Virus record (IMG/VR): IMGVR_UViG_3300013426_000016
Location: 96,001 to 160,000 of that record
DNA length: 64,000 nucleotides
Reading direction: 5' to 3' (one strand)
DNA from: a virus
Lineage: Duplodnaviria > Caudoviricetes
Made by a program: the position numbers and the translations under genes. Below the pieces are notes generated by a model. It saw only the letters and a program-made list of their open reading frames with translations. It was not told where the DNA came from and searched no databases. Of the stretch, positions 1 through 64,000 are shown piece after piece; within the stretch, counting starts at the first letter, position 1, and each line of letters starts with the position of its first letter.

Positions 1-3000
1 TTAATAGGAGCATTTACATCAAAAGCAGTGCCCTTAAAAGAAAGAGCATTATTAGAAAGTAAATGGCCATTTTTTATCACATAAGAATCTGGAGAAATAC
101 TTTCACCATAAACTAATTTAAGATAATCATCAATATTATAAGCACGAGAATTTGGAGAAGCACCATCTCTAACGTTATCTGCTTGCTCTTGTTCCCTTGC
201 TACAAAAATTACTTCTGGTTTTCCTCCAGTATTTGTAACAGTATCTAAAATAGTTTTAATTACGCCAATAGTTTTACCAGAACCAGCACTTCCTAAAACA
301 GTAGCTAAGTTGTATAAAGGTAGTTTATCATTAACATAAACCTTAAATACATCATTAATTTTTGGGTCTATAACTGCTGACTTCTTTATTTCAGACAAGA
401 TACCATTAAATACAGTAGGACTTTTAATTTGTGCTAAAATTTGTCTAGTAGCATACTCCTGTCCATATATAGGAATGATACCTTTTCCATCTTTCTTATA
501 GGTATCAATAGTTCCAGCATAGGCTCTATAAAACTCTGTAGGAGAAATAGAAGTAATAGTAGCTAAATGATAAATTAAATCTAATGGACTTATTTTAGTT
601 TCCGGATCAGCATTTAATAATGTATTTGGAGCATTATACAAGCTCTTAACATTAAAATTACTTAAAATATCTTTAACAACTTCTTCTGGAGTCTTACCTG
701 TATATTTATCATAAATTTTCTGTTCAAAGTCAATAAAATGATTTTCCCAAGCAGCATAAGTATCTTCGGTAGGATTAAATGAATAATCCCCCCACATATC
801 TTTATACTCTTGTGAAAGATCAGTTAAGCTCTTTGCCCATTTAGCACCCATATTAAGTGCGGTATCCTTATGTACTCTAAGAGTTTTAGCAGAATTTACA
901 GCAGATAAGGCTCTTAAATAAGCAATCTCCCCTTCATAGTACTGAGCTTGTTGGAGTATATGTTTTGCTGCGCGTTCAGATAAAATAGGTAATTTAGAAA
1001 GAGTATCTCCATCTATATGCTTAAAGTTATTAATTATATCATTAGTACCATCAGCGGCACCAGTAACAACAGCACGTATAACTTTAAATACAGGATCGAG
1101 TTTTTCTGAACTCAAACTGTCTTTAATAATAGGATTCTGCATTATATAATCTTGCAGTGTTTCAGAGGAGATTACATTCTTTCTTTCTTTTTCTAGAACA
1201 TCAAATAAAGAAAGAGTTTCTGCATCAGTCCCTATATTCTTTGCAAGTTCTATAAAGGCAGAGTAATTAATTTCATTCTTTAACTCGGAAAACTCCTGAA
1301 CTATATCAACTATATTTTTACCTCCAATTACAGGTAACAAGGTATTTAAAAACTCATTTAAATAAGATTCATTTCCAGAGTCTAAAAGTTTACTCTTATT
1401 TTTAATAATGTCTTGTAATTCAGTGTAGTACTTCATTACATTTACATCATTTCCTAAAGAGTCTACTAAAGCATCAACAGTCTTTTTAATAGAGGCTTCG
1501 GCTGAATTTCCTTGTATAAACCATTCTGGATCGTAAGGATCAATAGCAGTAGCTAAAGCAACTTTCGGTATAACATTCCCATCATCATCGTAGTATTTTT
1601 CTACAAGATTAAAATAAGCTTGCATCCAAGTATTTGCTCCACCACTTGCTTTATATGCCTTTTTAATACCATCATAGAAAGCATTTAATTCTCCATCATC
1701 AAATCTATACTTAGACTTATCTGCTTGATACTGAGTTAATAAACTATTTAATAAAGCATTTGTAATTTTACTCTTAGAAGGAACTTTATCATCAAATAAA
1801 AGAAGTTTATTTTTCTCGTTAGAACCCTCTATAAATAAATCTAAATCTTCAGCAAGAGAAGCTTCAGATATGGCTAATTCTGGATTATTAATAACTGTTA
1901 AAAGCTTTTTACTTAATTCCGTTAAAGAAGATTGTAAAGAAAGTTTTTCTTGCTCTTCTTCTGGAGTTAAATTTTGTTTGTCTTCTAATTGTTTATAACG
2001 TTGTAATTGCTGTTCTTGTTCTGCTTGTATATTAGCCAAGTCAGAAAGTCCAAGTAAAGTAGGAACATTATTCTGATCAAAAGTCTCGTCTAATTGTTTA
2101 CCTTGGGCTTCTATAGGAGCAACAAATTTAGAAGATAAATCTAAATATAAATCGTATGCTTTATAAACATTATTTCTACCTTCAGTATCCAAATAGTTTT
2201 TATGCTCTTCTTTAATTTTATTTTGCTGCTCGTCTGTGAAAGAATTTAAACCTCGCCCATATCTGGTTTTAACATATGTGTCTAATGAGAGATCTACAAA
2301 GTTCTTATTTAAATTACTATCAGCTGCGAAAAGAGCTTGTCCACTGTAATAACGATTTTTTGCACCATTAAAGAAAGCTTCTTTCTCTTTTCTTAACTTC
2401 TTTAATTTTTCTTGTAATTGCTTTACTTGTGAGTCTTCTTCTATTCCTTCTGCAACAGTTTTTCTTTCATCTTGTGTTTCAGCAGGTTTCTCTGATAATT
2501 CTTGAACTCGTGCTTGTAAAGCAATTTTTGTTTTAACAAGGTCTGTTAAATTATCATATAGAGCATTTTGGAAATTATTATAGTCTTTTAATGCAACTAA
2601 AGTACTAGTGCCTATCAGCTTAGGATTTTTTAAGATTTCATTAGTATCATAACCTAAAACACGAAGCTGATCCATACCCTCTTTAGACATATAACGCAAG
2701 TCTATTTCTTGATTAATAGCTTGCTCATAAGTGTCTAAAGTATTTTTTAAAGTTTTATATACAGCATCGTTCTGATTTATTCCAGTAGTTTTTGGTATAA
2801 ACCTCTCTTGGCCATCTAAAGTTTTAGTAACTTCTCCATCTATGGACAAATCTTCACTTCCCAGCAACCCTTTCTCGTGCCATCTGTCTAAATAATAATC
2901 GATTTCACTTCTTTTACCTGTAGCTATATAATATATAAGTTTTTCTATATCAGGTAATTCTGTAGGACTCTGACCAGTTAATTTATTATTAAGCCATTTT

Positions 3001-4730
3001 TCATAGCGATGTTGCCCAGCGAAAATCATTCCACTCAAGAAACCTCCACCAAAAGACGCTATATATCTTTGTATTATATCAGAAACACTAAAACCAAAAT
3101 CTATCGGTTCATCATCTTTAGTAGTTTTAATTCCTAATGCATCTAAAGCAGTTGTAGTAGCCTTTACAAGGTCTGTAGTAACTTCTTCCATGGTTTCCTC
3201 AGCACCTTCAGAAAAACCTCTATTAATTAAACCAGGAACACCTTTTTTAGAAAGACCTTTAAGCATTGTATCCTGGTAAAAATTAGAAACTTTATTTAAG
3301 AAAGTAGCTGCTTTCTGTGGCGTTTCTAATCTAGCAGCATTTGCTAAAGCATCCGCAGTTTCTCTAGAGACTCCTCTTACAGCAGAACGAATTTCACTTT
3401 CATCCATAAAAGTATCTTTAAAGAGATTGTCTCTAAAGTAATCGATATTCATTAATTTATAAAGAGCCAGTGTACTAGCAAGCATTCCCAAAGAAGCAGT
3501 AGTATCATTAGCACCGGCTTCCTTAAATGCTCCATAAGTTTCTTGTGCAGAGGTAGCAGCCATATAAGCAAGAGAGAGATTCTTACTTACATCAGAAACG
3601 GATTTTAAATCTTTAACGCCATTAGCTTTTGCAATTAAAGTAGGAAGAGTGGAAACCGCACGCTGTTCAAATAACTGTTTAGAAATATCAGCTACCAAGT
3701 TTCCTATGTTTTCAAAAGATACAAAGTGATCTCTTCCATAGTCAGAAGCAGTAGTATCATATGCAGCAGCTCTATTCTCCCAATTAGTAAGAAATTCTCC
3801 TATAGAATTATCGTTTGTACCCGATATAAGACCATTAACAGTTTTACCAAAAACAGGCATTACTCGAGCAATTGCATTAGCCGCACTTACATAACCATAA
3901 ACTTCTCCAACATAAGGTATAAATAAAGGAGCTACTTTAGCTACTAATTCTAAGGCTACTTTACCAGCTCCTTTCTTTACATCATCACTATCGAAAATAT
4001 CTACTTTGTTTCATTTAGAGCCATCTACAGTAAGTATATCACTTCTGCGAAGTAGATCCTTGCCATACATTTCTCTACCAGAAAGAGTTTCATAATAAGG
4101 TTTTCCTTCTGCATTAAATTTTAAATCTCCCGCTTTATGTGGAATTGTAATGCCATTTTCTTCATGTGTACCATCTTCATCCCACTGTGCTAAAGCCATA
4201 GAAGGTAAAGAGAACCAACTAAACAACCCTGCTTTATCATTTGGCGTATAATCAAGTTCTTCTCCCGTTTCATAATCAACTACTTTCTGAGTTTGTGCAA
4301 TCTCACGCACACTCAATTTATTCTTTTTTCCAGAAAGTTCCGTTATATAAGAAATACCTTGTGAGTAATCAAAAGGTTTTTGGTCTACAATCATTATAGG
4401 ACTTGTATCCCTTTTAATTGCATCTGCTGGAGCATACCAAGCATCTGGACCAAAAGAAAGATTTCTTGTTATATTATCAAATAAAGAGTCTTCTGCCATA
4501 GTAGCATACTGTATCTGAGCATCTTTATAAACAGAGTCAAATTTCTTTTGGTCAAATTCTCCTGTAGGAGTTTTAAAAGCATCTACAACTTTAGGCATAG
4601 CCATATACTCCTCCTTAGTAAGCAAGGAGGAGTTTTCGGCAGTGATTCCAGCATCTTTAAAGTCAACTAAAGAAAGTTCTGGATTCTTTGTTATTATGGC
4701 TAAAAAATCATTCTTTTTTGTTTCATTCAT
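1..4730 (-). CDS. Giant virion-associated (ejection/cargo-type) protein, N-terminal ~1576 aa, truncated at window edge; contains a P-loop NTPase motif
   Basis: ATG at 4730. One TGA at 4011 (DGSK-W-NKVDIFDSDD), after which the frame appears open to position 1. Motifs GFSEGAEETMEEV (~3200) and Walker A VLGSAGSGKT (~270-300). Confidence 0.75.
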
Positions 4731-4731
4731 A

Positions 4732-6612
4732 CTACCAATTTGTATTTGTAGGATCACTTAATTTTTCTTGTGCATACATAGCCTGTTGTCTGGCCACGTC
4801 TCTACCAGTAATATTAGTGTAATCAGTTTTAAATCTATACTCTGGATTATAAAGAGATGCTCCTATAACAGCATCAGAAATAGGTATATATACATTTGCT
4901 TTATAAAGATTCCTTTTAATAGCTCCACGTTTAAGCCCTAAGAAACCAGTTCCTATATCAGAGGTATTACGTTTATCAGCATTCTTGGCGTGATTAACAC
5001 TTCCATATTGTCCCATTTCTATATAGGCATCTAAAGAAGGCATATCGTCTTGTAGTAATTCATCAGCAGAAGCCATATAATCAGAAGGAGTAAAATCAAT
5101 AGCTTTAGAAGAAGCTACTCCCCCAAAAGTTAAGAAGGCTCTAGAACGGCTTTCTGGATATTTTACTAAACCAGTGCTTTCATCATATATAGCTCCAGGA
5201 CACACTTCTTGTAAATAACGATTTATAACAGAAGCATCTTCCCCTTTTTCTTTGCCGTTTTTAACTACGTTTTCTACCTTTTTAATTACTTCAAAATCTG
5301 GTATTACGTCTCTACCATTTTCTGCTGTTTTAGCAGGAAGTACAACTCTATACATATTAGAGCCATCATACATAATACCATCTAACTGGTTTCTATTAAT
5401 TACTTGGTCTCCAAAAACAACAGTGTCTGTGCCTACTTGTCTTATACCGTGAGCTTGCTCTAAGAGTTGTGCAACACTTACATTACTCATTGCTTGCCCT
5501 AAATTACCACTTCTATCATAAGCAACGGGACCCATATTTTGTCCATAAACAGATAAAGCAGTAGTAGACCCTCCTGTATATATAGGTATTCTTTGTGGTG
5601 CCGGTGCTCCTTCTCCAGTAGCATACATTTCTGGAACAGCCCCTTGTATTAATCCAGAGGCTCCACCTTCACTTCCGGAACCAGAAGTTCCACTTGCTTG
5701 TTTTTCATAAGAAGGCGTAATGGAACGCCCAGTACCATTAATAATAGTTTGTAAAAGAAATGCATGTGGATCAAATTTATTTACAGCAGCCTGTGCATAT
5801 AAATAACGTTTGTCCTTCTGAGGAAGAGCTGAAATTATATAATTTAAAGCAGTTTTAAGGTCCTTGTCTGCTTCTGTACCTTTTTCAGTAATTTTATAAA
5901 TACCATCCGGTCCTGTAGCAATTAAAGTAGAAGCATTATTTCCAGCCAAAGAAGAGTTTACTATTTCTTGCATTCCAGATAAAATATTCTTTCCTTGTTT
6001 TACAGCATATCCAGTAACCTCGGTTTCTTTATAATTTTTAATAATAGTATTTACATCACTTAAAACTGTGTCCATGCCGATAGCTCCAGAGACATCATCT
6101 AAAACACCATTATTAAAAGCTAAAGAAGAACTCTGTCTACGATAGTTTAATAAATCACCAAAAGTTAAAGGCATATATTTATTTGCATTCTTAGCATATT
6201 CTGTAGGAGAAATAGTAGTTAAACTCCCGTTTGCATCTACAGCATATAAGTTTCCAGCATTAGTAGTAGCAACTTCTCCCCAAGCATTATTTGTAGTCAG
6301 TGTTGCACGAGCTTTTTCATAATCTGCATAATTATTTGTAGCAGAAGTTGCCATTTGTGCAATACTTAAAAAATCTCTAGCGGTCAAATGATCTCCATTA
6401 GGATCACCAGCTAAATCTAAAGTCATTTGTATTTTATTCATTAACTGGCTCATGTCAGAGTCCAAACCTTTGGTTTTTAATAAATCAAATAAACTTTTTG
6501 TAAACTCAGAGGTTTTAGAAGAAGAGGCAGTATTTTGTTGTACTGCCTCTCCACTATTAGAACTCGTAGGAAGATATACTATACCTCCCGTCTGAAATGT
6601 TTTTATTTTCAT
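4732..6612 (-). CDS. Putative virion cargo/ejection protein (626 aa)
   Basis: Long ORF lying between two giant ORFs. N-terminal KTFQTGG motif. Ends TAG. Confidence 0.6.
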   Translation of the reverse strand: MKIKTFQTGGIVYLPTSSNSGEAVQQNTASSSKTSEFTKSLFDLLKTKGLDSDMSQLMNKIQMTLDLAGDPNGDHLTARDFLSIAQMATSATNNYADYEKARATLTTNNAWGEVATTNAGNLYAVDANGSLTTISPTEYAKNANKYMPLTFGDLLNYRRQSSSLAFNNGVLDDVSGAIGMDTVLSDVNTIIKNYKETEVTGYAVKQGKNILSGMQEIVNSSLAGNNASTLIATGPDGIYKITEKGTEADKDLKTALNYIISALPQKDKRYLYAQAAVNKFDPHAFLLQTIINGTGRSITPSYEKQASGTSGSGSEGGASGLIQGAVPEMYATGEGAPAPQRIPIYTGGSTTALSVYGQNMGPVAYDRSGNLGQAMSNVSVAQLLEQAHGIRQVGTDTVVFGDQVINRNQLDGIMYDGSNMYRVVLPAKTAENGRDVIPDFEVIKKVENVVKNGKEKGEDASVINRYLQEVCPGAIYDESTGLVKYPESRSRAFLTFGGVASSKAIDFTPSDYMASADELLQDDMPSLDAYIEMGQYGSVNHAKNADKRNTSDIGTGFLGLKRGAIKRNLYKANVYIPISDAVIGASLYNPEYRFKTDYTNITGRDVARQQAMYAQEKLSDPTNTNW

Positions 6613-9600
6613 TTATTTCATTAATTTTAAAAGCAACTGAGTCAAGTTTTTATTCATATCCTTAACTGCCTCTTTTGCGGCTTTATCACCTTGTATTACG
6701 AGTTTTTCTCGCTCTGTTAATTTAGTTCCTTGTTTAGCATAAATGTTTTTAATGAGTAAATCATTATATGCCTTATGCTGCTTCTGGATCATGTCTCTCC
6801 ATTCTTTTCCTTCTTGTATTTCAAGATATTGTTTATAAGCAGAAGGAGTTCTAGTTAACCAGTCTTCAAATCTTAAAGTACTTCCCGAAGCATCATACTG
6901 CTCATATAATGAAGAGAGTGCGTTTTTCTTAGCCAAAGATTGTTCTTTCTGTAATTCAGAAATCTGATTATCAAGATTATAACTCTTAACAGTATCATGC
7001 TTAGTTCTAAGATCCTGTCTTACTTGTTGTGAGTAAGTATTCCATATATTAGACCACTTCTCATTAAGTTCATTTGCTTTTAATTGTTCATCTAAAGCAT
7101 TTACATTAGTAATATAAGCACTCTGTTCATTAGCTACATTAGCATTAATTTGAGAGATTTGATTTAAGGCATTTAATCTAGCATCATTATAACGAGAAGT
7201 ATAGTCAGAAAGTTCAGTTCCTTTTTGTGCTTCTAAATTAGACATTTGTTCAGAAAGAGCTAACTTTCCAGCTAAATTAAGCATAGAGTCGTTATAAGTA
7301 AGTTTAGTATTAAGTAGCGGGTTTTTAGCAGCATTATACTTCTGTTCTATACTAGAAGAGTTAAAAGTGGGTAACTGAACCTGAGGAGCTATAAATTGTC
7401 TCTTTTTACGTTCTGCGTTTGCATCATGCAAATAATCATAAGATCTAGAAATGTCTCTATTTTGTAACAAGGCAGAACTTAAATCGAGTATAGGAGAAAG
7501 ATTTGTTCTAATAGCCTCTCCAAGTAATCCACCTATTTGATACTTAGGAAGTTGGCCACCTTCTTTAAATCTCCAATCGTATTTAACTTTCATTTCATTT
7601 ACACGTTTATTAAAGTAAGCATCTTTTTCTGCGGTAGATTTATTTTTATACTTAGCATTAGAAAAGTTATTTCTAAGTTCAGCTACCAAAGCTCTTGCGG
7701 ATTTAGGGTCTTCCTTAACTAACTGCCTGAAAGTAGGATCGTTTCCAAGTTCTTCCAATTCTTGTAAAGTATTTTTCTTTAAAGCAGATTTAATTTTAGC
7801 TTCGACTTTTGCTAACTGTTGCTTATTAGGACGTTCCTTAGCTTCTGCTCGCATTTCAGCACGAATCTTACTTAATTCACCGATATTAAACCTTCGACTA
7901 CCACTTGTTATTTGTATAGGCTGACCTATTTTTGGGAATTCAAATTTAGTAGATCTTCTTAAAGGATATAAAGCTCTATCTACTTGTCCCAACTGATTTC
8001 AAATAACAGGAGAATTAAGAGTACGTACAGCTTTATTTGCAGTATCTAAATTTTCATTACCTAAAATAACGTCTCCCGTAGGAATATTTCTTACAGGTGT
8101 ATTTGTACCTCTTGTTAATAAAAGAGTTGGGGTATATCCTTGGCGTATAACAGGGCCGGAATCTATATTTGTACCCACATCTGGAGTAACATGCGCAGGT
8201 AATCTATAAATAACAGTAGCTGGTCTACTTAAATCCGGAGCCATGCCAGTAGCAGGAGTTGCATAAGGAGCGCTTCCTCTACTCTGACGTATATTAGCCC
8301 TACGACCAAACTGCCAAGGCATTACAAATTGTTCTGTATTTTCGGTTGTTCTAAATCCCAAAGCACCGGGGTTCTGAGCTCCAAGTCTACGTAAAGCACC
8401 TTCCCAAGTATAATCTTTAGTTCTTTTAGGAACTCCGTTTTCAAATAAAGCGTTATCATAATCTTCTTTTGTAAGACTCTTTACTACATTTGCCTGCTTA
8501 TCATTTGGTCTATAATTACCTAGAGCACGATTTCTTAAATTAGAATGGAAGAAATAATGTGCAGTAGAATTACCCTCTTGTGGGGTAGGTTCTTCAAATT
8601 CAACTTTGGATTTCTTAAAGATTTTAGCAAATAAATTTTGTTTCTTGGCACTAATATTAAAGTCAGCTAAAGCTTTTGCAGCTTGGTCTTCAGTCATAGT
8701 AATACCAGCTTCATTTGCTTTACTTATAAGTTTGTTAATAACAAGGGCTCGATTTCCCTTAGCTTCTGTTACTATATTTGCTATATCCTCATTTTTAAGA
8801 GTTAAATTTTGGTTTCCAATACGAGTATTAAATTCTCCTCTTAAATTTGCATTTGCAGCTTCAGCAGCTTTTCCAGATGCTTTCGCTGCTAATCTTGCAT
8901 CACCAAGTTGTTTACTCCACTGTTTACCTGCCACAATACCTCCAGAAAGACCATTTGCAAGATTTATCAAATCCTCTGAAGTGTATTTCTCGCCATTAAT
9001 GATTTTAGAAGCAGTATTAATTAAAGCTGAACTAAGTCCGATAGTTCCCATATACTTTAATATAGGAGTACCGATACCTTTAACTACTCGAACAAATTTA
9101 GATGCTTTAATAGCATTATCTAAACCAGGAACTAAAGAAGCAGGTAAAGCGGCAAGATCAAAAGCTGTATTAATAGCTAAGTCTTTTACAGCTCCCCATG
9201 TAGATTTTTCACCTTGTTTTAGATCTCCCATAAAGCGTAATCCAGTACCAGTTAAACCAGCTCCTGCACCAATAGCACCGCCTACAGGTCCGGCAAAGGA
9301 ACTGACAACACCCCCTAAATCAGCAATAGCTCCCATTATTTGAAGTTGTTCTGCTTGAGTTAATCCTCCATTTGAACCGTCCAAATTATGTGCTTTTGTA
9401 ACATCGTGCTTTCTAGGAGTTTTAGGTTCTTCATATTTACCTAGTGTAGTACCGTTTATATGACTAGAAGACGTGAGAGCCCCTCCTATTTGATATTTTC
9501 CTACATCATTAGAAGAATGGGTTTTTTTATATGCACCATAATTAAAAGCTGCCACAGGAAGAGTAAACAAAGGATGTAAAGAAGCAAGTGGACTTAAACG

Positions 9601-11310
9601 TCTAGCAACGGTATAAATATCTGTAGGAGTTTTAATAAGGTTCTTTATTTGTTTATTATCAAAGTCTGTTCCTTGTTCCAAAAGTGCGTATACAGACTCT
9701 AAGTTTTCTTTAGGAATTTCCCACACTTTATTATTAGCTTGTAAATACCAAGTACCATTTTTATCTCTTACTATAGTATTTTCTTGCGTACCATCCGCTG
9801 TTTTAAAACGAGCGTGTTCAGCAAAACCATTGTTCCAAGCATTTAAAGGAAGAGTTGTTTGTATATATTTATTATAAGGATCTACCTCCAGTTCATAATC
9901 TTTTGCCAGAGTGTTCAGATCGGAATACGGATCAGAATACTCCCCATTACCAAGATACACCAAATATTGAGGAGTCATAACTCCAGCTTGGTTTTCATTA
10001 TTTGGAGAAACATAAGAAAGAATATTATAACCTTTTGTATCTTTAAACCAAGGAGTAAGATCTTTTACACCACCACCAAGAATCTTTGCATTGGTAAAAT
10101 AGTCATAATACATAGGACTATACACATCAGAGTTGTAATTTTGATAGCCTCCGTAATAAGTAGAAGTATCTTCTATACCATTATGCTCTTGTGTCCAAAG
10201 ACGATCATCTAAAAATCTAACCCCGGAAGCATTTGCAGCATCATACCAAGAATTCCAGTCTTTAGCAGTTCTTCCTGCCGTAATAAATTTAGCTACATAA
10301 GGATCGAAACTTCTGTCTTTTAAAACTTCATCTAAGCTATATACAGTACCATTAATAGCAAAACCGTTTTCATAATCGGTATTTGCAAAATTATCAAATC
10401 CTCCTAAATACCAAACAGAGTCTTTATAAGCGTCCCCGTTAAGGTAATATCGTCCGTCAGCACCTCTAACAACACCTTCTTCGGGAGTATCACCTTCCCC
10501 ATTTTCAGGTTTTCCACCCTCATCTCCTTCATCGTCTTCACCTCCCGTATCTCCATCCGCAGGATCGGGATCGACAGGAGTTTCTACTACTGGAGGTACA
10601 GGTTTTTCAAAACCCATAAGTCTAAGAAGATTTAAATCCCCTTCACTTAAATTGCCAGAATGTAACCTATTAATAAAATCGGTAGAGTAACCCTCTACTC
10701 CTCCTTTATATGCTAAGAGTTCGTTCCCTAAATTTCTAAGCTGAGTTCTATCAGCATTATTCCAATTAGAGTATTTATATATATCGTCTACATTATTTGT
10801 ATCTACAGCATAATTAAGCAAAGATTTAATTAAATCCTCTCTATCTTTGTTAAGTATAGAATTAACATCATAAGCTTCATTATTTGTATCAAACCAACCA
10901 GAACCTCTACGTAACTCTTTACGAGTATCCATGTCTACATTAGCAAGTAAAAGACCACTCTGCTTAAAACGATGATTTTTAGTATTAAATGTAGCTCCTA
11001 AATTTCTCTTAAGTGTAGAATCATTAATAGAAGCAGTAATACCTTTTCCCACATAATTAGAAGTAATGTCTTTTCCCGTACTATCTAAAATTTGTATAGT
11101 GTTTTCTGTAGGATCGTATATAGCCTCATTTCCATCTTTAATGGCCCTAGTAGCAATACTATACATATCTTTAGGACCATTTTTATCTAATTCATAAGCA
11201 GCAGCTATCCTCTCTAAAGCTTGTTGTCCAAGTAAATGTTTCCCATTCATAGTAAATTTACCTTCTGGAAGAGGACCTGCTGCATTTTGGTATTTCTTAA
11301 CTAAAGCCAT
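6613..11310 (-). CDS. Large putative virion cargo/ejection protein (~1565 aa; joins two track ORFs through TGA at 7999)
   Basis: 7999..11349 and 6613..7992 are in the same frame, separated only by TGA-AAT-CAG. ATG at 11310 (MALVKKYQNAAGPLP) follows a terminator. Gly/Ala-rich hydrophobic stretch (GPVGGAIGAGAGL) and several KYQxGG motifs. Confidence 0.7.
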
Positions 11311-11322
11311 ATTTCTAAAACT

Positions 11323-11356
11323 AAAAAAGGAGGAGCGGCTTTTAACCACCCCTCCT
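11323..11356 (-). terminator. Intrinsic terminator
   Basis: Minus strand AGGAGGGGTGGTT-AAA-AGCCGCTCCTCCT followed by TTTTT; 13-bp stem including G-U pairs. Confidence 0.7.
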
Positions 11357-11362
11357 AAGTAA

Positions 11363-11662
11363 TTACTTACGTACCTTTACGCCACAAGACGCTTTCTTAA
11401 CTTTCTTAAGTTTCCCACCGCAACGCATAAACTGTTGCTCTGATGGTGCTTCTCCAACTGGAGCTTGTGACTGAGCCATATCAAGGATTATCTGTGCAAG
11501 AGCAACGGCTGCTTCGATACCAAGTTGCTCTATAATACTCAGTGCCATTTGTGACAACTGTTGCATTGCTTGCTCTTCAGCCGCAGCTGGTGCAACCTGA
11601 GCTTGAGGTGCAACGCCTCCCTCTTGAAGTTTCTTAACTTCGCTAAAAGATTTAATTTGCAT
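11363..11662 (-). CDS. Small Gln/Ala-rich hypothetical protein (99 aa)
   Basis: Has its own promoter and terminator. KKLQEGG and MRCGGKL motifs. Confidence 0.7.
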   Translation of the reverse strand: MQIKSFSEVKKLQEGGVAPQAQVAPAAAEEQAMQQLSQMALSIIEQLGIEAAVALAQIILDMAQSQAPVGEAPSEQQFMRCGGKLKKVKKASCGVKVRK

Positions 11663-11715
11663 AATTATTTAAATTTTATATATATAAAAAATGATCTTAT
11701 TCACATCTATTCGCA

Positions 11716-11747
11716 CAAATATAATAATAAAAAAATAATTTTCCAAA
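11716..11747 (-). promoter_or_regulatory. Bacteroidota primary-sigma-type promoter (TTTG-N20-TATATTTG)
   Basis: Matches the -33 TTTG / -7 TAnnTTTG consensus. The same geometry recurs at five other minus-strand sites in the window. Confidence 0.7.
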
Positions 11748-11779
11748 TATCTAGCATATAAGCAAAAGGGTAATTATTT

Positions 11780-11917
11780 TTTGTTTTAAAAAATAAATCA
11801 TTATATTTGTAGTGACGAAACCGTCATATAAAGAATGTGACCGCAAAATCTTAGATTTTAACGACATTAACCATTATTTATACGTCATGCCCCGGCTGTT
11901 ATAGTCGGGGCTTTTTT
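11780..11917 (+). ncRNA. Candidate ~105-nt small RNA or leader transcript with its own promoter and terminator
   Basis: TTTG (11780) and TATATTTG (11802) promoter on +. 5' hairpin TGACG-AAAC-CGTCA. Terminator GCCCCGGCT/AGTCGGGGC plus T6 at 11889-11917, with the U-tract on +, opposite to all flanking genes. Confidence 0.5.
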
Positions 11918-11919
11918 AT

Positions 11920-12621
11920 TTATAATATATATTCTTTTTCATAATTCTTTTCAGATTTTAATAATCCGGTCTTCATCAGTTCCCGATTACAAAAAGAAAC
12001 TGTAGACTCTGGTATACCAAGTTCTTTTGATAATGTTTGGTTTGAAATACTAACTTTTGTAATATTTTTATACTTAATCTTAAAAGAAAATAAAAATGCA
12101 CGTGACGTGTTTGAAATAGTTAAAGAAAATATATTTGCAATAAAAGGCTTATCTAAGTACGTTTTAAGTACACTTACTCTAGAGGTTTTTTCAGACGTGT
12201 CTAGATTTATAAATTTATTTTCTATTAACTCAGTAAGAGATTTTCGTATCGTATCTATACTATAACCTGTTTTAGAGCGTAATTCACGTAATGATATTTT
12301 GTTTTTGCTAACGTAAATAATTGCAGCATAGATAACTCTAGCTGGTTGCCCTATATTAAAAAATGAGACATCTTTACAATTATAACTATTATTATATTCT
12401 TCAAATATTTTAATTATCTCTTTATTATAAACAAACCATTCATCTCGAAATCTATATTTAGAACACAAATTATGTAAAGTACTTTCATCAGTAAAGTCCC
12501 CGTCTCGTATTCCTAGTATTTCAACATCTGGGTTACATGTATCATAGTTTTTAAGTCTATTTGTAAAATTTTTAGTACAACCTATTTTTAGGTAATTTCC
12601 ACTTTTAATTAAGTACACCAT
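11920..12621 (-). CDS. T5orf172/GIY-YIG-type nuclease domain fused to Rep-like tandem winged-HTH
   Basis: N-terminus VYLIKSGNYLKIGCTKNFTNRLKNY...E..LH...RDEWF. The C-terminal half aligns by eye to the upstream Rep-like protein (VIYAAI, SNQTLSKELG, GLL). Confidence 0.7.
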   Translation of the reverse strand: MVYLIKSGNYLKIGCTKNFTNRLKNYDTCNPDVEILGIRDGDFTDESTLHNLCSKYRFRDEWFVYNKEIIKIFEEYNNSYNCKDVSFFNIGQPARVIYAAIIYVSKNKISLRELRSKTGYSIDTIRKSLTELIENKFINLDTSEKTSRVSVLKTYLDKPFIANIFSLTISNTSRAFLFSFKIKYKNITKVSISNQTLSKELGIPESTVSFCNRELMKTGLLKSEKNYEKEYIL

Positions 12622-12632
12622 ACTATTCAATC

Positions 12633-13412
12633 TTATTCCATAGGGAACTCCTTTTGCTCATTATAACGATTTCTATTAAGAGCAGCTTCTCTTTCCAAAG
12701 CAGCAATTCTACGTTTTAAATCTTGATTCTCATTTTTAATTTCCTCTATATCATCGGTATTCTTCGATACTTGTTCAGTAACTGCTTTCACCCATAAAGC
12801 AGCTTGTTGCAAGCCAGTAAGGTTAAAATTTTTCTGAATTACTGGAAGTCCAGCTTCATCTGTTTTCTCAGTAACTTCCTCTGCAAGAAGCCCCTTCTCG
12901 ATTAATATTGTATTAAATTTTTTAATTGTAGGAACAGATCATCCTGTTAACTCTGAAATCTTTGTATTGGAGAAAGAAATTTTACCAACCCCACTGTCTT
13001 TATCATATAAATATCTTTGTATATCCATATAATATTCTTTAACATTAATTGGTAAATCCAAATCTAAAAATGCGTCTGTAAACATTTCAAAGTGTTTGTC
13101 AAAATTGGAATTATTAAATTCATAAAACCAGGATAGTTTCCCCGTAGCAGGAATTGGTTTTTTAAAAACTTTAATAAAACCAGCTTGAACGAGGCGTTTT
13201 ATTGCTTCTTCTACTTTAGTTTGTCCACAACCAGCTTTTTGTTTAATTTTTGAAATGGAAGGATAACAAACCCGTGTTTCTTCATTCATATATCTCCGGA
13301 TTGCGGCATATACTACTTTATCTCCATGTTGCAAAATTCTTTCTGGATTTTCATTGTCCATAATTAAAAATTTTTTATCATCAAAAGTATGAGGGATTTC
13401 TGTATGCTTCAT
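12633..13412 (-). CDS. Replication-initiator-like (RepL-type) HTH protein with C-terminal coiled coil (259 aa with TGA=Trp)
   Basis: VVYAAI...CYPSISKIKQKAG...AIKRLVQAGFI HTH. TGA at 12939 falls inside a second HTH (SELTG-W-SVPTIKK). TAA at 12633. Confidence 0.7.
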
Positions 13413-13454
13413 TATTTATACGTTTTAAAAATTATTGATCTATTATATATATCA

Positions 13455-13486
13455 CAAATATATCATTATTTTTTAAAACAAACAAA
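13455..13486 (-). promoter_or_regulatory. Bacteroidota-type promoter upstream of the Rep-like gene
   Basis: TTTG-N20-TATATTTG on the minus strand. Confidence 0.7.
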
Positions 13487-13516
13487 TTTTTTCTATAAAA
13501 ATACGTGAAATGGATG

Positions 13517-13659
13517 GGTAGGCAAACCTCATTTTTAGGTAGGCAGATTTCATTTTCAGGTAGGCAAAACCCAAATCCGGGTAGGCAAAATCGATTTTCA
13601 GGTAGCAAACTATATTTAATAGATTTAATATACCTAATAGACCTATGAACTATACCTAA
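13517..13659. repeat. Iteron-like array plus AT-rich 9-mers; candidate replication origin
   Basis: GGTAGGCA at 13517, 13538, 13559 and 13580, and GGTAGCA at 13601 (exact 21-bp period). Then TATATTTAA-TAGATTTAA-TATACCTAA-TAGACCTAT (13611-13646) and TATACCTAA (13651). Confidence 0.8.
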
Positions 13660-13687
13660 GGAAATTAAAAAATTTTAAAAAGTAAAA

Positions 13688-13717
13688 TAAAAAAGAGGGC
13701 CTATAAAGACCCTCTTA
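13688..13717 (-). terminator. Intrinsic terminator shielding the iteron region
   Basis: Minus strand AAGAGGGTC...GGCCCTCTT followed by TTTTATTTT, just after the DUF192 gene. Confidence 0.7.
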
Positions 13718-13720
13718 TTA

Positions 13721-14317
13721 TTATTTTTCCACATACTGTGGGTCTCGGTTTTCTTGTGCTTCAAGCTCTTTAAAGATATATCTTCCTAGAGCTTTGTAGT
13801 CACTATCTTCTTTTGTTTTAAAAGCTTTTTTCGCTTTTCTAATTATAACTTTAGTTGCTACTCTACTAAAGATTCTTTCTCCACCTTGTAATTTAAATTG
13901 TACTGAACCATCTGCATTTAAAAGGAGCATCTCATTTTTAGGTAAATCAAAATCGTTTTCTATAATTTCGACTTCTTCTCCTACTTTTAATTCTTCTTTA
14001 TCCGATACTTCAAGCACATAAGCGACATTATAACCTTCCAAATATTCAAGGCTAAATGGTTCACCTTTATATACATTGGTTATAACATCTTCATCATTTA
14101 CAAAAGCTATTGTAAGTGGAATCTCAGTATCTTCCATCCAGAAAGCAAGTTCTTCTTGTGGATTGTCTCTAAAATCAAAAAAGAAACCTTCGCCTTTATC
14201 GAGTTTAGTAACGCCTTTAGCACCAAATTCTTTTTCCTCTTCAGTTTTCATTACGAGAAGATTGAACTCTTTCCCATTAATTAAAACTTTTATTTTATCA
14301 AGTTTACTATAGTCCAT
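13721..14317 (-). CDS. DUF192-family protein
   Basis: EEEKEFG...L.KGEGFFFDF...AFWMEDTEIPLTIAFV...YVLEV signature. Confidence 0.75.
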   Translation of the reverse strand: MDYSKLDKIKVLINGKEFNLLVMKTEEEKEFGAKGVTKLDKGEGFFFDFRDNPQEELAFWMEDTEIPLTIAFVNDEDVITNVYKGEPFSLEYLEGYNVAYVLEVSDKEELKVGEEVEIIENDFDLPKNEMLLLNADGSVQFKLQGGERIFSRVATKVIIRKAKKAFKTKEDSDYKALGRYIFKELEAQENRDPQYVEK

Positions 14318-15432
14318 TACTCAACCTCCTTTACTAAACCAGTATTATCATCACAGTTATTAAAAAGAGTGCATACAATGATTTTTCCACACTCTATCAT
14401 AGAATCTTCATCTCCTTTTTTCCAGAGATCTTCTACTTTATTTGTGAGAGATTTCTCTAGAATCATTTCATTTCTTTCGATTTCTGCACATTGTTCTACA
14501 TTTCCTTTTTCATCTGTAACTACTACCGGTATTCCTTTATTTGTAAGTTCTTTAGCTAACTCCGGATTTGTCTCATCCATATTATGTTTATTTTTATGTA
14601 AAGCTCCTTCCGGAATTAAAATAGAACCTCCATTTTGGAATTTAGTTATCTCCTTTTTACATGCTTGTATTTTATGTAACTCTTCTTTAGAGAGTAATTT
14701 AACCCCATCTTTAGCATATAAGCCATATCTTTGGTTTATTTGATGCTGAAGTTCTTGAGAAGTATTACTATTCTTTCTAAGCGTGTTAGTATTATATATA
14801 TTTGAAATCATTTTAGCTTGTTCGTTAGCAGTATTAATTCCAGAATTAATTTTATTTCCTCCCAAGAATCTTTGTCCTCCCATATCAGCCATAGTATTTA
14901 TATAATTAACACTATTTGAGTAAGCACCAGAAAGTTTATCTACGTCATCATTTTTAGCTACTTCTCCAGTTTTAGACATAAATGCACCAGCAAGAGGCAC
15001 ATAAGAGAGAGTATTGTTCATCACTCTTTGAAAATCAGAAAGACCGACTGTTTCTTGTTCTGTTTCTGACATTGTACTACTATTTGTATCTGTAAAATCA
15101 CCTATAGTAGAAAGAGTGTTCCAAACTGCTCCCGCAGCCATTAAATAAGGATTGCCACTTTGCATAGCAAGATTTCCTATAGCTTTTTGTCCAGAAGAAG
15201 AGGTTCTTTCTTTAGGAGTAGTAAATCCAGAAGTTAAATTATTCAGTAAATTAACTCCAGTAGAAATATTTCCTATTTGCTGAGAATAATTATTTCCAGT
15301 GCGTCCTCCTACAGTTGCTTTTGGGCGCAATCCATCAGATTTTTCAGTAACAGCTTTTCCTATAAGAGGATTATTACTTGAGTAATGATTATTCGCTAAC
15401 TGAGTTAATGTATTTAAAAAATCTTGTGTCAT
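14317..15432 (-). CDS. Putative virion protein (371 aa)
   Basis: Translationally coupled ORF. YAKDGVKL and KFQNGG motifs; C-terminal AEIERNEMIL. Confidence 0.6.
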   Translation of the reverse strand: MTQDFLNTLTQLANNHYSSNNPLIGKAVTEKSDGLRPKATVGGRTGNNYSQQIGNISTGVNLLNNLTSGFTTPKERTSSSGQKAIGNLAMQSGNPYLMAAGAVWNTLSTIGDFTDTNSSTMSETEQETVGLSDFQRVMNNTLSYVPLAGAFMSKTGEVAKNDDVDKLSGAYSNSVNYINTMADMGGQRFLGGNKINSGINTANEQAKMISNIYNTNTLRKNSNTSQELQHQINQRYGLYAKDGVKLLSKEELHKIQACKKEITKFQNGGSILIPEGALHKNKHNMDETNPELAKELTNKGIPVVVTDEKGNVEQCAEIERNEMILEKSLTNKVEDLWKKGDEDSMIECGKIIVCTLFNNCDDNTGLVKEVE

Positions 15433-18400
15433 TAGCTATAACTTATTGTTAATAAAGTTTTTAGAGCTGTAATTATAACCTGTTCAGTTCCAGTATATTT
15501 AACTCTTATCTTAACGTATTTATCTCGAACTTTTGCAGATTTTAAATCGCTCCAACGACCTTCTACATTTTTATATGTTTCTCTAAATAAAATAGGATCT
15601 ATAGTAACATACCAAGCATCTTCTTTATATTGGATATTTCCCAGTCTCCTACCAAAATTATATATGTTCTTACATGGCTGATTTAATACCAAAGAATAAG
15701 TATTTAAAGTAGTATCCCATTTAATAGAACAATTCTTAAACCTCTGTGTAACTTTAGTAGTTTTCTTTTCGGTCTCAGTTGGATTATATGTAGATGCTTG
15801 GATTCGAGGAGTATAATCAATTTCTTTGGCATATTTTCATTCTTTCTCTGTTATAGAAGGATATACTGTCAAACCCTTTTCGTCTACAGTAAAATCTTCA
15901 AACATATTCGGTTCAAAGGTTTTAGAAGCAAATATGCCAGCTTTATTAAAGTTAAATACGTCTCCTATAATTTCGTATTCAATTTCATTTGGTTGCACAT
16001 TATTAGAAATAATAACCAAATTATCAAATATCTTGTGCATACCTATAGGATCGTTAACTACAAATTCGAGTTCAAATGGTTCTTGTTTTTCATACCATTT
16101 AGTAGGTAAAATCTGATCATCTAAAGACTCGTTATCGTAATTTATTTCATCAAATATACCAGCTCTTCCATGCACATAAAAACCATTCTGCAAGAAAACT
16201 CTCTCCAACTCTTCTCTATTTGTTAGCTTCTGATTATTTAAAATTAACCCAACACTCTCAGTAAAAGAAGAAGTCCCACTTCCTATTTTTAAAGTGATTT
16301 TTAAATTAAATTTAAACCACAATGGGAAGTGATCGGCATCCTTAAATTCTTTCATAAATGCCTCTAAAATCGTGCTATAAGTTGCTTTAATAGTCTTACC
16401 CTCAACAGTAAATAAAGACGATTTTAGGGTAGTTTCTGTAACAATTCCAGCCTCTTTAAAAGAGGTTTCAACCGACATAATTTCAATAGTATAATCATCG
16501 ATATGGTCATACCCTTTTAGATTAATTGGCATCGAAAGTGTGGAGTCCATATTTGCTGGTATAGACCACTCATTTACGGGCGTATAGACACCTAAGGTAG
16601 TATTCCTATTATTATATATTATACTGAGCAATTTGGCCCGTTTCTGATCCAAAGAGTAGAAAATGTTATTAATGTTTTCTGAGTAAAGAGGAGTTCAAGT
16701 ATATCTTGTAATCCACTTATTCATTCTTTCATTAAAACATATATTCCAGCTCTCTTTATCTTTATTATAGAAAGTAAACATTATGTCTCCTTTATAATTA
16801 TTATAATGAGACTTAACATTTCTAAGAGCTACTATAGGAGACTTATCCATTTCTGATAATTGTATCTTATTATTAAGATACTGTTGTATTTTCATATCTG
16901 AAATGGTTTCTAAACCAGAGCTTCCATATCTCCAAATTTTCTTTGCATAGGTATCTACACCATATATGCCATTAGGAGTTCTAACAACAGATTCTGGCCA
17001 TATAGAACCGAAATCTGGAGAAATTAAAGTAATCTGATTTTGTACTACACCTGCCCCGTACATATGAATAGATTGTGAAGTAGAAGTTTGTATAAGGGCT
17101 TTTTCGTTTATTGGTATAATACCTAAACCATGTTCAAATACGCAGAAAATATTACCATTTAAAGGTAAGAATTTAACTATAGCTCCATATTGTCTATCTA
17201 TATCTTTATAATCAAGACCTTGGAAAATTCTATAAGAGTTTTTAAATTCATCTTCTTGTTGCACATCGGAGAACATAATTCTGTTATCAAATAACTCCTT
17301 AACATAAGGTACGTTATCTGCAACAAAATTTCTTTTTTGTCCTAATGTAACATTATAACCTTGGTTTAATAGCCAGCTCTCTTCTATTTTAGAAGAAACA
17401 GTAGCATTCATATCAGACAATGGATAAAAGCTTCTAGAATTACCCATAAGGGCTCTCTCATCGGTATGAGAAATGTCTTCTGCACGTAAACCTAAATTAT
17501 AATTAGAAAGGCATTTAAAGGTCACTCAATGGCCTAAATTAACAGAGTTTACATCTGCCCTATTTATACTTGCATAACTTCCAGTAGAGTCAGTAGCTTC
17601 TCCAGAAGTCATTTTATTGTAACCTTTATAATTATCTTTCCAGGTACTAGGACTCACTATTAACTCATTTATAGGAACATCTGAATCTATAAAGTTCCTA
17701 TTAAGTCTAATTGTGACAGTATTTGTATAACAGTCTCCCCTAAAGACTTGTATAGTATTTGTATTTCCCAACTCATATCTATCTGAAATAGCATAGAAAG
17801 AAGAATTATCTTTTCCTCTAATAGAGAAGTAATCTTTTAATCTTGTTATAGAATAATTAGGAATCCTAATATCGTATATAGTATTATTTTGTAAAGTTCT
17901 ATTTGCACCTAAGAATGGACAATATAATCCTCTGATTAAATTATTTGCACTAGCACTATAATCGGGCTGACTAAAGAAAGAGAACTGACTCACATCTTCT
18001 TGAGTACCACATTTAGTGGAATAACTATATCCATTTATATACTTCATAGGAGAATCGGAACCTACAAATATTAAAGAAGTGTTTGCACTCTCTTTAGTTA
18101 AAGTCCCACTCTCTTTTAAAGCATAATGTCTTTTAGATTTAGTGAGAGTACCTACTTTATTTGTTCTTGGATGCAAAATAAATTCAGAACCATCATAATT
18201 ACTTTGTAAAGTAGGATTAACACAGGCATCTAAAGAAAGGAGTCCAGAACATTGTATATATGGAGTTTTTACTATTCTATCTTCATAAGTTTGTGTTAAT
18301 AATCTAGAACCATTAGAAACAAAACTTTCTGAAAAATATTTTTCTCCATCGTACAACATTGGTACATAACTAGATCTATCTATACCTACAGAAAAGCCTT

Positions 18401-19946
18401 GCCCTAAAGTAGTAGGAATTCTTTCTTGTCTTACAAAGAAATACCCTTTTACTTTATATTCTTTTAAGAGTTCTTGTATTTCATTAGAAATGGAAAGCTC
18501 ATAATAAAGAGGTTGTACTTTACTATTAGTATAATCAAATATTGTAGCGTCCGGGTTCTTAAATACTCCAAAAGTATTATCTAAGAATTTGCCTTTATTT
18601 AGAAAGTCATCGCGAGTTAAATAATTCATTTTAACTTCAGAAGCATCTATTAAAGAAAGTGCATTATTTGTATACTTGTAATACTTTAAGGTAGAGAGAT
18701 CTTTATAGACTTTATCTGCTTCTAAAGTAAGCGCTTTAGTACAACCTTTATCAGAATAAAATTTATTTTCTTTATAATATCCAAAGTAATCTCCTTTAAG
18801 TTCAGTATCCTCTCTATCTGTAAAGTTATCGTCATTTATAGCAGAAAACTCACATCCTCTAAGATTAAATACAGAACTTAAAGAATCATCATTCATCACA
18901 AATACTACTCCAAGTCTATATATTTCATTTGGTCAGTAACCAAGTTTATAATAGATGTTATTTGGACTGTAATATTCAGTTTGGTAGTTATTTGCACTAG
19001 AAACACTATAATCATCTGGAGAAACTCAACCTATATTAGATTCTTGCTTAAGTGCTACTTTTATATAGTATGCTATATTTTGTAAATCCTTTATATTGTA
19101 GGTAACACCTTGCACATTTCCAAGAAATAGCATATTCTGAACTTGAGCTTGAGTCTTAGCAGCTGTTACTAAATTATATTTAATATTAAGTTCTTCTACG
19201 GAAATGTCAGTGATTTCCTCATAACCATTTAAAGTTATAGTTTCTACGTCATTCTTAATATCATATGGCTTTGTGAACATTCCTGCTTTAGTAAGCCTAA
19301 TTCCATTTGTATCACTAGTTTCTCTTACAAAATAAAGATAGAACTTAGAAAAAGAGGTATCTATATTACTAATTTTTAAAGTAATTGCTTTATCTGTAAG
19401 TTCATTCAGTAAAGTTCCAGATACAGAAGTTACTTTATCTAAATACCCTTTAAAAATGGCTACTTGTCCAGACTCGCATACTATATCTGTTTTATTGTAA
19501 TCATTATCTGCAAACTTTATATAAAAGGTATAATTACCGCCTTTTAATTTTCCGTAATTAGAAACATCATTTAAATCTATCCTTGGTATTTTATTTATAT
19601 TTCTAAATAGTCTTGTTTGACGATCTATTTTACCTTTTTTATATAAGTTGGTTTGCTCTAATTGATTCCTATTTATGACTTTATATCTATTATCTTCTAT
19701 TTTAGTAAACCTTGTATTAATGATTCTTGGTGGATTCTTATCATCATTTAAAATAAGATTCACTGTACCATCATAAGAAGGTTGACATTCTATATTAAGA
19801 GGGTTATTTAAATCTATATCCAGCTCTTTAGTTCTAAACTCCACTATTTGATTGTTTTCGTCTACTTGATTAAAAAGAGCGTGATACTCGTTTGCTAAAT
19901 CCCCTTCTTGTTTATTTGCTTTTATATTAAGTTGTATATTAGCCAT
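15432..19946 (-). CDS. Tail stabilization/nozzle-type protein (~1504 aa; five track ORFs joined)
   Basis: All five fragments share one frame. TGAs at 19026, 18933, 17526, 16695 and 15837 (GY-W-PNEIYRLG, WITRYT-W-TP). C-terminus KYVKIRVKY...TISYS resembles crAss-like tail proteins. Confidence 0.75.
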
Positions 19947-22900
19947 TTAAATAAAAGTCTTTTTCTGTAAATCCTATTCTCTGTCTTAAAATTCCAACAA
20001 CGCCGTTATCAGTTAATTGTCCTCTTGCATAAACTTCTTCAGTATTACTTAAAGTGCCAGCATTTAAACGGGTAATAAGAGTATCGTTTACATCATAATC
20101 GCCTTTATAATAAAAATCTGACTGAGGAGTAATTATTCCTGCTCCATATACATCAGACTGATACTTAGCAACTTCCGTAGCAACAAGCTGTTTTCTACCT
20201 TCTTTTTCTCCTGTAGTAGTAGGTGTATTATCTATGGTTTTTTGCAGTGCAGCAAATGCAGAATCCTTCCCAGAAAAATCGAGAGTAAATTTAACCACGG
20301 CATCTTTAGTGTTAAAATCGACACTATCTAAAGAAGTATAGTCTGAAGTACTATTTGCACCCACTTTTAAATTAGGAGTATTATATAAAGTATTTCTATC
20401 AGAAGGACTTAAGAGATTTTTACTGTTATATGTAAATGTAGTAAAATTAATTTTCCCATTTCCATATAAAGATGCACCGTCACTTACTTTAGTAGAAGAG
20501 CCTTTAATAGTATAAAATCCACCTACAGTTTCTGAAGCATAATCACTTGTTACATGTTTAACGCTGTTTATCCAAGTAGTAAATATATTTTTGGCTACAG
20601 TTTCATTCTTTACAACAGCTCCGGTTTTTCGTATATTAATTAGGCCTATGTCATTTCCATGCTTAACTCCTACAAAATAAATACACTGAGTATCTGTACC
20701 TGCATTTTTTCATACGTAAGCTTTGTTATCTGGATCACTACTCTGAGAAGGAGTTTCTACACCAATAAAAGCATAGTTAGTGTTTCCTCCCTTATTAAAA
20801 GTACTAACAGATAAAGCGAGAAGGAACACATCGTCTGTTTTTAATGCAGAAGTTAGTGCTTGTAAAATACTAGGAGTTAGTATATTACTAGTTTTACTAC
20901 TTCCTTCAAATCCAAATCCTTTCCAAACTCCACTTGTATAACCAGGAATCTCAGAAAAATAAAGATGTATTTCTCCACCTTTAGCATTTTTAGAAGCATC
21001 ACACCATCCACTTACATCTAAGCTATAAGTAGAATAAGTAAGACTCTCTTCTACATAACTTCATATAGAAGCACTTTTAATTACAGGTTCTAAATCGTAA
21101 TGAATAGTTTTATTTCCCGTAACACTCAAATCGCCAAAAGTAATACTGCTAGTAAGAGTTCCAGAGTATTTAGAGAAAGTAGTTGTTTTAGAAGTATCGT
21201 TTATATCAACTTCCATTTTAGCTCCAGAAACAAGATTTTCCCACATAGGCCCTGTAAGAAGTTTAACTTCACTAGATGCCGTAACATCCATTTTACAAGA
21301 TGCGTTGCAGTATAAATCAAATCCGTTTTCTATTTTTTCTACATTTCCGTCTACACCATCTGTCATAAAGGTATTATAAACACCATTATTTCCTTTAGGA
21401 CTCTTTATATTAGAATTAGACATTCAAGCAGTATAACCAGGAGTAACTTGTACCTCTCCATAATCTACTTCGCTCTGAGGTATTCCATTTAACTTTAATT
21501 GCTTGTTTTGTATTAAAGTTTGGTAATTACCCATCCATTGATCAAATGAGATTTCATCATATCGGGAATCAGTAAATCCCTCCATTACCTTAGATGCCAC
21601 TATAAACTTAGTAAAAGTAGCTAAAACTTCAGCAGAATCACTCCAAGTAGAATTTCCTATAATATCAAACTTAATAATATAAAAATCTTCTGGAAATAAT
21701 GCTTTTGGATTACTTGTAACATTATCACTTGTATAAGGCACATAAGGAACAGAGAGATTAGTTTCTCCAACTAAATTTCATTCTTCACACTTTATGTGCT
21801 TATATGCAACTTTACTTGCATTTGTAGCATAATCATTTGGGGCACTTAATTTACTAATAGAGTAATACATATAAATCTCTGAAGTAAGTGCGGCATTCTT
21901 AGAAATGCCTTGTGTATCAAACATTATATCAAGTGTAGAATCTCCAAGATTATACCACCAAGAGCTGTTTCCTATTTTTATGTCTTCAATATTTCCTTTA
22001 GCATTTAAGGAATATTTATAGGATTTATTTAAATTATCGTAATAAACTATAGAAGTAGTCTCTCCAATTTTATAAGTCAAATAAGGCTCTATTTTTATTT
22101 CTACATTTTTATCTTTAACTAAATAAGAAGATAAATCGATTACATCTGAGAAATATAAACAGTTGCCGTTTTTTAAATCAAGTTTATTTGGTACTGAGGC
22201 ATTTAAAGTATTGGAAGTCTCTCCTACAGTTATAGTTATCTTCGCTTTCAGATCATTTGTGGTAGAATTTAAAATAAGCGGGTCATTAACCGTATACTGA
22301 ACACTTACTTTAAAAATAGGACTTCCTGCATAAGTAGGAACCACAAATTGCTTAACATTTAAGTCCATACTCTCCACTCTTGCAAATACAGGTTGTAAAG
22401 CTAACCAACCAGGAACATCCCATTCCACATAAGCAAAAGTATCTGAAGTATGATTTGCATTTTTTATTTTATCTGTAACATCGTAAGATTTACGATTTTC
22501 ATCTAAAACATAAAATTTAAGAGTTTCATATTTAGATGCTCCAGATAAAGAGGTAATCCAATTAGAGAGTTTATATTTATCTCCAGGATTTATTTTTAAT
22601 TTATTTGGATCTTTTCCGTAGAAAACCTTCATGTCTTGTAGGTTCTCTACTATATATGAATAATTAAGAGTATTTCCTGTTGCGCTATCTATAGATGTCT
22701 GTATAGCATCTAAAGAAATACTTTCATCTAGGTCACTAGAAGTAATAGTCTTAGGAGCAGGATAAGAACCTATTTCTGTTTCAGTAGTAAGAGGATTATA
22801 AGAAACTATATATAAAATATCTCCATATTCTTTTATTCCTACTGGTATAAAATTCTTTTCTAGTTTACAATTAGCTAAAGGATAATTCCCTTTATCATTT

Positions 22901-23037
22901 TGTAAACTATGCTCATTTCCGTCATAAGTAATAATAGTTCCATTAACACAGTCTGTCAATACTGTATTTGGAGTACTTACTGGATTTAAGTCCATCACCA
23001 ACCCTTCCGACCAAGTATTAGTCGCTTCTTTTTTCAT
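19939..23037 (-). CDS. Tail stabilization-type protein (~1032 aa; four track ORFs joined)
   Basis: N-terminus NTWSEGLVMDLNP...LTDCVNGT...LQNDKGN...EIGSYP. TGAs at 21778, 21424, 21061 and 20710; frame otherwise open. Confidence 0.75.
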
Positions 23038-23588
23038 TAATCGCTAAGTATTTTTAATTTACTGTTTTCCTTTCGTAGAGCATATAAGTCGAAATTACGG
23101 GTTTCATAATTTTCTTCTCGAAAATAAAGACCTCTATCCTCCTTAACTTTTAATCTGAAAATATATTTATTCTTTTTTCTAATTAATGTTTCATGGATGA
23201 TCTTATAACAGTCTATTCTATCAAACTTAATTTTTTCTTTTTGTCTTCCAGATTTTTTCTCTGTAAAATACTTTTGGTACTCTTCTTCACTTAACCCAAA
23301 ATAATAATACCCATCTCAAATAGTTCTGCTAAAAAGATACTGTATTCTATATTTAATATGTTTCTTTATGTCACGGTATGTCCAATAGTCTTCATCTTTA
23401 CTAAATATTCTTCCTATATAAGCAGAAAAGGGAATTCTATGTGCAGCAAGTAGCACATCTCCTCCTCGATTAGAGACCTTAATTAATTCATTAAATCCGT
23501 ATGTACAAATCTTTTTAATATCACTTAATTCCAACTCTGGAAAAGCTATTTTTAATTTATCATAATAATCTTCTAAATATTTAATCAT
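23037..23588 (-). CDS. Conserved crAss-like tail-region protein, possibly IHF/HU-like (183 aa)
   Basis: TGA at 23316 read through to a TAA overlapping the next ATG. Position between tail tube and stabilization genes. Confidence 0.55.
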
Positions 23589-24037
23589 TAGTAATAAGTT
23601 TTTCCTGCATTAACATTATCTATAAACATCTTTTTATATGGCTTAGTTAAGTGTATAGTTTTTCATTTTGTTCTTCCTCCTCCATATCACTCTAATACTA
23701 AGTCATATGCTACAAAATTAGTAGCCAATAAATCAATATCTTTAAATCTACCTCTTTTACAGTATAACTGTAATTCTTCTCCCACAAAAGGCTTTACATA
23801 TATTTGTGCTTTTCTAAAAGCTTTCGTAGGTAAGGCAAAAGTAACATTATTTTGGATAATATCCAAGCATATTAAATATATACAATATGTAAATACAAGT
23901 CCACAATAAACTTTTCTTTTATTTGAACCATACTCTTTTTCTAAAGTTTTTGCTTTAATTTTTAACTGCTTTACATTAAAATTATCAAATAGTTCTTTGG
24001 ATGAAAAAGAAAAACTGTTATAAGATCTTCCTACCAT
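23588..24037 (-). CDS. Conserved crAss-like tail-region protein, possibly IHF/HU-like (149 aa)
   Basis: Two TGAs read through to a TAA overlapping the next ATG. Ends NAGKTYY. Confidence 0.55.
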
Positions 24038-24732
24038 TATTTAATCGGATTATAAGTTTTATTAAAAAGCTTTCTGTCCCAACAGGCTTTTACATCTAAA
24101 ATATTGTTCATATCATTTTGGTTCAGTTTCTCAGGTATTCTAGCAGCATTACATTTTCTTAACCATTCTGCTTCTAAATCTTTAGCAAACTGAAGTATAT
24201 TACGATCTTTCTTTTTTAACCCTTCTTTATAGGTTTCTCTCCAAGCTACAAAAGCAGCTATCGCTCTCTCCTCCTTATTATTAATTAAAGGTAATCCTGT
24301 TTCATCTTCTACAAGAATTCCATGATATAAAACAGTTACATTTCTAAAGTCTCTTTCAAAATATAAAACTCCATCACCTTCTTTATATTTAATTAATTTA
24401 CCTTTAACATAAAAAGGACTAACTCCTTTCTTGGAACGTTCTATATAATTCTCAGTATTAATTGCATCTGTATCCAAGAAATCAGTTTTATTACTAGAAA
24501 CTTGGGCATCTATTATAGGTATATATACAGCCTCTATTATATCTGCATTACAAGGGAGTACTAACTCTTTATCATTAGTATCCGCAGTGTATTTATATAA
24601 ACGAGTATGTTTATTTCCTATAGTTTCCCAACCAGTAAGGGCTATATCTTCAAAATTATCGAGTTTAATGTCTATTCCATAAATTTCATTTACTAATGGA
24701 AAGACTGTATTCATACTATGTAAATTACCCAT
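24037..24732 (-). CDS. Putative tail tubular/ring protein
   Basis: ATG at 24732. LPCN...IEAV and Y.GIL.EDETGLPLIN motifs; gene order. Confidence 0.6.
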   Translation of the reverse strand: MGNLHSMNTVFPLVNEIYGIDIKLDNFEDIALTGWETIGNKHTRLYKYTADTNDKELVLPCNADIIEAVYIPIIDAQVSSNKTDFLDTDAINTENYIERSKKGVSPFYVKGKLIKYKEGDGVLYFERDFRNVTVLYHGILVEDETGLPLINNKEERAIAAFVAWRETYKEGLKKKDRNILQFAKDLEAEWLRKCNAARIPEKLNQNDMNNILDVKACWDRKLFNKTYNPIK

Positions 24733-24733
24733 A

Positions 24734-25399
24734 TTATATGTTTTGTGGTGCTTGGTAAAGTGGAGTTCTATACAATTGTAACTTCTTATTAAGTATTCTG
24801 CGCTTAATTTCGTCACTTATAGATCCCATATCTAAATAGTCCACATCTGTGCAACAATTATATTCTTTTAATTGTCTAGGGTCTTTAAAAGTAGCTATTA
24901 TTGCTATATTCTTTACATACGGAGCATTAAATATCCAACCATCATATTTTCCATTTTCGTTTAAGGTCCTTTCTATATAAACATATGGTTTATTAAAGGC
25001 TCTTTTCTTATACTGATGGTATCTAGTAGCTTCTTTAGTAAAATATACTTTATAATACTCATCTCTATCGGTACTTCCTATAAATGTAATTGCTTCATCT
25101 CCAAGGCCCTCTGCAAGAGCGGGTATCTCAAAGTGTTTGGCAAGTTTAGCATTTGGAATTCCCTTACAAACGCATTTATTTTGGTCTTTACAATCAACTT
25201 CTACACAATTAAGTGCAACTGCTAATTCTCCTTTAGTTAATAGACTTTTTAAATACCATTCTCTAATTATAGTAGCTCTTGTTTCGATACATTCGTCTTC
25301 TATCTGATCGAGAGAAATAAATTGTCTATTGGAAGCAGGAATCATTGTACCACTAATTAAATCGTTGTATATCGCTGATACTAATTCTTCTAATTGCAT
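24734..25399 (-). CDS. Putative tail/neck ring protein
   Basis: ATG at 25399 follows a terminator. FKDPR motif; gene order. Confidence 0.55.
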   Translation of the reverse strand: MQLEELVSAIYNDLISGTMIPASNRQFISLDQIEDECIETRATIIREWYLKSLLTKGELAVALNCVEVDCKDQNKCVCKGIPNAKLAKHFEIPALAEGLGDEAITFIGSTDRDEYYKVYFTKEATRYHQYKKRAFNKPYVYIERTLNENGKYDGWIFNAPYVKNIAIIATFKDPRQLKEYNCCTDVDYLDMGSISDEIKRRILNKKLQLYRTPLYQAPQNI

Positions 25400-25401
25400 A
25401 T

Positions 25402-25443
25402 AAAAAGAAAAAGGACGAGCGAGATCGGCTCTCACTCGCCCTT
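25402..25443 (-). terminator. Intrinsic terminator after the Ig-domain gene
   Basis: Minus strand AGGGCGAGTGAGAG...CTCGCTCGTCCT followed by TTTTCTTTTT. Confidence 0.65.
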
Positions 25444-25468
25444 AATTGGTTTATTAATTATTTATAGA

Positions 25469-26488
25469 CTAAGATACACCAGATACAGTTACCTTAACAG
25501 AAGCGGAATCTCCGTTGTAAGAAGCAGTAATAGTGGTGTCACCATTAGCAACTCCAGTAACGAGGCCAGTATGAGCACCTACAGTTGCCTTTCCAGCAGC
25601 AGAAGAAGTCCAAGTAGCCTTAGTAGTTACATCCTCACCATCGAAGATAGCCTTAAGCTGAGAAGTCGTCTTTCCAGTAATTGCAGTAGAGCCAGAGATG
25701 GATACCTTACGCTCAGAAATCTTACCAGAGAGCTTGCCTTCAAAAGCAGATACAGCAGACGGAGCTACATAGAATACAATAGTAACCTCAGACTCGATTG
25801 CCTGACCAACAGCACTTAAGCCACCAAGACCAGGACGCTCAACCTTATAATTAAAAGAGTACTGAGTATACAGCTGTCCGTCTACAGGAGACTCATCAGC
25901 ATAAGGAGCAGCATACCTACGATTGTAGTAAGTAGGGAAACGAAGGTTCTCAACAAGCCACTTTCCAGTAGCAAATTCCTCTACATTCTTAGTAACAACA
26001 TATGCAGAGTCAGCAACAGCAGAGCCATCAGAAATCTTAACAATCTCTGGCTGCTCTGGAACCATCCAAGACTCAGCGAGAGTAATAGTAACCTTAGCAC
26101 CACTTACAGATACAGAGAAAGGAACACTATCCATAGCAACAAGCTTAAGAGCCTCTGCAAGATTCTTAGCCGCATCAGCAGCAGTAGCAGAACCAGCAAA
26201 CTCTACCATAATAGGCTTACCAAATTCTGCCCAATTAGCCATAGCAAAGTCAGAAAGAGACTTAGATGGCGTAGAAATAAACATAGTAAAGCGATAAGGC
26301 TCAGCAACGAGTGCTGGTACGGTAATCTCAATCTTACCTACAGAACCTGCTACGCCAGCAGTCTTGTATACGCTGCCTACAATCTTAGAAAGATCGTAGT
26401 TACCTGCACGCTTAATAGCAAGCTGCCCATCTACACTGAGGATAGCATCTGCTGAATTAATAATAGTTTCTTTTATATAATTAAACAT
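25469..26488 (-). CDS. Auxiliary capsid/structural protein with C-terminal Ig-like (Big_2) domain
   Basis: ATWTSS...ATVG...GLVTGVANGDTTITASY Big_2 signature. Codon style similar to the capsid gene. Confidence 0.75.
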   Translation of the reverse strand: MFNYIKETIINSADAILSVDGQLAIKRAGNYDLSKIVGSVYKTAGVAGSVGKIEITVPALVAEPYRFTMFISTPSKSLSDFAMANWAEFGKPIMVEFAGSATAADAAKNLAEALKLVAMDSVPFSVSVSGAKVTITLAESWMVPEQPEIVKISDGSAVADSAYVVTKNVEEFATGKWLVENLRFPTYYNRRYAAPYADESPVDGQLYTQYSFNYKVERPGLGGLSAVGQAIESEVTIVFYVAPSAVSAFEGKLSGKISERKVSISGSTAITGKTTSQLKAIFDGEDVTTKATWTSSAAGKATVGAHTGLVTGVANGDTTITASYNGDSASVKVTVSGVS

Positions 26489-26513
26489 GATAATTTTCTA
26501 TTTTTAAAGTTAT

Positions 26514-27563
26514 TTAGGATTTGCTTTGCTCTGCCCCAGGAGTAGCAATAGTCTTGTTAATAGGGATATTTGTCTGAAGCCTTGGATCACTTGCATTTTC
26601 CATAAGCAATCTTACAAATATATTTGCAATCTCAAAGCAAACATAATCTGGAAATTCAAGAATTTGTGAGTAATCAAGAGTAGCATCGATCTGCTCTTGT
26701 GTAAGACGGATATACATAGGCGATTTTAAATAGTCAATGTATAAGTTCTTAGGAACAAATACTCCGTCATCATTACCAAAACGAAGTTCAAGTCTAACGC
26801 TAGAAGGGTTAGATAAACGATCTCCCTGTGCGTTATAAGAGTCTACCAAACTTGAATTAGAAGTAGATATTACTTTCTTTGTAGCCTTATCCCACTCCAA
26901 CTTAGCTGCATCTAATTCTTCAGCAGCAGAACTTACAGCATCCTCTTTTTCAGTAGTGCCATCGTTAGCTTTAACTGCCGCGGCATATGCCTCTAATGCA
27001 GTCTGATAAGCAGCAGTAATTTTAGAATCCACATTAGCAATACCATTAGCACTAAGGATTTTAGAATCCATAGTAGCATTACTTGGTAAAGTAGTAGTAC
27101 TATTAATATTATTTAAATAATAGTAAGGCCTTTTATACATAGGACGCATATACGCGTTATTAAGTACTTGCGTATACATGTCTGGAGTAAGTCTTCTACA
27201 AGGGAAATAAACAGAATCTCCGCGATTATAGCATTTAAACACTGGAGCTGAAACTTCATACTCTACAATGCAATTAAGCAAATGCATATAATCGTCTGGA
27301 AGATTTACACTGTAAGAAGACTTAAAGAGGTTGTTGCCAGTGATAGAATCAGTCATTTTAGTAGGCTGAAGGATAGTAGAGGTTTTTAATACTCTAATAT
27401 CATCTGTACTTTGCTGGTCAATTTCAAGTTTCTGATAGACTAGATTTATATATTGCTGAACAGCCTTATTAATAAAATAGTTATAATCCTCCAAAATAAG
27501 AGAAGGAGCTTCTAACTTATTTAATTCAATAAGCGCATATTCATACAGCTCTCTAGAAGTCAT
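26514..27563 (-). CDS. Putative head-tail connector/ring protein
   Basis: YNYFINKAVQQYIN, LPDDYMHLL, YIDYLKSP and LEFPDYVC motifs. Two genes downstream of the capsid gene. Confidence 0.6.
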   Translation of the reverse strand: MTSRELYEYALIELNKLEAPSLILEDYNYFINKAVQQYINLVYQKLEIDQQSTDDIRVLKTSTILQPTKMTDSITGNNLFKSSYSVNLPDDYMHLLNCIVEYEVSAPVFKCYNRGDSVYFPCRRLTPDMYTQVLNNAYMRPMYKRPYYYLNNINSTTTLPSNATMDSKILSANGIANVDSKITAAYQTALEAYAAAVKANDGTTEKEDAVSSAAEELDAAKLEWDKATKKVISTSNSSLVDSYNAQGDRLSNPSSVRLELRFGNDDGVFVPKNLYIDYLKSPMYIRLTQEQIDATLDYSQILEFPDYVCFEIANIFVRLLMENASDPRLQTNIPINKTIATPGAEQSKS

Positions 27564-27576
27564 ATTAAATATTTAT

Positions 27577-28431
27577 TTATTTTTTACTAGCCTTTTTTAC
27601 TTCAGCCTCTGTTTCTTTAATAGCCTCATCGAGCTTAGAAACAGGAGCATATTCTGGGTAAGTAACTAGTTTAATTTGTTCAAGGATTTTCTTATTATCC
27701 GGCTGCTTAAAGAAGAGGATTACCGCCTCATCATTAACTCCAAGAGGGACTTCTCCAAAGAAGTACATTCCCTTATTCTGAACTATCTTACCTCTATCTC
27801 TGGCATCTATGAACAGAAGCTTAAGCTTCATATCTCCCCCAGTATAAAGATCGATAATTTCATCCGGATTCTTTTCTGCTCTTTGGTACAGATATTCCTC
27901 AACATCTGTTGCTGGAGCATTTCCCATATATTTGCCAAGCAACTTGCACTTCGTAAGTCTGCTAGCAGGAGAGTCTGCTCCAATATAAGTCCAAGCTTTA
28001 TTAATCTTCTGCATACGTGAAACATTACGCTCAGAAGTTTCACCTGGAACTTCTACATATAACTCTGCGATACCATAACGCTGCTGATTACCGTCTATAT
28101 AAAGATTTCCTTGGTTGTCCTTAGCATCTCGCGTAGGAACAATCAAATCGTTATCCTTAATAGACATCCATATATTATATTCAAGAGGATTATCAAGGTC
28201 AAAAGTAGTACCACTAGTAACTACAATATCCATATCCTCTGGGATAAAATAATCACGGTTAGGATCATTCATTTCATCTGGACTAAGTATCATCTCCGAA
28301 TTTCCCTGAGAATCGTATCTTACAGGCTTTACCCAAGAGTAACGAACACCATTTTTCTGACGGCACGGCTGGAAATGATACTCCTTTACCGGACCCAATA
28401 CGCTTCTAAGAGTAATAACTCTATTCTCCAT
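27577..28431 (-). CDS. Conserved protein downstream of major capsid gene
   Basis: 284-aa ORF with FDLDNP motif; gene order as in crAss-like phages. Confidence 0.6.
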   Translation of the reverse strand: MENRVITLRSVLGPVKEYHFQPCRQKNGVRYSWVKPVRYDSQGNSEMILSPDEMNDPNRDYFIPEDMDIVVTSGTTFDLDNPLEYNIWMSIKDNDLIVPTRDAKDNQGNLYIDGNQQRYGIAELYVEVPGETSERNVSRMQKINKAWTYIGADSPASRLTKCKLLGKYMGNAPATDVEEYLYQRAEKNPDEIIDLYTGGDMKLKLLFIDARDRGKIVQNKGMYFFGEVPLGVNDEAVILFFKQPDNKKILEQIKLVTYPEYAPVSKLDEAIKETEAEVKKASKK

Positions 28432-28468
28432 AATTTTCTCTCTTTTTTAACTAAAATCTATATAATTT

Positions 28469-28499
28469 AAAAACTACTCCCCAAATAAAGGGGAGTAGT
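28469..28499 (-). terminator. Intrinsic terminator after major capsid gene
   Basis: Perfect 10-bp stem ACTACTCCCC/GGGGAGTAGT with a minus-strand T-tract. Confidence 0.75.
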
Positions 28500-28517
28500 A
28501 TATGTTATTTTTTCTTT

Positions 28518-31500
28518 CTACTTAAAGAAAGAATCACGTGTCTCTGAACCCATCATGATCACTGATCTATATGGGTTAAACACAGCCACGCTTGCATAGC
28601 CCCAGTCAATGTATTTAACGCCAGCTACAGGAGAGGAAACAACTCCTCCTTGGAGTCCTGTAGCTCCACCTCATTTTACATTTTAATTATTTCTAATTAA
28701 ATCAGACTATATCTTTATCCTATATTCTATTACCGTCTATAGGACATTTCCCGTTTCCATCATTTAGATGTACTCTACTCCATTACTTCTTTTAAGATTT
28801 GCTTAAAAGTACTGTTTCGATAGTCGTTGAACTTTCGGTAGAGCTTCGTAATACGCTTGCATATCCTACCGCTTAGCTGCTGATTATCCAATCTTTAACA
28901 TTTTCACCTTTTAGGTAGTTAAAGCTATAAGGAACTCCCAGCAATTAGAGAAATTATTTTTTCTTAGTATTACTACTAAGTGGCGCAAGTGGTTTAGTTT
29001 ACGCCATTTACAATGTTCTGGATCAAATCTCCACCCTTAAAGGTGAAGTAACCGAGTGCAGGACGGCCCGTAGCTGCATCAGCAGTAAGGTCGATGATTG
29101 CACCAAACGCACGGTTAGGGAACTCTACATCAAAGCTCCTATCAAGCTTAACAAGAAGTGTGTTCTTTATTATTAACTATAATTATTTCTAATTATACTA
29201 GACTATATCTTTAACTTTCTTCTTTTACCGTTGAAAGTCATTTCCTGTTTCCATTATTAAAAAATGTACTCTACTGATTCTTTTTTAATATTTCTTTAAA
29301 AAAGAAATTTTCGATAGTCGTTGAACTTTCCCCACGTATAAAAGATACAGAGGGGCTTAGCTGCTGATTGACCAATCTTTATAATTTTTAAGCATTCACA
29401 CCTAATGTTTCCATTTATGTTATAGCTTATAAAGCTTAAGGTTTTTCCAGCAATTAAGGAAATTTATTATAAATAGATTTCTCTATTTAGGTGGCAACAC
29501 ATTTTACCACCATACTCGTAAGCAGAATACGTAGCTCCGAGCTTAATGTAGCCATTCTTTTCTTTAGAGTACAGGAAGGCGTTGTCAGACTTGTGCTCTA
29601 CAACCCACTTACCCATTACACTCTGCCACTGATTATAGAAGAAAGTGTTGCACATTAAAATGTACGTATTCCCTTGTGCCTTCTCAGACTTAGCGGACAT
29701 GGCCATAAGAGCCTTCTCAAAATAATCAATGGTAAGTTTGTTAAATACAAACTTGGTAGCGAAACGCTCTACCTGCGGTATTACCAATTTGTTAATATAG
29801 CATTGTTTATATGCTATTTCTTATACTTTTATTCGCATAAGATCAGACTATATCTTCACCTATATAGGTGACTCTTGTTCGTGAAGTTATATTATTCTTC
29901 TGGAGACATTAGTTTATATTCAAACTCGGGAAGTATATAAGGCCTTAATAAAGAAGACCATTTTCTACCTTCTCTAGTTCTACATTTTAAATAATATCTA
30001 ATTTCTCCTTTTTTATTTAGTTTTTTAATCGGATAAAAATTTATATCATATTTCTCTTTAAAGAAATCTATAATATTTTGGGTGTCTTCTGGATTAGTCA
30101 TAGTATAAAAATAGAAAGAATGAGAACGGATTTTTTTAGTTCCTTTATAATAGTCTTTTGCATGACTACCATCATCCATCCATCATAGAGCAATTGCTTC
30201 TGGAGTTAAATAGTTTAGCATTTTTCTACTAAACCTCTTTTCTCCACTTTTATATATCCATTTATATAATATTCTAAAATACCTATGCCCTTTACTTATT
30301 TTATAGGTATCTTTTTTTATTCTATGATATATACTTGGAAGTTTTCCACCTAATAAGGTAACAAGTAAGTTAGCCTTATATTCAAGGTAACTTTTTTGCT
30401 TACTTCCATGCTCTATTTCTAAAGCAACACCACTGTGAGCATTTAAATGCCCATCTCCTAAAATTAATCCAATTAAAAGTGCTTTTTTTCGTTTATCCAT
30501 ATAAAATGATAGTAATTACAATAATATAACTCTAGTCGTTACACCTTCCTTATATAAGGCTTGGCTCGGTATTCTCATCGCAGAGTTCACCGAATTAAAG
30601 AGTTTTTGCATAACTGATTTCTCAGTTAAGCGGCATAAAGTTTACCGTCCGTAGAAATGAGCGGCCTACCAATCTCGTCATAGCGTTAGACTATATCTTA
30701 TTCTATAAAGACTGTATATCTGATGTATTTCCATAAAAATATCTTCATCTTAAATTCTTACAAGTTTTACTTTTACCTTCTATAACATTATAAATAGGCC
30801 CCGGAGTTATATTCATATACTCAGCAGCTTCTTTAACATTTGTAAAAGATTTTATAAACTTGCCTTCTAAAGTATAAGATGCACAAGCTGTATTTTTCTT
30901 AGAGGCTCTTAAAGCAAATCTTTTCTTATAACTTCAAAAATAACCTCCAGCCTGTATTTGTTTATCCACACAAACTGCAAATATAGATTTATATGAAATG
31001 CCAGTTTGTCTGTCAGCCTCATGTAAAGACTTGTAATAAGTTATATAATTTCCTTGTAAATCAAACTGATAAACAACTTTTTCTCTGTTTTTACAAGGAG
31101 ATATGCTTTCAGTACTTCCCGTGAAAAACCTTCACTGAAAATCTTTGCATTTCCTTTCTTTTAAGCAAGCATCTCCAATACCACTTTTAGAAATACCTGT
31201 TTCTCTGGAAGCTTCGGAAATAGAGTTTCAAGTTTTTATAAAGTTACCTTCCAAATCATACTGATTAACTTGTTTTTCACTTACAGAAGAAGGAACTTTT
31301 CCTCCTAAACAACTATTATAAACATCTTTTCTCTTTATAAATTCTCTATTTACCAATTCGGCTTCTTTCTTATATGCTGCTATTTTACCCTTCTCTGTAC
31401 CAGGAAATTCATATAAAGTTTCCCTTACAAAATTATTTATTCCATATTTAATAACAGCTTTCTGAAAAACAGTAGAGTGTTTTTGCTTTAAATCTCCTTT

Positions 31501-32845
31501 ACAGGAAATTCCACAGCCTATATAACCATCGAAATCATCAGAAAGAGTACCGTGTACTCCTATATATATTTTACCATTTATGGTATTTGTTGTCTTGTAT
31601 ACTATATATTTTAGCATTAGATCTGAACTTTTAGTCGTTGAACATTTTCCTCTATGAGGAACCTTTGCTGCTGATTATCTAAATATTATTTTTTTCAGAC
31701 TTTCACACTTACTAAAAAGTTATGTTGTAGTAAATAATATATAAAGAACTCCCAGCAATTTGAACAGTTTTTAACTATACATTACTGCATAGAAAGACCT
31801 ATGATTGATCTTGGGCTTCCCGTCAGCCGAAACGTTGCCCTTACCCCAGGTAAGAGAATTGTTACGAGCTTCCATGAAGTTGTCAAGACAATCCTTTTCA
31901 GCAGGATTCATCTTGTAAACATGATCAGTAGATTCGTTACCTTTACCTATCTTAATGAAAACATCTTCCATACCAGCGTACTTAGCAGACATATCCACAT
32001 CAACACGGTGAGTAGAAATATAAGTACGAGCCTTCTCTACGTTAGACTGAGCCTTTACGTAACCAGTCTCGTGAAGCTCCGGCTTAATGTTGGTAATCCA
32101 ACGAGTAGTAGCACCTACGAGGCTACCACCAAGCTTGTCAATAGTAGAAGAGTAATCGTTGTCGTTAATCTTAGCAACTACAAGCCAGCAGTTATCACGC
32201 AGACGCTGCGGAGTATTAACTACAATAAAGTGCTGACGAGTCTTCTCGATTACGAAAGTATCCTCTTTCTGGTAGTAATTTTCACTAAAATAGAACTTAA
32301 TATCACCAGCATTTGCACCATCTCCTTCTGGCTCAGCAATGAGCGGAAGACGCTTTACCTTGTTAACTACAATATCCCACTCAATAAGGAAAGAGTTAAC
32401 TGACTGGAAACCCTTCTTAGCCTTCTCCTGTGTGAAGGTGTTCATAAGAGCTTCAGTAAGGTGCGTAGCTGTGTATTGATCGTATAACGTAGATACGATT
32501 CCTAAACGTGCGGGATTCTCCGCTTGTTATCCTATAGGCTCTTTATCCTATAGTTCATATATTTTACCATCATATATGTTCAGACTATATCATCACTTAC
32601 GTGCCTGGCGCTCGTGTCTAGAAATTCTTATAAAGAACTCTAATTAGTCTTTGAACCTTTAAAACGATCACTCGTTAAACTTGGCTGCTGATTACCCTAT
32701 TATATGAGAATTTCATTTGGAGGGTTCCCAGCAGTTCACCAGGTTTTATTTGGGCGAGACTTTCACCCAAAAATTTAGAAAAGTCCTCATAAGTGCGCGT
32801 AGCTGGCATATTCGGACGTACGGTTGTAAAACCTGAAATTCTCAT
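28518..32845 (-). CDS. Major capsid protein, spliced (476 aa). Exons 32845-32765, 32520-31808, 30683-30644, 29784-29506, 29164-29001, 28671-28518
   Basis: Exons sum to 1431 nt in one frame: MRISGFTT...SKFLG|ENPARLG...GKPKI|YDEIGRPLISTDG|VIPQVERFA...YEYGG|NTLLVKLD...IVNGV|GGATG...FFK*. Every junction has a P1 U-G pair, a terminal G and a P10 pairing. Size and position fit a crAss-like MCP. Confidence 0.9.
28672..29000 (-). mobile_element. Group I intron 5 of capsid gene (329 nt, no ORF)
   Basis: P1 UGGCGU/GCGCCA; P10 CCACUU/AGGUGG. Core AAUUGCUGGGA, AAUCAGCAGC, GUUCAACGACUA, AAGAUAUAGUCU. Confidence 0.9.
29165..29505 (-). mobile_element. Group I intron 4 of capsid gene (341 nt, no ORF)
   Basis: P1 GGUGGU/GCCACC; P10 UGUGUU/AACACA. 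Full P/Q/R/S elements. Confidence 0.9.
29785..30643 (-). mobile_element. Group I intron 3 of capsid gene (859 nt, LAGLIDADG ORF)
   Basis: P1 CGGU/GCCG. Core AAUUCGGUGAA, AAUACCGAGC, GUGUAACGACUA, AAGAUAUAGUCU; terminal G at 29785. Confidence 0.9.
29892..30500 (-). CDS. Intron-encoded double-motif LAGLIDADG homing endonuclease (202 aa with TGA=Trp)
   Basis: LIGLILGDG and EAIAL-W(TGA)-WMDDG motifs; joins two track ORFs. Confidence 0.85.
30684..31807 (-). mobile_element. Group I intron 2 of capsid gene (1124 nt, GIY-YIG ORF, no visible P9)
   Basis: P1 AAGAU/GUCUU; P10 UCAUAG/CUAUGA. The ORF lies between the R and S elements. Ends AAGAUAUAGUCUAACG. Confidence 0.85.
30703..31617 (-). CDS. Intron-encoded GIY-YIG homing endonuclease with NUMOD1-type repeats (304 aa with TGA=Trp)
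   Basis: YIVYKTTN..NGKIYIGVH. Repeats of YDLEG.FIK..S..EA. TGAs at 31228, 31132, 30934 and 30745 give KT-W-NS, FQ-W-RF, GGYF-W-SY and LR-W-RY. Ends TAG. Confidence 0.85.
32521..32764 (-). mobile_element. Group I intron 1 of capsid gene (244 nt, no ORF)
   Basis: P1 UUGGGU/GCCCAA; P10 UCUC/GAGA; P3 CCUGG/CCAGG. Core AACUGCUGGGAA, AAUCAGCAGC, GUUCAAAGACUA, GAUAUAGUCU. Confidence 0.9.
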
Positions 32846-32869
32846 AATTAAATAAATTTTAAATTAATA

Positions 32870-33940
32870 TTATATTAAGCCTGATTTATCCCATAAATCA
32901 AAGTCGGCAGTAGGCTTAGTTTTATCTGCCGGAGGAACAATAACAGTATCTTTACCAACTTTATCAAGTTTAGCTTGCAATTTCTTATTCGTAGCTCGCT
33001 CGTCGGCAAGCTGCTTCTTCCAGTACTTACTCAAATCAGAAAGCACATCTGCGCCTTTCGTACGCAACCATGCTAACTCTATAAGAGTATCTGGATTCTC
33101 CAAGTCTTTTACAAGCTGTGATTTACCATCTTTGTCTTGGTCAAGTATATATGACAACATTTGTCGTTTATCTTCGTCCTCAATTATTAGAGCGTCACTC
33201 TCAGCGTCTGTATAGTCTAACTGTACAGCATTAAAATTACGAGAAGCCTCTAACAAATTGTTTCTAAGATCTTCAGCCTGTTTTTGTTCTGTTTGCTGCT
33301 GATAAGCCACTGCTGCATCTTCTTGTTCTTTAAAGTACTTTCTAAGAGATTCACTTTCTTTCTTAAAAAGCTCTTCATTAGATTTTGCTGATTCCAACTT
33401 AGACATAAGTTCTTCATCAGTAAAATCTGGATATCTGTTTTTTAAATCTATTAAGTACAGATCATCATCACTGTAGTCATCAATTTCATAAGTACGTTGG
33501 TGTACTTGTTCTGGGTGAGCATTTAAATACTGCTGCAAATAATTATTTGCATAAGCATCTAAAGCTTGCTCCAAACTAAGATTACCATGTTGTCTTAAGA
33601 AATTAATAGCTCTCGTCTCATTTTCTGAGAGCCCAGAATCTGTTACTTGCGTAAGAATATCAATCTTATCCTCTGTACTTAAAGAATTAAAATCAATTTC
33701 TTCTTCGCTTCCATCTTCATTACTAATTACTATCTTACTTGGATCTTTTACTCCTCGCTGTTGCAAGAACACGTAAAGTGGATCTTCGGAAGTAGTCGGT
33801 TCTGTGGAAGTAGTTTCGTCTGCTTCAACTACAGTATCCGGTTGTGTTTCTTCTTCTTGTACAGTTTCCTCTACAGGTTCTTGTACTTCCTCATCAACTG
33901 ATACCGGGTCTAACAGATCATCAAAAAAATCATTTCCCAT
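32870..33940 (-). CDS. Acidic protein upstream of capsid gene, putative scaffolding protein
   Basis: Strongly Asp/Glu-rich and helical; lies immediately upstream of the MCP. Confidence 0.6.
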   Translation of the reverse strand: MGNDFFDDLLDPVSVDEEVQEPVEETVQEEETQPDTVVEADETTSTEPTTSEDPLYVFLQQRGVKDPSKIVISNEDGSEEEIDFNSLSTEDKIDILTQVTDSGLSENETRAINFLRQHGNLSLEQALDAYANNYLQQYLNAHPEQVHQRTYEIDDYSDDDLYLIDLKNRYPDFTDEELMSKLESAKSNEELFKKESESLRKYFKEQEDAAVAYQQQTEQKQAEDLRNNLLEASRNFNAVQLDYTDAESDALIIEDEDKRQMLSYILDQDKDGKSQLVKDLENPDTLIELAWLRTKGADVLSDLSKYWKKQLADERATNKKLQAKLDKVGKDTVIVPPADKTKPTADFDLWDKSGLI

Positions 33941-34003
33941 AAAACTTTTTTCTTATTTGTTCTCTAAATCTATTTATATAGCTAACATTTAGCTATTTTG
34001 CTG

Positions 34004-34035
34004 CAAATATATATAAAATAAATTATAAATCCAAA
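34004..34035 (-). promoter_or_regulatory. Bacteroidota-type promoter for scaffold/capsid operon
   Basis: TTTG-N20-TATATTTG on the minus strand. Confidence 0.7.
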
Positions 34036-34045
34036 TTTATAAAAT

Positions 34046-34075
34046 AAAAAAGGCGAAGAACTAAATCTCCGCCTT
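34046..34075 (-). terminator. Intrinsic terminator
   Basis: Minus strand AAGGCGGAGA...TCTTCGCCTT followed by TTTT. Confidence 0.65.
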
Positions 34076-34080
34076 ATATA

Positions 34081-34554
34081 TTACTCTTCTGGAGCAGTCC
34101 AAAGAACTCCCTCCAGTACACTTTCAATAGCTCCAGAGAAAACGTCTGTTTCTTTATCATTAATCTTAACAGCTCTATTCTCCTTCTTAAGCTTAAACCA
34201 ATCCTCATAAGAGAGAGATTTAACACCAGAAATATCAACATCATCTGTATAAAGAGCCTCTCTAAGAGAGATATACTTCTTAAGCTTCTCTCCCATTTCA
34301 TCAAGCTCCTTCTTTTCCTCTTCTGTAGGATTTTCAATTTTTGCAAGTTCTGTTCTACGAGCATCAAAAGATGCACCATCTTCAATTCCTGCGTTCTTAA
34401 GCAGATCACGTTCATCTTCCTGTAATTTTTCAAATGCCTTCTGTACAAGCTTCTTAAACTTATACAGCTTATAGGCAGACTCTGGGCCAAGCTCATAAGC
34501 AGTAGTCTGCATAAGACCAGAGTTCATAAGTGCTAAAATTTCGTAATTCTTCAT
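34081..34554 (-). CDS. Hypothetical helical protein (157 aa)
   Basis: ORF with ATG start followed by a terminator. Confidence 0.6.
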   Translation of the reverse strand: MKNYEILALMNSGLMQTTAYELGPESAYKLYKFKKLVQKAFEKLQEDERDLLKNAGIEDGASFDARRTELAKIENPTEEEKKELDEMGEKLKKYISLREALYTDDVDISGVKSLSYEDWFKLKKENRAVKINDKETDVFSGAIESVLEGVLWTAPEE

Positions 34555-34758
34555 TTAACTTATTTTCCTTAATCCATTCTCTATAAAGTTTCTAATACCA
34601 TATATACTTAAGAGTATATTTGTAATAGCTCAAAAGATATAATCGGCTTCATAAACTTGTAGAAATAAAAAACTAGTAAAGGAAATTACTCCTAACCATA
34701 TACAGGCTAGGAGTAATATTCCTATACTTAAAATCTTCTTTTTACTCTCCGGTGACAT
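34555..34758 (-). CDS. Small two-transmembrane protein visible only with TGA=Trp (67 aa)
   Basis: MSPESKKKILSIGILLLACIWLGVISFTSFLFLQVYEADYIF-W-AITNILLSIYGIRNF... The TAA abuts the next ATG and the ORF fills the intergenic gap. Confidence 0.5.
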
Positions 34759-35005
34759 GCTCTTCGATAGCTCCGAAGATTCCTGCTACCGTAGTTGCAG
34801 CAGTGATTATGTCAGCCGTCTTAAATCCATTAATGCTAAGATTTCCATTCCCATCGAGGGCAGCAGAACCATTGCTAGTACCTGCCTGGATATTCCAAGC
34901 GGTAGCACTGGAAATCTTATTATCTGCATACTCTACGCTTCCATTGTAAGAAGCATCCGGATCATTAAAATTCTCCTTAATTGTTTTGTCAGTAAAAGTA
35001 ATCAT
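34742..35005 (-). CDS. Hypothetical protein (87 aa)
   Basis: ORF directly after a promoter. Confidence 0.6.
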   Translation of the reverse strand: MITFTDKTIKENFNDPDASYNGSVEYADNKISSATAWNIQAGTSNGSAALDGNGNLSINGFKTADIITAATTVAGIFGAIEEHVTGE

Positions 35006-35021
35006 AATTAATTTGTTTTTG

Positions 35022-35053
35022 CAAAAATAATAAAAATCTAAATACTTTTCAAA
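35022..35053 (-). promoter_or_regulatory. Bacteroidota-type promoter
   Basis: TTTG-N20-TATTTTTG on the minus strand. Confidence 0.6.
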
Positions 35054-35481
35054 TCTTTTTTATAATCTTTTCACATTTTATTTTCGAGACTAAAAGCCTC
35101 TATTTCTCAAGGTCTTGATTTATATGGTATACTGTTATCATATTTTTCACCTTTTCAGAAATATTCATTCTCAACTCTTTTTAAATCTCCTCTTTCAAAT
35201 TGCTTTATATGTACACATTCATGCATTAAAATAATTGGCGTTAATGCATTATGGGCACATATAAGCTGATAATTATGAGGAACAGGAAGAGCATATAAGA
35301 AAGCCTTTAAATCATATTCCTCATTAGAGAGTCTCTTTAATAAATTTGGATTCTCAAATATAAATACATTTATATCTTTTAAATCTTGTAAAGCCCATTT
35401 AGTCATATCTTCAAAATCATATTTAGATTTAATTTGGTTTTGGACTTTCAAAGAGTCTAAATAAGTTTTATTTGTTTTCAT
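35038..35481 (-). CDS. Zincin-like metallopeptidase (147 aa with TGA=Trp)
   Basis: HECVH (HExxH) followed by P-W(TGA)-EIEA third-ligand motif. Three TGAs; ends TAG. Confidence 0.75.
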
Positions 35482-36872
35482 TAATAGAAAATATATCTAC
35501 CGTCTTTTTCTACTCCATTTGGATCTCCGATATTATCCTGTATACAAACTATAGGTTCAGCCCACTGATCATATGAATAACCAAATGCATCTTGTGTAGC
35601 ATTAAAGAAGAAATGAAATGTTTGTGAACTATTTTTTGTTATAGTTTTTTGTGATGTTGCAATAGGAATTCTTTTATATGCAGCATACACACCTTGCCCT
35701 TCAGAGCCTGTAATAGAAATACCAGAAGTGGACTCCGCTCCATTTGTTATCCAAGAACGTTTTACTTCGTCAATAACATCGTCTCTGTTATTATCTGCCA
35801 CATGTTCAGACATCAAATACATAAAAATATTAGACAGAACGGCATCCTTAGTTGTGTTATTTTCAATACGAACATCTACATAAGTTTTACCATTTGCCGT
35901 ATAAATGCCGTTTGGAAAGCTGAAAGCCAAATAATTGGAACCGCGCGGTTTACTTATATTTATTTTAGCAGAAGAATACGAAGCTTCAGAAAAAGGCAAG
36001 GCATATACTCTGTAAGCATGAGAACTTAAATCCGTTTGCGCTACACATCCTCCTTTATATGATGTAGGAATTTCTCCATTAAATGCTTCTGCCAAATCAA
36101 TTAAACATAAATATGCTTGCGTAGAAATAGACCCACCTACAGCTAAATTCCTAAAAGGAGTAAATAACCCATCTGGATTAATTATAGACAGTGAAACCGA
36201 AGCACCTTCGTCAGCTCAGTCCACTAAATTATCTATAGTATCTGTAGAAAAAATATAATAATATTCAGTTCCAACTTTAAACATAAAGCATAAATAACAA
36301 TTTCGTAAACAAGTTTGATTAGCTGTTACATTCTGTGTTGTACCAAAATTAGGAAGCTCATCAAAATGAAGCTGTCCAGGACAACCAGATTTAGTTCTAT
36401 CTGTGAATCATACAGTTACACTGCTCGCTACGTTTGTTTGATGATTTGCTGAAAGATCTGATTCTTTACAAGGTCCTTCGCAAGAATGATCATATCCAAC
36501 CGTAGTGCTATACCCATTAGGATTAGCAAAATCATCTAATCTAGCATAATCTGTACCAGCTACTACGTGAGGATAAGTTCATAAACCACTTTCTCCACAT
36601 ACAGACATAATTTTTTCCGGTAAATCTGCTTTACTATTTGATCTCGCTGATTTTGCTTGTAATCCATAATTAGCAGCTTTTCTTTGTGCTTCTGTTAATG
36701 AAGATGGTGTATCTGTTAATCCTAAAGTAGAAAGTGCTATAGGCTTATATTTAGCCCATTTATTTATAATACTTGCTTTACATATAGAAAAAGTATCAGT
36801 AGCTGTACCAAAATAGTTGGCCAGCGTATTTACTCCTAAAGGAGCTTTAATTTCTCCATTTGAAATTCCCAT
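35481..36872 (-). CDS. Putative fibre-tip/adhesin-like protein B (463 aa with TGA=Trp)
   Basis: INKWAKYKP...YARLDDF...GY motifs. Three TGAs join two track ORFs. N-terminus paralogous to the 38182 gene. Confidence 0.65.
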
Positions 36873-36915
36873 AAATTAAAAATTTTACTTTTCCTATATA
36901 TAAAGCAAGCAATAA

Positions 36916-38182
36916 TTATCCAATAATAAGCGAACTATATGTACCAGACCAAGTGTCTCCTGTACCTGTCACCCAAGTCTTCTTTCCATCACCAGAAGCC
37001 TTTATGGTACCCTTGAAGCTATATAATACTCCTACTTCCGGAGTTCCCAAACCTAGTTCCTCACAACTTATACTGTATATAGGAGCGATGTTTGAATTAG
37101 CATTAACAGTAATTTCTTTTGTAACGGTTATCCCAAAATTTCCTTGTGAAGTATTTGTGATAGTAACAGAAAGTATAACAGACATGTCTTTCTTTTTGGC
37201 AAAAGAATAACTCCATCGTAATCCACTTTCACTCAGCCCAGCAATACTCAATGTAGGCTTAGGAGCAGATTGTGGAACAGTAAGCTTATATTGTAAACCT
37301 ACGCATTTATGTATAGGAAAAAATATTTCGTTTGAATATGGAGTAGATGGTAGCTCATATCATTTTCCATCTGTATGGGTTGCTGAGATAGCTACCATTA
37401 CTCCTATTGTAATCTTATAATTTCCGTCTTCGGTAAACACAGAAGGGTATTCTTCTAGCAGTTCGGCTAGATCCAGTTCAAATCCTTTATACCAATATGT
37501 GCCATCACAAAGACTTCTTATTGTATAGTTACTAACTTCTGTCCCCCCCCCCTATCTCACCCACACCACTGTCATCTTTACCCAGTTGGGTAGAAATGGA
37601 ATTTGTTGAAGCAGTAGAAAGTTTTCTTTCTGGCATCACACACCAATAGTTTCCTACTATACAAATAGGATATACTTTTTTAAATATATCTTTAACAGAA
37701 GTAGAAGCATCTAAGTTCTGTATCTGTCTAAATACTTCTATATAATCAATCCCATACTGGTTGGCTGTAGGAATGTCAAAAGTTACAAAGTCCCCGTAAC
37801 TCATACCCATGTTTAATGTTGTACCATAATTTTCATTTACAGTTACAGTGAGATTAGGAGCTGCTCCTTGGCTATATCCAATAAACTCTTCTAAGCGTTT
37901 ATAGCTACTATCAGTAGGTTTTTTATAATCAAATCCAAAACTATGTATAGATTTTGGTGCTGTACATTTTAATTTAACTGCCCATCAATATCCATCTGAT
38001 GTATCTGTTGTAGTCGAAGGCCTTGAAGGACTATCTGGATTAAATCCCGTAGGCTTTCATTTAGACCATTTGTTTATCGATCCTGCTTTACAAATAGAAG
38101 CGACATCTTTTGCAGTACCAAAATACTCTGCAAGAGTAGCGACTCCTAAAGGGGCAGTAATAAAACCTTGATTAACCGGCAT
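36916..38182 (-). CDS. Putative fibre-tip/adhesin-like protein A, frameshifted at a G10 tract (216 aa as written; 421 aa with G9)
   Basis: ATG at 38182, MPVNQGFITAPLGVATLAEYFGT...INKWSK-W-KP. Stops at TAG 37532 just after C10 (37543-37552). The adjacent frame is open from the tract to TAA 36916. Confidence 0.7.
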
Positions 38183-41100
38183 ATTCTTTTAATTTTTTAA
38201 TTTCATTTTCCAGCTCTGCTACCCTTCTTTTAAGAGCTTCTACTTTACTATCTTCTTCTTGTATTGCTGCTCCCAGAAGGGCTGTAGATGCAGCATAATC
38301 ATATGTTAAATGTCCTACACTATCGTGGGACTTGACTAAATATCCATAATCTCTATTCTCCTCTTCTTGTGCTATAATACCCATTGACAGTTGCATAGTA
38401 TCTTTCCATTTAAACTGTGTATAATGAGTTTTAAGCACATAATCCAGAGCATTCTTTATAGGACTAAAATCTGTCTTGAGATTTATATCTGAACTCGTAT
38501 CCTGTCCTCTTGCTGATACGTAACCACTTGAGTAAATACCAGTAGAAGAGTAGATAGTTCCTGTTGCTGAGATTGTACTTGAAGCAGATACTGCTCCTAC
38601 AAGAGTAGATGTACTTGCTATATATAGGGTTCCCACAGATACTATGTTTCCCATTTTGTGATTTGCCCAGGAAGTACTAGAGCCTGCTTGCCAGTAATAC
38701 TGTGCAATAGCTTTTCCTACTGTTGGTGCGCGATAGCCAAAGTACAGATTACCATTACTACTCCCTAACTCGAATTCATCTCCATTATTCATTGAGATAT
38801 CTACATACGCACCTTGATGTGTAAAGTAAACAGCTTGACCTTCTATATAAAATCCAACATTAGAACGGCTCCAACCAGAAACATAGCTGTCTCCTGCAAC
38901 GTTTAGTGCGTAGCTGGTAGATGGATAGCCAACATATACATTAGTTGCCTCTAAAGCCAATTTTCCAGAACCATATTCTATAATTCTTGATGTAAAATCC
39001 TCAGTACTCCCATTATAATGAAAATCTATATAGCCTCCGTGTCCTGTGTTACTACCCACGTTACTAAATTCTAAACCCTGCGTAGCAACCAGACCTGCTA
39101 CATTTAAACTTCCATATGTAGTAATTGAATCATTGAACCACCATTGATTCGTATGTCCCATGTATGCTGAGGCATTTGAATCACTACCATTCTTGGCAAT
39201 CCAGAAATTACCGTTGTTATTATGGATGCTCCATGTGTTGGTTGTGGTTCCGGACGATGATTTTAAATCATTTCCTCCCAGAACTATGGTGCTCCAACTG
39301 TTGTAAGGGTATATTCTTATACCTTCACGCCAGGAGGTCTTGTCTGCCTGTATCTCAAGCATACCTGTGATTTTTCCACCACTTAATGGTAATGCATAGT
39401 TAAAATAGTTGTTTTCACTCAATAACAGTTTCCAATCCGGAGATTGCGATGTGGTTCCACTCCGCACGAAAAGATTTCCATTAGTTGAATAAGGGAAATA
39501 TAATTGACCAAATGTATCCAATCCTCCATAAACGGACAAAAGTTGTCCATAGGCATATGCCCACGGCTGTCCACTCTGATTAAACATTCGCACCATCGCA
39601 GCCTTTGTTCTGTATACATCGGGGGAATTTGTACTGGAATCTACACAAACCACACTGTCTCCAATCCCATAACCAGACAATGTTGTAGGTCTGTTGACTA
39701 TCCTTGACCAGCTTATGTTGTCTGTAGTCAGTTGATTAGTTCTAACTATTTCGTCAGGTACTGTGGTCGTAGGTGCTATGGTCTCTTGACTGAAGGTTGA
39801 ACTCTCGGTGATTAACACGGGAACAGAACTATTACTAGTCCAAAACTCGTATTCCCCACCACCTCTCACATATACATATTCATTTGCAGAGTTAGTAAGT
39901 TGTCCGATTCCCCTAACTGGGTCAGTGCCACACCATGAATACGTGGACACATACACAGTTCTTGAAACGTTAGGTACAACCCCCCAATTAGATCCATATA
40001 CATCCCATACTTTCTTACATGTAAATCCAGATTCATGTGTAGCCCATGAGGGTTTGTTCTGTGAAAGGGAATTCGTTATCTCGATACGGGTTATCTTCCC
40101 GTATGCAGACACCTTTATAAGCACAGGATACCAAGTATTTTCATCTAATGCTGATGCATCAATTACAGTATACTTGTATCCTACATAATTAGCGTCATTA
40201 TTCAGTTGAGATACATTGGTGAGATTGTTGTTGTCCCATATTTTTCTCCATCCATAATTAGGGTTTCCATTGGTATTTCCCCCACGATAAAGAAAATTTC
40301 CGGCAGCCTCATATGGAATTATCAATTGTCCCCATGTATCGTTATTGGTAATATTCAACATCTCTCCATATACAGAACCATCTGGACGATCAGAACAATT
40401 ATCTGAAATATAATATGAAGTATTGGTAGTGAATTTTGTAAGTTTATTAGTACTTCCGCCCGCATTGAACAAAGTAGGCTTACTATTTACATTTGTCCAA
40501 TCCACTTTAATACTATAAGTCCCACCATCTTCTTGGACTATTCTGTACCAACTTCCCGGATTGCTGTTAACTACACTTCTATGCCAGAGAGAGTTGTTGT
40601 TTGGTGTCATAAAGAAGTCATGATAATAAGTACCTTTAGCCCATGTGAACCGCAAGTCCATTATATTTGCAGTGCCATTAGTCTCTGAAGTGCCAGCGGA
40701 AGTTGGATAGGACCAAACGTTATAATCTGCAATACTTCCAGAATAACTATTGTTTTTTGACGTGCCCTTTGTAATTTGGCCACATTTATATGACACTCCA
40801 TATAATGTACAATTATCCACATCTGGAGTTGATTGTAAATTATATGTCCTAGTAGAATGGTAAACAGAAAAATTCTTAGGATCATACACATACATGTTAG
40901 TCCCATCTTCTCCACCCCATAGCCATGTAGGTTGTCCATCATGTCCATACCAGTTGAAGGTCATTGGCTTAGAAACGTCTCCATTTCTGGCTAAAGTGGT
41001 TGCAGTAATTCCACCATTCCAATACCAGTTATATTCCCATATTGTAAATGTATATGTGTGTAGGTATGTTTGATATGTTCCTGTCAAATATCTAGGATAC

Positions 41101-44100
41101 CCTTCACTATTGTTTTCATGGGAATATTTGTGTATTATGCACCATCCTTGTGAATTAGGTTGACACCTGCCTATGAGTATCGCTTCTTTATTCTTATATG
41201 TTGCACCTATCCATTTACATAGTCCTTTAAAATATGAGTTATCATCGTTTATTTTATCTGAAGTATTGTATCCAAGACTTACCAGGTTGCCTGCATCTGG
41301 GAAATTACAATAATAAGGTATATGTCCATTTGTTAGTCCTACAGTATATTCAGTAGTTCCATCACCAAGAAAATTAGCGGTTCCTCCATTAGCAGGTAAA
41401 GTACTTGGAATATCAGTAGTCAATGCGATTGTCCCGGATGCTGCTGGGAATTTGAGTTCATATGTAATATTATTACTACCCGCATTATAATTCGCATCTG
41501 TAATATACACAAGACGCACCTGCTGATCGGATGTTAGCGTGCCCAAACTCCAGTCTCCAGCAGTTGTTTTCATAGACAAAATAGGATTCCAGGATCCTGT
41601 ACCATAGCTGTTCTTATACAAGGATGCATAATCTCTTGCTTGTACCCACATTCCTCCGGTTTTATTACTAACTATTCTACCGCTAGCATATATTTCAGAA
41701 TTAACGTCTAAAGTACCACTTAAAGTACCTCCAGATAAAGGTAGGTAACTACTTAAATCAGATTTAAGTGCTAAAGGAGCATTCTGTTTAGTACTAGTTA
41801 AAGCCGAAATAGCAGTAAAAGTAATGTTTCCAGAAGAAATTACTTCTACATTATCTGTACCAGTGGAATTTGCACCAACTAAAATTTCTATGCACCGAGC
41901 TAAGCTATCGGTTTCTGGTAAACACCACGTGTAATAACCGCTTGGTGTGACTAATTCAGTAAAACGGTTTCTTACAGTACCGTGTTCCCCATATCCAGTC
42001 CCAATAAGTACCATTTGCCTTCCACCATTATGTCCACATATACTTATATATACACTCGCCTCATCCTCATATGTAATCCGAACTCCTCTGTTTCCAGATG
42101 CAGGTATAGTATACAGAAACCTTTTAGTAGCACTTGATATATTTATTTTATTTGTATTTAAACTATTTAATTGGTCAGTTAACCCAGAGATATTTCCTAT
42201 AGGAATGTTCTTTAAATGATCTGAGTGTATTACTTTTGTACCATAAGTAGTATCAGTATTTGTAGTTAAAGTATTCCACATAGCAGAAATAGTACCTTCA
42301 CTAGTTCCTCCTCCACCAGAACCTGCTGAAGAATCACTTCCTCTTGCAGAAATAAATTTATCAGAATAAAATCCTACATTAGTATGAAGAGCACCATCTT
42401 TTAACTCTATGTAAGAAGTCCCATCACTAAAATATAATTTATTACCAAGAGTTAAATCCTTTGCTTTTCAGTCTATAGAAGTTGAATTAGAATTTCCTGT
42501 ATCATAAATCTTATAAGTATTAGTTCCTACGGTTATTATGGCATGTGTAGGGCTTCTAAAGAGTAAGGCAGCTGTTGTTCCTGTATCTAAACTTCCAACA
42601 ACAGTACGCTTATTAATAGTATCGAAAAAAATTAACCCTGTACTATAACCAGAATTACCATTTAAAAGAGCAGAACCATTACTCATTACGATATCACCTT
42701 GCATAGTACCTCCTGTGAGAGGTAAAGCATAATTACTGTAGTTTGCAGAATCTAAGACAGTATGCCAACCTTTCTGTATACCTCATTGTAAAGCTCGTAT
42801 ATAAAGATGAGTATCAGTATCGTTAAAAGTTTGAGCTATCTCTGTATAATAACCTTGAGAATTATTGTGTAAAATTTTAATACGATTGGTTCATGAACCA
42901 GAAGGTTGACCTCCAGAAGTATCTTGTAACACGCCTCCGTAAGCTCCATATGTAGCCTCTTTTAACCCTGTTGGGTTAAGCGTCCATGAATCTGCCGAAA
43001 GTGCGATATTTGCTTTATTTACCCAACCCGCTTCTACAAAATCTATATTAGATTTTGTACCAGTTGGAGTTGTGTTTGTAGTTATAGAAAGATCTTTATT
43101 AGTCCAATATCCTCCAGGTAAATAACAGGTACGTACAGTAAAAGCTAAGAATGGGTCATAATTATTAAAATCGTTACATTTAACCCAAAAATTCCAAGTT
43201 AAATTATCATCTGAAGTAACTCTAAATGTATGAAGTTTTGTACTGCCGAAATTAATTACGTGTGCAGAATAACTAGTTAAAACATTAGAAGCATCTTTGC
43301 GTAGTGTTAAAAACAACTGCCCTCTTTCTTGTATACTTTGACCTATTTCAAAACCGTTAACATCAACAACTATATAATTAGAAAAACTTGCTCCAGAAGG
43401 TAAAATTACAGTTAAAAAATTTTTTCAGTACCATGTTTGATATTGACTGATTCTTACATCTGAAGCAGTGCTATCTGCTTTAAATCGTGCCCAAGTATAA
43501 TACTTATTACTTCCTTCACCTACTTGATCTGTAGTTAAACCATTTACACTTATTTTATTATTAGAAATAGAAATGTTATCTCCAGCTGTATAAGTAGTAT
43601 TTACCCAAGGAACATTCACATAAGCAGCCCCATCTCCATTTAATTGTACAGGGTAATTCTGTCCAGAAGGAGTATATCCTATTTTAATTCCTCCTAAAGC
43701 ACTAACAGTAGCCTTAGGGAGTGTATATATAGTATCTGTAAGCTCTATAGTAGCATTTTCAGATTGGTTAAGTGTGAAAGAACCTCTTTTCTGTCCTGTC
43801 TGTGTAATAGTAATTGTACCATTTCCTACAGTAGGAATAGTAAATGTAGACCTTATATATTCTGCAAGTTTTGAAACTGGACGTCTTACATATGTCGTAT
43901 TCTGCGTCCCCCCATCTGCCCATTGCGCAATATAATAATCTGTACCAACAGGCACACTTTCTCCTGTATCTAATTTATTAATCGCAGCAGATAAATCTGT
44001 TATGCCAAGCCCTTGTCCAGTATTCCCCAGTCCCCCTTGTCCATCCACATCTACAGCTAAAGTAAAAATATCTTCTTTGCTCGTTACCGATAAATACTTA

Positions 44101-44249
44101 TCACTAACGGCCAATAACAGCTGATTTTCCTCATTTATCTTCCAATATATCTTATTACCATCTATAGAGAGACCCGTCACAAAGGATGGGCAATTCTCTA
44201 TAGCATTTCCATGCATATTTATACCATTTAAAAAATCTGTTTTTGCCAT
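38172..44249 (-). CDS. Long tail fibre with C-terminal peptidase S74-type intramolecular chaperone (~2025 aa; four track ORFs joined)
   Basis: TGAs at 43425, 42891, 42783 and 42468. Repeated LPLSGGT motifs. C-terminus SSDINLKTDF...GIIAQE...YDY...AIQE plus coiled coil. Confidence 0.8.
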
Positions 44250-44250
44250 A

Positions 44251-45909
44251 CTATGAAGTTGTATAGAAAGTTTTTATTACCAATTTATTTGTTGTGCTTA
44301 AAGTTACTCCGGACCAAGAAACTGTTGCTTTATTTGCAGCAGTAGAATCTAACAGAATACTACAAAAACATTCTATTCCATTGAGGTATGTTTTAATAGT
44401 CTTAATTTTATAAGTACTAATAAGTGTAATAGCCTTTGATGTGCCAGCAGTTAAAGTTTCCTCTTGACATTTGATAGAAGTTTTATCTGCATTAGAAACT
44501 GCTGTACTTATAGCAGTGTTAATTCCAGAAAGTTTTAATCCCCCTGTTCCTACAGTAAGATAACTTTCAGAAGCACTGTCTATTTTTACTGAAACAGTGT
44601 TGCTACTAACAGAAATACCATTTCCTGCAACAATAGAAGTTAAGAAACTAGCCCAACCACTTACTTTAATTTCTTGACCTGCTATACTTATAGTACCCGC
44701 AGTAGAGCCAGTAGCAATAGGAATAGAAACAATCTTACTAGAGTCTCCAGTATAAGATTTATTTCCTACCTTTATTGTTTCTATAGTATTTACCTGTGCC
44801 CCCTCAGCAATACCATTTAGTTTTGTTACAAGATCATCTGTAATACCAGAGTTAATAGCACTCCACTGAGTTGCTGTAAAAGAAGAATTATTCAGCACAT
44901 ATTCTTTTTTCCAAACATACTCTTCGTTTTCTACTGTATATTTATATCTAGCGTACTCCGGATTCCCATCTGAACTTGTTTCTATAACAAAAGCATAATC
45001 ATTAATTTTAAGATCAGAAATATCCTCTGTAGTAGGCAAATCCGATACTTTTTCATAAGTACCTCTAAAGGTAGCTGTATTAGTGCTTACAGAGCTATTA
45101 ATTTGATCTGTAACCCAAGATTGATCAGCTAACTTATTGGTCTTAGATGCTGTAGTTGGAATTTTAGATTTTATATCTGTAATTCCAGTAGTAAGAGCAT
45201 TTAACTGATCGGTTAAAAGATTAATATCACTTATTTCTAATGTAGGGAGGTGAAGTTTAGCTATTTTATATTCTTTATAAAAAGCAATATCCTCATTGGT
45301 ATCTACATTATCATTTCGCAGAGATTCCCAAACTAAAGCCAGAGATGTACCTCCACCGCTTCCAGCAGTATCATCTTTACCCCTAGCACTAATAAACTTG
45401 TCTGAGTAAAATCCAGCATTAGTGTGAATATTACCGTCTTTATCTATTTCAAAATAAGGTTTGACTGCTCCGGTAGAAGGATTTTCTGGAAGATCGAATG
45501 TTATTGTTCCTCCTATAGATTTGTCACCATCAAAAGAATTTCCTCAAAGATTTACTGCTTCTTTTAGTTTAAGTGCTGTTTTTGCAGAACCGTTATCAAA
45601 GTATCCTTGTACTGTCTCTAAAGCCATTTTAGAAGCAACGTCTGAAATATTAATTGTGCCATCAGCGTCAGCTTTCCAAGTATCTACTTTTTCTCCATTT
45701 TTTTGTATAGTAAGAGTACCTATATTAGGTATATCTGAAGTAAATGCAAAGGTTTTTGCTACATTATCGGTGATTCCTCCGTAGTATTTACCACCAACAT
45801 AGACAACTCTTCCTGCAAGCAAAGTACCTGGAACCTCAGTGAGAGTATCTATTTTAAAGTTTTTTATTTCGTGGTTAAATAAATTTATATCTGTTAAAAA
45901 TTGTGACAT
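44251..45909 (-). CDS. Tail fibre protein (552 aa with TGA=Trp)
   Basis: VNL-W(TGA)-GNSFDG fibre motif, SARGKD module and KLNGIAEGAQVN motif. Confidence 0.75.
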
Positions 45910-45913
45910 ACTG

Positions 45914-48900
45914 TTATACTATATAAACTCTTCCTGAGGATAGAGAATCCCCGCCTCAAGAAAGAGAAAGATTATTTTCATCTGTATATGTAATTCTTAC
46001 AAACACTTCTTCTCCTTTAGAATCGATTGTTGTTACAGAAGGTCTTTTTCCTAAATTATGACTTATGTTCATAATATAAGTAACTCCGTCTTCTTGTAAC
46101 GTTCCATTTATAAGATATTCTTGGCTAAAAGCTGTGCCTGTAGGTAAATTTTCTTTTGGTATTTTATTGTTCTCATCTAAAGTGGGAACATTTATATTTC
46201 CTTCTCCAAGTAAAGACTCATTATTAATTGTCTTTATATTAGAACCACTGACAAGTTTTTCTTGCTTAGCTGCTAGAGTGTTACCAAGATTTAAAATCTT
46301 TTCTATTGGAATACCTTCTGGTATATGTGCAACATTAATAGTTACATCTAAAAAAGGATCCTGGTTTCTTTGTAATGCAGCTCACATTTCATCCTCTGAA
46401 AAACTTCCTCCACTTCCACCAGAACTTCCTCCAGCATCTTTACCACGAGCAGAAATAAATCCTTCAGCCCATAAGCCAGAATAAATAGGATTTAACTTTA
46501 AAGTCTTCGTACCATCTGTTTCTGTCTGTATTAAGAACATTTCAGAAGCAGTATTTCAAGTAGTTTTATCAGCTTCAGTTAATAAAGAATAATTCTCAGC
46601 AAAAGTAAGTTCTAATGTGCCACTACTTGTAATAGGACTTCCTTCAACAACAAATCCTTCTGGAACAGAAAGCGCAACACTAGTTACAGTTCCTTCTGGA
46701 ATAGTAGGTTTATTAACAAGATCATTATAGTCTCCAGTAGTAGCTACTGTTGCAAGATCACTTAAAGATACTTTACTAGAAATAAGAGTATTTAAATCAG
46801 ATAGAGTTTTAGATAGATTATTAATTTTATCCATACTTAATGTTGGAATATGACCAGCATCAATAGTATGATTTATAAAATCACCTTCATTTTTCTCTAA
46901 AGCTGCCCACATAGCTGCTTCAGAAAATCCACTACCACTTCCTCCAGCGGTAGTATCCTGCCCTCTAGCAGATAAATATCCTTCTGTTCATAATCCTTTA
47001 TATTTAGGATTTAATTTTATAGAATTATCCTCTTGGATTAAGAACATTTCAGATAAAGTATCTATAGTTGTTTTATCATCCTCGGTAAGTAAAGAATAAC
47101 CACTCGATAATGATACCCCTATAGTACCAGAAGAAGTTATAGGAGAATTTGTTACACTAAAGCCTGTAGGCATAGAGAGTCCCACACTAGTAACAGTTCC
47201 TTTGGGTCCTGCATTAATAGCGTCGCTAATAGTTTGTAAATCCCTCTCTAAGTTTTCAATATGACTTTGGGGAACATTCTGTATGTGAGCATTATCAATA
47301 GCAGTACTATTATATGCATCCTCTACTGCATTTGTTAGAGACTTCCATACTGCATCTATATTTGTTCCTCCCCCACTACTACCCCCACTGGTATCTTGGC
47401 CTCTAGCAGATAAATAACCATTAGTCCAAGTACTATAATTAAACTCAACAGAGTCTATTTCAGAAGTATCCTCACCATTAGTATCTTTCTTAAAGTGTAT
47501 AGTAAAGATTTTACTCCAAAAACCAAACTCAGCTTGTACAGAGAGAAACATGCCCACTATCTGAGAAACCAGGGTATCTCCCATAGTTACATCATCGCTA
47601 ATAGTTAGTTTAAATTCTCCATCAGCGTCTTTTCCTCAAGAAATCAATCCTCCTCCTACTCCACCATAACCATTTTCATCCCAATATATGTTTCCGCCCG
47701 CTTCATAGCCAGAACCATCGTGTCTAAATATGGTCATGGCATAATCGTCTGCATCATAGGTAAAAGTAGAATCTTTTTCCGCTTTTGCTTTTAGGACATC
47801 TAAATCTTCCATAGGTCCACCATACCAAGCAGCAATAGCTTTAGGATTATAAACTCCATCTACAGTGTCTATACCACTTATACCAGCAGTAAGTATATTT
47901 TTACCTTCAGAATCAACTCCTTTCGTATTTCCCAAGCCTATTCAATTAGTAAGAATAAGACCTCCAGAAATAGTAGTAGTTCCCTTTTCAAGGGCTTCTT
48001 TTATATAACCATAATTATCATTTAAATAGGTCTGAGCAGCTTTATATATAGCCTGTTCTATATATTGATTTGTTTTCTCTACTTCTGTGCTATATGCTCC
48101 TAAAGCCGAATTAAAGCTATTATATGCTGTCTCATAAGCTGTAACTAAAGTAGCTAAATTAGAATTAGTTTCATTAACCTTAGTAGGACCTTCATTTATA
48201 ATAGCTTGTACAGCAGCTTTTAATACTTGGTAAGCTCCTGTATTTTCTTTATATAAAACTAAGAAAGCATTTGTTAAGGCTTCTTTTGTCGCAGTTGCTT
48301 CAGTAGTTCCTAAATACTCATTTTTAATAAGAGTTCCATAACTATTAACAACATCTTGCATTTCACTAGCAAGAGTTTTTAAATAAGTTTCTAAAGAACT
48401 TATTTCATCTAAAGTAAGAACTCCATCCTTTAAAGCAGTACTTAAATAATTATTTATCTTTCCAGCAGCACTGCTAGCTTCTCCTGCTTCTTTCTTTGCT
48501 TCTCGTGCAATTAAAATAGCTTCTGCTGAAGCGTGATCCGCAACTTCCACCCATTGGTAGGTTCCGTCTTTAACTGTAAATCGATATGCAGAACCTTGTA
48601 AAGTACCCTCTACTATATAATATAAATCACCGTAATGGGCATTATATGTATCATCATAATCAGCAACCACATAAGCAGTACCGTTCCATTTAAATGTAAT
48701 GCTTTGGTAGCTTCCTATAGTTCTTATTTTGTAGTAAGTATTTGTATCTGGAACTATAGCGTTTCCAGAACTGTCTTTTAACCAAGTAGCAGATTTTTCA
48801 GTTGCGCCTTCTACTATATAGGCATCTAAGCAAGGATACCATTTATTTGCTGGCCAAGAACTTAAAGTAGGTAAAGCATGCTTACTTGCAGCTGGATTAT

Positions 48901-50038
48901 CATTTTCTTCATCATCTGAAAACCAAGCTTGTACTTCATCATCTATTTGCTTTTGTAAGTTCTCCAGCATATTATATGTATTACCGCCAGTAATATTAAC
49001 TTGGCCAGTAATAGTCAAACCTGTATCTGGATGATAATCTAGAAATTCACTTCCTTTGCCTATATGGAAAGCTCCATTTAAAAAGTCTAAGTACTGTAAG
49101 CCATCAGCAGTCTTAAATACATAAGCTGTGATTTGTCCAGGGAGGATTTCTGTAAAGCCGTTCATGTACCCCACACTCCTGTCTCCATCTGTAGCAGAAG
49201 TAATTATAGCACATAAAAGATAATAATCATTCCCCACTTCAGATTCAAAAGAGGTTTGTGAAAGTACAAATTCTCCAACTCCAGAACCTTTAAGGTCTTG
49301 ATTATTTGCTATAGCTTCTTTTATTTCATCGTCTGTATATGGATTTCCAGAAGCATTTAAATATTTAGGAACTTTTATATACAAATAATAAGAAGCATCT
49401 GGATTATCGAAAAATAGTCTTGTGTCTTTATATGTTTTACCAGAAACAACTCTTTCTATATCACCTTTAATTGCCCATCTTGCATAATAACGATAGTCGA
49501 GATTTGGTTGTACTGCTTCTGGTCCGTCTAATTTAGTATGTAATATATAACATTCTGGGCAAGTAAGTGTTTCTGAAACAACATTTACTCCTGGAGCAAC
49601 AACTAAAAAACCGTCTTTTGTAGTACCAGTAACTGGTTTAAGGTTTGATACAAAATTATATTGTAAGTTCTCAGAACCTACAACTAATTGCATTGTACTA
49701 ACTGTTATAGGATTTATAGATTCTGTAAATCCTTCTAACTTAGCATCTTCTAATAATCTTTTAGTTTCTTGTAAATCTTCCCAACCTCTTTTGGTAATAT
49801 AATTATTTAAAGAAGCTTTTAAATAGGCTTTTGTCACATATTTAGAAAGATCTGGAGATTCTGGTATATTAATATCTGGCTCTACTGGCTGATTAATAAT
49901 AGTAGTTGTTCCATTCTCTTGGTCTCTAAAATGTAATTCATAATACCTATCTGCTACTTTAACATATACTTTACCAGCTGTTTCTAATACTAGGTTTTTA
50001 TTCTTTTCTCCTAGTACGTCAGCATTATTTATACTCAT
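45914..50038 (-). CDS. Proximal tail fibre/hub protein (~1374 aa; four track ORFs joined)
   Basis: Six TGAs (47942, 47636, 46988, 46556, 46382, 45956). Internal repeats (GTVTSV.LS.P.GF.V..SPITSSGT; SARGxD). C-terminal SHNLGKRPSV domain. Confidence 0.75.
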
Positions 50039-50658
50039 TATTCTATAAGTTTAACGTGTCTTTGTTCTTTATTTTCACAGTACGGATTCTGCTGAACAAC
50101 TTCTACAGTAATTACAGTATGCTTCTTTTGGAAGAGTCTTGCCAACCAACATTTCTTTGGTGGATTTATAGTTTCTTTCTTAGCTGAAGCTATAATGATT
50201 TCTTCGTTCTTAAACGAGTAGTCTGTAATTATCTTATTCGGGTATTCTAATTGTAAGCGCATACTAGCTCACTGATCCGTTAAAGTAGTATCTATTTTAA
50301 CCTCTTTTACAAAAATAGTATCCCTTATTAGGACACTATCTACTTTATTGGTTTGAGAAGCTATATATTGTAACTCCTTTATATTTTTATCTTTAATTCG
50401 TAAATCCTTCCTTACAGCATTTAATTTCTGTATTAAAGAGTCTTTACTATTATTTAATTGATCTATAGTAAGTAAAAATTCTCTATTCTCCTTACTTATT
50501 TTTGAGTTTTCATATTCATATGCTTTAGCATTATTCGTTGCATATTCTAATTCTATTTGTGTTTTCTTTAATCGACTTGTTGATATACTTGTATATACTC
50601 CAAATCCCACGCAAATGGCAAATAAAGCTAAAATAATATAGTTTTTTATTTTTTCCAT
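50038..50658 (-). CDS. Membrane-anchored coiled-coil protein, Rz/spanin-like (206 aa with TGA=Trp)
   Basis: N-terminal transmembrane helix, coiled coil and VDSVLIRDTIFV. TGA at 50269 joins two in-frame track ORFs. Confidence 0.55.
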
Positions 50659-50675
50659 GTATAAGTGTTTTGGAG

Positions 50676-50707
50676 CAAATATACAAATTTTTTTACCTAT
50701 TTCCAAA
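50676..50707 (-). promoter_or_regulatory. Bacteroidota-type promoter for the fibre operon
   Basis: TTTG-N20-TATATTTG, immediately after a terminator (50709-50741, AAGGAGTG...CACTCCTT plus T-tract). Confidence 0.7.
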
Positions 50708-50746
50708 CAAAAAAGGAGTGCAGTTATTCACTCCACTCCTTTATAA

Positions 50747-50941
50747 TTAAATTAAAACGATATCAACAATCTCTTCTATTTCCTCTGCACTTAATTGGGT
50801 ATTATTTATATAGTATAATATACCAAGTATACCAAATAAATGACAGATTCTTTTCGTATTATACGTGTATCCTATCTCAAGATCTTTTAACTCTTTTAAA
50901 TAGGTATCTAAGTAATGTTTTTTAAGCTTTTCCACAACCAC
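50747..50941 (-). CDS. Small hypothetical protein
   Basis: Overlaps the upstream gene and is followed by a terminator. Confidence 0.5.
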   Translation of the reverse strand: MVVEKLKKHYLDTYLKELKDLEIGYTYNTKRICHLFGILGILYYINNTQLSAEEIEEIVDIVLI

Positions 50942-51629
50942 AGTCTGTATTTTCTATTTCTTCTTTTCCACAGACGCTACCACAACTCATAACTGTATCT
51001 AGGACACGCTGTGCATCGGAGAGTTTATTTTGGTCTACTAGCATTTCTACTGCATATAAGCTCTCAAGGAGAAATTTAAGTTCATAATTCTCTTGCTTAA
51101 TACACCCAAAATCACAGCCTTGTTTTTTAAACTCCTGTATTTCTGCCTTTAAATGCTCTAGAACACAGTTCTTTAATGCACAATAAGAAAATATAGAAGC
51201 TTTTCCAGAATAAATATCTGACTGCTCTGTATCAAGTAAAACAGAATAATCTTCTATTAAAACCAAACTATCTTTATCGACAGAAGAAAGATCGGCTTCT
51301 GAGAAATATACCTCGTTATCTAAAATAAAATATTTATTTTCAACTTTATATGCAGAACCTTCTTTATAAGTTTCTATAGAAGGTACAAGCACCCGAACCA
51401 TACTCTGTAGGCCATTAAGACCTTCAAAGGGTTCTGAAGTTTTTAAAATAGAGTCCTCATTACTTGTAATTGGAGTAACTCGTTGCTCTACAACTGCATC
51501 GTCTTGTTCAACATATTCTACTAAAGAAAATTTGCTAACGTCAGTGAGAGAAGCGTAATTACTACTATCTTCCAAATAAATTTCACAACTAGGAGTACTC
51601 TTTAAGGTAAGAACTAATTGTTTATCCAT
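50922..51629 (-). CDS. Cys-rich structural-region protein downstream of portal
   Basis: Coupled to the portal stop. C-terminal CGSVC...DCGCG. Confidence 0.6.
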   Translation of the reverse strand: MDKQLVLTLKSTPSCEIYLEDSSNYASLTDVSKFSLVEYVEQDDAVVEQRVTPITSNEDSILKTSEPFEGLNGLQSMVRVLVPSIETYKEGSAYKVENKYFILDNEVYFSEADLSSVDKDSLVLIEDYSVLLDTEQSDIYSGKASIFSYCALKNCVLEHLKAEIQEFKKQGCDFGCIKQENYELKFLLESLYAVEMLVDQNKLSDAQRVLDTVMSCGSVCGKEEIENTDCGCGKA

Positions 51630-54049
51630 TATGCTTCTTTAATTTTATCATTATATGGGTTATTATCATTTAACTGAGCATACTCAAGTTCAGTTTGCTT
51701 TTCTTTATTTGCAGCAATTCTATCATTATAAGTTTTGTCATTAAATACTTTCTGAGTATCAAGATCAAGTCTCTTCTGCTCAAGAGCCAGCTTTTCAGAA
51801 CTATTCTTTTCAACTTCTTTCTGTAATTTATTATTATTATCAGTAAGAGAGTTAATTTGCTTAGAAGCCTCTTGTAATTGCTGTGACATTTCTTGTAATT
51901 TCTGTTGTAATTGCTGAATTATATTATTCTCTTTCTTCTTAGCAGAAACCGCAGAGTTAACATAACTCTTAAGTTCAGTAAGATTCTTAGCTGAAATAAT
52001 ATTAATCATCATTTCTGGATCAGCTTGTCCAGATTTTACAAGCTCTATACTTATTTGCTTAAGCTCATTAATCTTTTGGAAAACCTCTGTACTATCCTGT
52101 ATGTGTATATCAAAATCAGTCATAGTGTAATACTCAGGTAAAGTAGTATATATTTGGTTTAACTCTAAACCATTAATAAGAGTACCACAAATTCCTGTTT
52201 TAAAGGCTATTTTAGCTTGGTTTAACAAATCATAATTAACTTCTTTATAAAGAAGATCCATCGCTGAAAAATACTGCTTTGTAAGCAAAGTAGACTGTCT
52301 AATTCCTACTTTTACATTACTAACAGCATCTCTTTGTTGTATTCCTCCCAGTTTCTCTGCAAATACACCAGTAATAGAACTAGCTTGCTGCTCTATACTT
52401 TCTAGTACATACTGAAAAGCTTGTATACACTGAGCTTTAATAGTATCGTCATACCCATTAAAAGTAGTATTAATTAATTGGCTCCCTTCTTGTGAAGAGT
52501 CGAATAATGCTACTCCTTGTTTTTTATATGCCATCCACATTTGTACTCTATCCGGTAGTTCTTCGCCAAGATAAGTAGGTAAATGGGCAGCATCCAACCA
52601 ATCTCCAACAGTTCCAGAAGAAGCAATTAAACTATCCCTGTAGAAGATGGTAAGATCATATCTCGTTTTGTTCACGTAGTTTCGCTAAGACTACGCCGCT
52701 TTCGCTGCTGCATATTTCTATGCAGTCCAGACTATATCATAACATTTCTGTTTCCCGTGCTTCGTAACGCTTGTTACTATAATTAGTCGTTGAACCTTCC
52801 CCAAAAAAGGGCTCGGCTGCTGGTTGTCTTCGTCTTTTCTCGTTAAGAGTTCCCAGCAATTCTCGGGATTTACCCAGGACTAGATAAGTCAATCCTGCAA
52901 GTCCATAGTACTCAACATAATACTAAATGGCATTCCATTCTTATCTTCAAAGAAAATACCATTTATAGAAAGAGAACATTCTTTAGGATTACTAATACTT
53001 CTTATAACAGTTTTAGATTCTCCTCGTACTATGTATATTTCTCCTCCTATACGAACTCCTTCATGCCTATAAAGAGTACCCTCTTTATATTCAAGCCATT
53101 CACATTCGTAAACTTCCCAAACTTTAGCATTGGTAATTATTCTATCCTTATTTTGCATAGGATATACTTCCAAACCGCCTAAAATACCAGGAGCTTTTCT
53201 ACAGTCAAATTCTCCTTTCTCATTATATGGAGAGTATGCAACCGTAGTAACATAATGGTCAGTTAGTCTATTTGTCGAAGAACTTTCTTTTAAAATCTCT
53301 TTTGCTTCTGAAGAAAGTTCATCTCCAAACTCAGCAAGAATTTGTTCTCTATTTAAATATCTACGAATAACCGCTCTTGGAGATTTATTTAAATAATACT
53401 CATTAGGATTTCTTTCTATAAAGGTATCTAATGGATTTAATATCTCTAACTTAATAGCTCCATTTTCAGTTGCTTTCGTACGATAATAACAAACTCCAGA
53501 AATAAGAAGGTCTGTTAATAACTCCCTCATCTTATTTTTTAAATCTATATTTCTAGAGTTTTTAATATAATTTAAAATATTTTGTGCCGCTATCTCATAT
53601 TGAGAAACATAGTTTTTAGAAACATCTTCCTTAATTTGATTAATTTCTTCTTCATAATAAGGATCATTTACAGCACTCTTATTTTCTAAGAAGATTTGGA
53701 TTAAAGCATTTTTAAGTTTCGCTTTAAAGTGCTCTAAAACTGCGGCATCTATCTTTAATTGTTTGTCTCTCATTATATCTGAAACTGTCTTCCTGTCCTT
53801 ACAAGAGATCTGTAGTTCTGGATCGAGTTCCAAATACTCTCCCACTAAAACATCTATATGCTTCTTTATTAAAGGAGTAAATCCTATAGAAGTAGGAGTA
53901 CCGAGACCATAATTATCTTCTAGATGCTTGAACTGCTCTTTGTCTCTAGTACAGTGGTAGTAATTATAAGCTTTCCTTAATTGTACTTTATCATATACTA
54001 ATTCAGAAATACAAGCATTAATTTTTTCTATTTCTTTGTCTTTATTCAT
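51629..54049 (-). CDS. Portal protein, spliced (~730 aa). Exons 54049-52892 and 52663-51629
   Basis: KAYNYY, PLIKKHIDVLVGE and SSITGVFAEKLG.IQQRDAVSNV motifs. Junction MDLQD|RYDLTIF is in frame. Follows terminase. Confidence 0.85.
52664..52891 (-). mobile_element. Group I intron in portal gene (228 nt, no ORF)
   Basis: P1 CAGGAU/GUCCUG; P10 UAUCU/AGAUA. Core AAUUGCUGGGAA, AACCAGCAGC, GUUCAACGACUA, GAUAUAGUCU. Confidence 0.9.
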
Positions 54050-54317
54050 AATCACTATCCGCTTGTTCTAATATTGTTTTATAAAAAGACACATAATTAA
54101 GAGTTCTAGTTCTTATTTCTTTCGTAATAAAAGCTAGAAACTCTTCTTCTGTGCCTTGCATTCCCATAATAATAGGGGAGTGTTCAGTATCTAAATACAT
54201 AAAAAGAGTTCTAAGTGTTCCACCAGGTAAATCCTCAGTTTCTACTTTAATTTTACCTATGTATTTACACTTCATATTCTCTTCTATAATATTTCGTATT
54301 TGTGTTTCTATATTCAT
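54042..54317 (-). CDS. Hypothetical protein between terminase and portal (91 aa)
   Basis: Tightly packed ORF. Confidence 0.65.
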   Translation of the reverse strand: MNIETQIRNIIEENMKCKYIGKIKVETEDLPGGTLRTLFMYLDTEHSPIIMGMQGTEEEFLAFITKEIRTRTLNYVSFYKTILEQADSDYE

Positions 54318-54319
54318 AT

Positions 54320-56527
54320 TTAAGTAGGTATAACGCCTCTACGTTTAATACCATTTTCGTCTGTATATCATCCGAAGTTTTTCCACTGAGAAGCAGTTGC
54401 TTGTACAGTAGATGGAGTTATTCCAGTCATATCCTCGTCTCCCAGCTCAACCATCTGCAACGCTGCTATAATATCGAACTTTCTCTTATACTCATAAGAG
54501 TAATTCAACATTTGCTCTAGCATTTCTTTAAAGTCTATAGTATGCCAGAAATCATTAATAAAGCTGCCAACTAATTCAAGACCGTGATTAATAACTGCTT
54601 CTGTAGAAGGTACACCTATAAGCTGCTTACCTGTATTTCTTTTATTTGTTACTGCGAAATCTGGACGTTTCATAAACAAATGGCCCATATTCCTGTCTCT
54701 AAAGTAAGTTTGTATAGAGATTTTCGTATACTCAAGTAATGCCTTACAATTATACCAAACTAGCAATTTCATAGCCATATCATAAGCCTTACGTATATCA
54801 TCTGGACGTTCTTTATACATAGCTACGTATCTAGGTTCATTTAACCCAAAGACTCTCTTCTTAATTACTATACAGAAATCTGATACATCTTTACTTGTAG
54901 CAGAGTCTCTAGAACCCATATCGATAGCATCTATACCAGCAACATAAAGATTTTTATATGGTTTGCCTTCAGCATCTAAAAGAGGGGGTTCTACAACAAA
55001 TAAGTTAGATGAAGCACTTTCTACAGCCTTAACCTTAGAGTATTCTTTGCCAGCAGTATTATCCCATAAAAGTTGTGTTCTAATCGGCTTAATATAATTA
55101 TTGTTTGTTTGTATCTGCACTAACCTTTCGGAAATAGCAGCTGCATCGAACATGTTTCCAGCATGCTTAGAAAGTGCCTCTCTAGGTGTAAAACAGTGCT
55201 CAGCGCATTCATTTAAGTAGTCTTTATCAGTTAACTTAGAACGCTGAGCATCATAGTATTTTTTAAATTCTTTATAATTAGTAACTCCTCTTTTATCTAA
55301 GTACTTGCTCACCAAAGCAAATTTATGAGCAGGTATAAAGAAGCCGGATAGCTCTGGTTTTCCATCGTCAGTATCTACATTCTTAAATTTCAGAACATTA
55401 TAGCCATCCGGATTATTAAATATATTTTTTAATCCTTCGAGAGAAATATCGTCTCCACCAGTTCCGACTGCTATTCTGGTTCCGAAATGTTCGCCTCCTA
55501 AGGAAACAAGAGCGTCTCCTTTAATCCAAGATTCTGTAAGTTTCGGCGCTGAACCAGCCTCATCATAAATAAGTCTATCAATTCGCTGTCCTCTGACTTT
55601 ATCAGAAGTATCCGCTACTACAGTATTAATTTGTGACATCCATCCATACTCAATTCCATCTGGAGTCTTTAAAGATGCTCTTTTTGTATCATTATTATTT
55701 ACTGCCAAACGAGCATGCCTCATTCCTCCTCCAGTATTCATATTTAGTCAGTCTAACTGTTTTCATACTTTTTCTCTTAAAGGGGCAAGTTTATTTTCAG
55801 CAGCACAAGTAAGCATTACATTATATCCTTTATTTGTAGTATATGGACGTACTGCAAGAGATGCTAACATCTCGCTAGCGCCCAAACCACGGGCTTTTAA
55901 TAGACAAGCGTCTTTATGTAGCTTCTCGGCCATTTCCAAATAATGGAAAAATTCATACTGCTTGGAGAGAAATCCAGGGAAAGATTCTGCACGTCCAGTA
56001 CCAGAAATAGCGCCTTCTTTAATTACAAACATTCTATAGTAATTAATAAAGAAGTAATGATCACCAGTAATACGATATTTTCCAACTGTATAGCCCTCTC
56101 TACATCTTCTAAACTCTTCTGTTCAGAAATCTTTATTTGCTTTACTTCCTTTAGGAAACTCGGTATATTTACCAGTCCTGTTATAGGTCTCGCCTCTTTC
56201 TCTAAATGGAGTAGGATCGAAATCAAGTCCTTCTTCCAAATTAATAGGCCTATAGCCAGTTATTTCATAAGAAAGATCCGGATCAAAATACTGTATCTCT
56301 TCAGTTAAAGGAACATCTCATTCTTCATTTGGACGCTTTTTATGCACAAATACAGCAGTATTTAAGTAAGTATCCTGGGCTTCTTCTTGCTTTCCAGATT
56401 CTTCAAATAACTGTTTCTTTAATTCCTCTTCCCACTTTTCACTGAAAGAAGGTAAGGCTGGTTTCTCTTCCTTTTTTGGTTGTTCCTTAGAAGCGAAATC
56501 CTTATAAGTAGGTAATCTTCTAGGCAT
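54320..56527 (-). CDS. terL: Terminase large subunit (735 aa with TGA=Trp)
   Basis: ITGDHYFFINY, Walker A LKARGLGAS, Walker B LIYDEAG, GTGG and RNase H-like YVAGIDAID. TGAs at 56318, 56123, 55763, 55748 and 54368. Confidence 0.9.
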
Positions 56528-56529
56528 AA

Positions 56530-57108
56530 TTAAGCATCAAATATTCCAAGTTCACTATCTCCACGTACCTTTGCACCAGCTTCTGCAAGATTCTTTTTAT
56601 GTGTAACTTCAAGCTCTTGTAACTGAGTACGCATCTTAGCAATTCCACCTAAGTCAGCAATAACGTCTTTTGGTTTATTTAAAGGTCTTCCTTCAGAATC
56701 AACTTCTTCAAAATCAATATTATCAAGATGAACTTGCATTTTATGTAGAGTTTTATATGCTGTTTTAATAAGTGCTAAGATAGGATCTGCGTCTTGCATT
56801 TCTTGGTATTTGTGATAAGCATTTAAGAAAGCTTCATCTTTAAGATCGTTCTCTGTTAAACCAGAGTCAATCAAAGCAGCAGAGTGCTTGTCACGTTCCA
56901 AATACTGAAAATAAGGAGATTTAAAATCTAGCACCAAATATATGTAAGTAAATTCTTTATACGCTTTTAATCGCAACTTTCCAGTCTTATCTTCTTTGCA
57001 TTTATTTCTACTTACATCTCATAAATCTTTAAACTCTTTTACAAGTAAAATGCTATATTCATCTATCCTTAAAACATTTTCAGTATTATCAAATATGAAA
57101 ACGTTCAT
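56530..57108 (-). CDS. Conserved protein upstream of terL, possible terminase small subunit (192 aa)
   Basis: ATG at 57108 and one TGA at 57019. KEFTYIY...DFKSPY; C-terminal VRG. Confidence 0.55.
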
Positions 57109-57689
57109 TACTTTCTCTTCGTCTTATCTACAATATTAGTGGTATCGTTCTTATGATTATTCATAATTTCTCTCCAGTTCTCAAGAAGCTCTTCTGGAGC
57201 CATTCTATTTCCCCACAAAAATCCTCTCAACCAATTTGGAGAAGTTCTGTTAGGATCCCAGTAAGTATTTGTGTCAGAGCGAGTAGTGGTAGTATATCTA
57301 ACACTTCCGTCTGGATAGGTCTGACGCTCTTCTACACTATACTTATATGGCTTAACCATTAAAGTATCTCCTGGAGCTTTAATTATTTTATAAAACTTAC
57401 TATAATCAATAGGGCCACCGTCTTGGAACTTTCTAAGACCATAAGCAAGTTTACCTCCCTCTCTAAACAATCCTGTCTGAGATTCAAAGGCCTTAAATAA
57501 ACTCTGTACTACCTGATTTCCTTCCTCTGAAGAAGCGAGTTGGTTAAGTATATCCACAACCGTTTCTGCATTCTGAGCTTCCATAATAGGCTTTACAATT
57601 TCCTCTGGGAGTTGATCTGCATAATTACCAATATTCTGAGGAAGCCAATTAATGAAATCAGACATTACTTTTTCTTGATTTTCGTTCAT
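57108..57689 (-). CDS. Hypothetical protein (193 aa)
   Basis: FREGGKL and KFQDGG motifs. Confidence 0.6.
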   Translation of the reverse strand: MNENQEKVMSDFINWLPQNIGNYADQLPEEIVKPIMEAQNAETVVDILNQLASSEEGNQVVQSLFKAFESQTGLFREGGKLAYGLRKFQDGGPIDYSKFYKIIKAPGDTLMVKPYKYSVEERQTYPDGSVRYTTTTRSDTNTYWDPNRTSPNWLRGFLWGNRMAPEELLENWREIMNNHKNDTTNIVDKTKRK

Positions 57690-57690
57690 A

Positions 57691-57930
57691 CTATATTTTA
57701 ATTAAATCCTTTGTAGAAAAAACAGCTTCTTGTAGTTCTGATTTAGTATTAAACCATATGCACTTAATGCCTACAAGAGTGTTGTTAATATTTCCATCTT
57801 TATCTTTTATAGATCTTTCTACTTTTTCTTTTACTAGCATCATCTTAGGAGTATTATCCAAAGGATGCTTTAGTGTAACATGATCCCCTGGGATAAAATA
57901 CACCTTTTCTTCCATTTTTACTTCGTACAT
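57691..57930 (-). CDS. YodC/DUF2158-like small protein
   Basis: PGDHVTLK...P.M.V...CIWF...LQEAVF...DL. Confidence 0.6.
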   Translation of the reverse strand: MYEVKMEEKVYFIPGDHVTLKHPLDNTPKMMLVKEKVERSIKDKDGNINNTLVGIKCIWFNTKSELQEAVFSTKDLIKI

Positions 57931-57935
57931 ATAAA

Positions 57936-58331
57936 TTACATATTTTCATCCTTTATAATACAAATGATGTTTTGTTCAGTAACAGCTCTATATCCCTTAT
58001 TCCTATAAGGAAGAGGAGTGGCTATATGTTTTACAGCAAATACATCATCTCCAACTGAAACATTCTTACAAGCAGGACCTACAGCAATTACTTTCGCACA
58101 AGCGATATATTCTTCAGCATCCTCCATTTCTCCAGTTTCATTAGATTTATATTTCTTTTCTCCATTAATTCCTAAAATCAAACCAGCAGAGGTTTTCTCT
58201 ATATAATTATATGGATTATCTTCGTAAAACTTTACAATTACATTTGTGTTACAAGGTACAATAACAGTGTTATTAGTTTTAATGTTTTTAGTGTTCTTCT
58301 CAAGAACTTTTTCTACTATTTCATTTACCAT
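57936..58331 (-). CDS. GroES-like co-chaperonin
   Basis: EKTSAGLIL mobile-loop-like segment and AKVIAVGPACKNVSVGDDV. Confidence 0.75.
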   Translation of the reverse strand: MVNEIVEKVLEKNTKNIKTNNTVIVPCNTNVIVKFYEDNPYNYIEKTSAGLILGINGEKKYKSNETGEMEDAEEYIACAKVIAVGPACKNVSVGDDVFAVKHIATPLPYRNKGYRAVTEQNIICIIKDENM

Positions 58332-58528
58332 TTGTTCAATAAACATTTTTCTTTTTTGGATCTCACTTTAGCATCTATAAAGCAGCCACACATAGTACAA
58401 ACATCCATATTAAAAACTTTTGTTTTATGTAAGCAAGCTTTACATTTAAGCAATCTATCTCTTTCTTCACTTGTTAGTTTACAAAATATCTTTCTAAACC
58501 AACCTTCTAATATATTAAAAATTATCAT
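58325..58528 (-). CDS. Small Cys-rich (zinc-binding) protein
   Basis: R...CxxC...CxxCGC...K......C...KW. Confidence 0.7.
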   Translation of the reverse strand: MIIFNILEGWFRKIFCKLTSEERDRLLKCKACLHKTKVFNMDVCTMCGCFIDAKVRSKKEKCLLNKW

Positions 58529-58746
58529 TTTCCGGCGACACAATGCCCTTTAGGATTCTTAGCTTTTAAAGTAACAATACAATTGCAACCCTTTATATAA
58601 CCTTTCTTTGGAAAATAACTCCATTCATCAGTATCTGGGTTTATATATCTTTGAGAGTTGCATCTCTCACCAAGAACATCTTTTTTATATAAAGGGCATT
58701 TATAACAAATATTCAGTCGCTTATTAGCTAAGTCTTCTATAGTCAT
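58522..58746 (-). CDS. Small Cys-rich protein, paralogue of the downstream gene
   Basis: R..ICxxCP...GCNC...K......CVAGK-W(TGA)-TAA. Confidence 0.7.
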
Positions 58747-60662
58747 TATTTTATATAAGGTATATCCTTGTCTAATTCCATTTTCATCTTTAATTGCTTT
58801 TTATAATGCTTCAACATCTTTTCTACTTCATCCTTAAGATATGGAACATCTAATTCAGTTTCATTTTCATTCCTATCTATATGAATTATCTTCAATCCTT
58901 TAATTTCAAAATTAGGATTTATTTGTTGTAGCATATAAGCATATAAAGACAACTGACAAGCATAATGATTAAAAGTACAGTCTTGCAGATTATTTAATGG
59001 ATATTTCATCATCTGCCTGGATTTAGTAGCTCTATTGTAATAGGACTCTTTTTCTATTTTAGCATTAGTATTATGAGTAGGAATTAAACCTCTTCCAGCT
59101 AAATAAGTGTGTGTAGGACTATCTACTTCTATACAACGAGTAGGAACTGTTTCTACTTCTTTTACAGAAACAACTCTTCTATAATAATGCATATCTCGCT
59201 CCATGTCCGTAAACTTATCAGCTTTATCTTGAAATTTAACCAAGAAAGGATTTATTTCTAAGCTTCTCCATCGAATATAAGTTTTACCTTTTTTGGTAAA
59301 GAGCCCACATTTAACACCAAAGGAGGTGATTAATTCTGACAAATATTTAGTTTCATTAGGGTTTTTAGGCACTATAACATAAGACTTATAAAAAGCTCAC
59401 GATATTCCTCTAGCATCCATAATTCCTCTTAAAAGAGCTAAACGGTCTTCATAAGAAGCCATTAAATATTCTTGTGGTATGTGCTTATTATTTATTAGAT
59501 TTAATTTATTTAGACGTGTTCCTAAACAAACAGAGCTTTTATAAATATGTGTACCTTTAGAAAAAGGAGCTATTTTAAAATTATATCCTTTCTTATCTAA
59601 TTCCTCCATTATTTGCTTATCTCTCGCTGGGATAATACTACAATCCTCGAAACCAATAGCTAACCATACTCCTAGCACATAAGGATCTATGAGTAACTTA
59701 TTTTTAGGAAGATTAAGGGGGGCTGGATTATATATACGTATAGAATAATCAGGTTTTGTCTCTACTCAACTCTTTATTTGCTTTGTAGTCATTACTTTTT
59801 CTGGAAAGCAATCCTCTCTAAACCTATAAGCTACTAACCAACGATGCTCTTCATCTGCAATTAAAGTTTCTCCAGTATCAAAAGTAAGCTCATAACAAGG
59901 ATTATAATGCACTTCAGAAACGTGAGTAATATTTACTGGATTTCCATCTCTATCAAAAACTTGGTCATCTAAAGTAAGAGTACCCATAGTTTTCCATCCA
60001 TTCGTAGTTAAAATAGGAGTGTTTACATCGAGACCTTTTCAGTCTATAATATAAATATCATTCTCATCTTTAATTAAACAATCAATTTGCCCAGAAACTC
60101 TCAATAACCCATCTTTACTTGTAACAGAAACAAGAAATTCTGGGTATACACCTTTAGGAGTATCCAACTTAAAGTAATCTTCTTTACAATCAAACACTCC
60201 TTTTAAATCCTTAAATCCGTATCTTCCGAAATCAAAATCTTTTCGGTCATAAAAAGATAATTCTTTCTTTAAATGCTGTGCTGTACCATGTTCACAAGCT
60301 TCTTCTCTTTTTGCCTTATATGAGTCTAGGATTTCCTGTTTCTTCTTAAAGAATTCTTCTTCATTCATGCCTAATTTAGAAATTATTTTATTATCAAATT
60401 TCTTTTTGGCTAAAAGAACTTTCTTAAGAGTTAACCAAGTGTCCATATCCAATAGAGCTTCGGCAGCCTTATAAGAAGACCAGAAATCTTCATCAAATTC
60501 TTCACAATACTTTCCAATTAACTGTGTAACTGAAATATAAGGTTTCATATCTGCTTTATTATAGTACTTATGTTCAGCATCATTAAAGAAGCACTCATCA
60601 TTTTCCTTATCTACTTTTATTCCATTAATGTATTTATCTTCAATTATTTGTGATTTTGGCAT
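58746..60662 (-). CDS. PD-(D/E)xK exonuclease precursor with intein (638 aa; mature ~316 aa)
   Basis: EHKY, YISVTQLI, GTAQH, SGQIDCL...IID-W-K|T-N and Y..QLSLYAYML. Three TGAs join four track ORFs. Confidence 0.85.
59070..60035 (-). mobile_element. Class 3-type intein (322 aa) with N-terminal Gly and degenerate LAGLIDADG domain
   Basis: Block A GLDVNTPILTTNGWKTMG; block B ADEEHRW; block F VPTRCIEV; block G IPTHN|T. Confidence 0.85.
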
Positions 60663-60674
60663 ATTTCATTAACA

Positions 60675-60911
60675 TTAGTCTATAAAAATAAACTCTAAAT
60701 CTTCAGAGTTTATAAATTCTATTATTTTATTAAAAATCTCAGTTTTAGTTAAATCACTATTATTATATATAGTATCGATAATTTTATCGAAGGATTCCTC
60801 ATAAGCAGGATACTTGTTAAAATACCCTGCTACGGGATCATCGTAATTATAATTAATTTCTTCTGAGATTCTCCAAAAAACTCCTTTATCGGGTATTTTT
60901 ATTAAACTCAT
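60675..60911 (-). CDS. Small hypothetical protein, tandem paralogue B
   Basis: First 17 aa identical to 60986..61219. Confidence 0.7.
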   Translation of the reverse strand: MSLIKIPDKGVFWRISEEINYNYDDPVAGYFNKYPAYEESFDKIIDTIYNNSDLTKTEIFNKIIEFINSEDLEFIFID

Positions 60912-60985
60912 TGTTTAAAATCTTTTAACTTATATGAAAAACAGTTTATTCTTATTCTTCTATTTCTCTGTTTTATAATTAACAT

Positions 60986-61219
60986 TTACATATATATTAT
61001 TTCTAAATCTTTAGAAATAATTAATTCTATAATCTTATTGAAAATATCAGTTTTTGATACGTTACTACTTTTATAAATATCATTTATAAGAGCATCTAAA
61101 GAATTTGCATAAGCAGGGTATCTATAAAAATATTGTTCTACAGGATCTTTTGCATTTAAACGTAATCTTTCTGAGATTCTCCAAAAGACACCTTTATCGG
61201 GTATTTTTATTAAACTCAT
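60986..61219 (-). CDS. Small hypothetical protein, tandem paralogue A
   Basis: MSLIKIPDKGVFWRISE... Confidence 0.7.
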   Translation of the reverse strand: MSLIKIPDKGVFWRISERLRLNAKDPVEQYFYRYPAYANSLDALINDIYKSSNVSKTDIFNKIIELIISKDLEIIYM

Positions 61220-61859
61220 TGTTTAAAATTGTACTTCCAAGTCCTATAACTGGTATAGAAAAATATTTCCCAGTTATAGCATCTCATAATCTTTTATAAT
61301 CTCTTTTAGTTACGAGTTTAGCTTCCTCTAATATACCAGAAAAAGGAGCTTCTTTATATTTTTCAATGTCCTTTTTAAAAGTTTCATATCCCGGGTATTT
61401 TTGTCCAGGACTTAAACCCAAAATGTGTCCTAGAGTTGCAGAATTTGCAGCTGCTTCTCCAGGAAGATTTAAATATTCACTATCAGGAAACAAAGATTTT
61501 GCTTTTATTTTCTGTAATTTTTGTTGAGCTTCCCCGTATCTTGCATGATGTAGCATCTCATGAAAAATTACAGGTTCCTGAATATTTTCATCTGCAAAAA
61601 CAGATACAGTAATTTTTTGAGGCCACCTGCCTTGATATGCCCCATAAGTAGGAGGAGGTAAAAACTCAGAATCGAATAACACTGGAGTGTTCATTCATGC
61701 CTCATGTATTTCATTTGCAGGAACATCTATGTCGTTAAATAGTTTTTTTGATATTAAATCATTATTAATTGCAGTAGTTCTTACCGCATCAGACCGCAAA
61801 TATTTAAAAGCTGCATTTATAGCCTTAGAGGTTGTGTTTTGGGGTACCAAAAAATTCAT
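61194..61859 (-). CDS. Zincin-like metallopeptidase (221 aa with TGA=Trp)
   Basis: HEMLH followed by YL..PGE..A. TGAs at 61695 and 61284. Confidence 0.65.
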
Positions 61860-61860
61860 A

Positions 61861-62277
61861 TTATTCTTCTATTTCTCCTGTTTTATAATTAATCTTCTTA
61901 AAGCCGAAAGGAGGTATTCTTGAAGCACAAGATAAAGTATCACATCTAAGCATTTGTGCCTGCGTAACATTTGCAGAAAGCTGTAATGCTTGTAGATTTA
62001 AATCAGCTATTTCTTTTCTTAATTGGGTTATTACAGCATCACGATCTTGTACTACAGAACGATAATACTCTATATCATGCTCGTGTTGGGCACTTAAACG
62101 CTCCCAATCATCTACAGTTCCCTGCGCCCGTTTTTCTATTTCTTGTTGCTTTGCTTTATTTTCAAGATCCTTAGATGCTTTAAAACTCTTTCTTGTATAT
62201 AACCATTTAATAAGTTCCAGAAAACCACCTCCGAGCAAAACTCCTCCAACGACTTCTATAATGGATATTAATTCCAT
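61861..62277 (-). CDS. Putative holin-like membrane protein
   Basis: N-terminal hydrophobic Gly-rich helix, coiled coil, C-terminal C....C..R.PP. Confidence 0.5.
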   Translation of the reverse strand: MELISIIEVVGGVLLGGGFLELIKWLYTRKSFKASKDLENKAKQQEIEKRAQGTVDDWERLSAQHEHDIEYYRSVVQDRDAVITQLRKEIADLNLQALQLSANVTQAQMLRCDTLSCASRIPPFGFKKINYKTGEIEE

Positions 62278-62336
62278 AATTATTAGTTATTAAGTTCATA
62301 TTATATACTTATTTGTTCGGTATTTTTGTTTTCCTA

Positions 62337-62406
62337 CAAAAATACTGTTTTATTTCCAAATAAACAAATAAAAACTTGATTTAGAATTTAAAATTAATTA
62401 ATTTTG
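62337..62406. promoter_or_regulatory. Divergent Bacteroidota-type promoter pair
   Basis: Minus strand TTTG-N20-TATTTTTG (62368-62337). Plus strand CTTG-N20-TAATTTTG (62375-62406). Confidence 0.6.
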
Positions 62407-62424
62407 TAGAAATTACACATTAAT

Positions 62425-64000
62425 ATGCCAGATAAATATAAAGTAAAATTAAACGAGTTACCTAATAAAAATATTTTAGGTACTCCGTGAACTACTGATG
62501 ATAATGGGTATAATTGGTATGAAGCATCTAGAGAAAATGTTCCCACACAAAACGGGGAGCATGCTTCATCACGAAATCCATATACAGGTAGAATTTTAAA
62601 ATCTGTTCAGCATCCAACCTTTAATAAAACAGTAATAGGAGAAAAGATAGCTGGATATGATTTTTATACAGATAGAGACAATAATCTATACTCCTTTAAT
62701 GAAAATCCGGGAGAAGATTATACTCCTATAAATATAGATATAGATGAAAACGAGATTAAAAATAGGCAAGCTTTTATGGAAAGTCGATTAAATCCTAATG
62801 CAGAATCTTACAGAGGAGCGAGAGGTTTATTTCAAATAATACCAAGAACACAAAAAGCTTACGAGAAAGAAAATAAAGTAACAGTAAATCCATTTAATCC
62901 AGAACACAGTACACAAATGCGAGACTGGTTATGGAAGAAGTTGGATACTACTAAAACTACTCAAGGTAATAAAGACTTTGTTGTATTAGCTAAGAAATTA
63001 GCAGCATATAATTATGGGCAAGGTAATCTTGGTAAAGCTTTAGAAAAAGCTAAAACGGAAGGCATAGATATTTATAATACAATAGATTTTCTTCCTTACT
63101 TGCCTAAAGAAACACAAAACTATGTAAAATTTATTCTTATGAATGAAGATGCTGGTAAAACATATAATAAAGATTATGACAAGGCCATAGGAAAATACCA
63201 ATCTCCTTCTGGCCCCCTACCTTTTAAATGGAAAAATATAACTATTCCAGAAACTCCTTCTGTAAATTTTACTCCTACAGATCCTTATACAATAGCAGAC
63301 GAATCTTTACCTGCTTATAGAGAACTGCAAACACTTAATGAAAGAATGAAGAAAGGAGAAATAACTCCAAGTGTATATGATTATAAATATAATAATTTAA
63401 TTAAGCAAATACATACTTTAGGAGATGAAAATCCTTCTCTTTATAAAACCTATTTTCAGCATCAATCAAATCAAGCTTTAAATCAAATAAGTGAAACAGT
63501 AAGTCCTTATAAAAAGGCTGTAGCAGCTAAATCCATGCCTGAAATAGGACCGTTAACAGAAGATCAGAGAGAATATCAAGCAGAACAAGAAAGGCTTTTA
63601 AATGCCCGTAAAAATGGTGTTGCTGATATATATAATAATCAATATAACTCAAACTTAAGTTATGAAGACTGGGAAAAGGTTATAAATTTCTATAATTCTC
63701 CTTACAAGCATGTAAACATAGGAGCACCTATGATGGGAGCAAATACTGTTCTTTTTGCAAATACACAAAAAACTGTAGACAGGCACTCTGATCAAAGATA
63801 TGCAGAATTAAATGAGAAATATCCAGAAGTAATTTCTAATATAGAAAATGAAATTACAGAAAATGATAGTAAACAATCTCTTGTTTATGATGGTATACCT
63901 GCATTACTCGGTACTTTAGCTGCTGGAGCACCATTACTCTCTTCTGCTTTAAATATTGCTGGAATGAAAATAGCTACTGCAATACCAAATACTTTTGGTA
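62425..64000 (+). CDS. Large protein with lytic transglycosylase (SLT) domain, truncated at window edge
   Basis: ATG at 62425, TGA at codon 22 (62488), then open to the window end. MESRLNPNAES.RGARGLFQIIP, LAAYNYGQG and LPKETQNYV motifs. Absent from the ORF track. Confidence 0.85.

What the first reader, a model, noticed from the sequence alone, without database searches (positions are those of the whole stretch)
4011..62490. TGA reassigned to tryptophan across the whole window, on both strands
Seen: about 55 in-frame TGAs in 23 genes. Reading through them closes the gaps and leaves genes ending in TAA or TAG. Internal controls identify Trp: repeat copies GL-TGA-TEG vs GLWAEG, and EM-TGA-AAL vs AMWAAL; paralogue ends GK-TGA-TAA vs NKW; motif positions D-W-K-T, P-W-EIEA, AL-W-WMDDG and GGYF-W-SY. 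Known: TGA=Trp recoding occurs in some crAss-like phages whose Bacteroidota hosts use the standard code. Inference: a suppressor tRNA or release-factor modulator is encoded elsewhere, as I found none here.
Basis: partly seen in the sequence, partly recalled or inferred. Interest (0 to 1): 0.75.

Follow-up and report, generated by a model that had tools for sequence, protein, structure and literature searches.

The report
Recoded phage, suppressor tRNA needs helper
This gut phage reads the stop codon TGA as tryptophan, which is already known for its family; what looks new is that its own TGA-reading tRNA barely works alone and sits beside a small protein gene that is found only with tRNAs of this kind and probably helps them work.

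Summary
Confirmed: 55 in-frame TGAs in 24 window genes, aligning to tryptophan. The window is the late region of a 157-kb crAss-like, probably Zeta-group, phage, where TGA=Trp is published. Its tRNA(UCA) lies outside the window (C1:38494), between TGA-free early genes and the recoded replication block. No release factor or TrpRS gene was found.

Apparently new: this exact tRNA was tested in a 2025 preprint's E. coli extract and gave near-background UGA suppression. All 13 tRNAs with a second, CCA-bearing arm were active. A small helix-turn-helix gene follows the short tRNA here. All 31 viral loci found by that protein's motif carry a short tRNA(UCA). It is missing from 7 dual-arm genomes, and a 98-99% identical strain replaces short tRNA plus gene with a dual-arm tRNA.

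Best reading: the protein substitutes for the extra arm, probably at charging by host TrpRS (about 45%). This is untested. The 204-kb record is two phages joined at a shared repeat.

The parts
4011..62490 (.). Late (virion, packaging, start of lysis) region with 55 in-frame TGA = Trp codons in 24 genes; genes end in TAA or TAG. The decoding parts lie OUTSIDE the window, on genome contig C1 (window = C1:96001-160000): short tRNA(UCA) at C1:38494-38567 (+), its candidate partner gene P0272 at C1:38828-39286 (+, 152 aa, helix-turn-helix core, no TGA), and the TGA-rich replication block at C1:42598-59648 (+)
   Evidence: outside parts:
54320..56527 (-). Terminase large subunit, 735 aa under code 4, 5 TGA and 7 TGG; TGA sites are W in homologues
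45914..50038 (-). 1374-aa protein with internal repeats in which TGA and TGG alternate at the same repeat position (6 TGA)
38172..44249 (-). 2025-aa gene with 4 TGA against 51 TGG, showing that TGA is the minority Trp codon in the late region
15432..23037 (-). Two large structural-block genes (1504 and 1032 aa) with 9 TGA; several sites are TGG in relatives
29892..31617 (-). Two intron-associated endonuclease-like ORFs (1 TGA; 4 TGA with 0 TGG) among three Rfam group I introns at 28683-32774
58522..60662 (-). Small gene ending TGA-TAA (paralogue ends TGG-stop) and a 638-aa exonuclease-domain gene with 3 TGA
62425..64000 (+). Lytic transglycosylase (SLT) gene, the only + strand recoded gene in the window (TGA at 62488)

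Best explanation
A 157-kb crAss-like phage infects a standard-code Bacteroidales host and switches UGA to Trp during infection. Early genes avoid TGA altogether and can be read by the unmodified host (pattern shown; timing inferred). At the end of the early block the phage makes a tRNA(UCA), after which replication, virion and lysis genes with TGA become readable (layout shown, conserved in 8 genomes; mechanism inferred). The phage has no TrpRS, so the host enzyme must charge a tRNA that lacks the CCA anticodon identity element. Relatives solve this with a tRNA carrying a second, CCA-bearing arm, which works alone. This genome's short tRNA hardly works alone in E. coli extract and is paired with a small helix-turn-helix protein that is never seen with the dual-arm tRNA. 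The protein most likely makes the short tRNA usable; I put about 0.85 on a functional link and about 0.45 on its acting directly at charging, as an adaptor between tRNA and host TrpRS. TGA=Trp itself is about 0.98. The confidence given is for the whole chain including the charging step.
For: Recoding. Early block 1 TGA vs 103 TGG, and 1 TGA among 47 code-11 stops. tRNA at the boundary: 47 TGA/550 TGG in 20 kb upstream vs 274/402 downstream over 8 genomes. No TrpRS or RF in 15 genomes. CCA anticodon and G73 are the major E. coli TrpRS identity elements (PMC2965240). Allele swap: locus L447 (98-99% identical flanks) has a dual-arm tRNA and lacks the two small ORFs; three other runs show a 123-base replacement of the same size there. 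Whole genomes: protein present in 5 of 5 with short tRNA, absent in 7 of 7 with dual-arm tRNA; tRNA type changes 4-5 times on the TerL tree. 31 of 31 loci found by the protein motif alone (about 22 distinct) have a short tRNA(UCA), most within 800 bp upstream; no HMM hit in 49 dual-arm loci. Published cell-free data: this tRNA 6993 RFU vs 5403 no-tRNA and 69124 wild type; dual-arm 13 of 13 above 26,000, short 2 of 13 (Mann-Whitney p=1.5e-4). The short tRNA identical to that of relative G008, which carries the protein, was inactive alone but was recognised by a phage TrpRS, which points to charging as the blocked step.
Against: The core fold is a generic helix-turn-helix closest to DNA-binding domains (LuxR/NarL, sigma region 4; best Z 5.0, rmsd 2.1 over 47 residues; Sigma70_r4_2 E=0.0012), which fits a transcription regulator at least as well. 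The cell-free test used E. coli extract and in vitro transcripts, not the Bacteroidales host, whose TrpRS may charge the short tRNA unaided; it is one representative data set, and I classed the tRNAs by eye. Two short tRNAs were active alone. Some family members have TGA inside the core (L466, L468, L473, L474, L488), so they need readthrough to be made. Many dual-arm loci have short flanks, and several genomes are near-duplicates. This tRNA has G1-C72, reported as unfavourable for E. coli TrpRS. The host is not identified.
Confidence: 0.45

Rival explanations
1. The small protein is a DNA-binding regulator that raises or times transcription of the short tRNA (or of host trpS), making up for poor charging by quantity.
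For: Helix-turn-helix fold like LuxR/NarL and sigma region 4; stand-alone 55-78-aa forms that are little more than the HTH; position at the early/replication boundary.
Against: A timing regulator should also be useful to dual-arm phages, yet it is missing from them and is lost together with the short tRNA in a near-identical strain. I did not look for an operator.
Confidence: 0.25
2. The protein acts on decoding: it weakens RF2 or the ribosome's termination at UGA so that a weakly charged tRNA can compete.
Against: Dual-arm tRNAs face the same RF2 and work without the protein. The G008-type short tRNA was recognised by a phage TrpRS, which points to charging.
Confidence: 0.12
3. The protein and the extra arm both protect or mature the tRNA (against a host anticodon nuclease, or by recruiting a U34 modification) and have nothing to do with TrpRS contact.
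For: Explains the mutual exclusion equally well; the phage carries tRNA-repair genes (RNA ligase, PNK).
Against: The activity gap between dual-arm and short tRNAs appears in E. coli extract without any phage defence, and the extra arm keeps the Trp anticodon CCA in 30 of 34 long-arm tRNA(UCA) candidates (that scan did not ask for CCA, but its set overlaps an earlier one that did).
Confidence: 0.1
4. Ordinary Zeta-type recoding with nothing more: the host TrpRS charges the short tRNA unaided and the HTH gene only travels with it as a linked cassette.
For: Single-change tRNA-Trp(UCA) is charged in chloroplasts (PMC5102678); two short phage tRNAs are active alone; E. coli is not the host.
Against: Linkage survives tRNA divergence, intron insertion into the tRNA, separations up to 7.9 kb and protein divergence to about 25-30% identity.
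Confidence: 0.08
5. The TGAs are real stops, pseudogene lesions, another amino acid (Gly, Sec), or reflect a code-4 host.
For: ARAGORN labels the tRNA SeC under code 11, from the anticodon alone.
Against: Homologue columns are W or aromatic. All viral-contig relatives at 50% TerL identity or more (about 70 loci) carry in-frame TGA in TerL. The tRNA has no long arm. Early genes avoid TGA, which a code-4 host would not require. 13 phage tRNA(UCA) inserted Trp by mass spectrometry.
Confidence: 0.02

Closest known systems
Opal-recoded Zeta-group crAss-like phages (Yutin et al. 2021, PMC7886860; phage Lera, PMC12386605)
   Same: Genome size in the 145-192 kb range, TGA=Trp in TerL and other genes, group I introns, PolA, tRNA(UCA).
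   Different: Only 3 tRNAs by ARAGORN. The replication block is more recoded than the late genes in this genome (0.67 vs 0.24), which relatives do not share. In the parts read, these papers mention neither the tRNA's boundary position nor a partner protein.
Code-switch model and the Jade 'code change module' (Borges et al., bioRxiv 10.1101/2021.08.26.457843)
   Same: Standard-code-compatible early genes, a suppressor tRNA, recoded late genes, TGA-rich homing endonucleases.
   Different: No TrpRS and no RF1 here; the switch falls before DNA replication, whereas the crAss-like and Agate examples there keep replication genes in standard code.
AP1 and HF2 phage TrpRS:tRNA(UCA) pairs (bioRxiv 10.1101/2025.10.30.685624)
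   Same: Short tRNA(UCA) that is inactive with E. coli enzymes alone and needs a phage protein.
   Different: There the phage protein is a full TrpRS; here the candidate is a 55-150-aa helix-turn-helix protein with no synthetase match.
Dual-arm ('decoy anticodon') tRNA(UCA) of recoded phages
   Same: Occupies the same locus in relatives and in strains of this phage.
   Different: This genome has the short allele plus the protein gene.

Membership tests
Genetic code 4 (TGA = Trp) | In-frame TGA aligns to Trp in homologues | tested here: met
Genetic code 4 (TGA = Trp) | TGA not used as a stop; TAA and TAG remain stops | tested here: met
   0 TAA/TAG in frame in long genes; 1 TGA among 47 early code-11 stops; code 15 gives no gain
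Genetic code 4 (TGA = Trp) | Trp found at TGA in the protein products | not testable with these tools
   needs proteomics
Code 25 / selenocysteine | TGA aligns to Gly or Cys; tRNA with Gly or Sec anatomy | tested here: not met
Crassvirales | crAss-type TerL and portal | tested here: met
   TerL matches crAss001 at E=2e-32 and 71 phage records over 80% of its length; phrog_6681, phrog_6547
Crassvirales | Three giant virion RNA polymerase-block genes | tested here: inconclusive
   three ORFs of 1543, 3017 and 2826 aa, syntenic in relatives; not annotated by profile here
Zeta group (proposed Echekviridae) | Genome of 145-192 kb | tested here: met
   157,187-bp unit; complete relatives 145-183 kb
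Zeta group (proposed Echekviridae) | Many group I introns or inteins | tested here: met
   3 Rfam introns in the window, portal intron, split replication genes
Zeta group (proposed Echekviridae) | TerL clade with named Zeta genomes | tested here: inconclusive
   TerL 24-29% identical to classified crAss phages, 45-70% to large relatives; no named Zeta sequence was on hand; G009 matches c815351 in length and tRNA count but not in GC
Jade-type code change module | Phage TrpRS and RF1 beside the suppressor tRNA | tested here: not met
Dual-arm tRNA(UCA) | Second hairpin with CCA in the variable position | tested here: not met
   4-nt variable loop in this genome; met in strain L447
Sigma-70 region 4 / LuxR-type HTH regulators (for P0272) | Profile match over the curated cut-off | tested here: not met
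   18.9 bits vs cut-off 25.7; fold likeness only, Z up to 5.0
Sigma-70 region 4 / LuxR-type HTH regulators (for P0272) | Sequence-specific DNA binding | not testable with these tools
   needs a binding assay

The most novel reading that the evidence does not exclude
Recoded phages without their own synthetase have two interchangeable ways to get a UGA-reading tRNA charged with Trp by the host enzyme: an RNA decoy arm, or a small helix-turn-helix protein that acts as an adaptor and overrides the anticodon check of host TrpRS. The protein would be a new kind of translation factor that changes tRNA identity.
Probability: 0.4. Interest if true: 0.85.

Novelty: new variant of a known kind. Interest (0 to 1): 0.6.

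Why it matters
The recoding alone is known and matters for annotation: under code 11 TerL, PolA and many virion genes break into pieces. How recoded phages that lack a synthetase and release factor carry out the switch is an open question; Borges et al. suggested unknown RNAs or enzymes. This locus names a candidate protein, supplies a natural control (a near-identical strain with the dual-arm tRNA and no protein), and has a published assay in which this very tRNA is near background. One cell-free experiment tests it. If it holds, it would also give a protein-switchable UGA suppressor for genetic code expansion.

Tried and rejected
Complex prediction of P0272 (residues 1-72) with a Bacteroidales TrpRS dimer gave no verdict (score 0.00); this is no evidence either way. 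Foldseek and PDB sequence search found no significant match for P0272; ESM Atlas gave only leads under 0.9; PHROGs had no family. Prophage-in-host reading of the GC-rich flanks rejected: they encode a terminase 55-58% identical to 44-46 kb Bacteroidales phages such as PD491P1 and AS73P1, total 46.7 kb, and no tyrosine integrase was found. 'TGA is enriched in replication genes' as a general rule rejected: true here (p=4e-10), not in relatives. Code 15 rejected. Single-protein TerL scan failed; an alignment worked. No RNA holder was listed. Literature searches found no description of the dual arm or the partner protein, but the library lacks most subscription papers.
Full report
Observation. ORFs of 150 aa or more cover 58% of the window under code 11, 78% under code 4 and 59% under code 15. 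I count 56 in-frame TGAs in 25 genes between 4013 and 62488. One lies in an intron of the portal gene (read by eye), leaving 55 in 24. In nine long genes the frame holds 35 TGA and no TAA or TAG, while the other two frames hold nearly 2000 stops. TGA is the minority Trp codon in this region, 53 against 170 TGG.

The residue. In TerL, 518 of 560 homologue residues at the five TGA sites are W; in PolA, outside the window, five of nine TGA sites are W in at least 119 of 120 homologues. Some TerL homologues were themselves translated with TGA=W, so I repeated the test on codons. With relatives' TGAs set aside, window TGA sites align to TGG 51 times, Tyr 32 and Phe 5, the same profile as TGG sites; Gly, Cys and Arg align to TGG in under 0.3% of columns. 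Stop, Gly and Sec readings fail.

The genome. The record is 203,856 bp and the window is C1:96001-160000. A 32% GC unit of 157,187 bp is bounded by a direct repeat, 613 bp exact and 888 bp at 96%. The flanks are about 52% GC, use TGA as their commonest stop (17 of 34), total 46.7 kb and encode a terminase 55-58% identical to 44-46 kb Bacteroidales phages. In two other runs a contig joins the base before the right repeat directly to the left repeat, and a strain protein sits on a 156,636-bp contig. So the record is two phages joined at a shared segment, probably by the assembler. The shared segment hints at a common, standard-code host; that is inference. TerL matches crAss001 and other classified crAss phages at 24-29% and large IMG/VR genomes at 45-70%; all of those loci at 50% identity or more (about 70) have in-frame TGA in TerL. 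Size, introns and code fit the Zeta group, where TGA=Trp is published. I could not place it in a tree with named Zeta genomes.

Layout of the switch. ARAGORN and Rfam find a tRNA with UCA anticodon at C1:38494-38567, with G73 and a short variable loop. The early blocks hold 1 TGA against 103 TGG and hardly use TGA as a stop; the replication block that starts 4 kb after the tRNA holds 43 against 21. In eight genomes the tRNA sits at this boundary: 47 TGA/550 TGG in 20 kb upstream, 274/402 downstream (the relatives' gene sets are automatic and include some noise). Replication genes being more recoded than late genes is special to this genome. No release factor or TrpRS gene was found here or in 14 relatives.

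Two kinds of tRNA. Some relatives have a short tRNA(UCA) like this one; others have a long one whose variable arm copies a Trp anticodon arm with CCA. The scan noted that form before on other DNA. Both occur at one locus in this phage species: strain L447, 98-99% identical on both sides, has a dual-arm tRNA and lacks the 69-aa and 152-aa ORFs that follow the short tRNA here. Three further runs show a 123-base replacement there, the size of the L447 allele; I could not read their letters.

The partner gene. The 152-aa protein P0272 (C1:38828-39286, no TGA) has homologues in G001, G002, G008 and G012, all with short tRNAs, and none in G003, G004, G005, G007, G009, G011 or G017, all with dual-arm tRNAs. 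Two predictions held: G008 turned out to have a divergent short tRNA that ARAGORN missed, and G004 and G009 have the 3' half of a dual-arm tRNA behind an intron-like sequence. tRNA type changes four to five times on the TerL tree, with G012 (short) sister to G003 (dual) at full support. A scan by the protein motif alone gave 31 loci, about 22 distinct: 25 have a plain short tRNA(UCA) upstream on the same strand, five an intron-split short one, and one is G008. A family HMM finds nothing in 49 dual-arm loci, many with short flanks. The family core is about 55 aa and also occurs alone. The model is confident (pLDDT 88.8) and the core is a generic helix-turn-helix.

Published test. The supplement of bioRxiv 10.1101/2025.10.30.685624 lists UGA suppression in E. 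coli extract for 31 phage tRNA(UCA). tRNAUCA-21 is this genome's tRNA letter for letter and gave 6993 RFU against 5403 without tRNA and 69124 for wild type. Classed by eye, 13 of 13 dual-arm tRNAs exceed 26,000 and 11 of 13 short ones stay under 12,000 (p=1.5e-4); five doubtful sequences were left out. The three short tRNAs that I can tie to the partner gene (21, 19, 29) reach 2.5, 9.9 and 0.5% of wild type above background. tRNAUCA-29, identical to the G008 tRNA, was recognised by a phage TrpRS, and the two short tRNAs from phages with their own TrpRS worked with it. Since the CCA anticodon is a major TrpRS identity element, charging is the likely blocked step. The authors do not discuss the extra arm or the partner gene in the parts I read.

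Mechanism and odds. Shown: the code, the layout, the two tRNA alleles, the linkage and exclusion. From print: weak activity of this tRNA alone in a non-host extract. Inferred: that the host uses the standard code, that the tRNA performs the switch, and that P0272 makes it usable. I put 0.45 on action at charging, 0.25 on transcription control, 0.12 on RF2 or decoding, 0.10 on protection or modification, 0.08 on passenger status.

Verdict. The finding as stated is real and known for this phage group; on its own it would score about 0.2. The tRNA-partner module that came out of following it is, as far as I could find, undescribed and can be tested with an existing assay. It lies outside the window and its function is untested, so I score 0.6.

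Noticed in passing
genome C1:24866-25753 and 182053-182940 (L002, L008): 888-bp segment shared at 96-100% between the crAss-like phage and a 46.7-kb GC-rich standard-code phage with a reverse transcriptase; joins the two genomes in one record and suggests recent gene exchange across genetic codes.
   Followed up: partly
window about 52670-52895, - strand: Small group I-like intron splitting the portal gene, missed by Rfam; the 86-aa ORF with 2 TGA there is spurious. Relative L018 has the portal split at a similar place.
   Followed up: partly
window 28683-32774, - strand: Three Rfam group I introns with two endonuclease-like ORFs split a structural gene, probably the major capsid gene (not verified); the ORFs called there as exons have no TGA.
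   Followed up: no
window 58746-60662, - strand: 638-aa gene with an exonuclease N-terminus and a 210-535 stretch matching parts of terminase and helicase profiles; probably an intein.
   Followed up: no
L447:3880-3975: Dual-arm tRNA(UCA) allele replacing the short tRNA and two ORFs in a near-identical strain (SRR29834392).
   Followed up: yes
L452, L453, L454, L457, L459, L460: A second short allele (about 90% identical; several contigs named Hadza) keeps the 152-aa gene but has lost the 69-aa ORF, with compensated acceptor-stem changes.
   Followed up: partly
L474, L476, L478, L479, L492; G004 near 45300; G009 near 143100: tRNA(UCA) genes split in the anticodon loop by group I-like introns, in both short and dual-arm forms; this hides them from tRNA finders.
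   Followed up: partly
genome C1:42598-59648 (L003, L004): Replication genes use TGA for 67% of Trp, against 10-24% in virion genes; relatives do not show this skew.
   Followed up: yes
L008:837-892 (genome C1:170837-170892): Type III hammerhead ribozyme near tRNA-Met.
   Followed up: no
L003:8737-10323 and L007:18754-19416: Phage-encoded GroEL-like chaperonin with no Trp codon at all, and a ClpP protease.
   Followed up: no
G012:83959; G005:41394; G011:16354: Extra tRNAs called with UUA or CUA anticodons in TGA-recoded relatives that show no TAG or TAA in TerL.
   Followed up: no
supplement of bioRxiv 10.1101/2025.10.30.685624: Several active amber suppressors (tRNACUA-132, -135, -139, -147, -148) also have an extra arm, with CUG (Gln) in it; the same design may apply to UAG.
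   Followed up: no

Follow-up and report, generated by a model that had tools for sequence, protein, structure and literature searches.

The single essential gene for the major capsid protein (MCP) of the phage analyzed here has very probably been colonized by five mobile group I introns, whose sequences point to selfish accumulation and turnover. The window, a stretch of 64,000 nt covering positions 96,001 to 160,000 of IMG/VR record IMGVR_UViG_3300013426_000016, carries this gene on its minus strand at 28518-32845, where six exons and five introns are predicted (Table 1). We infer that each intron would excise from the late transcript through the usual two-step reaction with guanosine. During co-infection, the endonucleases would copy their own introns into empty alleles, and the 40-nt exon 3 would be a mere gap between two sites 40 nt apart that were acquired independently. 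The introns would thus persist through spread combined with adequate splicing and not through any timing of capsid synthesis.

Table 1. Predicted features of the MCP locus, in transcript order (window positions)
Feature	Position	Strand	Description
MCP exon 1	32765..32845	-	81 nt, aa 1-27
Intron I1	32521..32764	-	244 nt, ORF-less, CDS site 81 (phase 0); P7.1-type insert, P9 and P9.1
MCP exon 2	31808..32520	-	713 nt; matches PF23898 by itself (E=5e-4); 72-74% identity to intron-free MCPs
Intron I2	30684..31807	-	1124 nt, CDS site 794 (phase 2); P5 with a long extension, endonuclease ORF located in P8
I2 homing endonuclease ORF	30703..31617	-	304 aa under TGA=Trp (4 TGA, 0 TGG); three NUMOD1 repeats
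I2 tail	30684..30688	-	5 nt from P7 3' strand to splice site, omega-G counted
MCP exon 3 (micro-exon)	30644..30683	-	40 nt; pairs as P10 of I2 at its 5' end (6 bp) and as P1 of I3 at its 3' end
Intron I3	29785..30643	-	859 nt, CDS site 834 (phase 0); P4 motif type unlike the other four
I3 LAGLIDADG endonuclease ORF	29892..30500	-	202 aa under TGA=Trp (1 TGA)
MCP exon 4	29506..29784	-	279 nt
Intron I4	29165..29505	-	341 nt, ORF-less, CDS site 1113
MCP exon 5	29001..29164	-	164 nt
Intron I5	28672..29000	-	329 nt, ORF-less, CDS site 1277
MCP exon 6	28518..28671	-	154 nt, TAG included
Terminator-like hairpin	28473..28499	-	directly past the MCP stop codon; consensus match only

Architecture of the capsid gene

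The introns amount to 244+1124+859+341+329 = 2897 of the 4328 nt of the locus, exactly as stated in the initial annotation, and their removal leaves a coding sequence of 1431 nt that encodes 476 aa followed by TAG, with no internal stop. In all five cases the upstream exon ends with a U lying within the P1 helix and the last intron nucleotide is a G (omega-G). The P1 regions fold more strongly than shuffled sequences (z -2.5 to -5.6, P2 being included in some windows); P10 reaches 4-6 bp or more in I1, I2, I4 and I5 and is weak in I3 (4 bp, one of them G-U). These junctions, originally placed from P1 and P10 pairings, were recovered base for base by an independent profile-based spliced alignment in which the query was left out of the profile and the U/G rule was the sole constraint. 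A search with a group I model, suggested at the outset as a check, gave a mixed outcome: I1, I4 and I5 exceed the cut-off of Rfam RF00028 (76.3, 75.2 and 73.6 bits), while the ORF-interrupted I2 and I3 remain below it (38.4 and 23.2 bits). The P, Q, R and S core motifs (P3/P4/P6/P7 and the G-binding pair) are found in all five introns, I2 and I3 included.

The identification as a major capsid gene is borne out by the Pfam match of exon 2 and by the alignment of the 476-aa product with intron-free Crass_capsid proteins, which proceeds at 59-72% identity without gaps at the junctions. Exon 3 likewise matches a conserved homologous stretch of 18 intron-free proteins. Two further assemblies (L310, L312) contain the whole 4328-nt locus at 100% identity. 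Core-less mini-introns are absent from this MCP gene, its exon alignment being gap-free. The spliced product was not found among assembled proteins, where the best match has 71-74% identity, which is weak evidence either way, and the MCP region has no excess of promoters.

Phage identity and genetic code

The phage record comprises about 157 kb of phage DNA with a low GC content, eight RF00028 matches and a single copy of this MCP gene. TGA is read as tryptophan and a tRNA(UCA) is present. The MCP is 61.6% identical over aa 4-466 to that of the named Zeta genome OHFV01000001, and both fall into one supported clade of a midpoint-rooted MCP tree. Intron-free homologues at about 71% identity score 40-50 bits with PF23898 against a cut-off of 27; a profile of intron-free homologues matched PhiCrAss001 gp32 (7QOF) weakly (E=0.004). 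The phage also shares the Zeta traits of a 145-192 kb genome, richness in introns and frequent recoding. Judged from its sequence, it is a Zeta-type crAss-like phage.

The five-intron gene matters chiefly for annotation: gene callers recover the capsid protein in pieces only and interrupt both intron endonucleases at TGA. The two ORFs are in fact intact because TGA is read as tryptophan, and only under this code do two full-length endonucleases flank exon 3, as had been proposed. The possibility of a broken I2 endonuclease was rejected, the related contig L324 having TGG opposite three of the four TGA positions.

The introns and their endonucleases

The I2 ORF matches phrog_314, annotated in PHROG as homing endonuclease (E=1e-26). 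Its N-terminus resembles a GIY-YIG domain by eye only, the first 129 aa having no Pfam GIY-YIG match. Against L324 its dN/dS is 0.076, indicating purifying selection. The I3 ORF matches PF03161 (E=2e-25, 90.1 bits against a cut-off of 25) and has relatives of 62-72% identity at the same site. I4 and I5 are 80% identical across 157 nt; like I1, they carry an insert between P7 and P3', which is missing from I2. Loss of an endonuclease by simple deletion was rejected as the origin of the ORF-less I4 and I5, in which the middle segment is replaced instead of missing.

Intron turnover

Within the species, strains possess four, five or six capsid introns. The I4 site is empty in L311 and L314, an additional 1180-nt endonuclease intron occupies site 955 in L314 and L317, L317 has six introns in total, and L329 contains endonuclease cassettes in both I4 and I5. 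Empty, ORF-less and endonuclease-bearing alleles of the same sites coexist in a single species, which captures intron turnover in nature at one moment. Around the I4 site, 13 substitutions within 31 nt set the empty allele apart, among them the U at position -1, whereas the remainder of the gene shows 4-8 differences; a co-conversion tract or a cleavage-resistant allele would be expected to leave such a cluster.

In relatives the intron count of the capsid gene ranges from zero to at least 10, and exons of 10-45 nt occur. Core motifs confirmed 10 introns in L301, 8-9 in L284 and at least 10 in L315; short terminal 'introns' proposed by the spliced aligner (L291, L302, L306, L293, L315) were discarded as artefacts. 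The initial annotation considered the five-intron load striking, but it is ordinary for this intron-ridden phage family. Intron-free and intron-rich capsid genes are sisters in the tree, and the intron counts of near-sister genes are about 10 apart. Other phages carry introns at each of the five sites: that of I1, for example, is occupied in L282, L287, L301, L304, L306, L315 and L324, and that of I3 in L284, L291, L293 and L298. About 20 selected genes present 29 distinct sites, and no site is maintained family-wide. In the first 165 loci, a sample biased to intact genes, 163 lack introns. The first homologue searches favour the best-scoring and hence intron-free loci, intron-rich loci having been reached via their endonucleases; both sampling routes being biased, neither locus set yields a frequency. 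A simple homing model predicts insertion into unusually conserved parts of the protein, but the sites show no such preference (p=0.87, in a shallow alignment).

Why the introns are maintained

Besides selfish spread, the introns could be kept as weapons if their endonucleases cut the capsid gene of co-infecting relatives, an interference competition demonstrated for phage PhiPA3 against PhiKZ (PMC11620839). The intact ORFs under purifying selection and the heavily altered surroundings of the empty alleles would fit such a role, but three of the five introns lack an endonuclease and selfish homing yields the same observations. We regard this additional function as unlikely, though it is compatible with selfish accumulation and does not exclude it.

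The proposal that splicing acts as a timing control fares worse. Serial splicing would then be selected for delaying capsid synthesis or for coupling it to the GTP level, in the manner of the 'molecular on-switch' proposed for other phage introns (PMC11878797), and retention of any one intron does introduce a stop within 1-29 codons. Moreover, I1, I2, I3 and I5, four of the five, occur in every same-species contig covering their sites, a constancy that counts against our preferred explanation. Timing control is nevertheless unsupported, because strains of one species carry four, five or six introns and intron-free genes stand beside intron-rich ones in the tree; the range of zero to at least 10 among relatives, the lack of any family-wide site and the predominance of intron-free loci in the first, biased sample likewise make it very improbable. 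A delay of capsid synthesis may occur as a side effect of splicing.

An intron without P9

P9 has been described as an essential paired region of group I introns (PMC3873408). It is present in I1, I3, I4 and I5, but I2, alone of the five, ends 5 nt past P7 with neither P9 nor P9.0 and is therefore classed as a variant that would function like a group I intron. Its tail is identical in 15 samples from differing assembly sources and differs by one substitution in L324 (85% identical, dS about 0.85), whose I2 also lacks P9. A same-site intron of another phage, L304, retains P9, and two further capsid introns lack it. Among long-P5 introns, the P5 motif that should accommodate the P9 loop is altered in three of three P9-less introns and kept in 16 of 16 with P9, the motif having been picked after the data were seen; across the full set of introns, a first test of receptor loss did not reach significance (p=0.25). 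When viral contigs were screened with a degenerate DNA pattern for ends lacking P9, the matches were unrelated, and an apparent 4-nt tail in L293 was dropped as a pattern artefact.

I2 has apparently been functional for a long time in its P9-less form and would be a streamlined ribozyme reaching its 3' splice site via P10 and omega-G alone, probably with the assistance of a protein chaperone. We suggest more tentatively, with confidence just short of even, that it represents a natural contiguous group I intron free of P9 and P9.0 that splices an essential and highly expressed mRNA, a situation undescribed so far; that these capsid introns lost P9 on three or more occasions (sites 794, 1277 and 81) while the P5 receptor decayed alongside; and that a factor supplied by phage or host replaces the contact. 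The retention of an intron lacking P9 in an essential gene would provide a simple test of the dispensability of P9 in nature, with the P9-bearing same-site relative as control, and could indicate an unknown splicing helper that explains the tolerance of so many introns.

Alternatively, the micro-exon or I3 might lend I2 a 3' domain or a contact resembling P9, so that I2 and I3 form a coupled splicing unit, as only 40 nt separate the truncated end of I2 from I3. This is hardly probable, for L324 has a P9-less I2 without I3, followed by an exon of 557 nt, and shuffled sequences fold as well as the end of I2 joined to exon 3 (z -0.92). The least probable reading is that I2 is defective, or its P9 lost through assembly error or a recent lethal deletion, so that no full-length capsid protein arises from the locus: a weak P3 with two U-U mismatches, a short P8 and the essential status attributed to P9 would favour it, but the same 3' end recurs in the 15 samples and in L324, the gene has no second copy, the P5 receptor is altered in step with P9, and dN/dS indicates purifying selection on the exons on both sides of I2 (0.038 upstream and 0.052 downstream).

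Comparison with known systems

A multi-intron capsid gene is already known in the Zeta group, which reaches 14 introns per genome and recodes TGA or TAG (PMC7886860), in agreement with the earlier remark that some crAss-like phages are intron-rich. Yutin et al. (2021) depict the capsid gene of the Zeta crAss-like cMAG OLRF01000054 in five fragments (PMC7886860, Fig. 7a), compared with six in the present gene. Both consist of crAss-like capsid pieces split by group I introns, most of them endonuclease-bearing in that cMAG, and in both the capsid exons are without recoded stops; in the available portion of that account, nothing is said of base-level junctions, the structure of the introns or polymorphism among strains (PMC7886860).

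P9 is likewise missing from the model of Pr.rnl.1 of Prasinoderma mitochondria, which was called very unusual and for which accessory factors were suggested (PMC3873408). That intron is trans-spliced and perhaps lacks a third piece, whereas I2 is a contiguous cis intron of a phage mRNA and is accompanied by a P9-bearing same-site relative and two other P9-less capsid introns.

Several group I introns per phage gene, structural genes included, are found in Staphylococcus phage Twort and in Bastillevirinae. Orf142 of Twort contains three and undergoes exon skipping, and cDNA of phiNIT1 confirmed a small exon between two introns (PMC11878797, PMC3073962). These cases concern other phage families, have fewer introns and are experimentally validated, unlike the present gene, which is read from sequence. 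In the present gene, skipping is predicted to preserve the frame for exon 4 alone; omission of exon 2, 3 or 5 would put the sequence downstream out of frame. Jug jumbo gut phages average 18.5 group I introns per genome, also in essential genes, with RNA reads supporting about half of those tested (PMC12880540). They share with the present phage a gut origin and many such introns in essential genes, but belong to another clade, use the standard genetic code and have mostly short introns.

Architecture of the capsid gene

The major capsid gene of this Zeta-type crAss-like phage is a new instance of an already known architecture. Taking each intron to begin right after the U of the P1 U-G pair and to end with G yields six exons of 81, 713, 40, 279, 164 and 154 nt, separated by five introns (I1 to I5, numbered 5' to 3') of 244, 1124, 859, 341 and 329 nt that sum to 2897 nt. 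The spliced reading is a 476-aa frame devoid of internal stops. The same five junctions emerged when the DNA was aligned, with splicing allowed, to a profile built from intron-free homologues; the query was excluded from this profile, and the U/G rule was the sole constraint. The product shares 59-72% identity with 18 intron-free proteins, which themselves exceed the cut-off of Pfam's Crassvirus capsid family, and aligns free of gaps at every junction. P, Q, R and S motifs are found in all five introns; I1, I4 and I5 score above the Rfam RF00028 cut-off, and I2 and I3, in which ORFs split the core, obtain partial scores. The initial annotation, which had proposed a search with group I models and an alignment to intron-free capsid proteins, described the gene exactly, down to the 40-nt exon 3 (the micro-exon) between I2 and I3. 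The identical 4328 nt are present in other assemblies. Another group I intron splits a probable portal gene (see table).

Coordinates of the capsid gene, of related loci (L-numbers) and of associated features
Feature	Location	Strand	Remarks
Capsid gene (MCP)	window 32845 to 28518	minus	4328 nt
Intron of probable portal gene	window 52708-52929	minus	ORF-less, 76.1 bits
TGA-free block	window 24037-34554	minus	capsid gene and seven adjoining genes
Second phage in whole record (G000:C1)	1-24,866 and 182,053-203,856		~53% GC, outside window
Same-species I4 and I5	L329:1134-2348 and 2513-3858		endonuclease-bearing cassette between P7 strands
Longer region downstream of capsid gene	L329:4099-6232		~285 nt more than window between two genes
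Capsid introns without P9 hairpin	L093:8567-9926		7-nt tail
	L301:4933-5118		11-nt tail
Capsid gene with ten introns	L301:4627-10884		
Capsid gene spanning 13.6 kb	L315 (G001:C1 149,000-164,500)		
Capsid exon of 10 nt	L324:9076-9085		

Genetic code and phage identity

The ORFs of the window tile only if TGA is read as Trp, and a tRNA with anticodon UCA is encoded in the genome. Under this code, I2 encodes a 304-aa NUMOD1-repeat endonuclease, three of whose four TGA codons stand opposite TGG in a relative, and I3 a 202-aa LAGLIDADG protein. TGA is avoided in the capsid gene and its neighbours (0/26 Trp codons versus 36/175 for the window's other genes; p=0.006) and used by both endonucleases (5/8); full-length endonuclease therefore needs read-through, whereas the capsid does not. 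Expression level and base composition may account for this contrast, from which no regulatory claim is drawn.

Two observations fit the Zeta group: the capsid shares 61.6% identity with its counterpart in OHFV01000001, one of the Zeta genomes of Yutin et al., and the low-GC phage portion of the record is ~157 kb long. Further contigs of this phage measure 153-155 kb. In the record, the crAss-like genome is joined to a second phage encoding portal, scaffold, terminase and tape measure. The joint is an 888-bp direct repeat (613 bp identical, 96% overall), and the record is either a chimeric assembly or a real cointegrate.

Intron load in related phages

The intron load had been considered striking, a view that comparison with relatives does not sustain: five capsid introns are not very unusual. 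A figure in Yutin et al. (2021, PMC7886860) already depicts the capsid gene of a Zeta phage broken into five pieces, and that original paper assigns the intron-split example to OLRF01000054. A review (PMC10136315) assigns it to OHFV01000001, contrary to the uninterrupted capsid gene found in that genome. Among the first capsid loci, a biased sample, 163 of 165 are intron-free; intron-rich loci were found by searching with the endonucleases. L301 carries ten capsid introns, its exons including some of 18, 30 and 34 nt, L284 eight or nine (exons of 21-45 nt) and L315 at least ten group I introns, most exceeding 1.1 kb. Tiny exons recur as well: L282 has one of 42 nt flanked by two introns each above 1.1 kb, and L324, the closest relative, one of 10 nt between endonuclease-bearing introns at sites 1351 and 1361 (positions in the spliced coding sequence). 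Each of the window's five intron sites also holds an intron in other phages. The protein tree places intron-rich genes as sisters of intron-free ones, L315 with L043 being an example.

Intron turnover within the species

Contigs of the same species, recognised by identical neighbouring proteins, differ in their introns. L311 has four, I4 being missing; L314 has five of a different set, in which I4 is missing and site 955 holds a new endonuclease intron of 1180 nt; L317 has six; in L329, both I4 and I5 bear an endonuclease ORF. The empty I4 allele places the exon boundary precisely where predicted, with 13 substitutions within 31 nt around the site versus 4-8 in the remainder of the gene. L329 I5 equals that of the window over its first 180 and last 46 nt, but the two differ between the P7 strands, where the L329 copy holds another cassette that brings its own P3 partner and an ORF. 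L329 I4 shows the same arrangement, with matching changes in the P3 5' strand, and the ORF-less cassettes of the two introns are 77% alike. These sequences suggest that introns exchange, in one direction or the other, the module delimited by the two conserved strands of P7.

Such patterns are expected from homing, from resistance and from the gain or loss of endonucleases, and they argue against the tuned timing device previously envisaged for these introns. Judging from sequence, the essential capsid gene has most likely been colonised by selfish introns that would all splice by the ordinary pathway, I2 probably with the help of a protein, and that may be beneficial during co-infection (PMC11620839).

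The site-955 intron of L317 and L322 has its endonuclease ORF broken by a 1-nt length difference from L314 (260+100 aa versus 339 aa), which points either to a frameshift in this copy or to faulty assembly. The excess sequence downstream of the L329 capsid gene is possibly another intron.

An intron without P9

What sets the gene apart as a variant of the known architecture is I2, which lacks P9, a feature simple to test at the bench. Across 74 distinct capsid introns, the stretch from P7 to the splice site usually measures either 52-71 nt or 29-40 nt, the shorter class containing a single P9 hairpin that in most cases is capped by a GNRA loop. Tails of at most 11 nt occur in only four: 5 nt in both I2 and the corresponding L324 intron, 7 nt in L093 (site 1277) and 11 nt in L301 (site 81). 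At the site of I2 (794), the L304 intron has the same guide sequence, an endonuclease 58% identical and a tail of 29 nt that includes a GAAA hairpin. Both a 6-bp P10 and the conservation of the protein pin down the 3' splice site of I2, so P9 is truly missing. This short end has the same sequence in 15 samples, some of which may share a study, and is retained in L324, whose intron and exons alike show 85% identity at a synonymous distance of 0.8-1.0; the micro-exon context is not needed, as L324 lacks I3. From the purifying selection on the exons downstream of I2 (dN/dS 0.052) and from the absence of a second copy of the capsid gene, we infer that I2 must be removed in vivo.

The novelty of this P9-less intron is uncertain, because the Tetrahymena ribozyme retains some activity after engineered deletion of P9 and older compilations may include other such introns. 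The single publication located on a natural P9-less intron terms it very unusual and P9 essential (PMC3873408), and P9.0 and P10 were reported to increase omega-G affinity (PMC2588497). Among introns whose P5 has a long extension, a receptor-like P5 motif, picked after inspection, occurs in 16/16 with P9 and 0/3 without (p=0.007, two related introns being counted once; the sequences compared are related).

Follow-up and report, generated by a model that had tools for sequence, protein, structure and literature searches.

Sequence comparison points to loss of P9 and P9.0, derived and since maintained, in a mobile group I intron of a phage major capsid gene

The window, that is, the whole 64-kb stretch of DNA analysed here, belongs to a virus record of 203,856 nt and contains the major capsid gene (Pfam Crass_capsid), located on the minus strand from 32845 to 28519 and divided into six exons. 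Once spliced, the exons encode 475 residues that are colinear with homologs lacking introns; the gene is the only capsid gene of the genome, where a second copy was searched for and none was found. Six group I introns had been counted previously, a correct total if not all are assigned to this gene: five interrupt it, whereas the sixth lies in a different gene near 52.7 kb. In the intron ORFs TGA codes for Trp, and the genome carries a tRNA with a UCA anticodon. These traits agree with those of the crAss-like phages, rich in introns and recoded, that Yutin et al. describe (PMC7886860), and genome size, recoding and intron load would suit the Zeta group of the Crassvirales. A search of solved structures with the sequence of exon 2 gave no match. 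The features in and around intron 2 are the following, where L133 and L134 are relatives with the same intron end and L112 is a same-site ortholog that has P9.

31808-32520, minus strand: capsid exon 2 (Pfam Crass_capsid), whose end forms the 5' strand of P1 and supplies, at 31808, the U of the U-G pair
30684-31807, minus strand: the 1124-nt group I intron 2 of the capsid gene, lacking both P9 and P9.0
31799-31804, minus strand: 5' strand of P10, pairing over 6 bp with the first bases of exon 3; conserved in L112, L133 and L134
31793-31798, minus strand: internal guide sequence (3' strand of P1, 5 bp), with G31798 pairing to the splice-site U
31775-31792, minus strand: P2 hairpin, GUAA tetraloop (GUGA in the P9-containing orthologs)
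31761-31767, minus strand: 5' strand of P3, from covariation among 17 family members
31640-31760, minus strand: P4-P5-P6 domain with P5 extension, folding in three lineages, P5 start CU:AG
31632-31638, minus strand: 5' strand of P7 (guanosine-binding site), from its motif
31623-31629, minus strand: 3' strand of P3, 2 nt past the P7 5' strand, from covariation
31618-31621, minus strand: 5' strand of P8, 4 bp, the weakest P8 of the 17 family members
30703-31617, minus strand: 304-aa homing endonuclease gene lodged in L8, with four TGA codons read as Trp and NUMOD1 repeats
30688-30699, minus strand: J8/7 and 3' strand of P7, including the closing U at 30688, from their motif
30685-30687, minus strand: 3-nt linker, AAC here and ACC in L133, that replaces P9.0 and P9, from sequence comparison
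30684, minus strand: terminal (omega) G, from the exon join and P10
30644-30683, minus strand: capsid exon 3, 40 nt, coding
29785-30643, minus strand: intron 3, with a LAGLIDADG_2 ORF and P9

The earlier note had given intron 2 as 30644-31807; its start is retained, and the end is moved to 30684 because exon 3 had been wrongly included. The intron displays the P3-P7 pseudoknot, the guanosine-binding pair, the J8/7 motif, P4-P5-P6, P8, the terminal G and P10. Both P7 strands are canonical and the first three pairs of P3 covary across 17 relatives. What it lacks of the group I architecture is the P9 and P9.0 of the P3-P9 domain, an absence that leaves its membership of the group intact but makes it non-canonical. 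Rfam model RF00028 matches partially (31767-31623, E 3e-6, 38.4 bits), with a score under the gathering threshold because the ORF in L8 splits the model. P7.1 and P7.2, typical of subgroup IA (T4 td and Twort type), are absent, with only 2 nt between the P7 5' strand and the P3 3' strand. With regard to subgroups IB4 and IC3, the intron has a P2 with a GNRA loop and a P5 extension. P1 has 6 bp in L133 and L134, one more than in intron 2, and P3 contains two U-U mismatches throughout the family. An alternative P3 3' strand within the last endonuclease codons was rejected, since L133 disrupts it and relatives do not conserve it, in favor of the covarying strand 2 nt beyond P7; this position places the endonuclease ORF in L8. 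A helix between the linker and the GUUA that follows P2 was likewise discarded, as the A-to-C change of L133 breaks it and no covariation is seen.

At the intron's 3' end, J8/7 reads AAGAUA (30699-30694) and the P7 3' strand UAGUC (30693-30689), followed by UAAC (30688-30685), the terminal G and, from 30683, exon 3. Given that UAAC alone separates the P7 3' strand from the terminal G, neither P9 nor P9.0 can form, which confirms the earlier claim of a missing P9. The same claim had counted 4 nt before the terminal G; the four letters are there, but the first U probably closes P7 and the free linker would therefore be 3 nt. The position of this U, paired with the A that precedes the P7 bulge, forms an A-U pair in 49 of 51 cores and a G-C pair once. 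The other five introns, four in the capsid gene and the one at 52.7 kb, do have a hairpin after P7, as previously described. The description of intron 2 as a minimal ribozyme variant is apt for this 3' end and not for the rest, which comprises a full-size core, the P5 extension and a 304-codon endonuclease.

The 3' splice site is fixed by three lines of sequence evidence. UCAUAG (31804-31799) pairs perfectly over 6 bp with the CUAUGA of exon 3, and no in-frame alternative G in the next 120 nt has a P10 longer than 1 bp. The AU/C codon split across the junction gives KPKI-YDEIGRPLISTDG, and the junction product KPKI-YDEIGRP aligns without gaps to L008, L151 and other homologs that have no intron, so that the assignment made earlier from P10 and the split codon holds. 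Exon 3, in turn, shows six synonymous codon changes and one non-synonymous change relative to L133, as would be expected of a segment conserved as protein under purifying selection. Read-through of the unspliced intron meets a stop after 12 intron codons, and skipping of exon 3 produces a frameshift and an immediate stop. In agreement with the earlier presumption that intron 2, lying in an essential gene, is spliced, the sole capsid copy, the read-through stop and the selection acting on the core make splicing of intron 2 very probable.

The endonuclease ORF, whose stop codon lies inside the 3' strand of P8, matches the PHROG 314 homing endonuclease (E 1e-26) and NUMOD1, and from its motif and BLAST neighbours we read its N-terminus as GIY-YIG-like. 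Relative to L133 it has accumulated 85 synonymous and 33 non-synonymous codon changes, indicating purifying selection, and with this intact ORF in a peripheral loop the intron resembles mobile homing introns. Divergence of intron and exons runs parallel over three lineages, in agreement with vertical descent. The same endonuclease family occurs at many other capsid sites, every time with P9 present. In strain L187, whose exon 2 differs at 4 of 580 nt, intron 2 is absent and a P9-containing intron is found 5 nt upstream instead.

Contigs from three sequencing runs, with a fourth borderline and all from one study, cover the end of intron 2 with no indels, and one of the spanning contigs represents a different strain. 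The short end is common to 12 other assemblies from three lineages: nine near-identical ones (~100% identity, L124-L132), two at ~94% (L134, L135) and one at 84% (L133), in which the tail is UACC, equal in length to UAAC. L133 has no intron 3, so intron 2 does not require this neighbour. When its intron 2 is compared with ours, 83 of 83 core columns are identical, whereas third codon positions differ by 31% in the endonuclease and 39-41% in the exons, and the helix of the P5 extension is retained although its sequence has changed. Such a pattern indicates strong purifying selection on the core, and a core that is invariant despite this third-position divergence constitutes the main evidence that the RNA still works without P9.

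The earlier note had proposed inspecting homologous introns at the same site, and these place the loss in an evolutionary frame. Besides the 12 P9-less assemblies, the orthologs L110 and L112-L122 (site KPKI/YD) are ~67% identical and carry a P9 capped by a GAAA loop. Since these orthologs and the capsid-intron family keep P9, its loss is derived, and it preceded the split from L133. Among 47 distinct capsid-intron tails surveyed, limited to confident or hand-checked rows because the automated splice-site parser is noisy near short exons, the length is 27-68 nt and nearly all have a P9 hairpin, while the tail of intron 2 measures 5 nt. IMG/VR pattern searches for further same-site introns without P9 returned only chance matches or P9-containing introns. 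The strong P10 predates the loss, as L112, with its P9, has the same 6-bp P10; P10 would therefore have permitted the deletion rather than evolved as a repair. P10 spans 5-8 bp in the three P9-less lineages checked and reaches at least 5 bp in 13 of 38 P9-containing capsid introns, a crude count, so a link between P9 loss and a stronger P10 is suggestive only. The start of P5 changed from CC:GG in the same-site orthologs to CU:AG in the intron 2 lineage, which we do not count as a signature of the loss because CU:AG also occurs in several introns with P9. The orthologs share with intron 2 its site, P1, the tandem U-U of P3 and the L8 endonuclease family, and differ in their GAAA-loop P9, their CC:GG and their longer P8. 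The absence of P9 and P9.0 is thus real, derived and maintained, an extreme case within an otherwise canonical mobile group I intron.

In group I structures P7 is stacked upon by P9.0, and the partner of the first base past P7 is followed by the terminal G. A linker of 3 nt would therefore cover about the span of a triloop and would be near the minimum. We consider it most likely that intron 2 continues to splice with a 3' end close to the shortest that is possible, and that it probably does so in cis through P10 and a 3-nt tether to the terminal G, in a lineage that deleted the whole P9 region. Judging from the intact core, the first step would be ordinary, with P1 presenting the U-G pair and a free guanosine bound in P7 attacking it. 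In the second step the terminal G, tethered 3 nt past P7, would reach the G site without P9.0, which may be dispensable because the tether itself holds this G 3 nt from the end of P7, while the 6-bp P10 would align exon 3 and fix the register. Tether and P10 are both visible in the sequence; their use in splicing is what we infer. In line with this proposal, the second step is stated in PMC11417360 to survive the loss of P9.0 or P10 singly and to fail without both. Against it, the same source reports a yield of <4% when an unstructured segment replaces P9.0 and the ends are untethered. With the L9-P5 brace lost, folding would rely on the core, a contact between the L2 tetraloop and P8, and the P5 extension; stability is probably reduced, and cellular conditions or general RNA chaperones may compensate. 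In Azoarcus ribozymes the L9-P5 contact is stabilising but activity does not require it: mutants of this contact still fold and work in 15 mM Mg, with crowding making up for the mutation (PMC4333387). Redundancy was thus already known from single-contact mutants, and these experiments remove individual contacts, not the entire P9 region.

Several features speak against fully autonomous splicing: the U-U mismatches of P3, the 4-bp P8, and a local hairpin (-2.2 kcal/mol) that the start of exon 3 can form with the J8/7-P7 strand in competition with P7 and P10. They would be accounted for if intron 2 needed a dedicated protein in place of the P9-P5 brace, be it the intron's own endonuclease working as a maturase or some factor from the phage or the host, an explanation that we regard as unlikely but worth attention. 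For bacterial and phage introns both maturases and chaperones are known (PMC3984707), and the purifying selection on the endonuclease would fit such a role, although homing explains it equally well. The recurrence of P9 loss in intron-rich phages is also what would be expected if a shared factor relaxed selection; against this, the other capsid introns of the genome retain P9. Moreover, a search of the phage genome revealed no known splicing-factor family, with no match to TyrRS/TrpRS-like, CRM/YhbY or H-NS/StpA proteins and only a sub-threshold DEAD match; a host factor or one of a new family may still act.

That the intron is crippled or barely active, with poor splicing tolerated or a downstream 3' site used together with an exon-formed P9, seems to us quite improbable. 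A near-universal element is missing and, given the different intron of the near-identical strain L187, the intron 2 allele can be replaced. However, the core has stayed invariant over a long divergence, exon 3 is conserved as protein with no alternative in-frame G supported by P10, and 53 contigs on record carry the exon-2 product that belongs to the intron-bearing form. Cooperation and exon skipping are documented for tandem group I introns (PMC10136302), and intron 3 lies only 40 nt away, which had led to the suggestion that it assists intron 2. A surrogate P9 or a cooperative fold supplied by intron 3 or exon 3 is nonetheless hardly credible: L133 has the same short end in the absence of intron 3, exon 3 skipping is out of frame, and a three-lineage consensus fold of the 3' end with exon 3 yields neither a GNRA hairpin nor a compensatory change. 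Collapse of P9 during assembly, conceivable for a short region in a genome with many similar intron ends, is practically negligible, as separate-run contigs cross the site gap-free and the 12 other assemblies, from several studies and assemblers, have the same length, one of them with a substitution in the linker; L133 and L134 already refute this reading.

Splicing in cis through the tether and P10 can be set beside published systems. Group I introns in capsid genes of the Delta and Zeta groups of Crassvirales were found through protein domains (PMC7886860), and our phage shares with those of Yutin et al. 2021 the intron-split capsid gene, the endonuclease ORFs, the TGA recoding and a 204-kb genome; intron RNA structure is not given in the portion of that paper considered here, and the 5-nt tail sets intron 2 apart. 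Reviews place P9 within the catalytic P3-P9 domain (PMC3984707). A literature search for natural P9 absence, with most older subscription papers outside its scope, returned only the mitochondrial Pr.rnl.1 of Prasinoderma coloniale, spliced as judged by RT-PCR, in a work where P9 is called essential and accessory factors are expected (Pombert et al. 2013, PMC3873408). Like intron 2, Pr.rnl.1 has too few 3' nucleotides for P9, same-site relatives with P9, and a split or ORF in L8. In contrast, it interrupts an rRNA and is trans-spliced, which makes this exception ambiguous since a third piece could supply P9, whereas intron 2 is contiguous, acts in cis in an mRNA and encodes an intact endonuclease. 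Intron 2 would thus offer a complete P9 loss, in cis, in an essential gene and kept under selection, with natural controls in the same-site P9-containing orthologs and the relative devoid of intron 3, so that the role of P9 is directly testable by a 30-nt swap. Introns of this kind are missed by whole-intron models used in annotation. For compact ribozymes intended for RNA circularisation, the spacing from P9.0 to the terminal G figures as a design variable (PMC11417360).

Loss of P9 is not unique to intron 2, and among phage introns a reduced P9 appears to be a recurrent condition. The introns L189, L192 and L195, from IMG/VR contigs and inserted at the Walker A motif of an AAA_24 (Sak4-like) gene, have the identical UAAC-G end and no P9, and L352, at the same site, lacks P9 with a 6-nt linker. 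Their P10 is 5 and 8 bp long, and in both types splicing would restore GxPKxGKTT. They differ from intron 2 in host gene and in endonuclease, lack P2 and carry extra sequence inserted between P7 and P3, and their loss of P9 is independent. Their frequency is a biased estimate because the search pattern was built on the tail of intron 2. Of the nine IMG/VR matches to this pattern, L193, L194 and L197 were set aside for having a normal P9, L196 for a hairpin directly after P7 and a missing 5' end, and L190 for splicing 12 nt farther on; in bacterial genomes the pattern gave at least 120 matches, and among the matches listed none had an intron core by the motif filter. It is possible, and we offer it as a tentative idea only, that the UA(A/C)C-G end after P7 is a recurrent minimal 3' module of naturally P9-less, protein-independent group I ribozymes, its linker, at the geometric minimum, delivering the terminal G to the binding site; two or more unrelated phage intron lineages would have arrived at it independently, in which case P9 would be optional for self-splicing and not part of the core. 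Elsewhere, L111 has a P9-less capsid intron at a different site, and the tails of L182 and L190 are reduced.

A close strain (related loci L187 and L188, about 735-1910) lacks intron 2, the P9-less group I intron of the window's major capsid gene, and its exon 2 differs at 4 of 580 nt. This strain carries a different, P9-containing intron inserted 5 nt upstream (GKP|KI), which encodes an endonuclease of the same family as that of intron 2. Given that intron 2 and the GKP|KI intron were never found together in the loci examined, we suggest that they are competing, mutually exclusive alleles. Within the window (30676-30699, minus strand), a local hairpin can arise when the five bases that open exon 3 pair with J8/7-P7. 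This hairpin would block both P7 and P10, the guide-exon pairing at the 3' splice site, and may possibly represent a folding trap or a switch produced by the deletion of P9.

Reduced 3' ends are also displayed by other capsid introns. At the G|ANP site, locus L111 (2932-3117; the same in L183) harbors an ORF-less intron of 186 nt with a degenerate P5, a P10 of 6 bp and a linker of 9 nt between the P7 3' strand and the terminal nucleotide; its P9 hairpin is absent, whereas intron 1 of the window, located at the same site, has two 3' hairpins. In the sister of the L111 intron, found in locus L182 near 5790-6010, a 5-bp hairpin abuts P7, and a terminal A rather than G seems to be needed to maintain the capsid frame. 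The same locus carries at the capsid site H|EEG an intron of 1019 nt, with a 12-nt linker, a degenerate P5 and a P9 reduced to, at most, a 3-bp stump.

Outside the capsid gene, P9-less introns split an AAA_24 ATPase gene within its Walker A motif in four loci (L189 4450-5416, minus strand; L192; L195; L352). Their linker is either AAC, identical to that of intron 2, or 6 nt long, and P2 seems to be absent as well. A DnaB-like helicase gene (L190, about 1635-1997) carries a 362-nt intron with an unstructured linker of 15 nt and a P10 of 5 bp. The window itself contains an ORF-less group I intron in a non-capsid gene (about 52650-52890, minus strand), with P9 and additional 3' hairpins, which gave no Rfam match at the gathering setting and was detected in the E-value run.

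The close strains L126 and L129 possess a sixth capsid intron near residue 319, absent from the window, showing a normal P9 and an endonuclease of the intron 2 family. Beyond the window, the genome that contains it (G000 C1 38494-38568) encodes a tRNA with a UCA anticodon, labeled SeC by ARAGORN, which is more likely the suppressor reading TGA as Trp that the intron endonucleases require.
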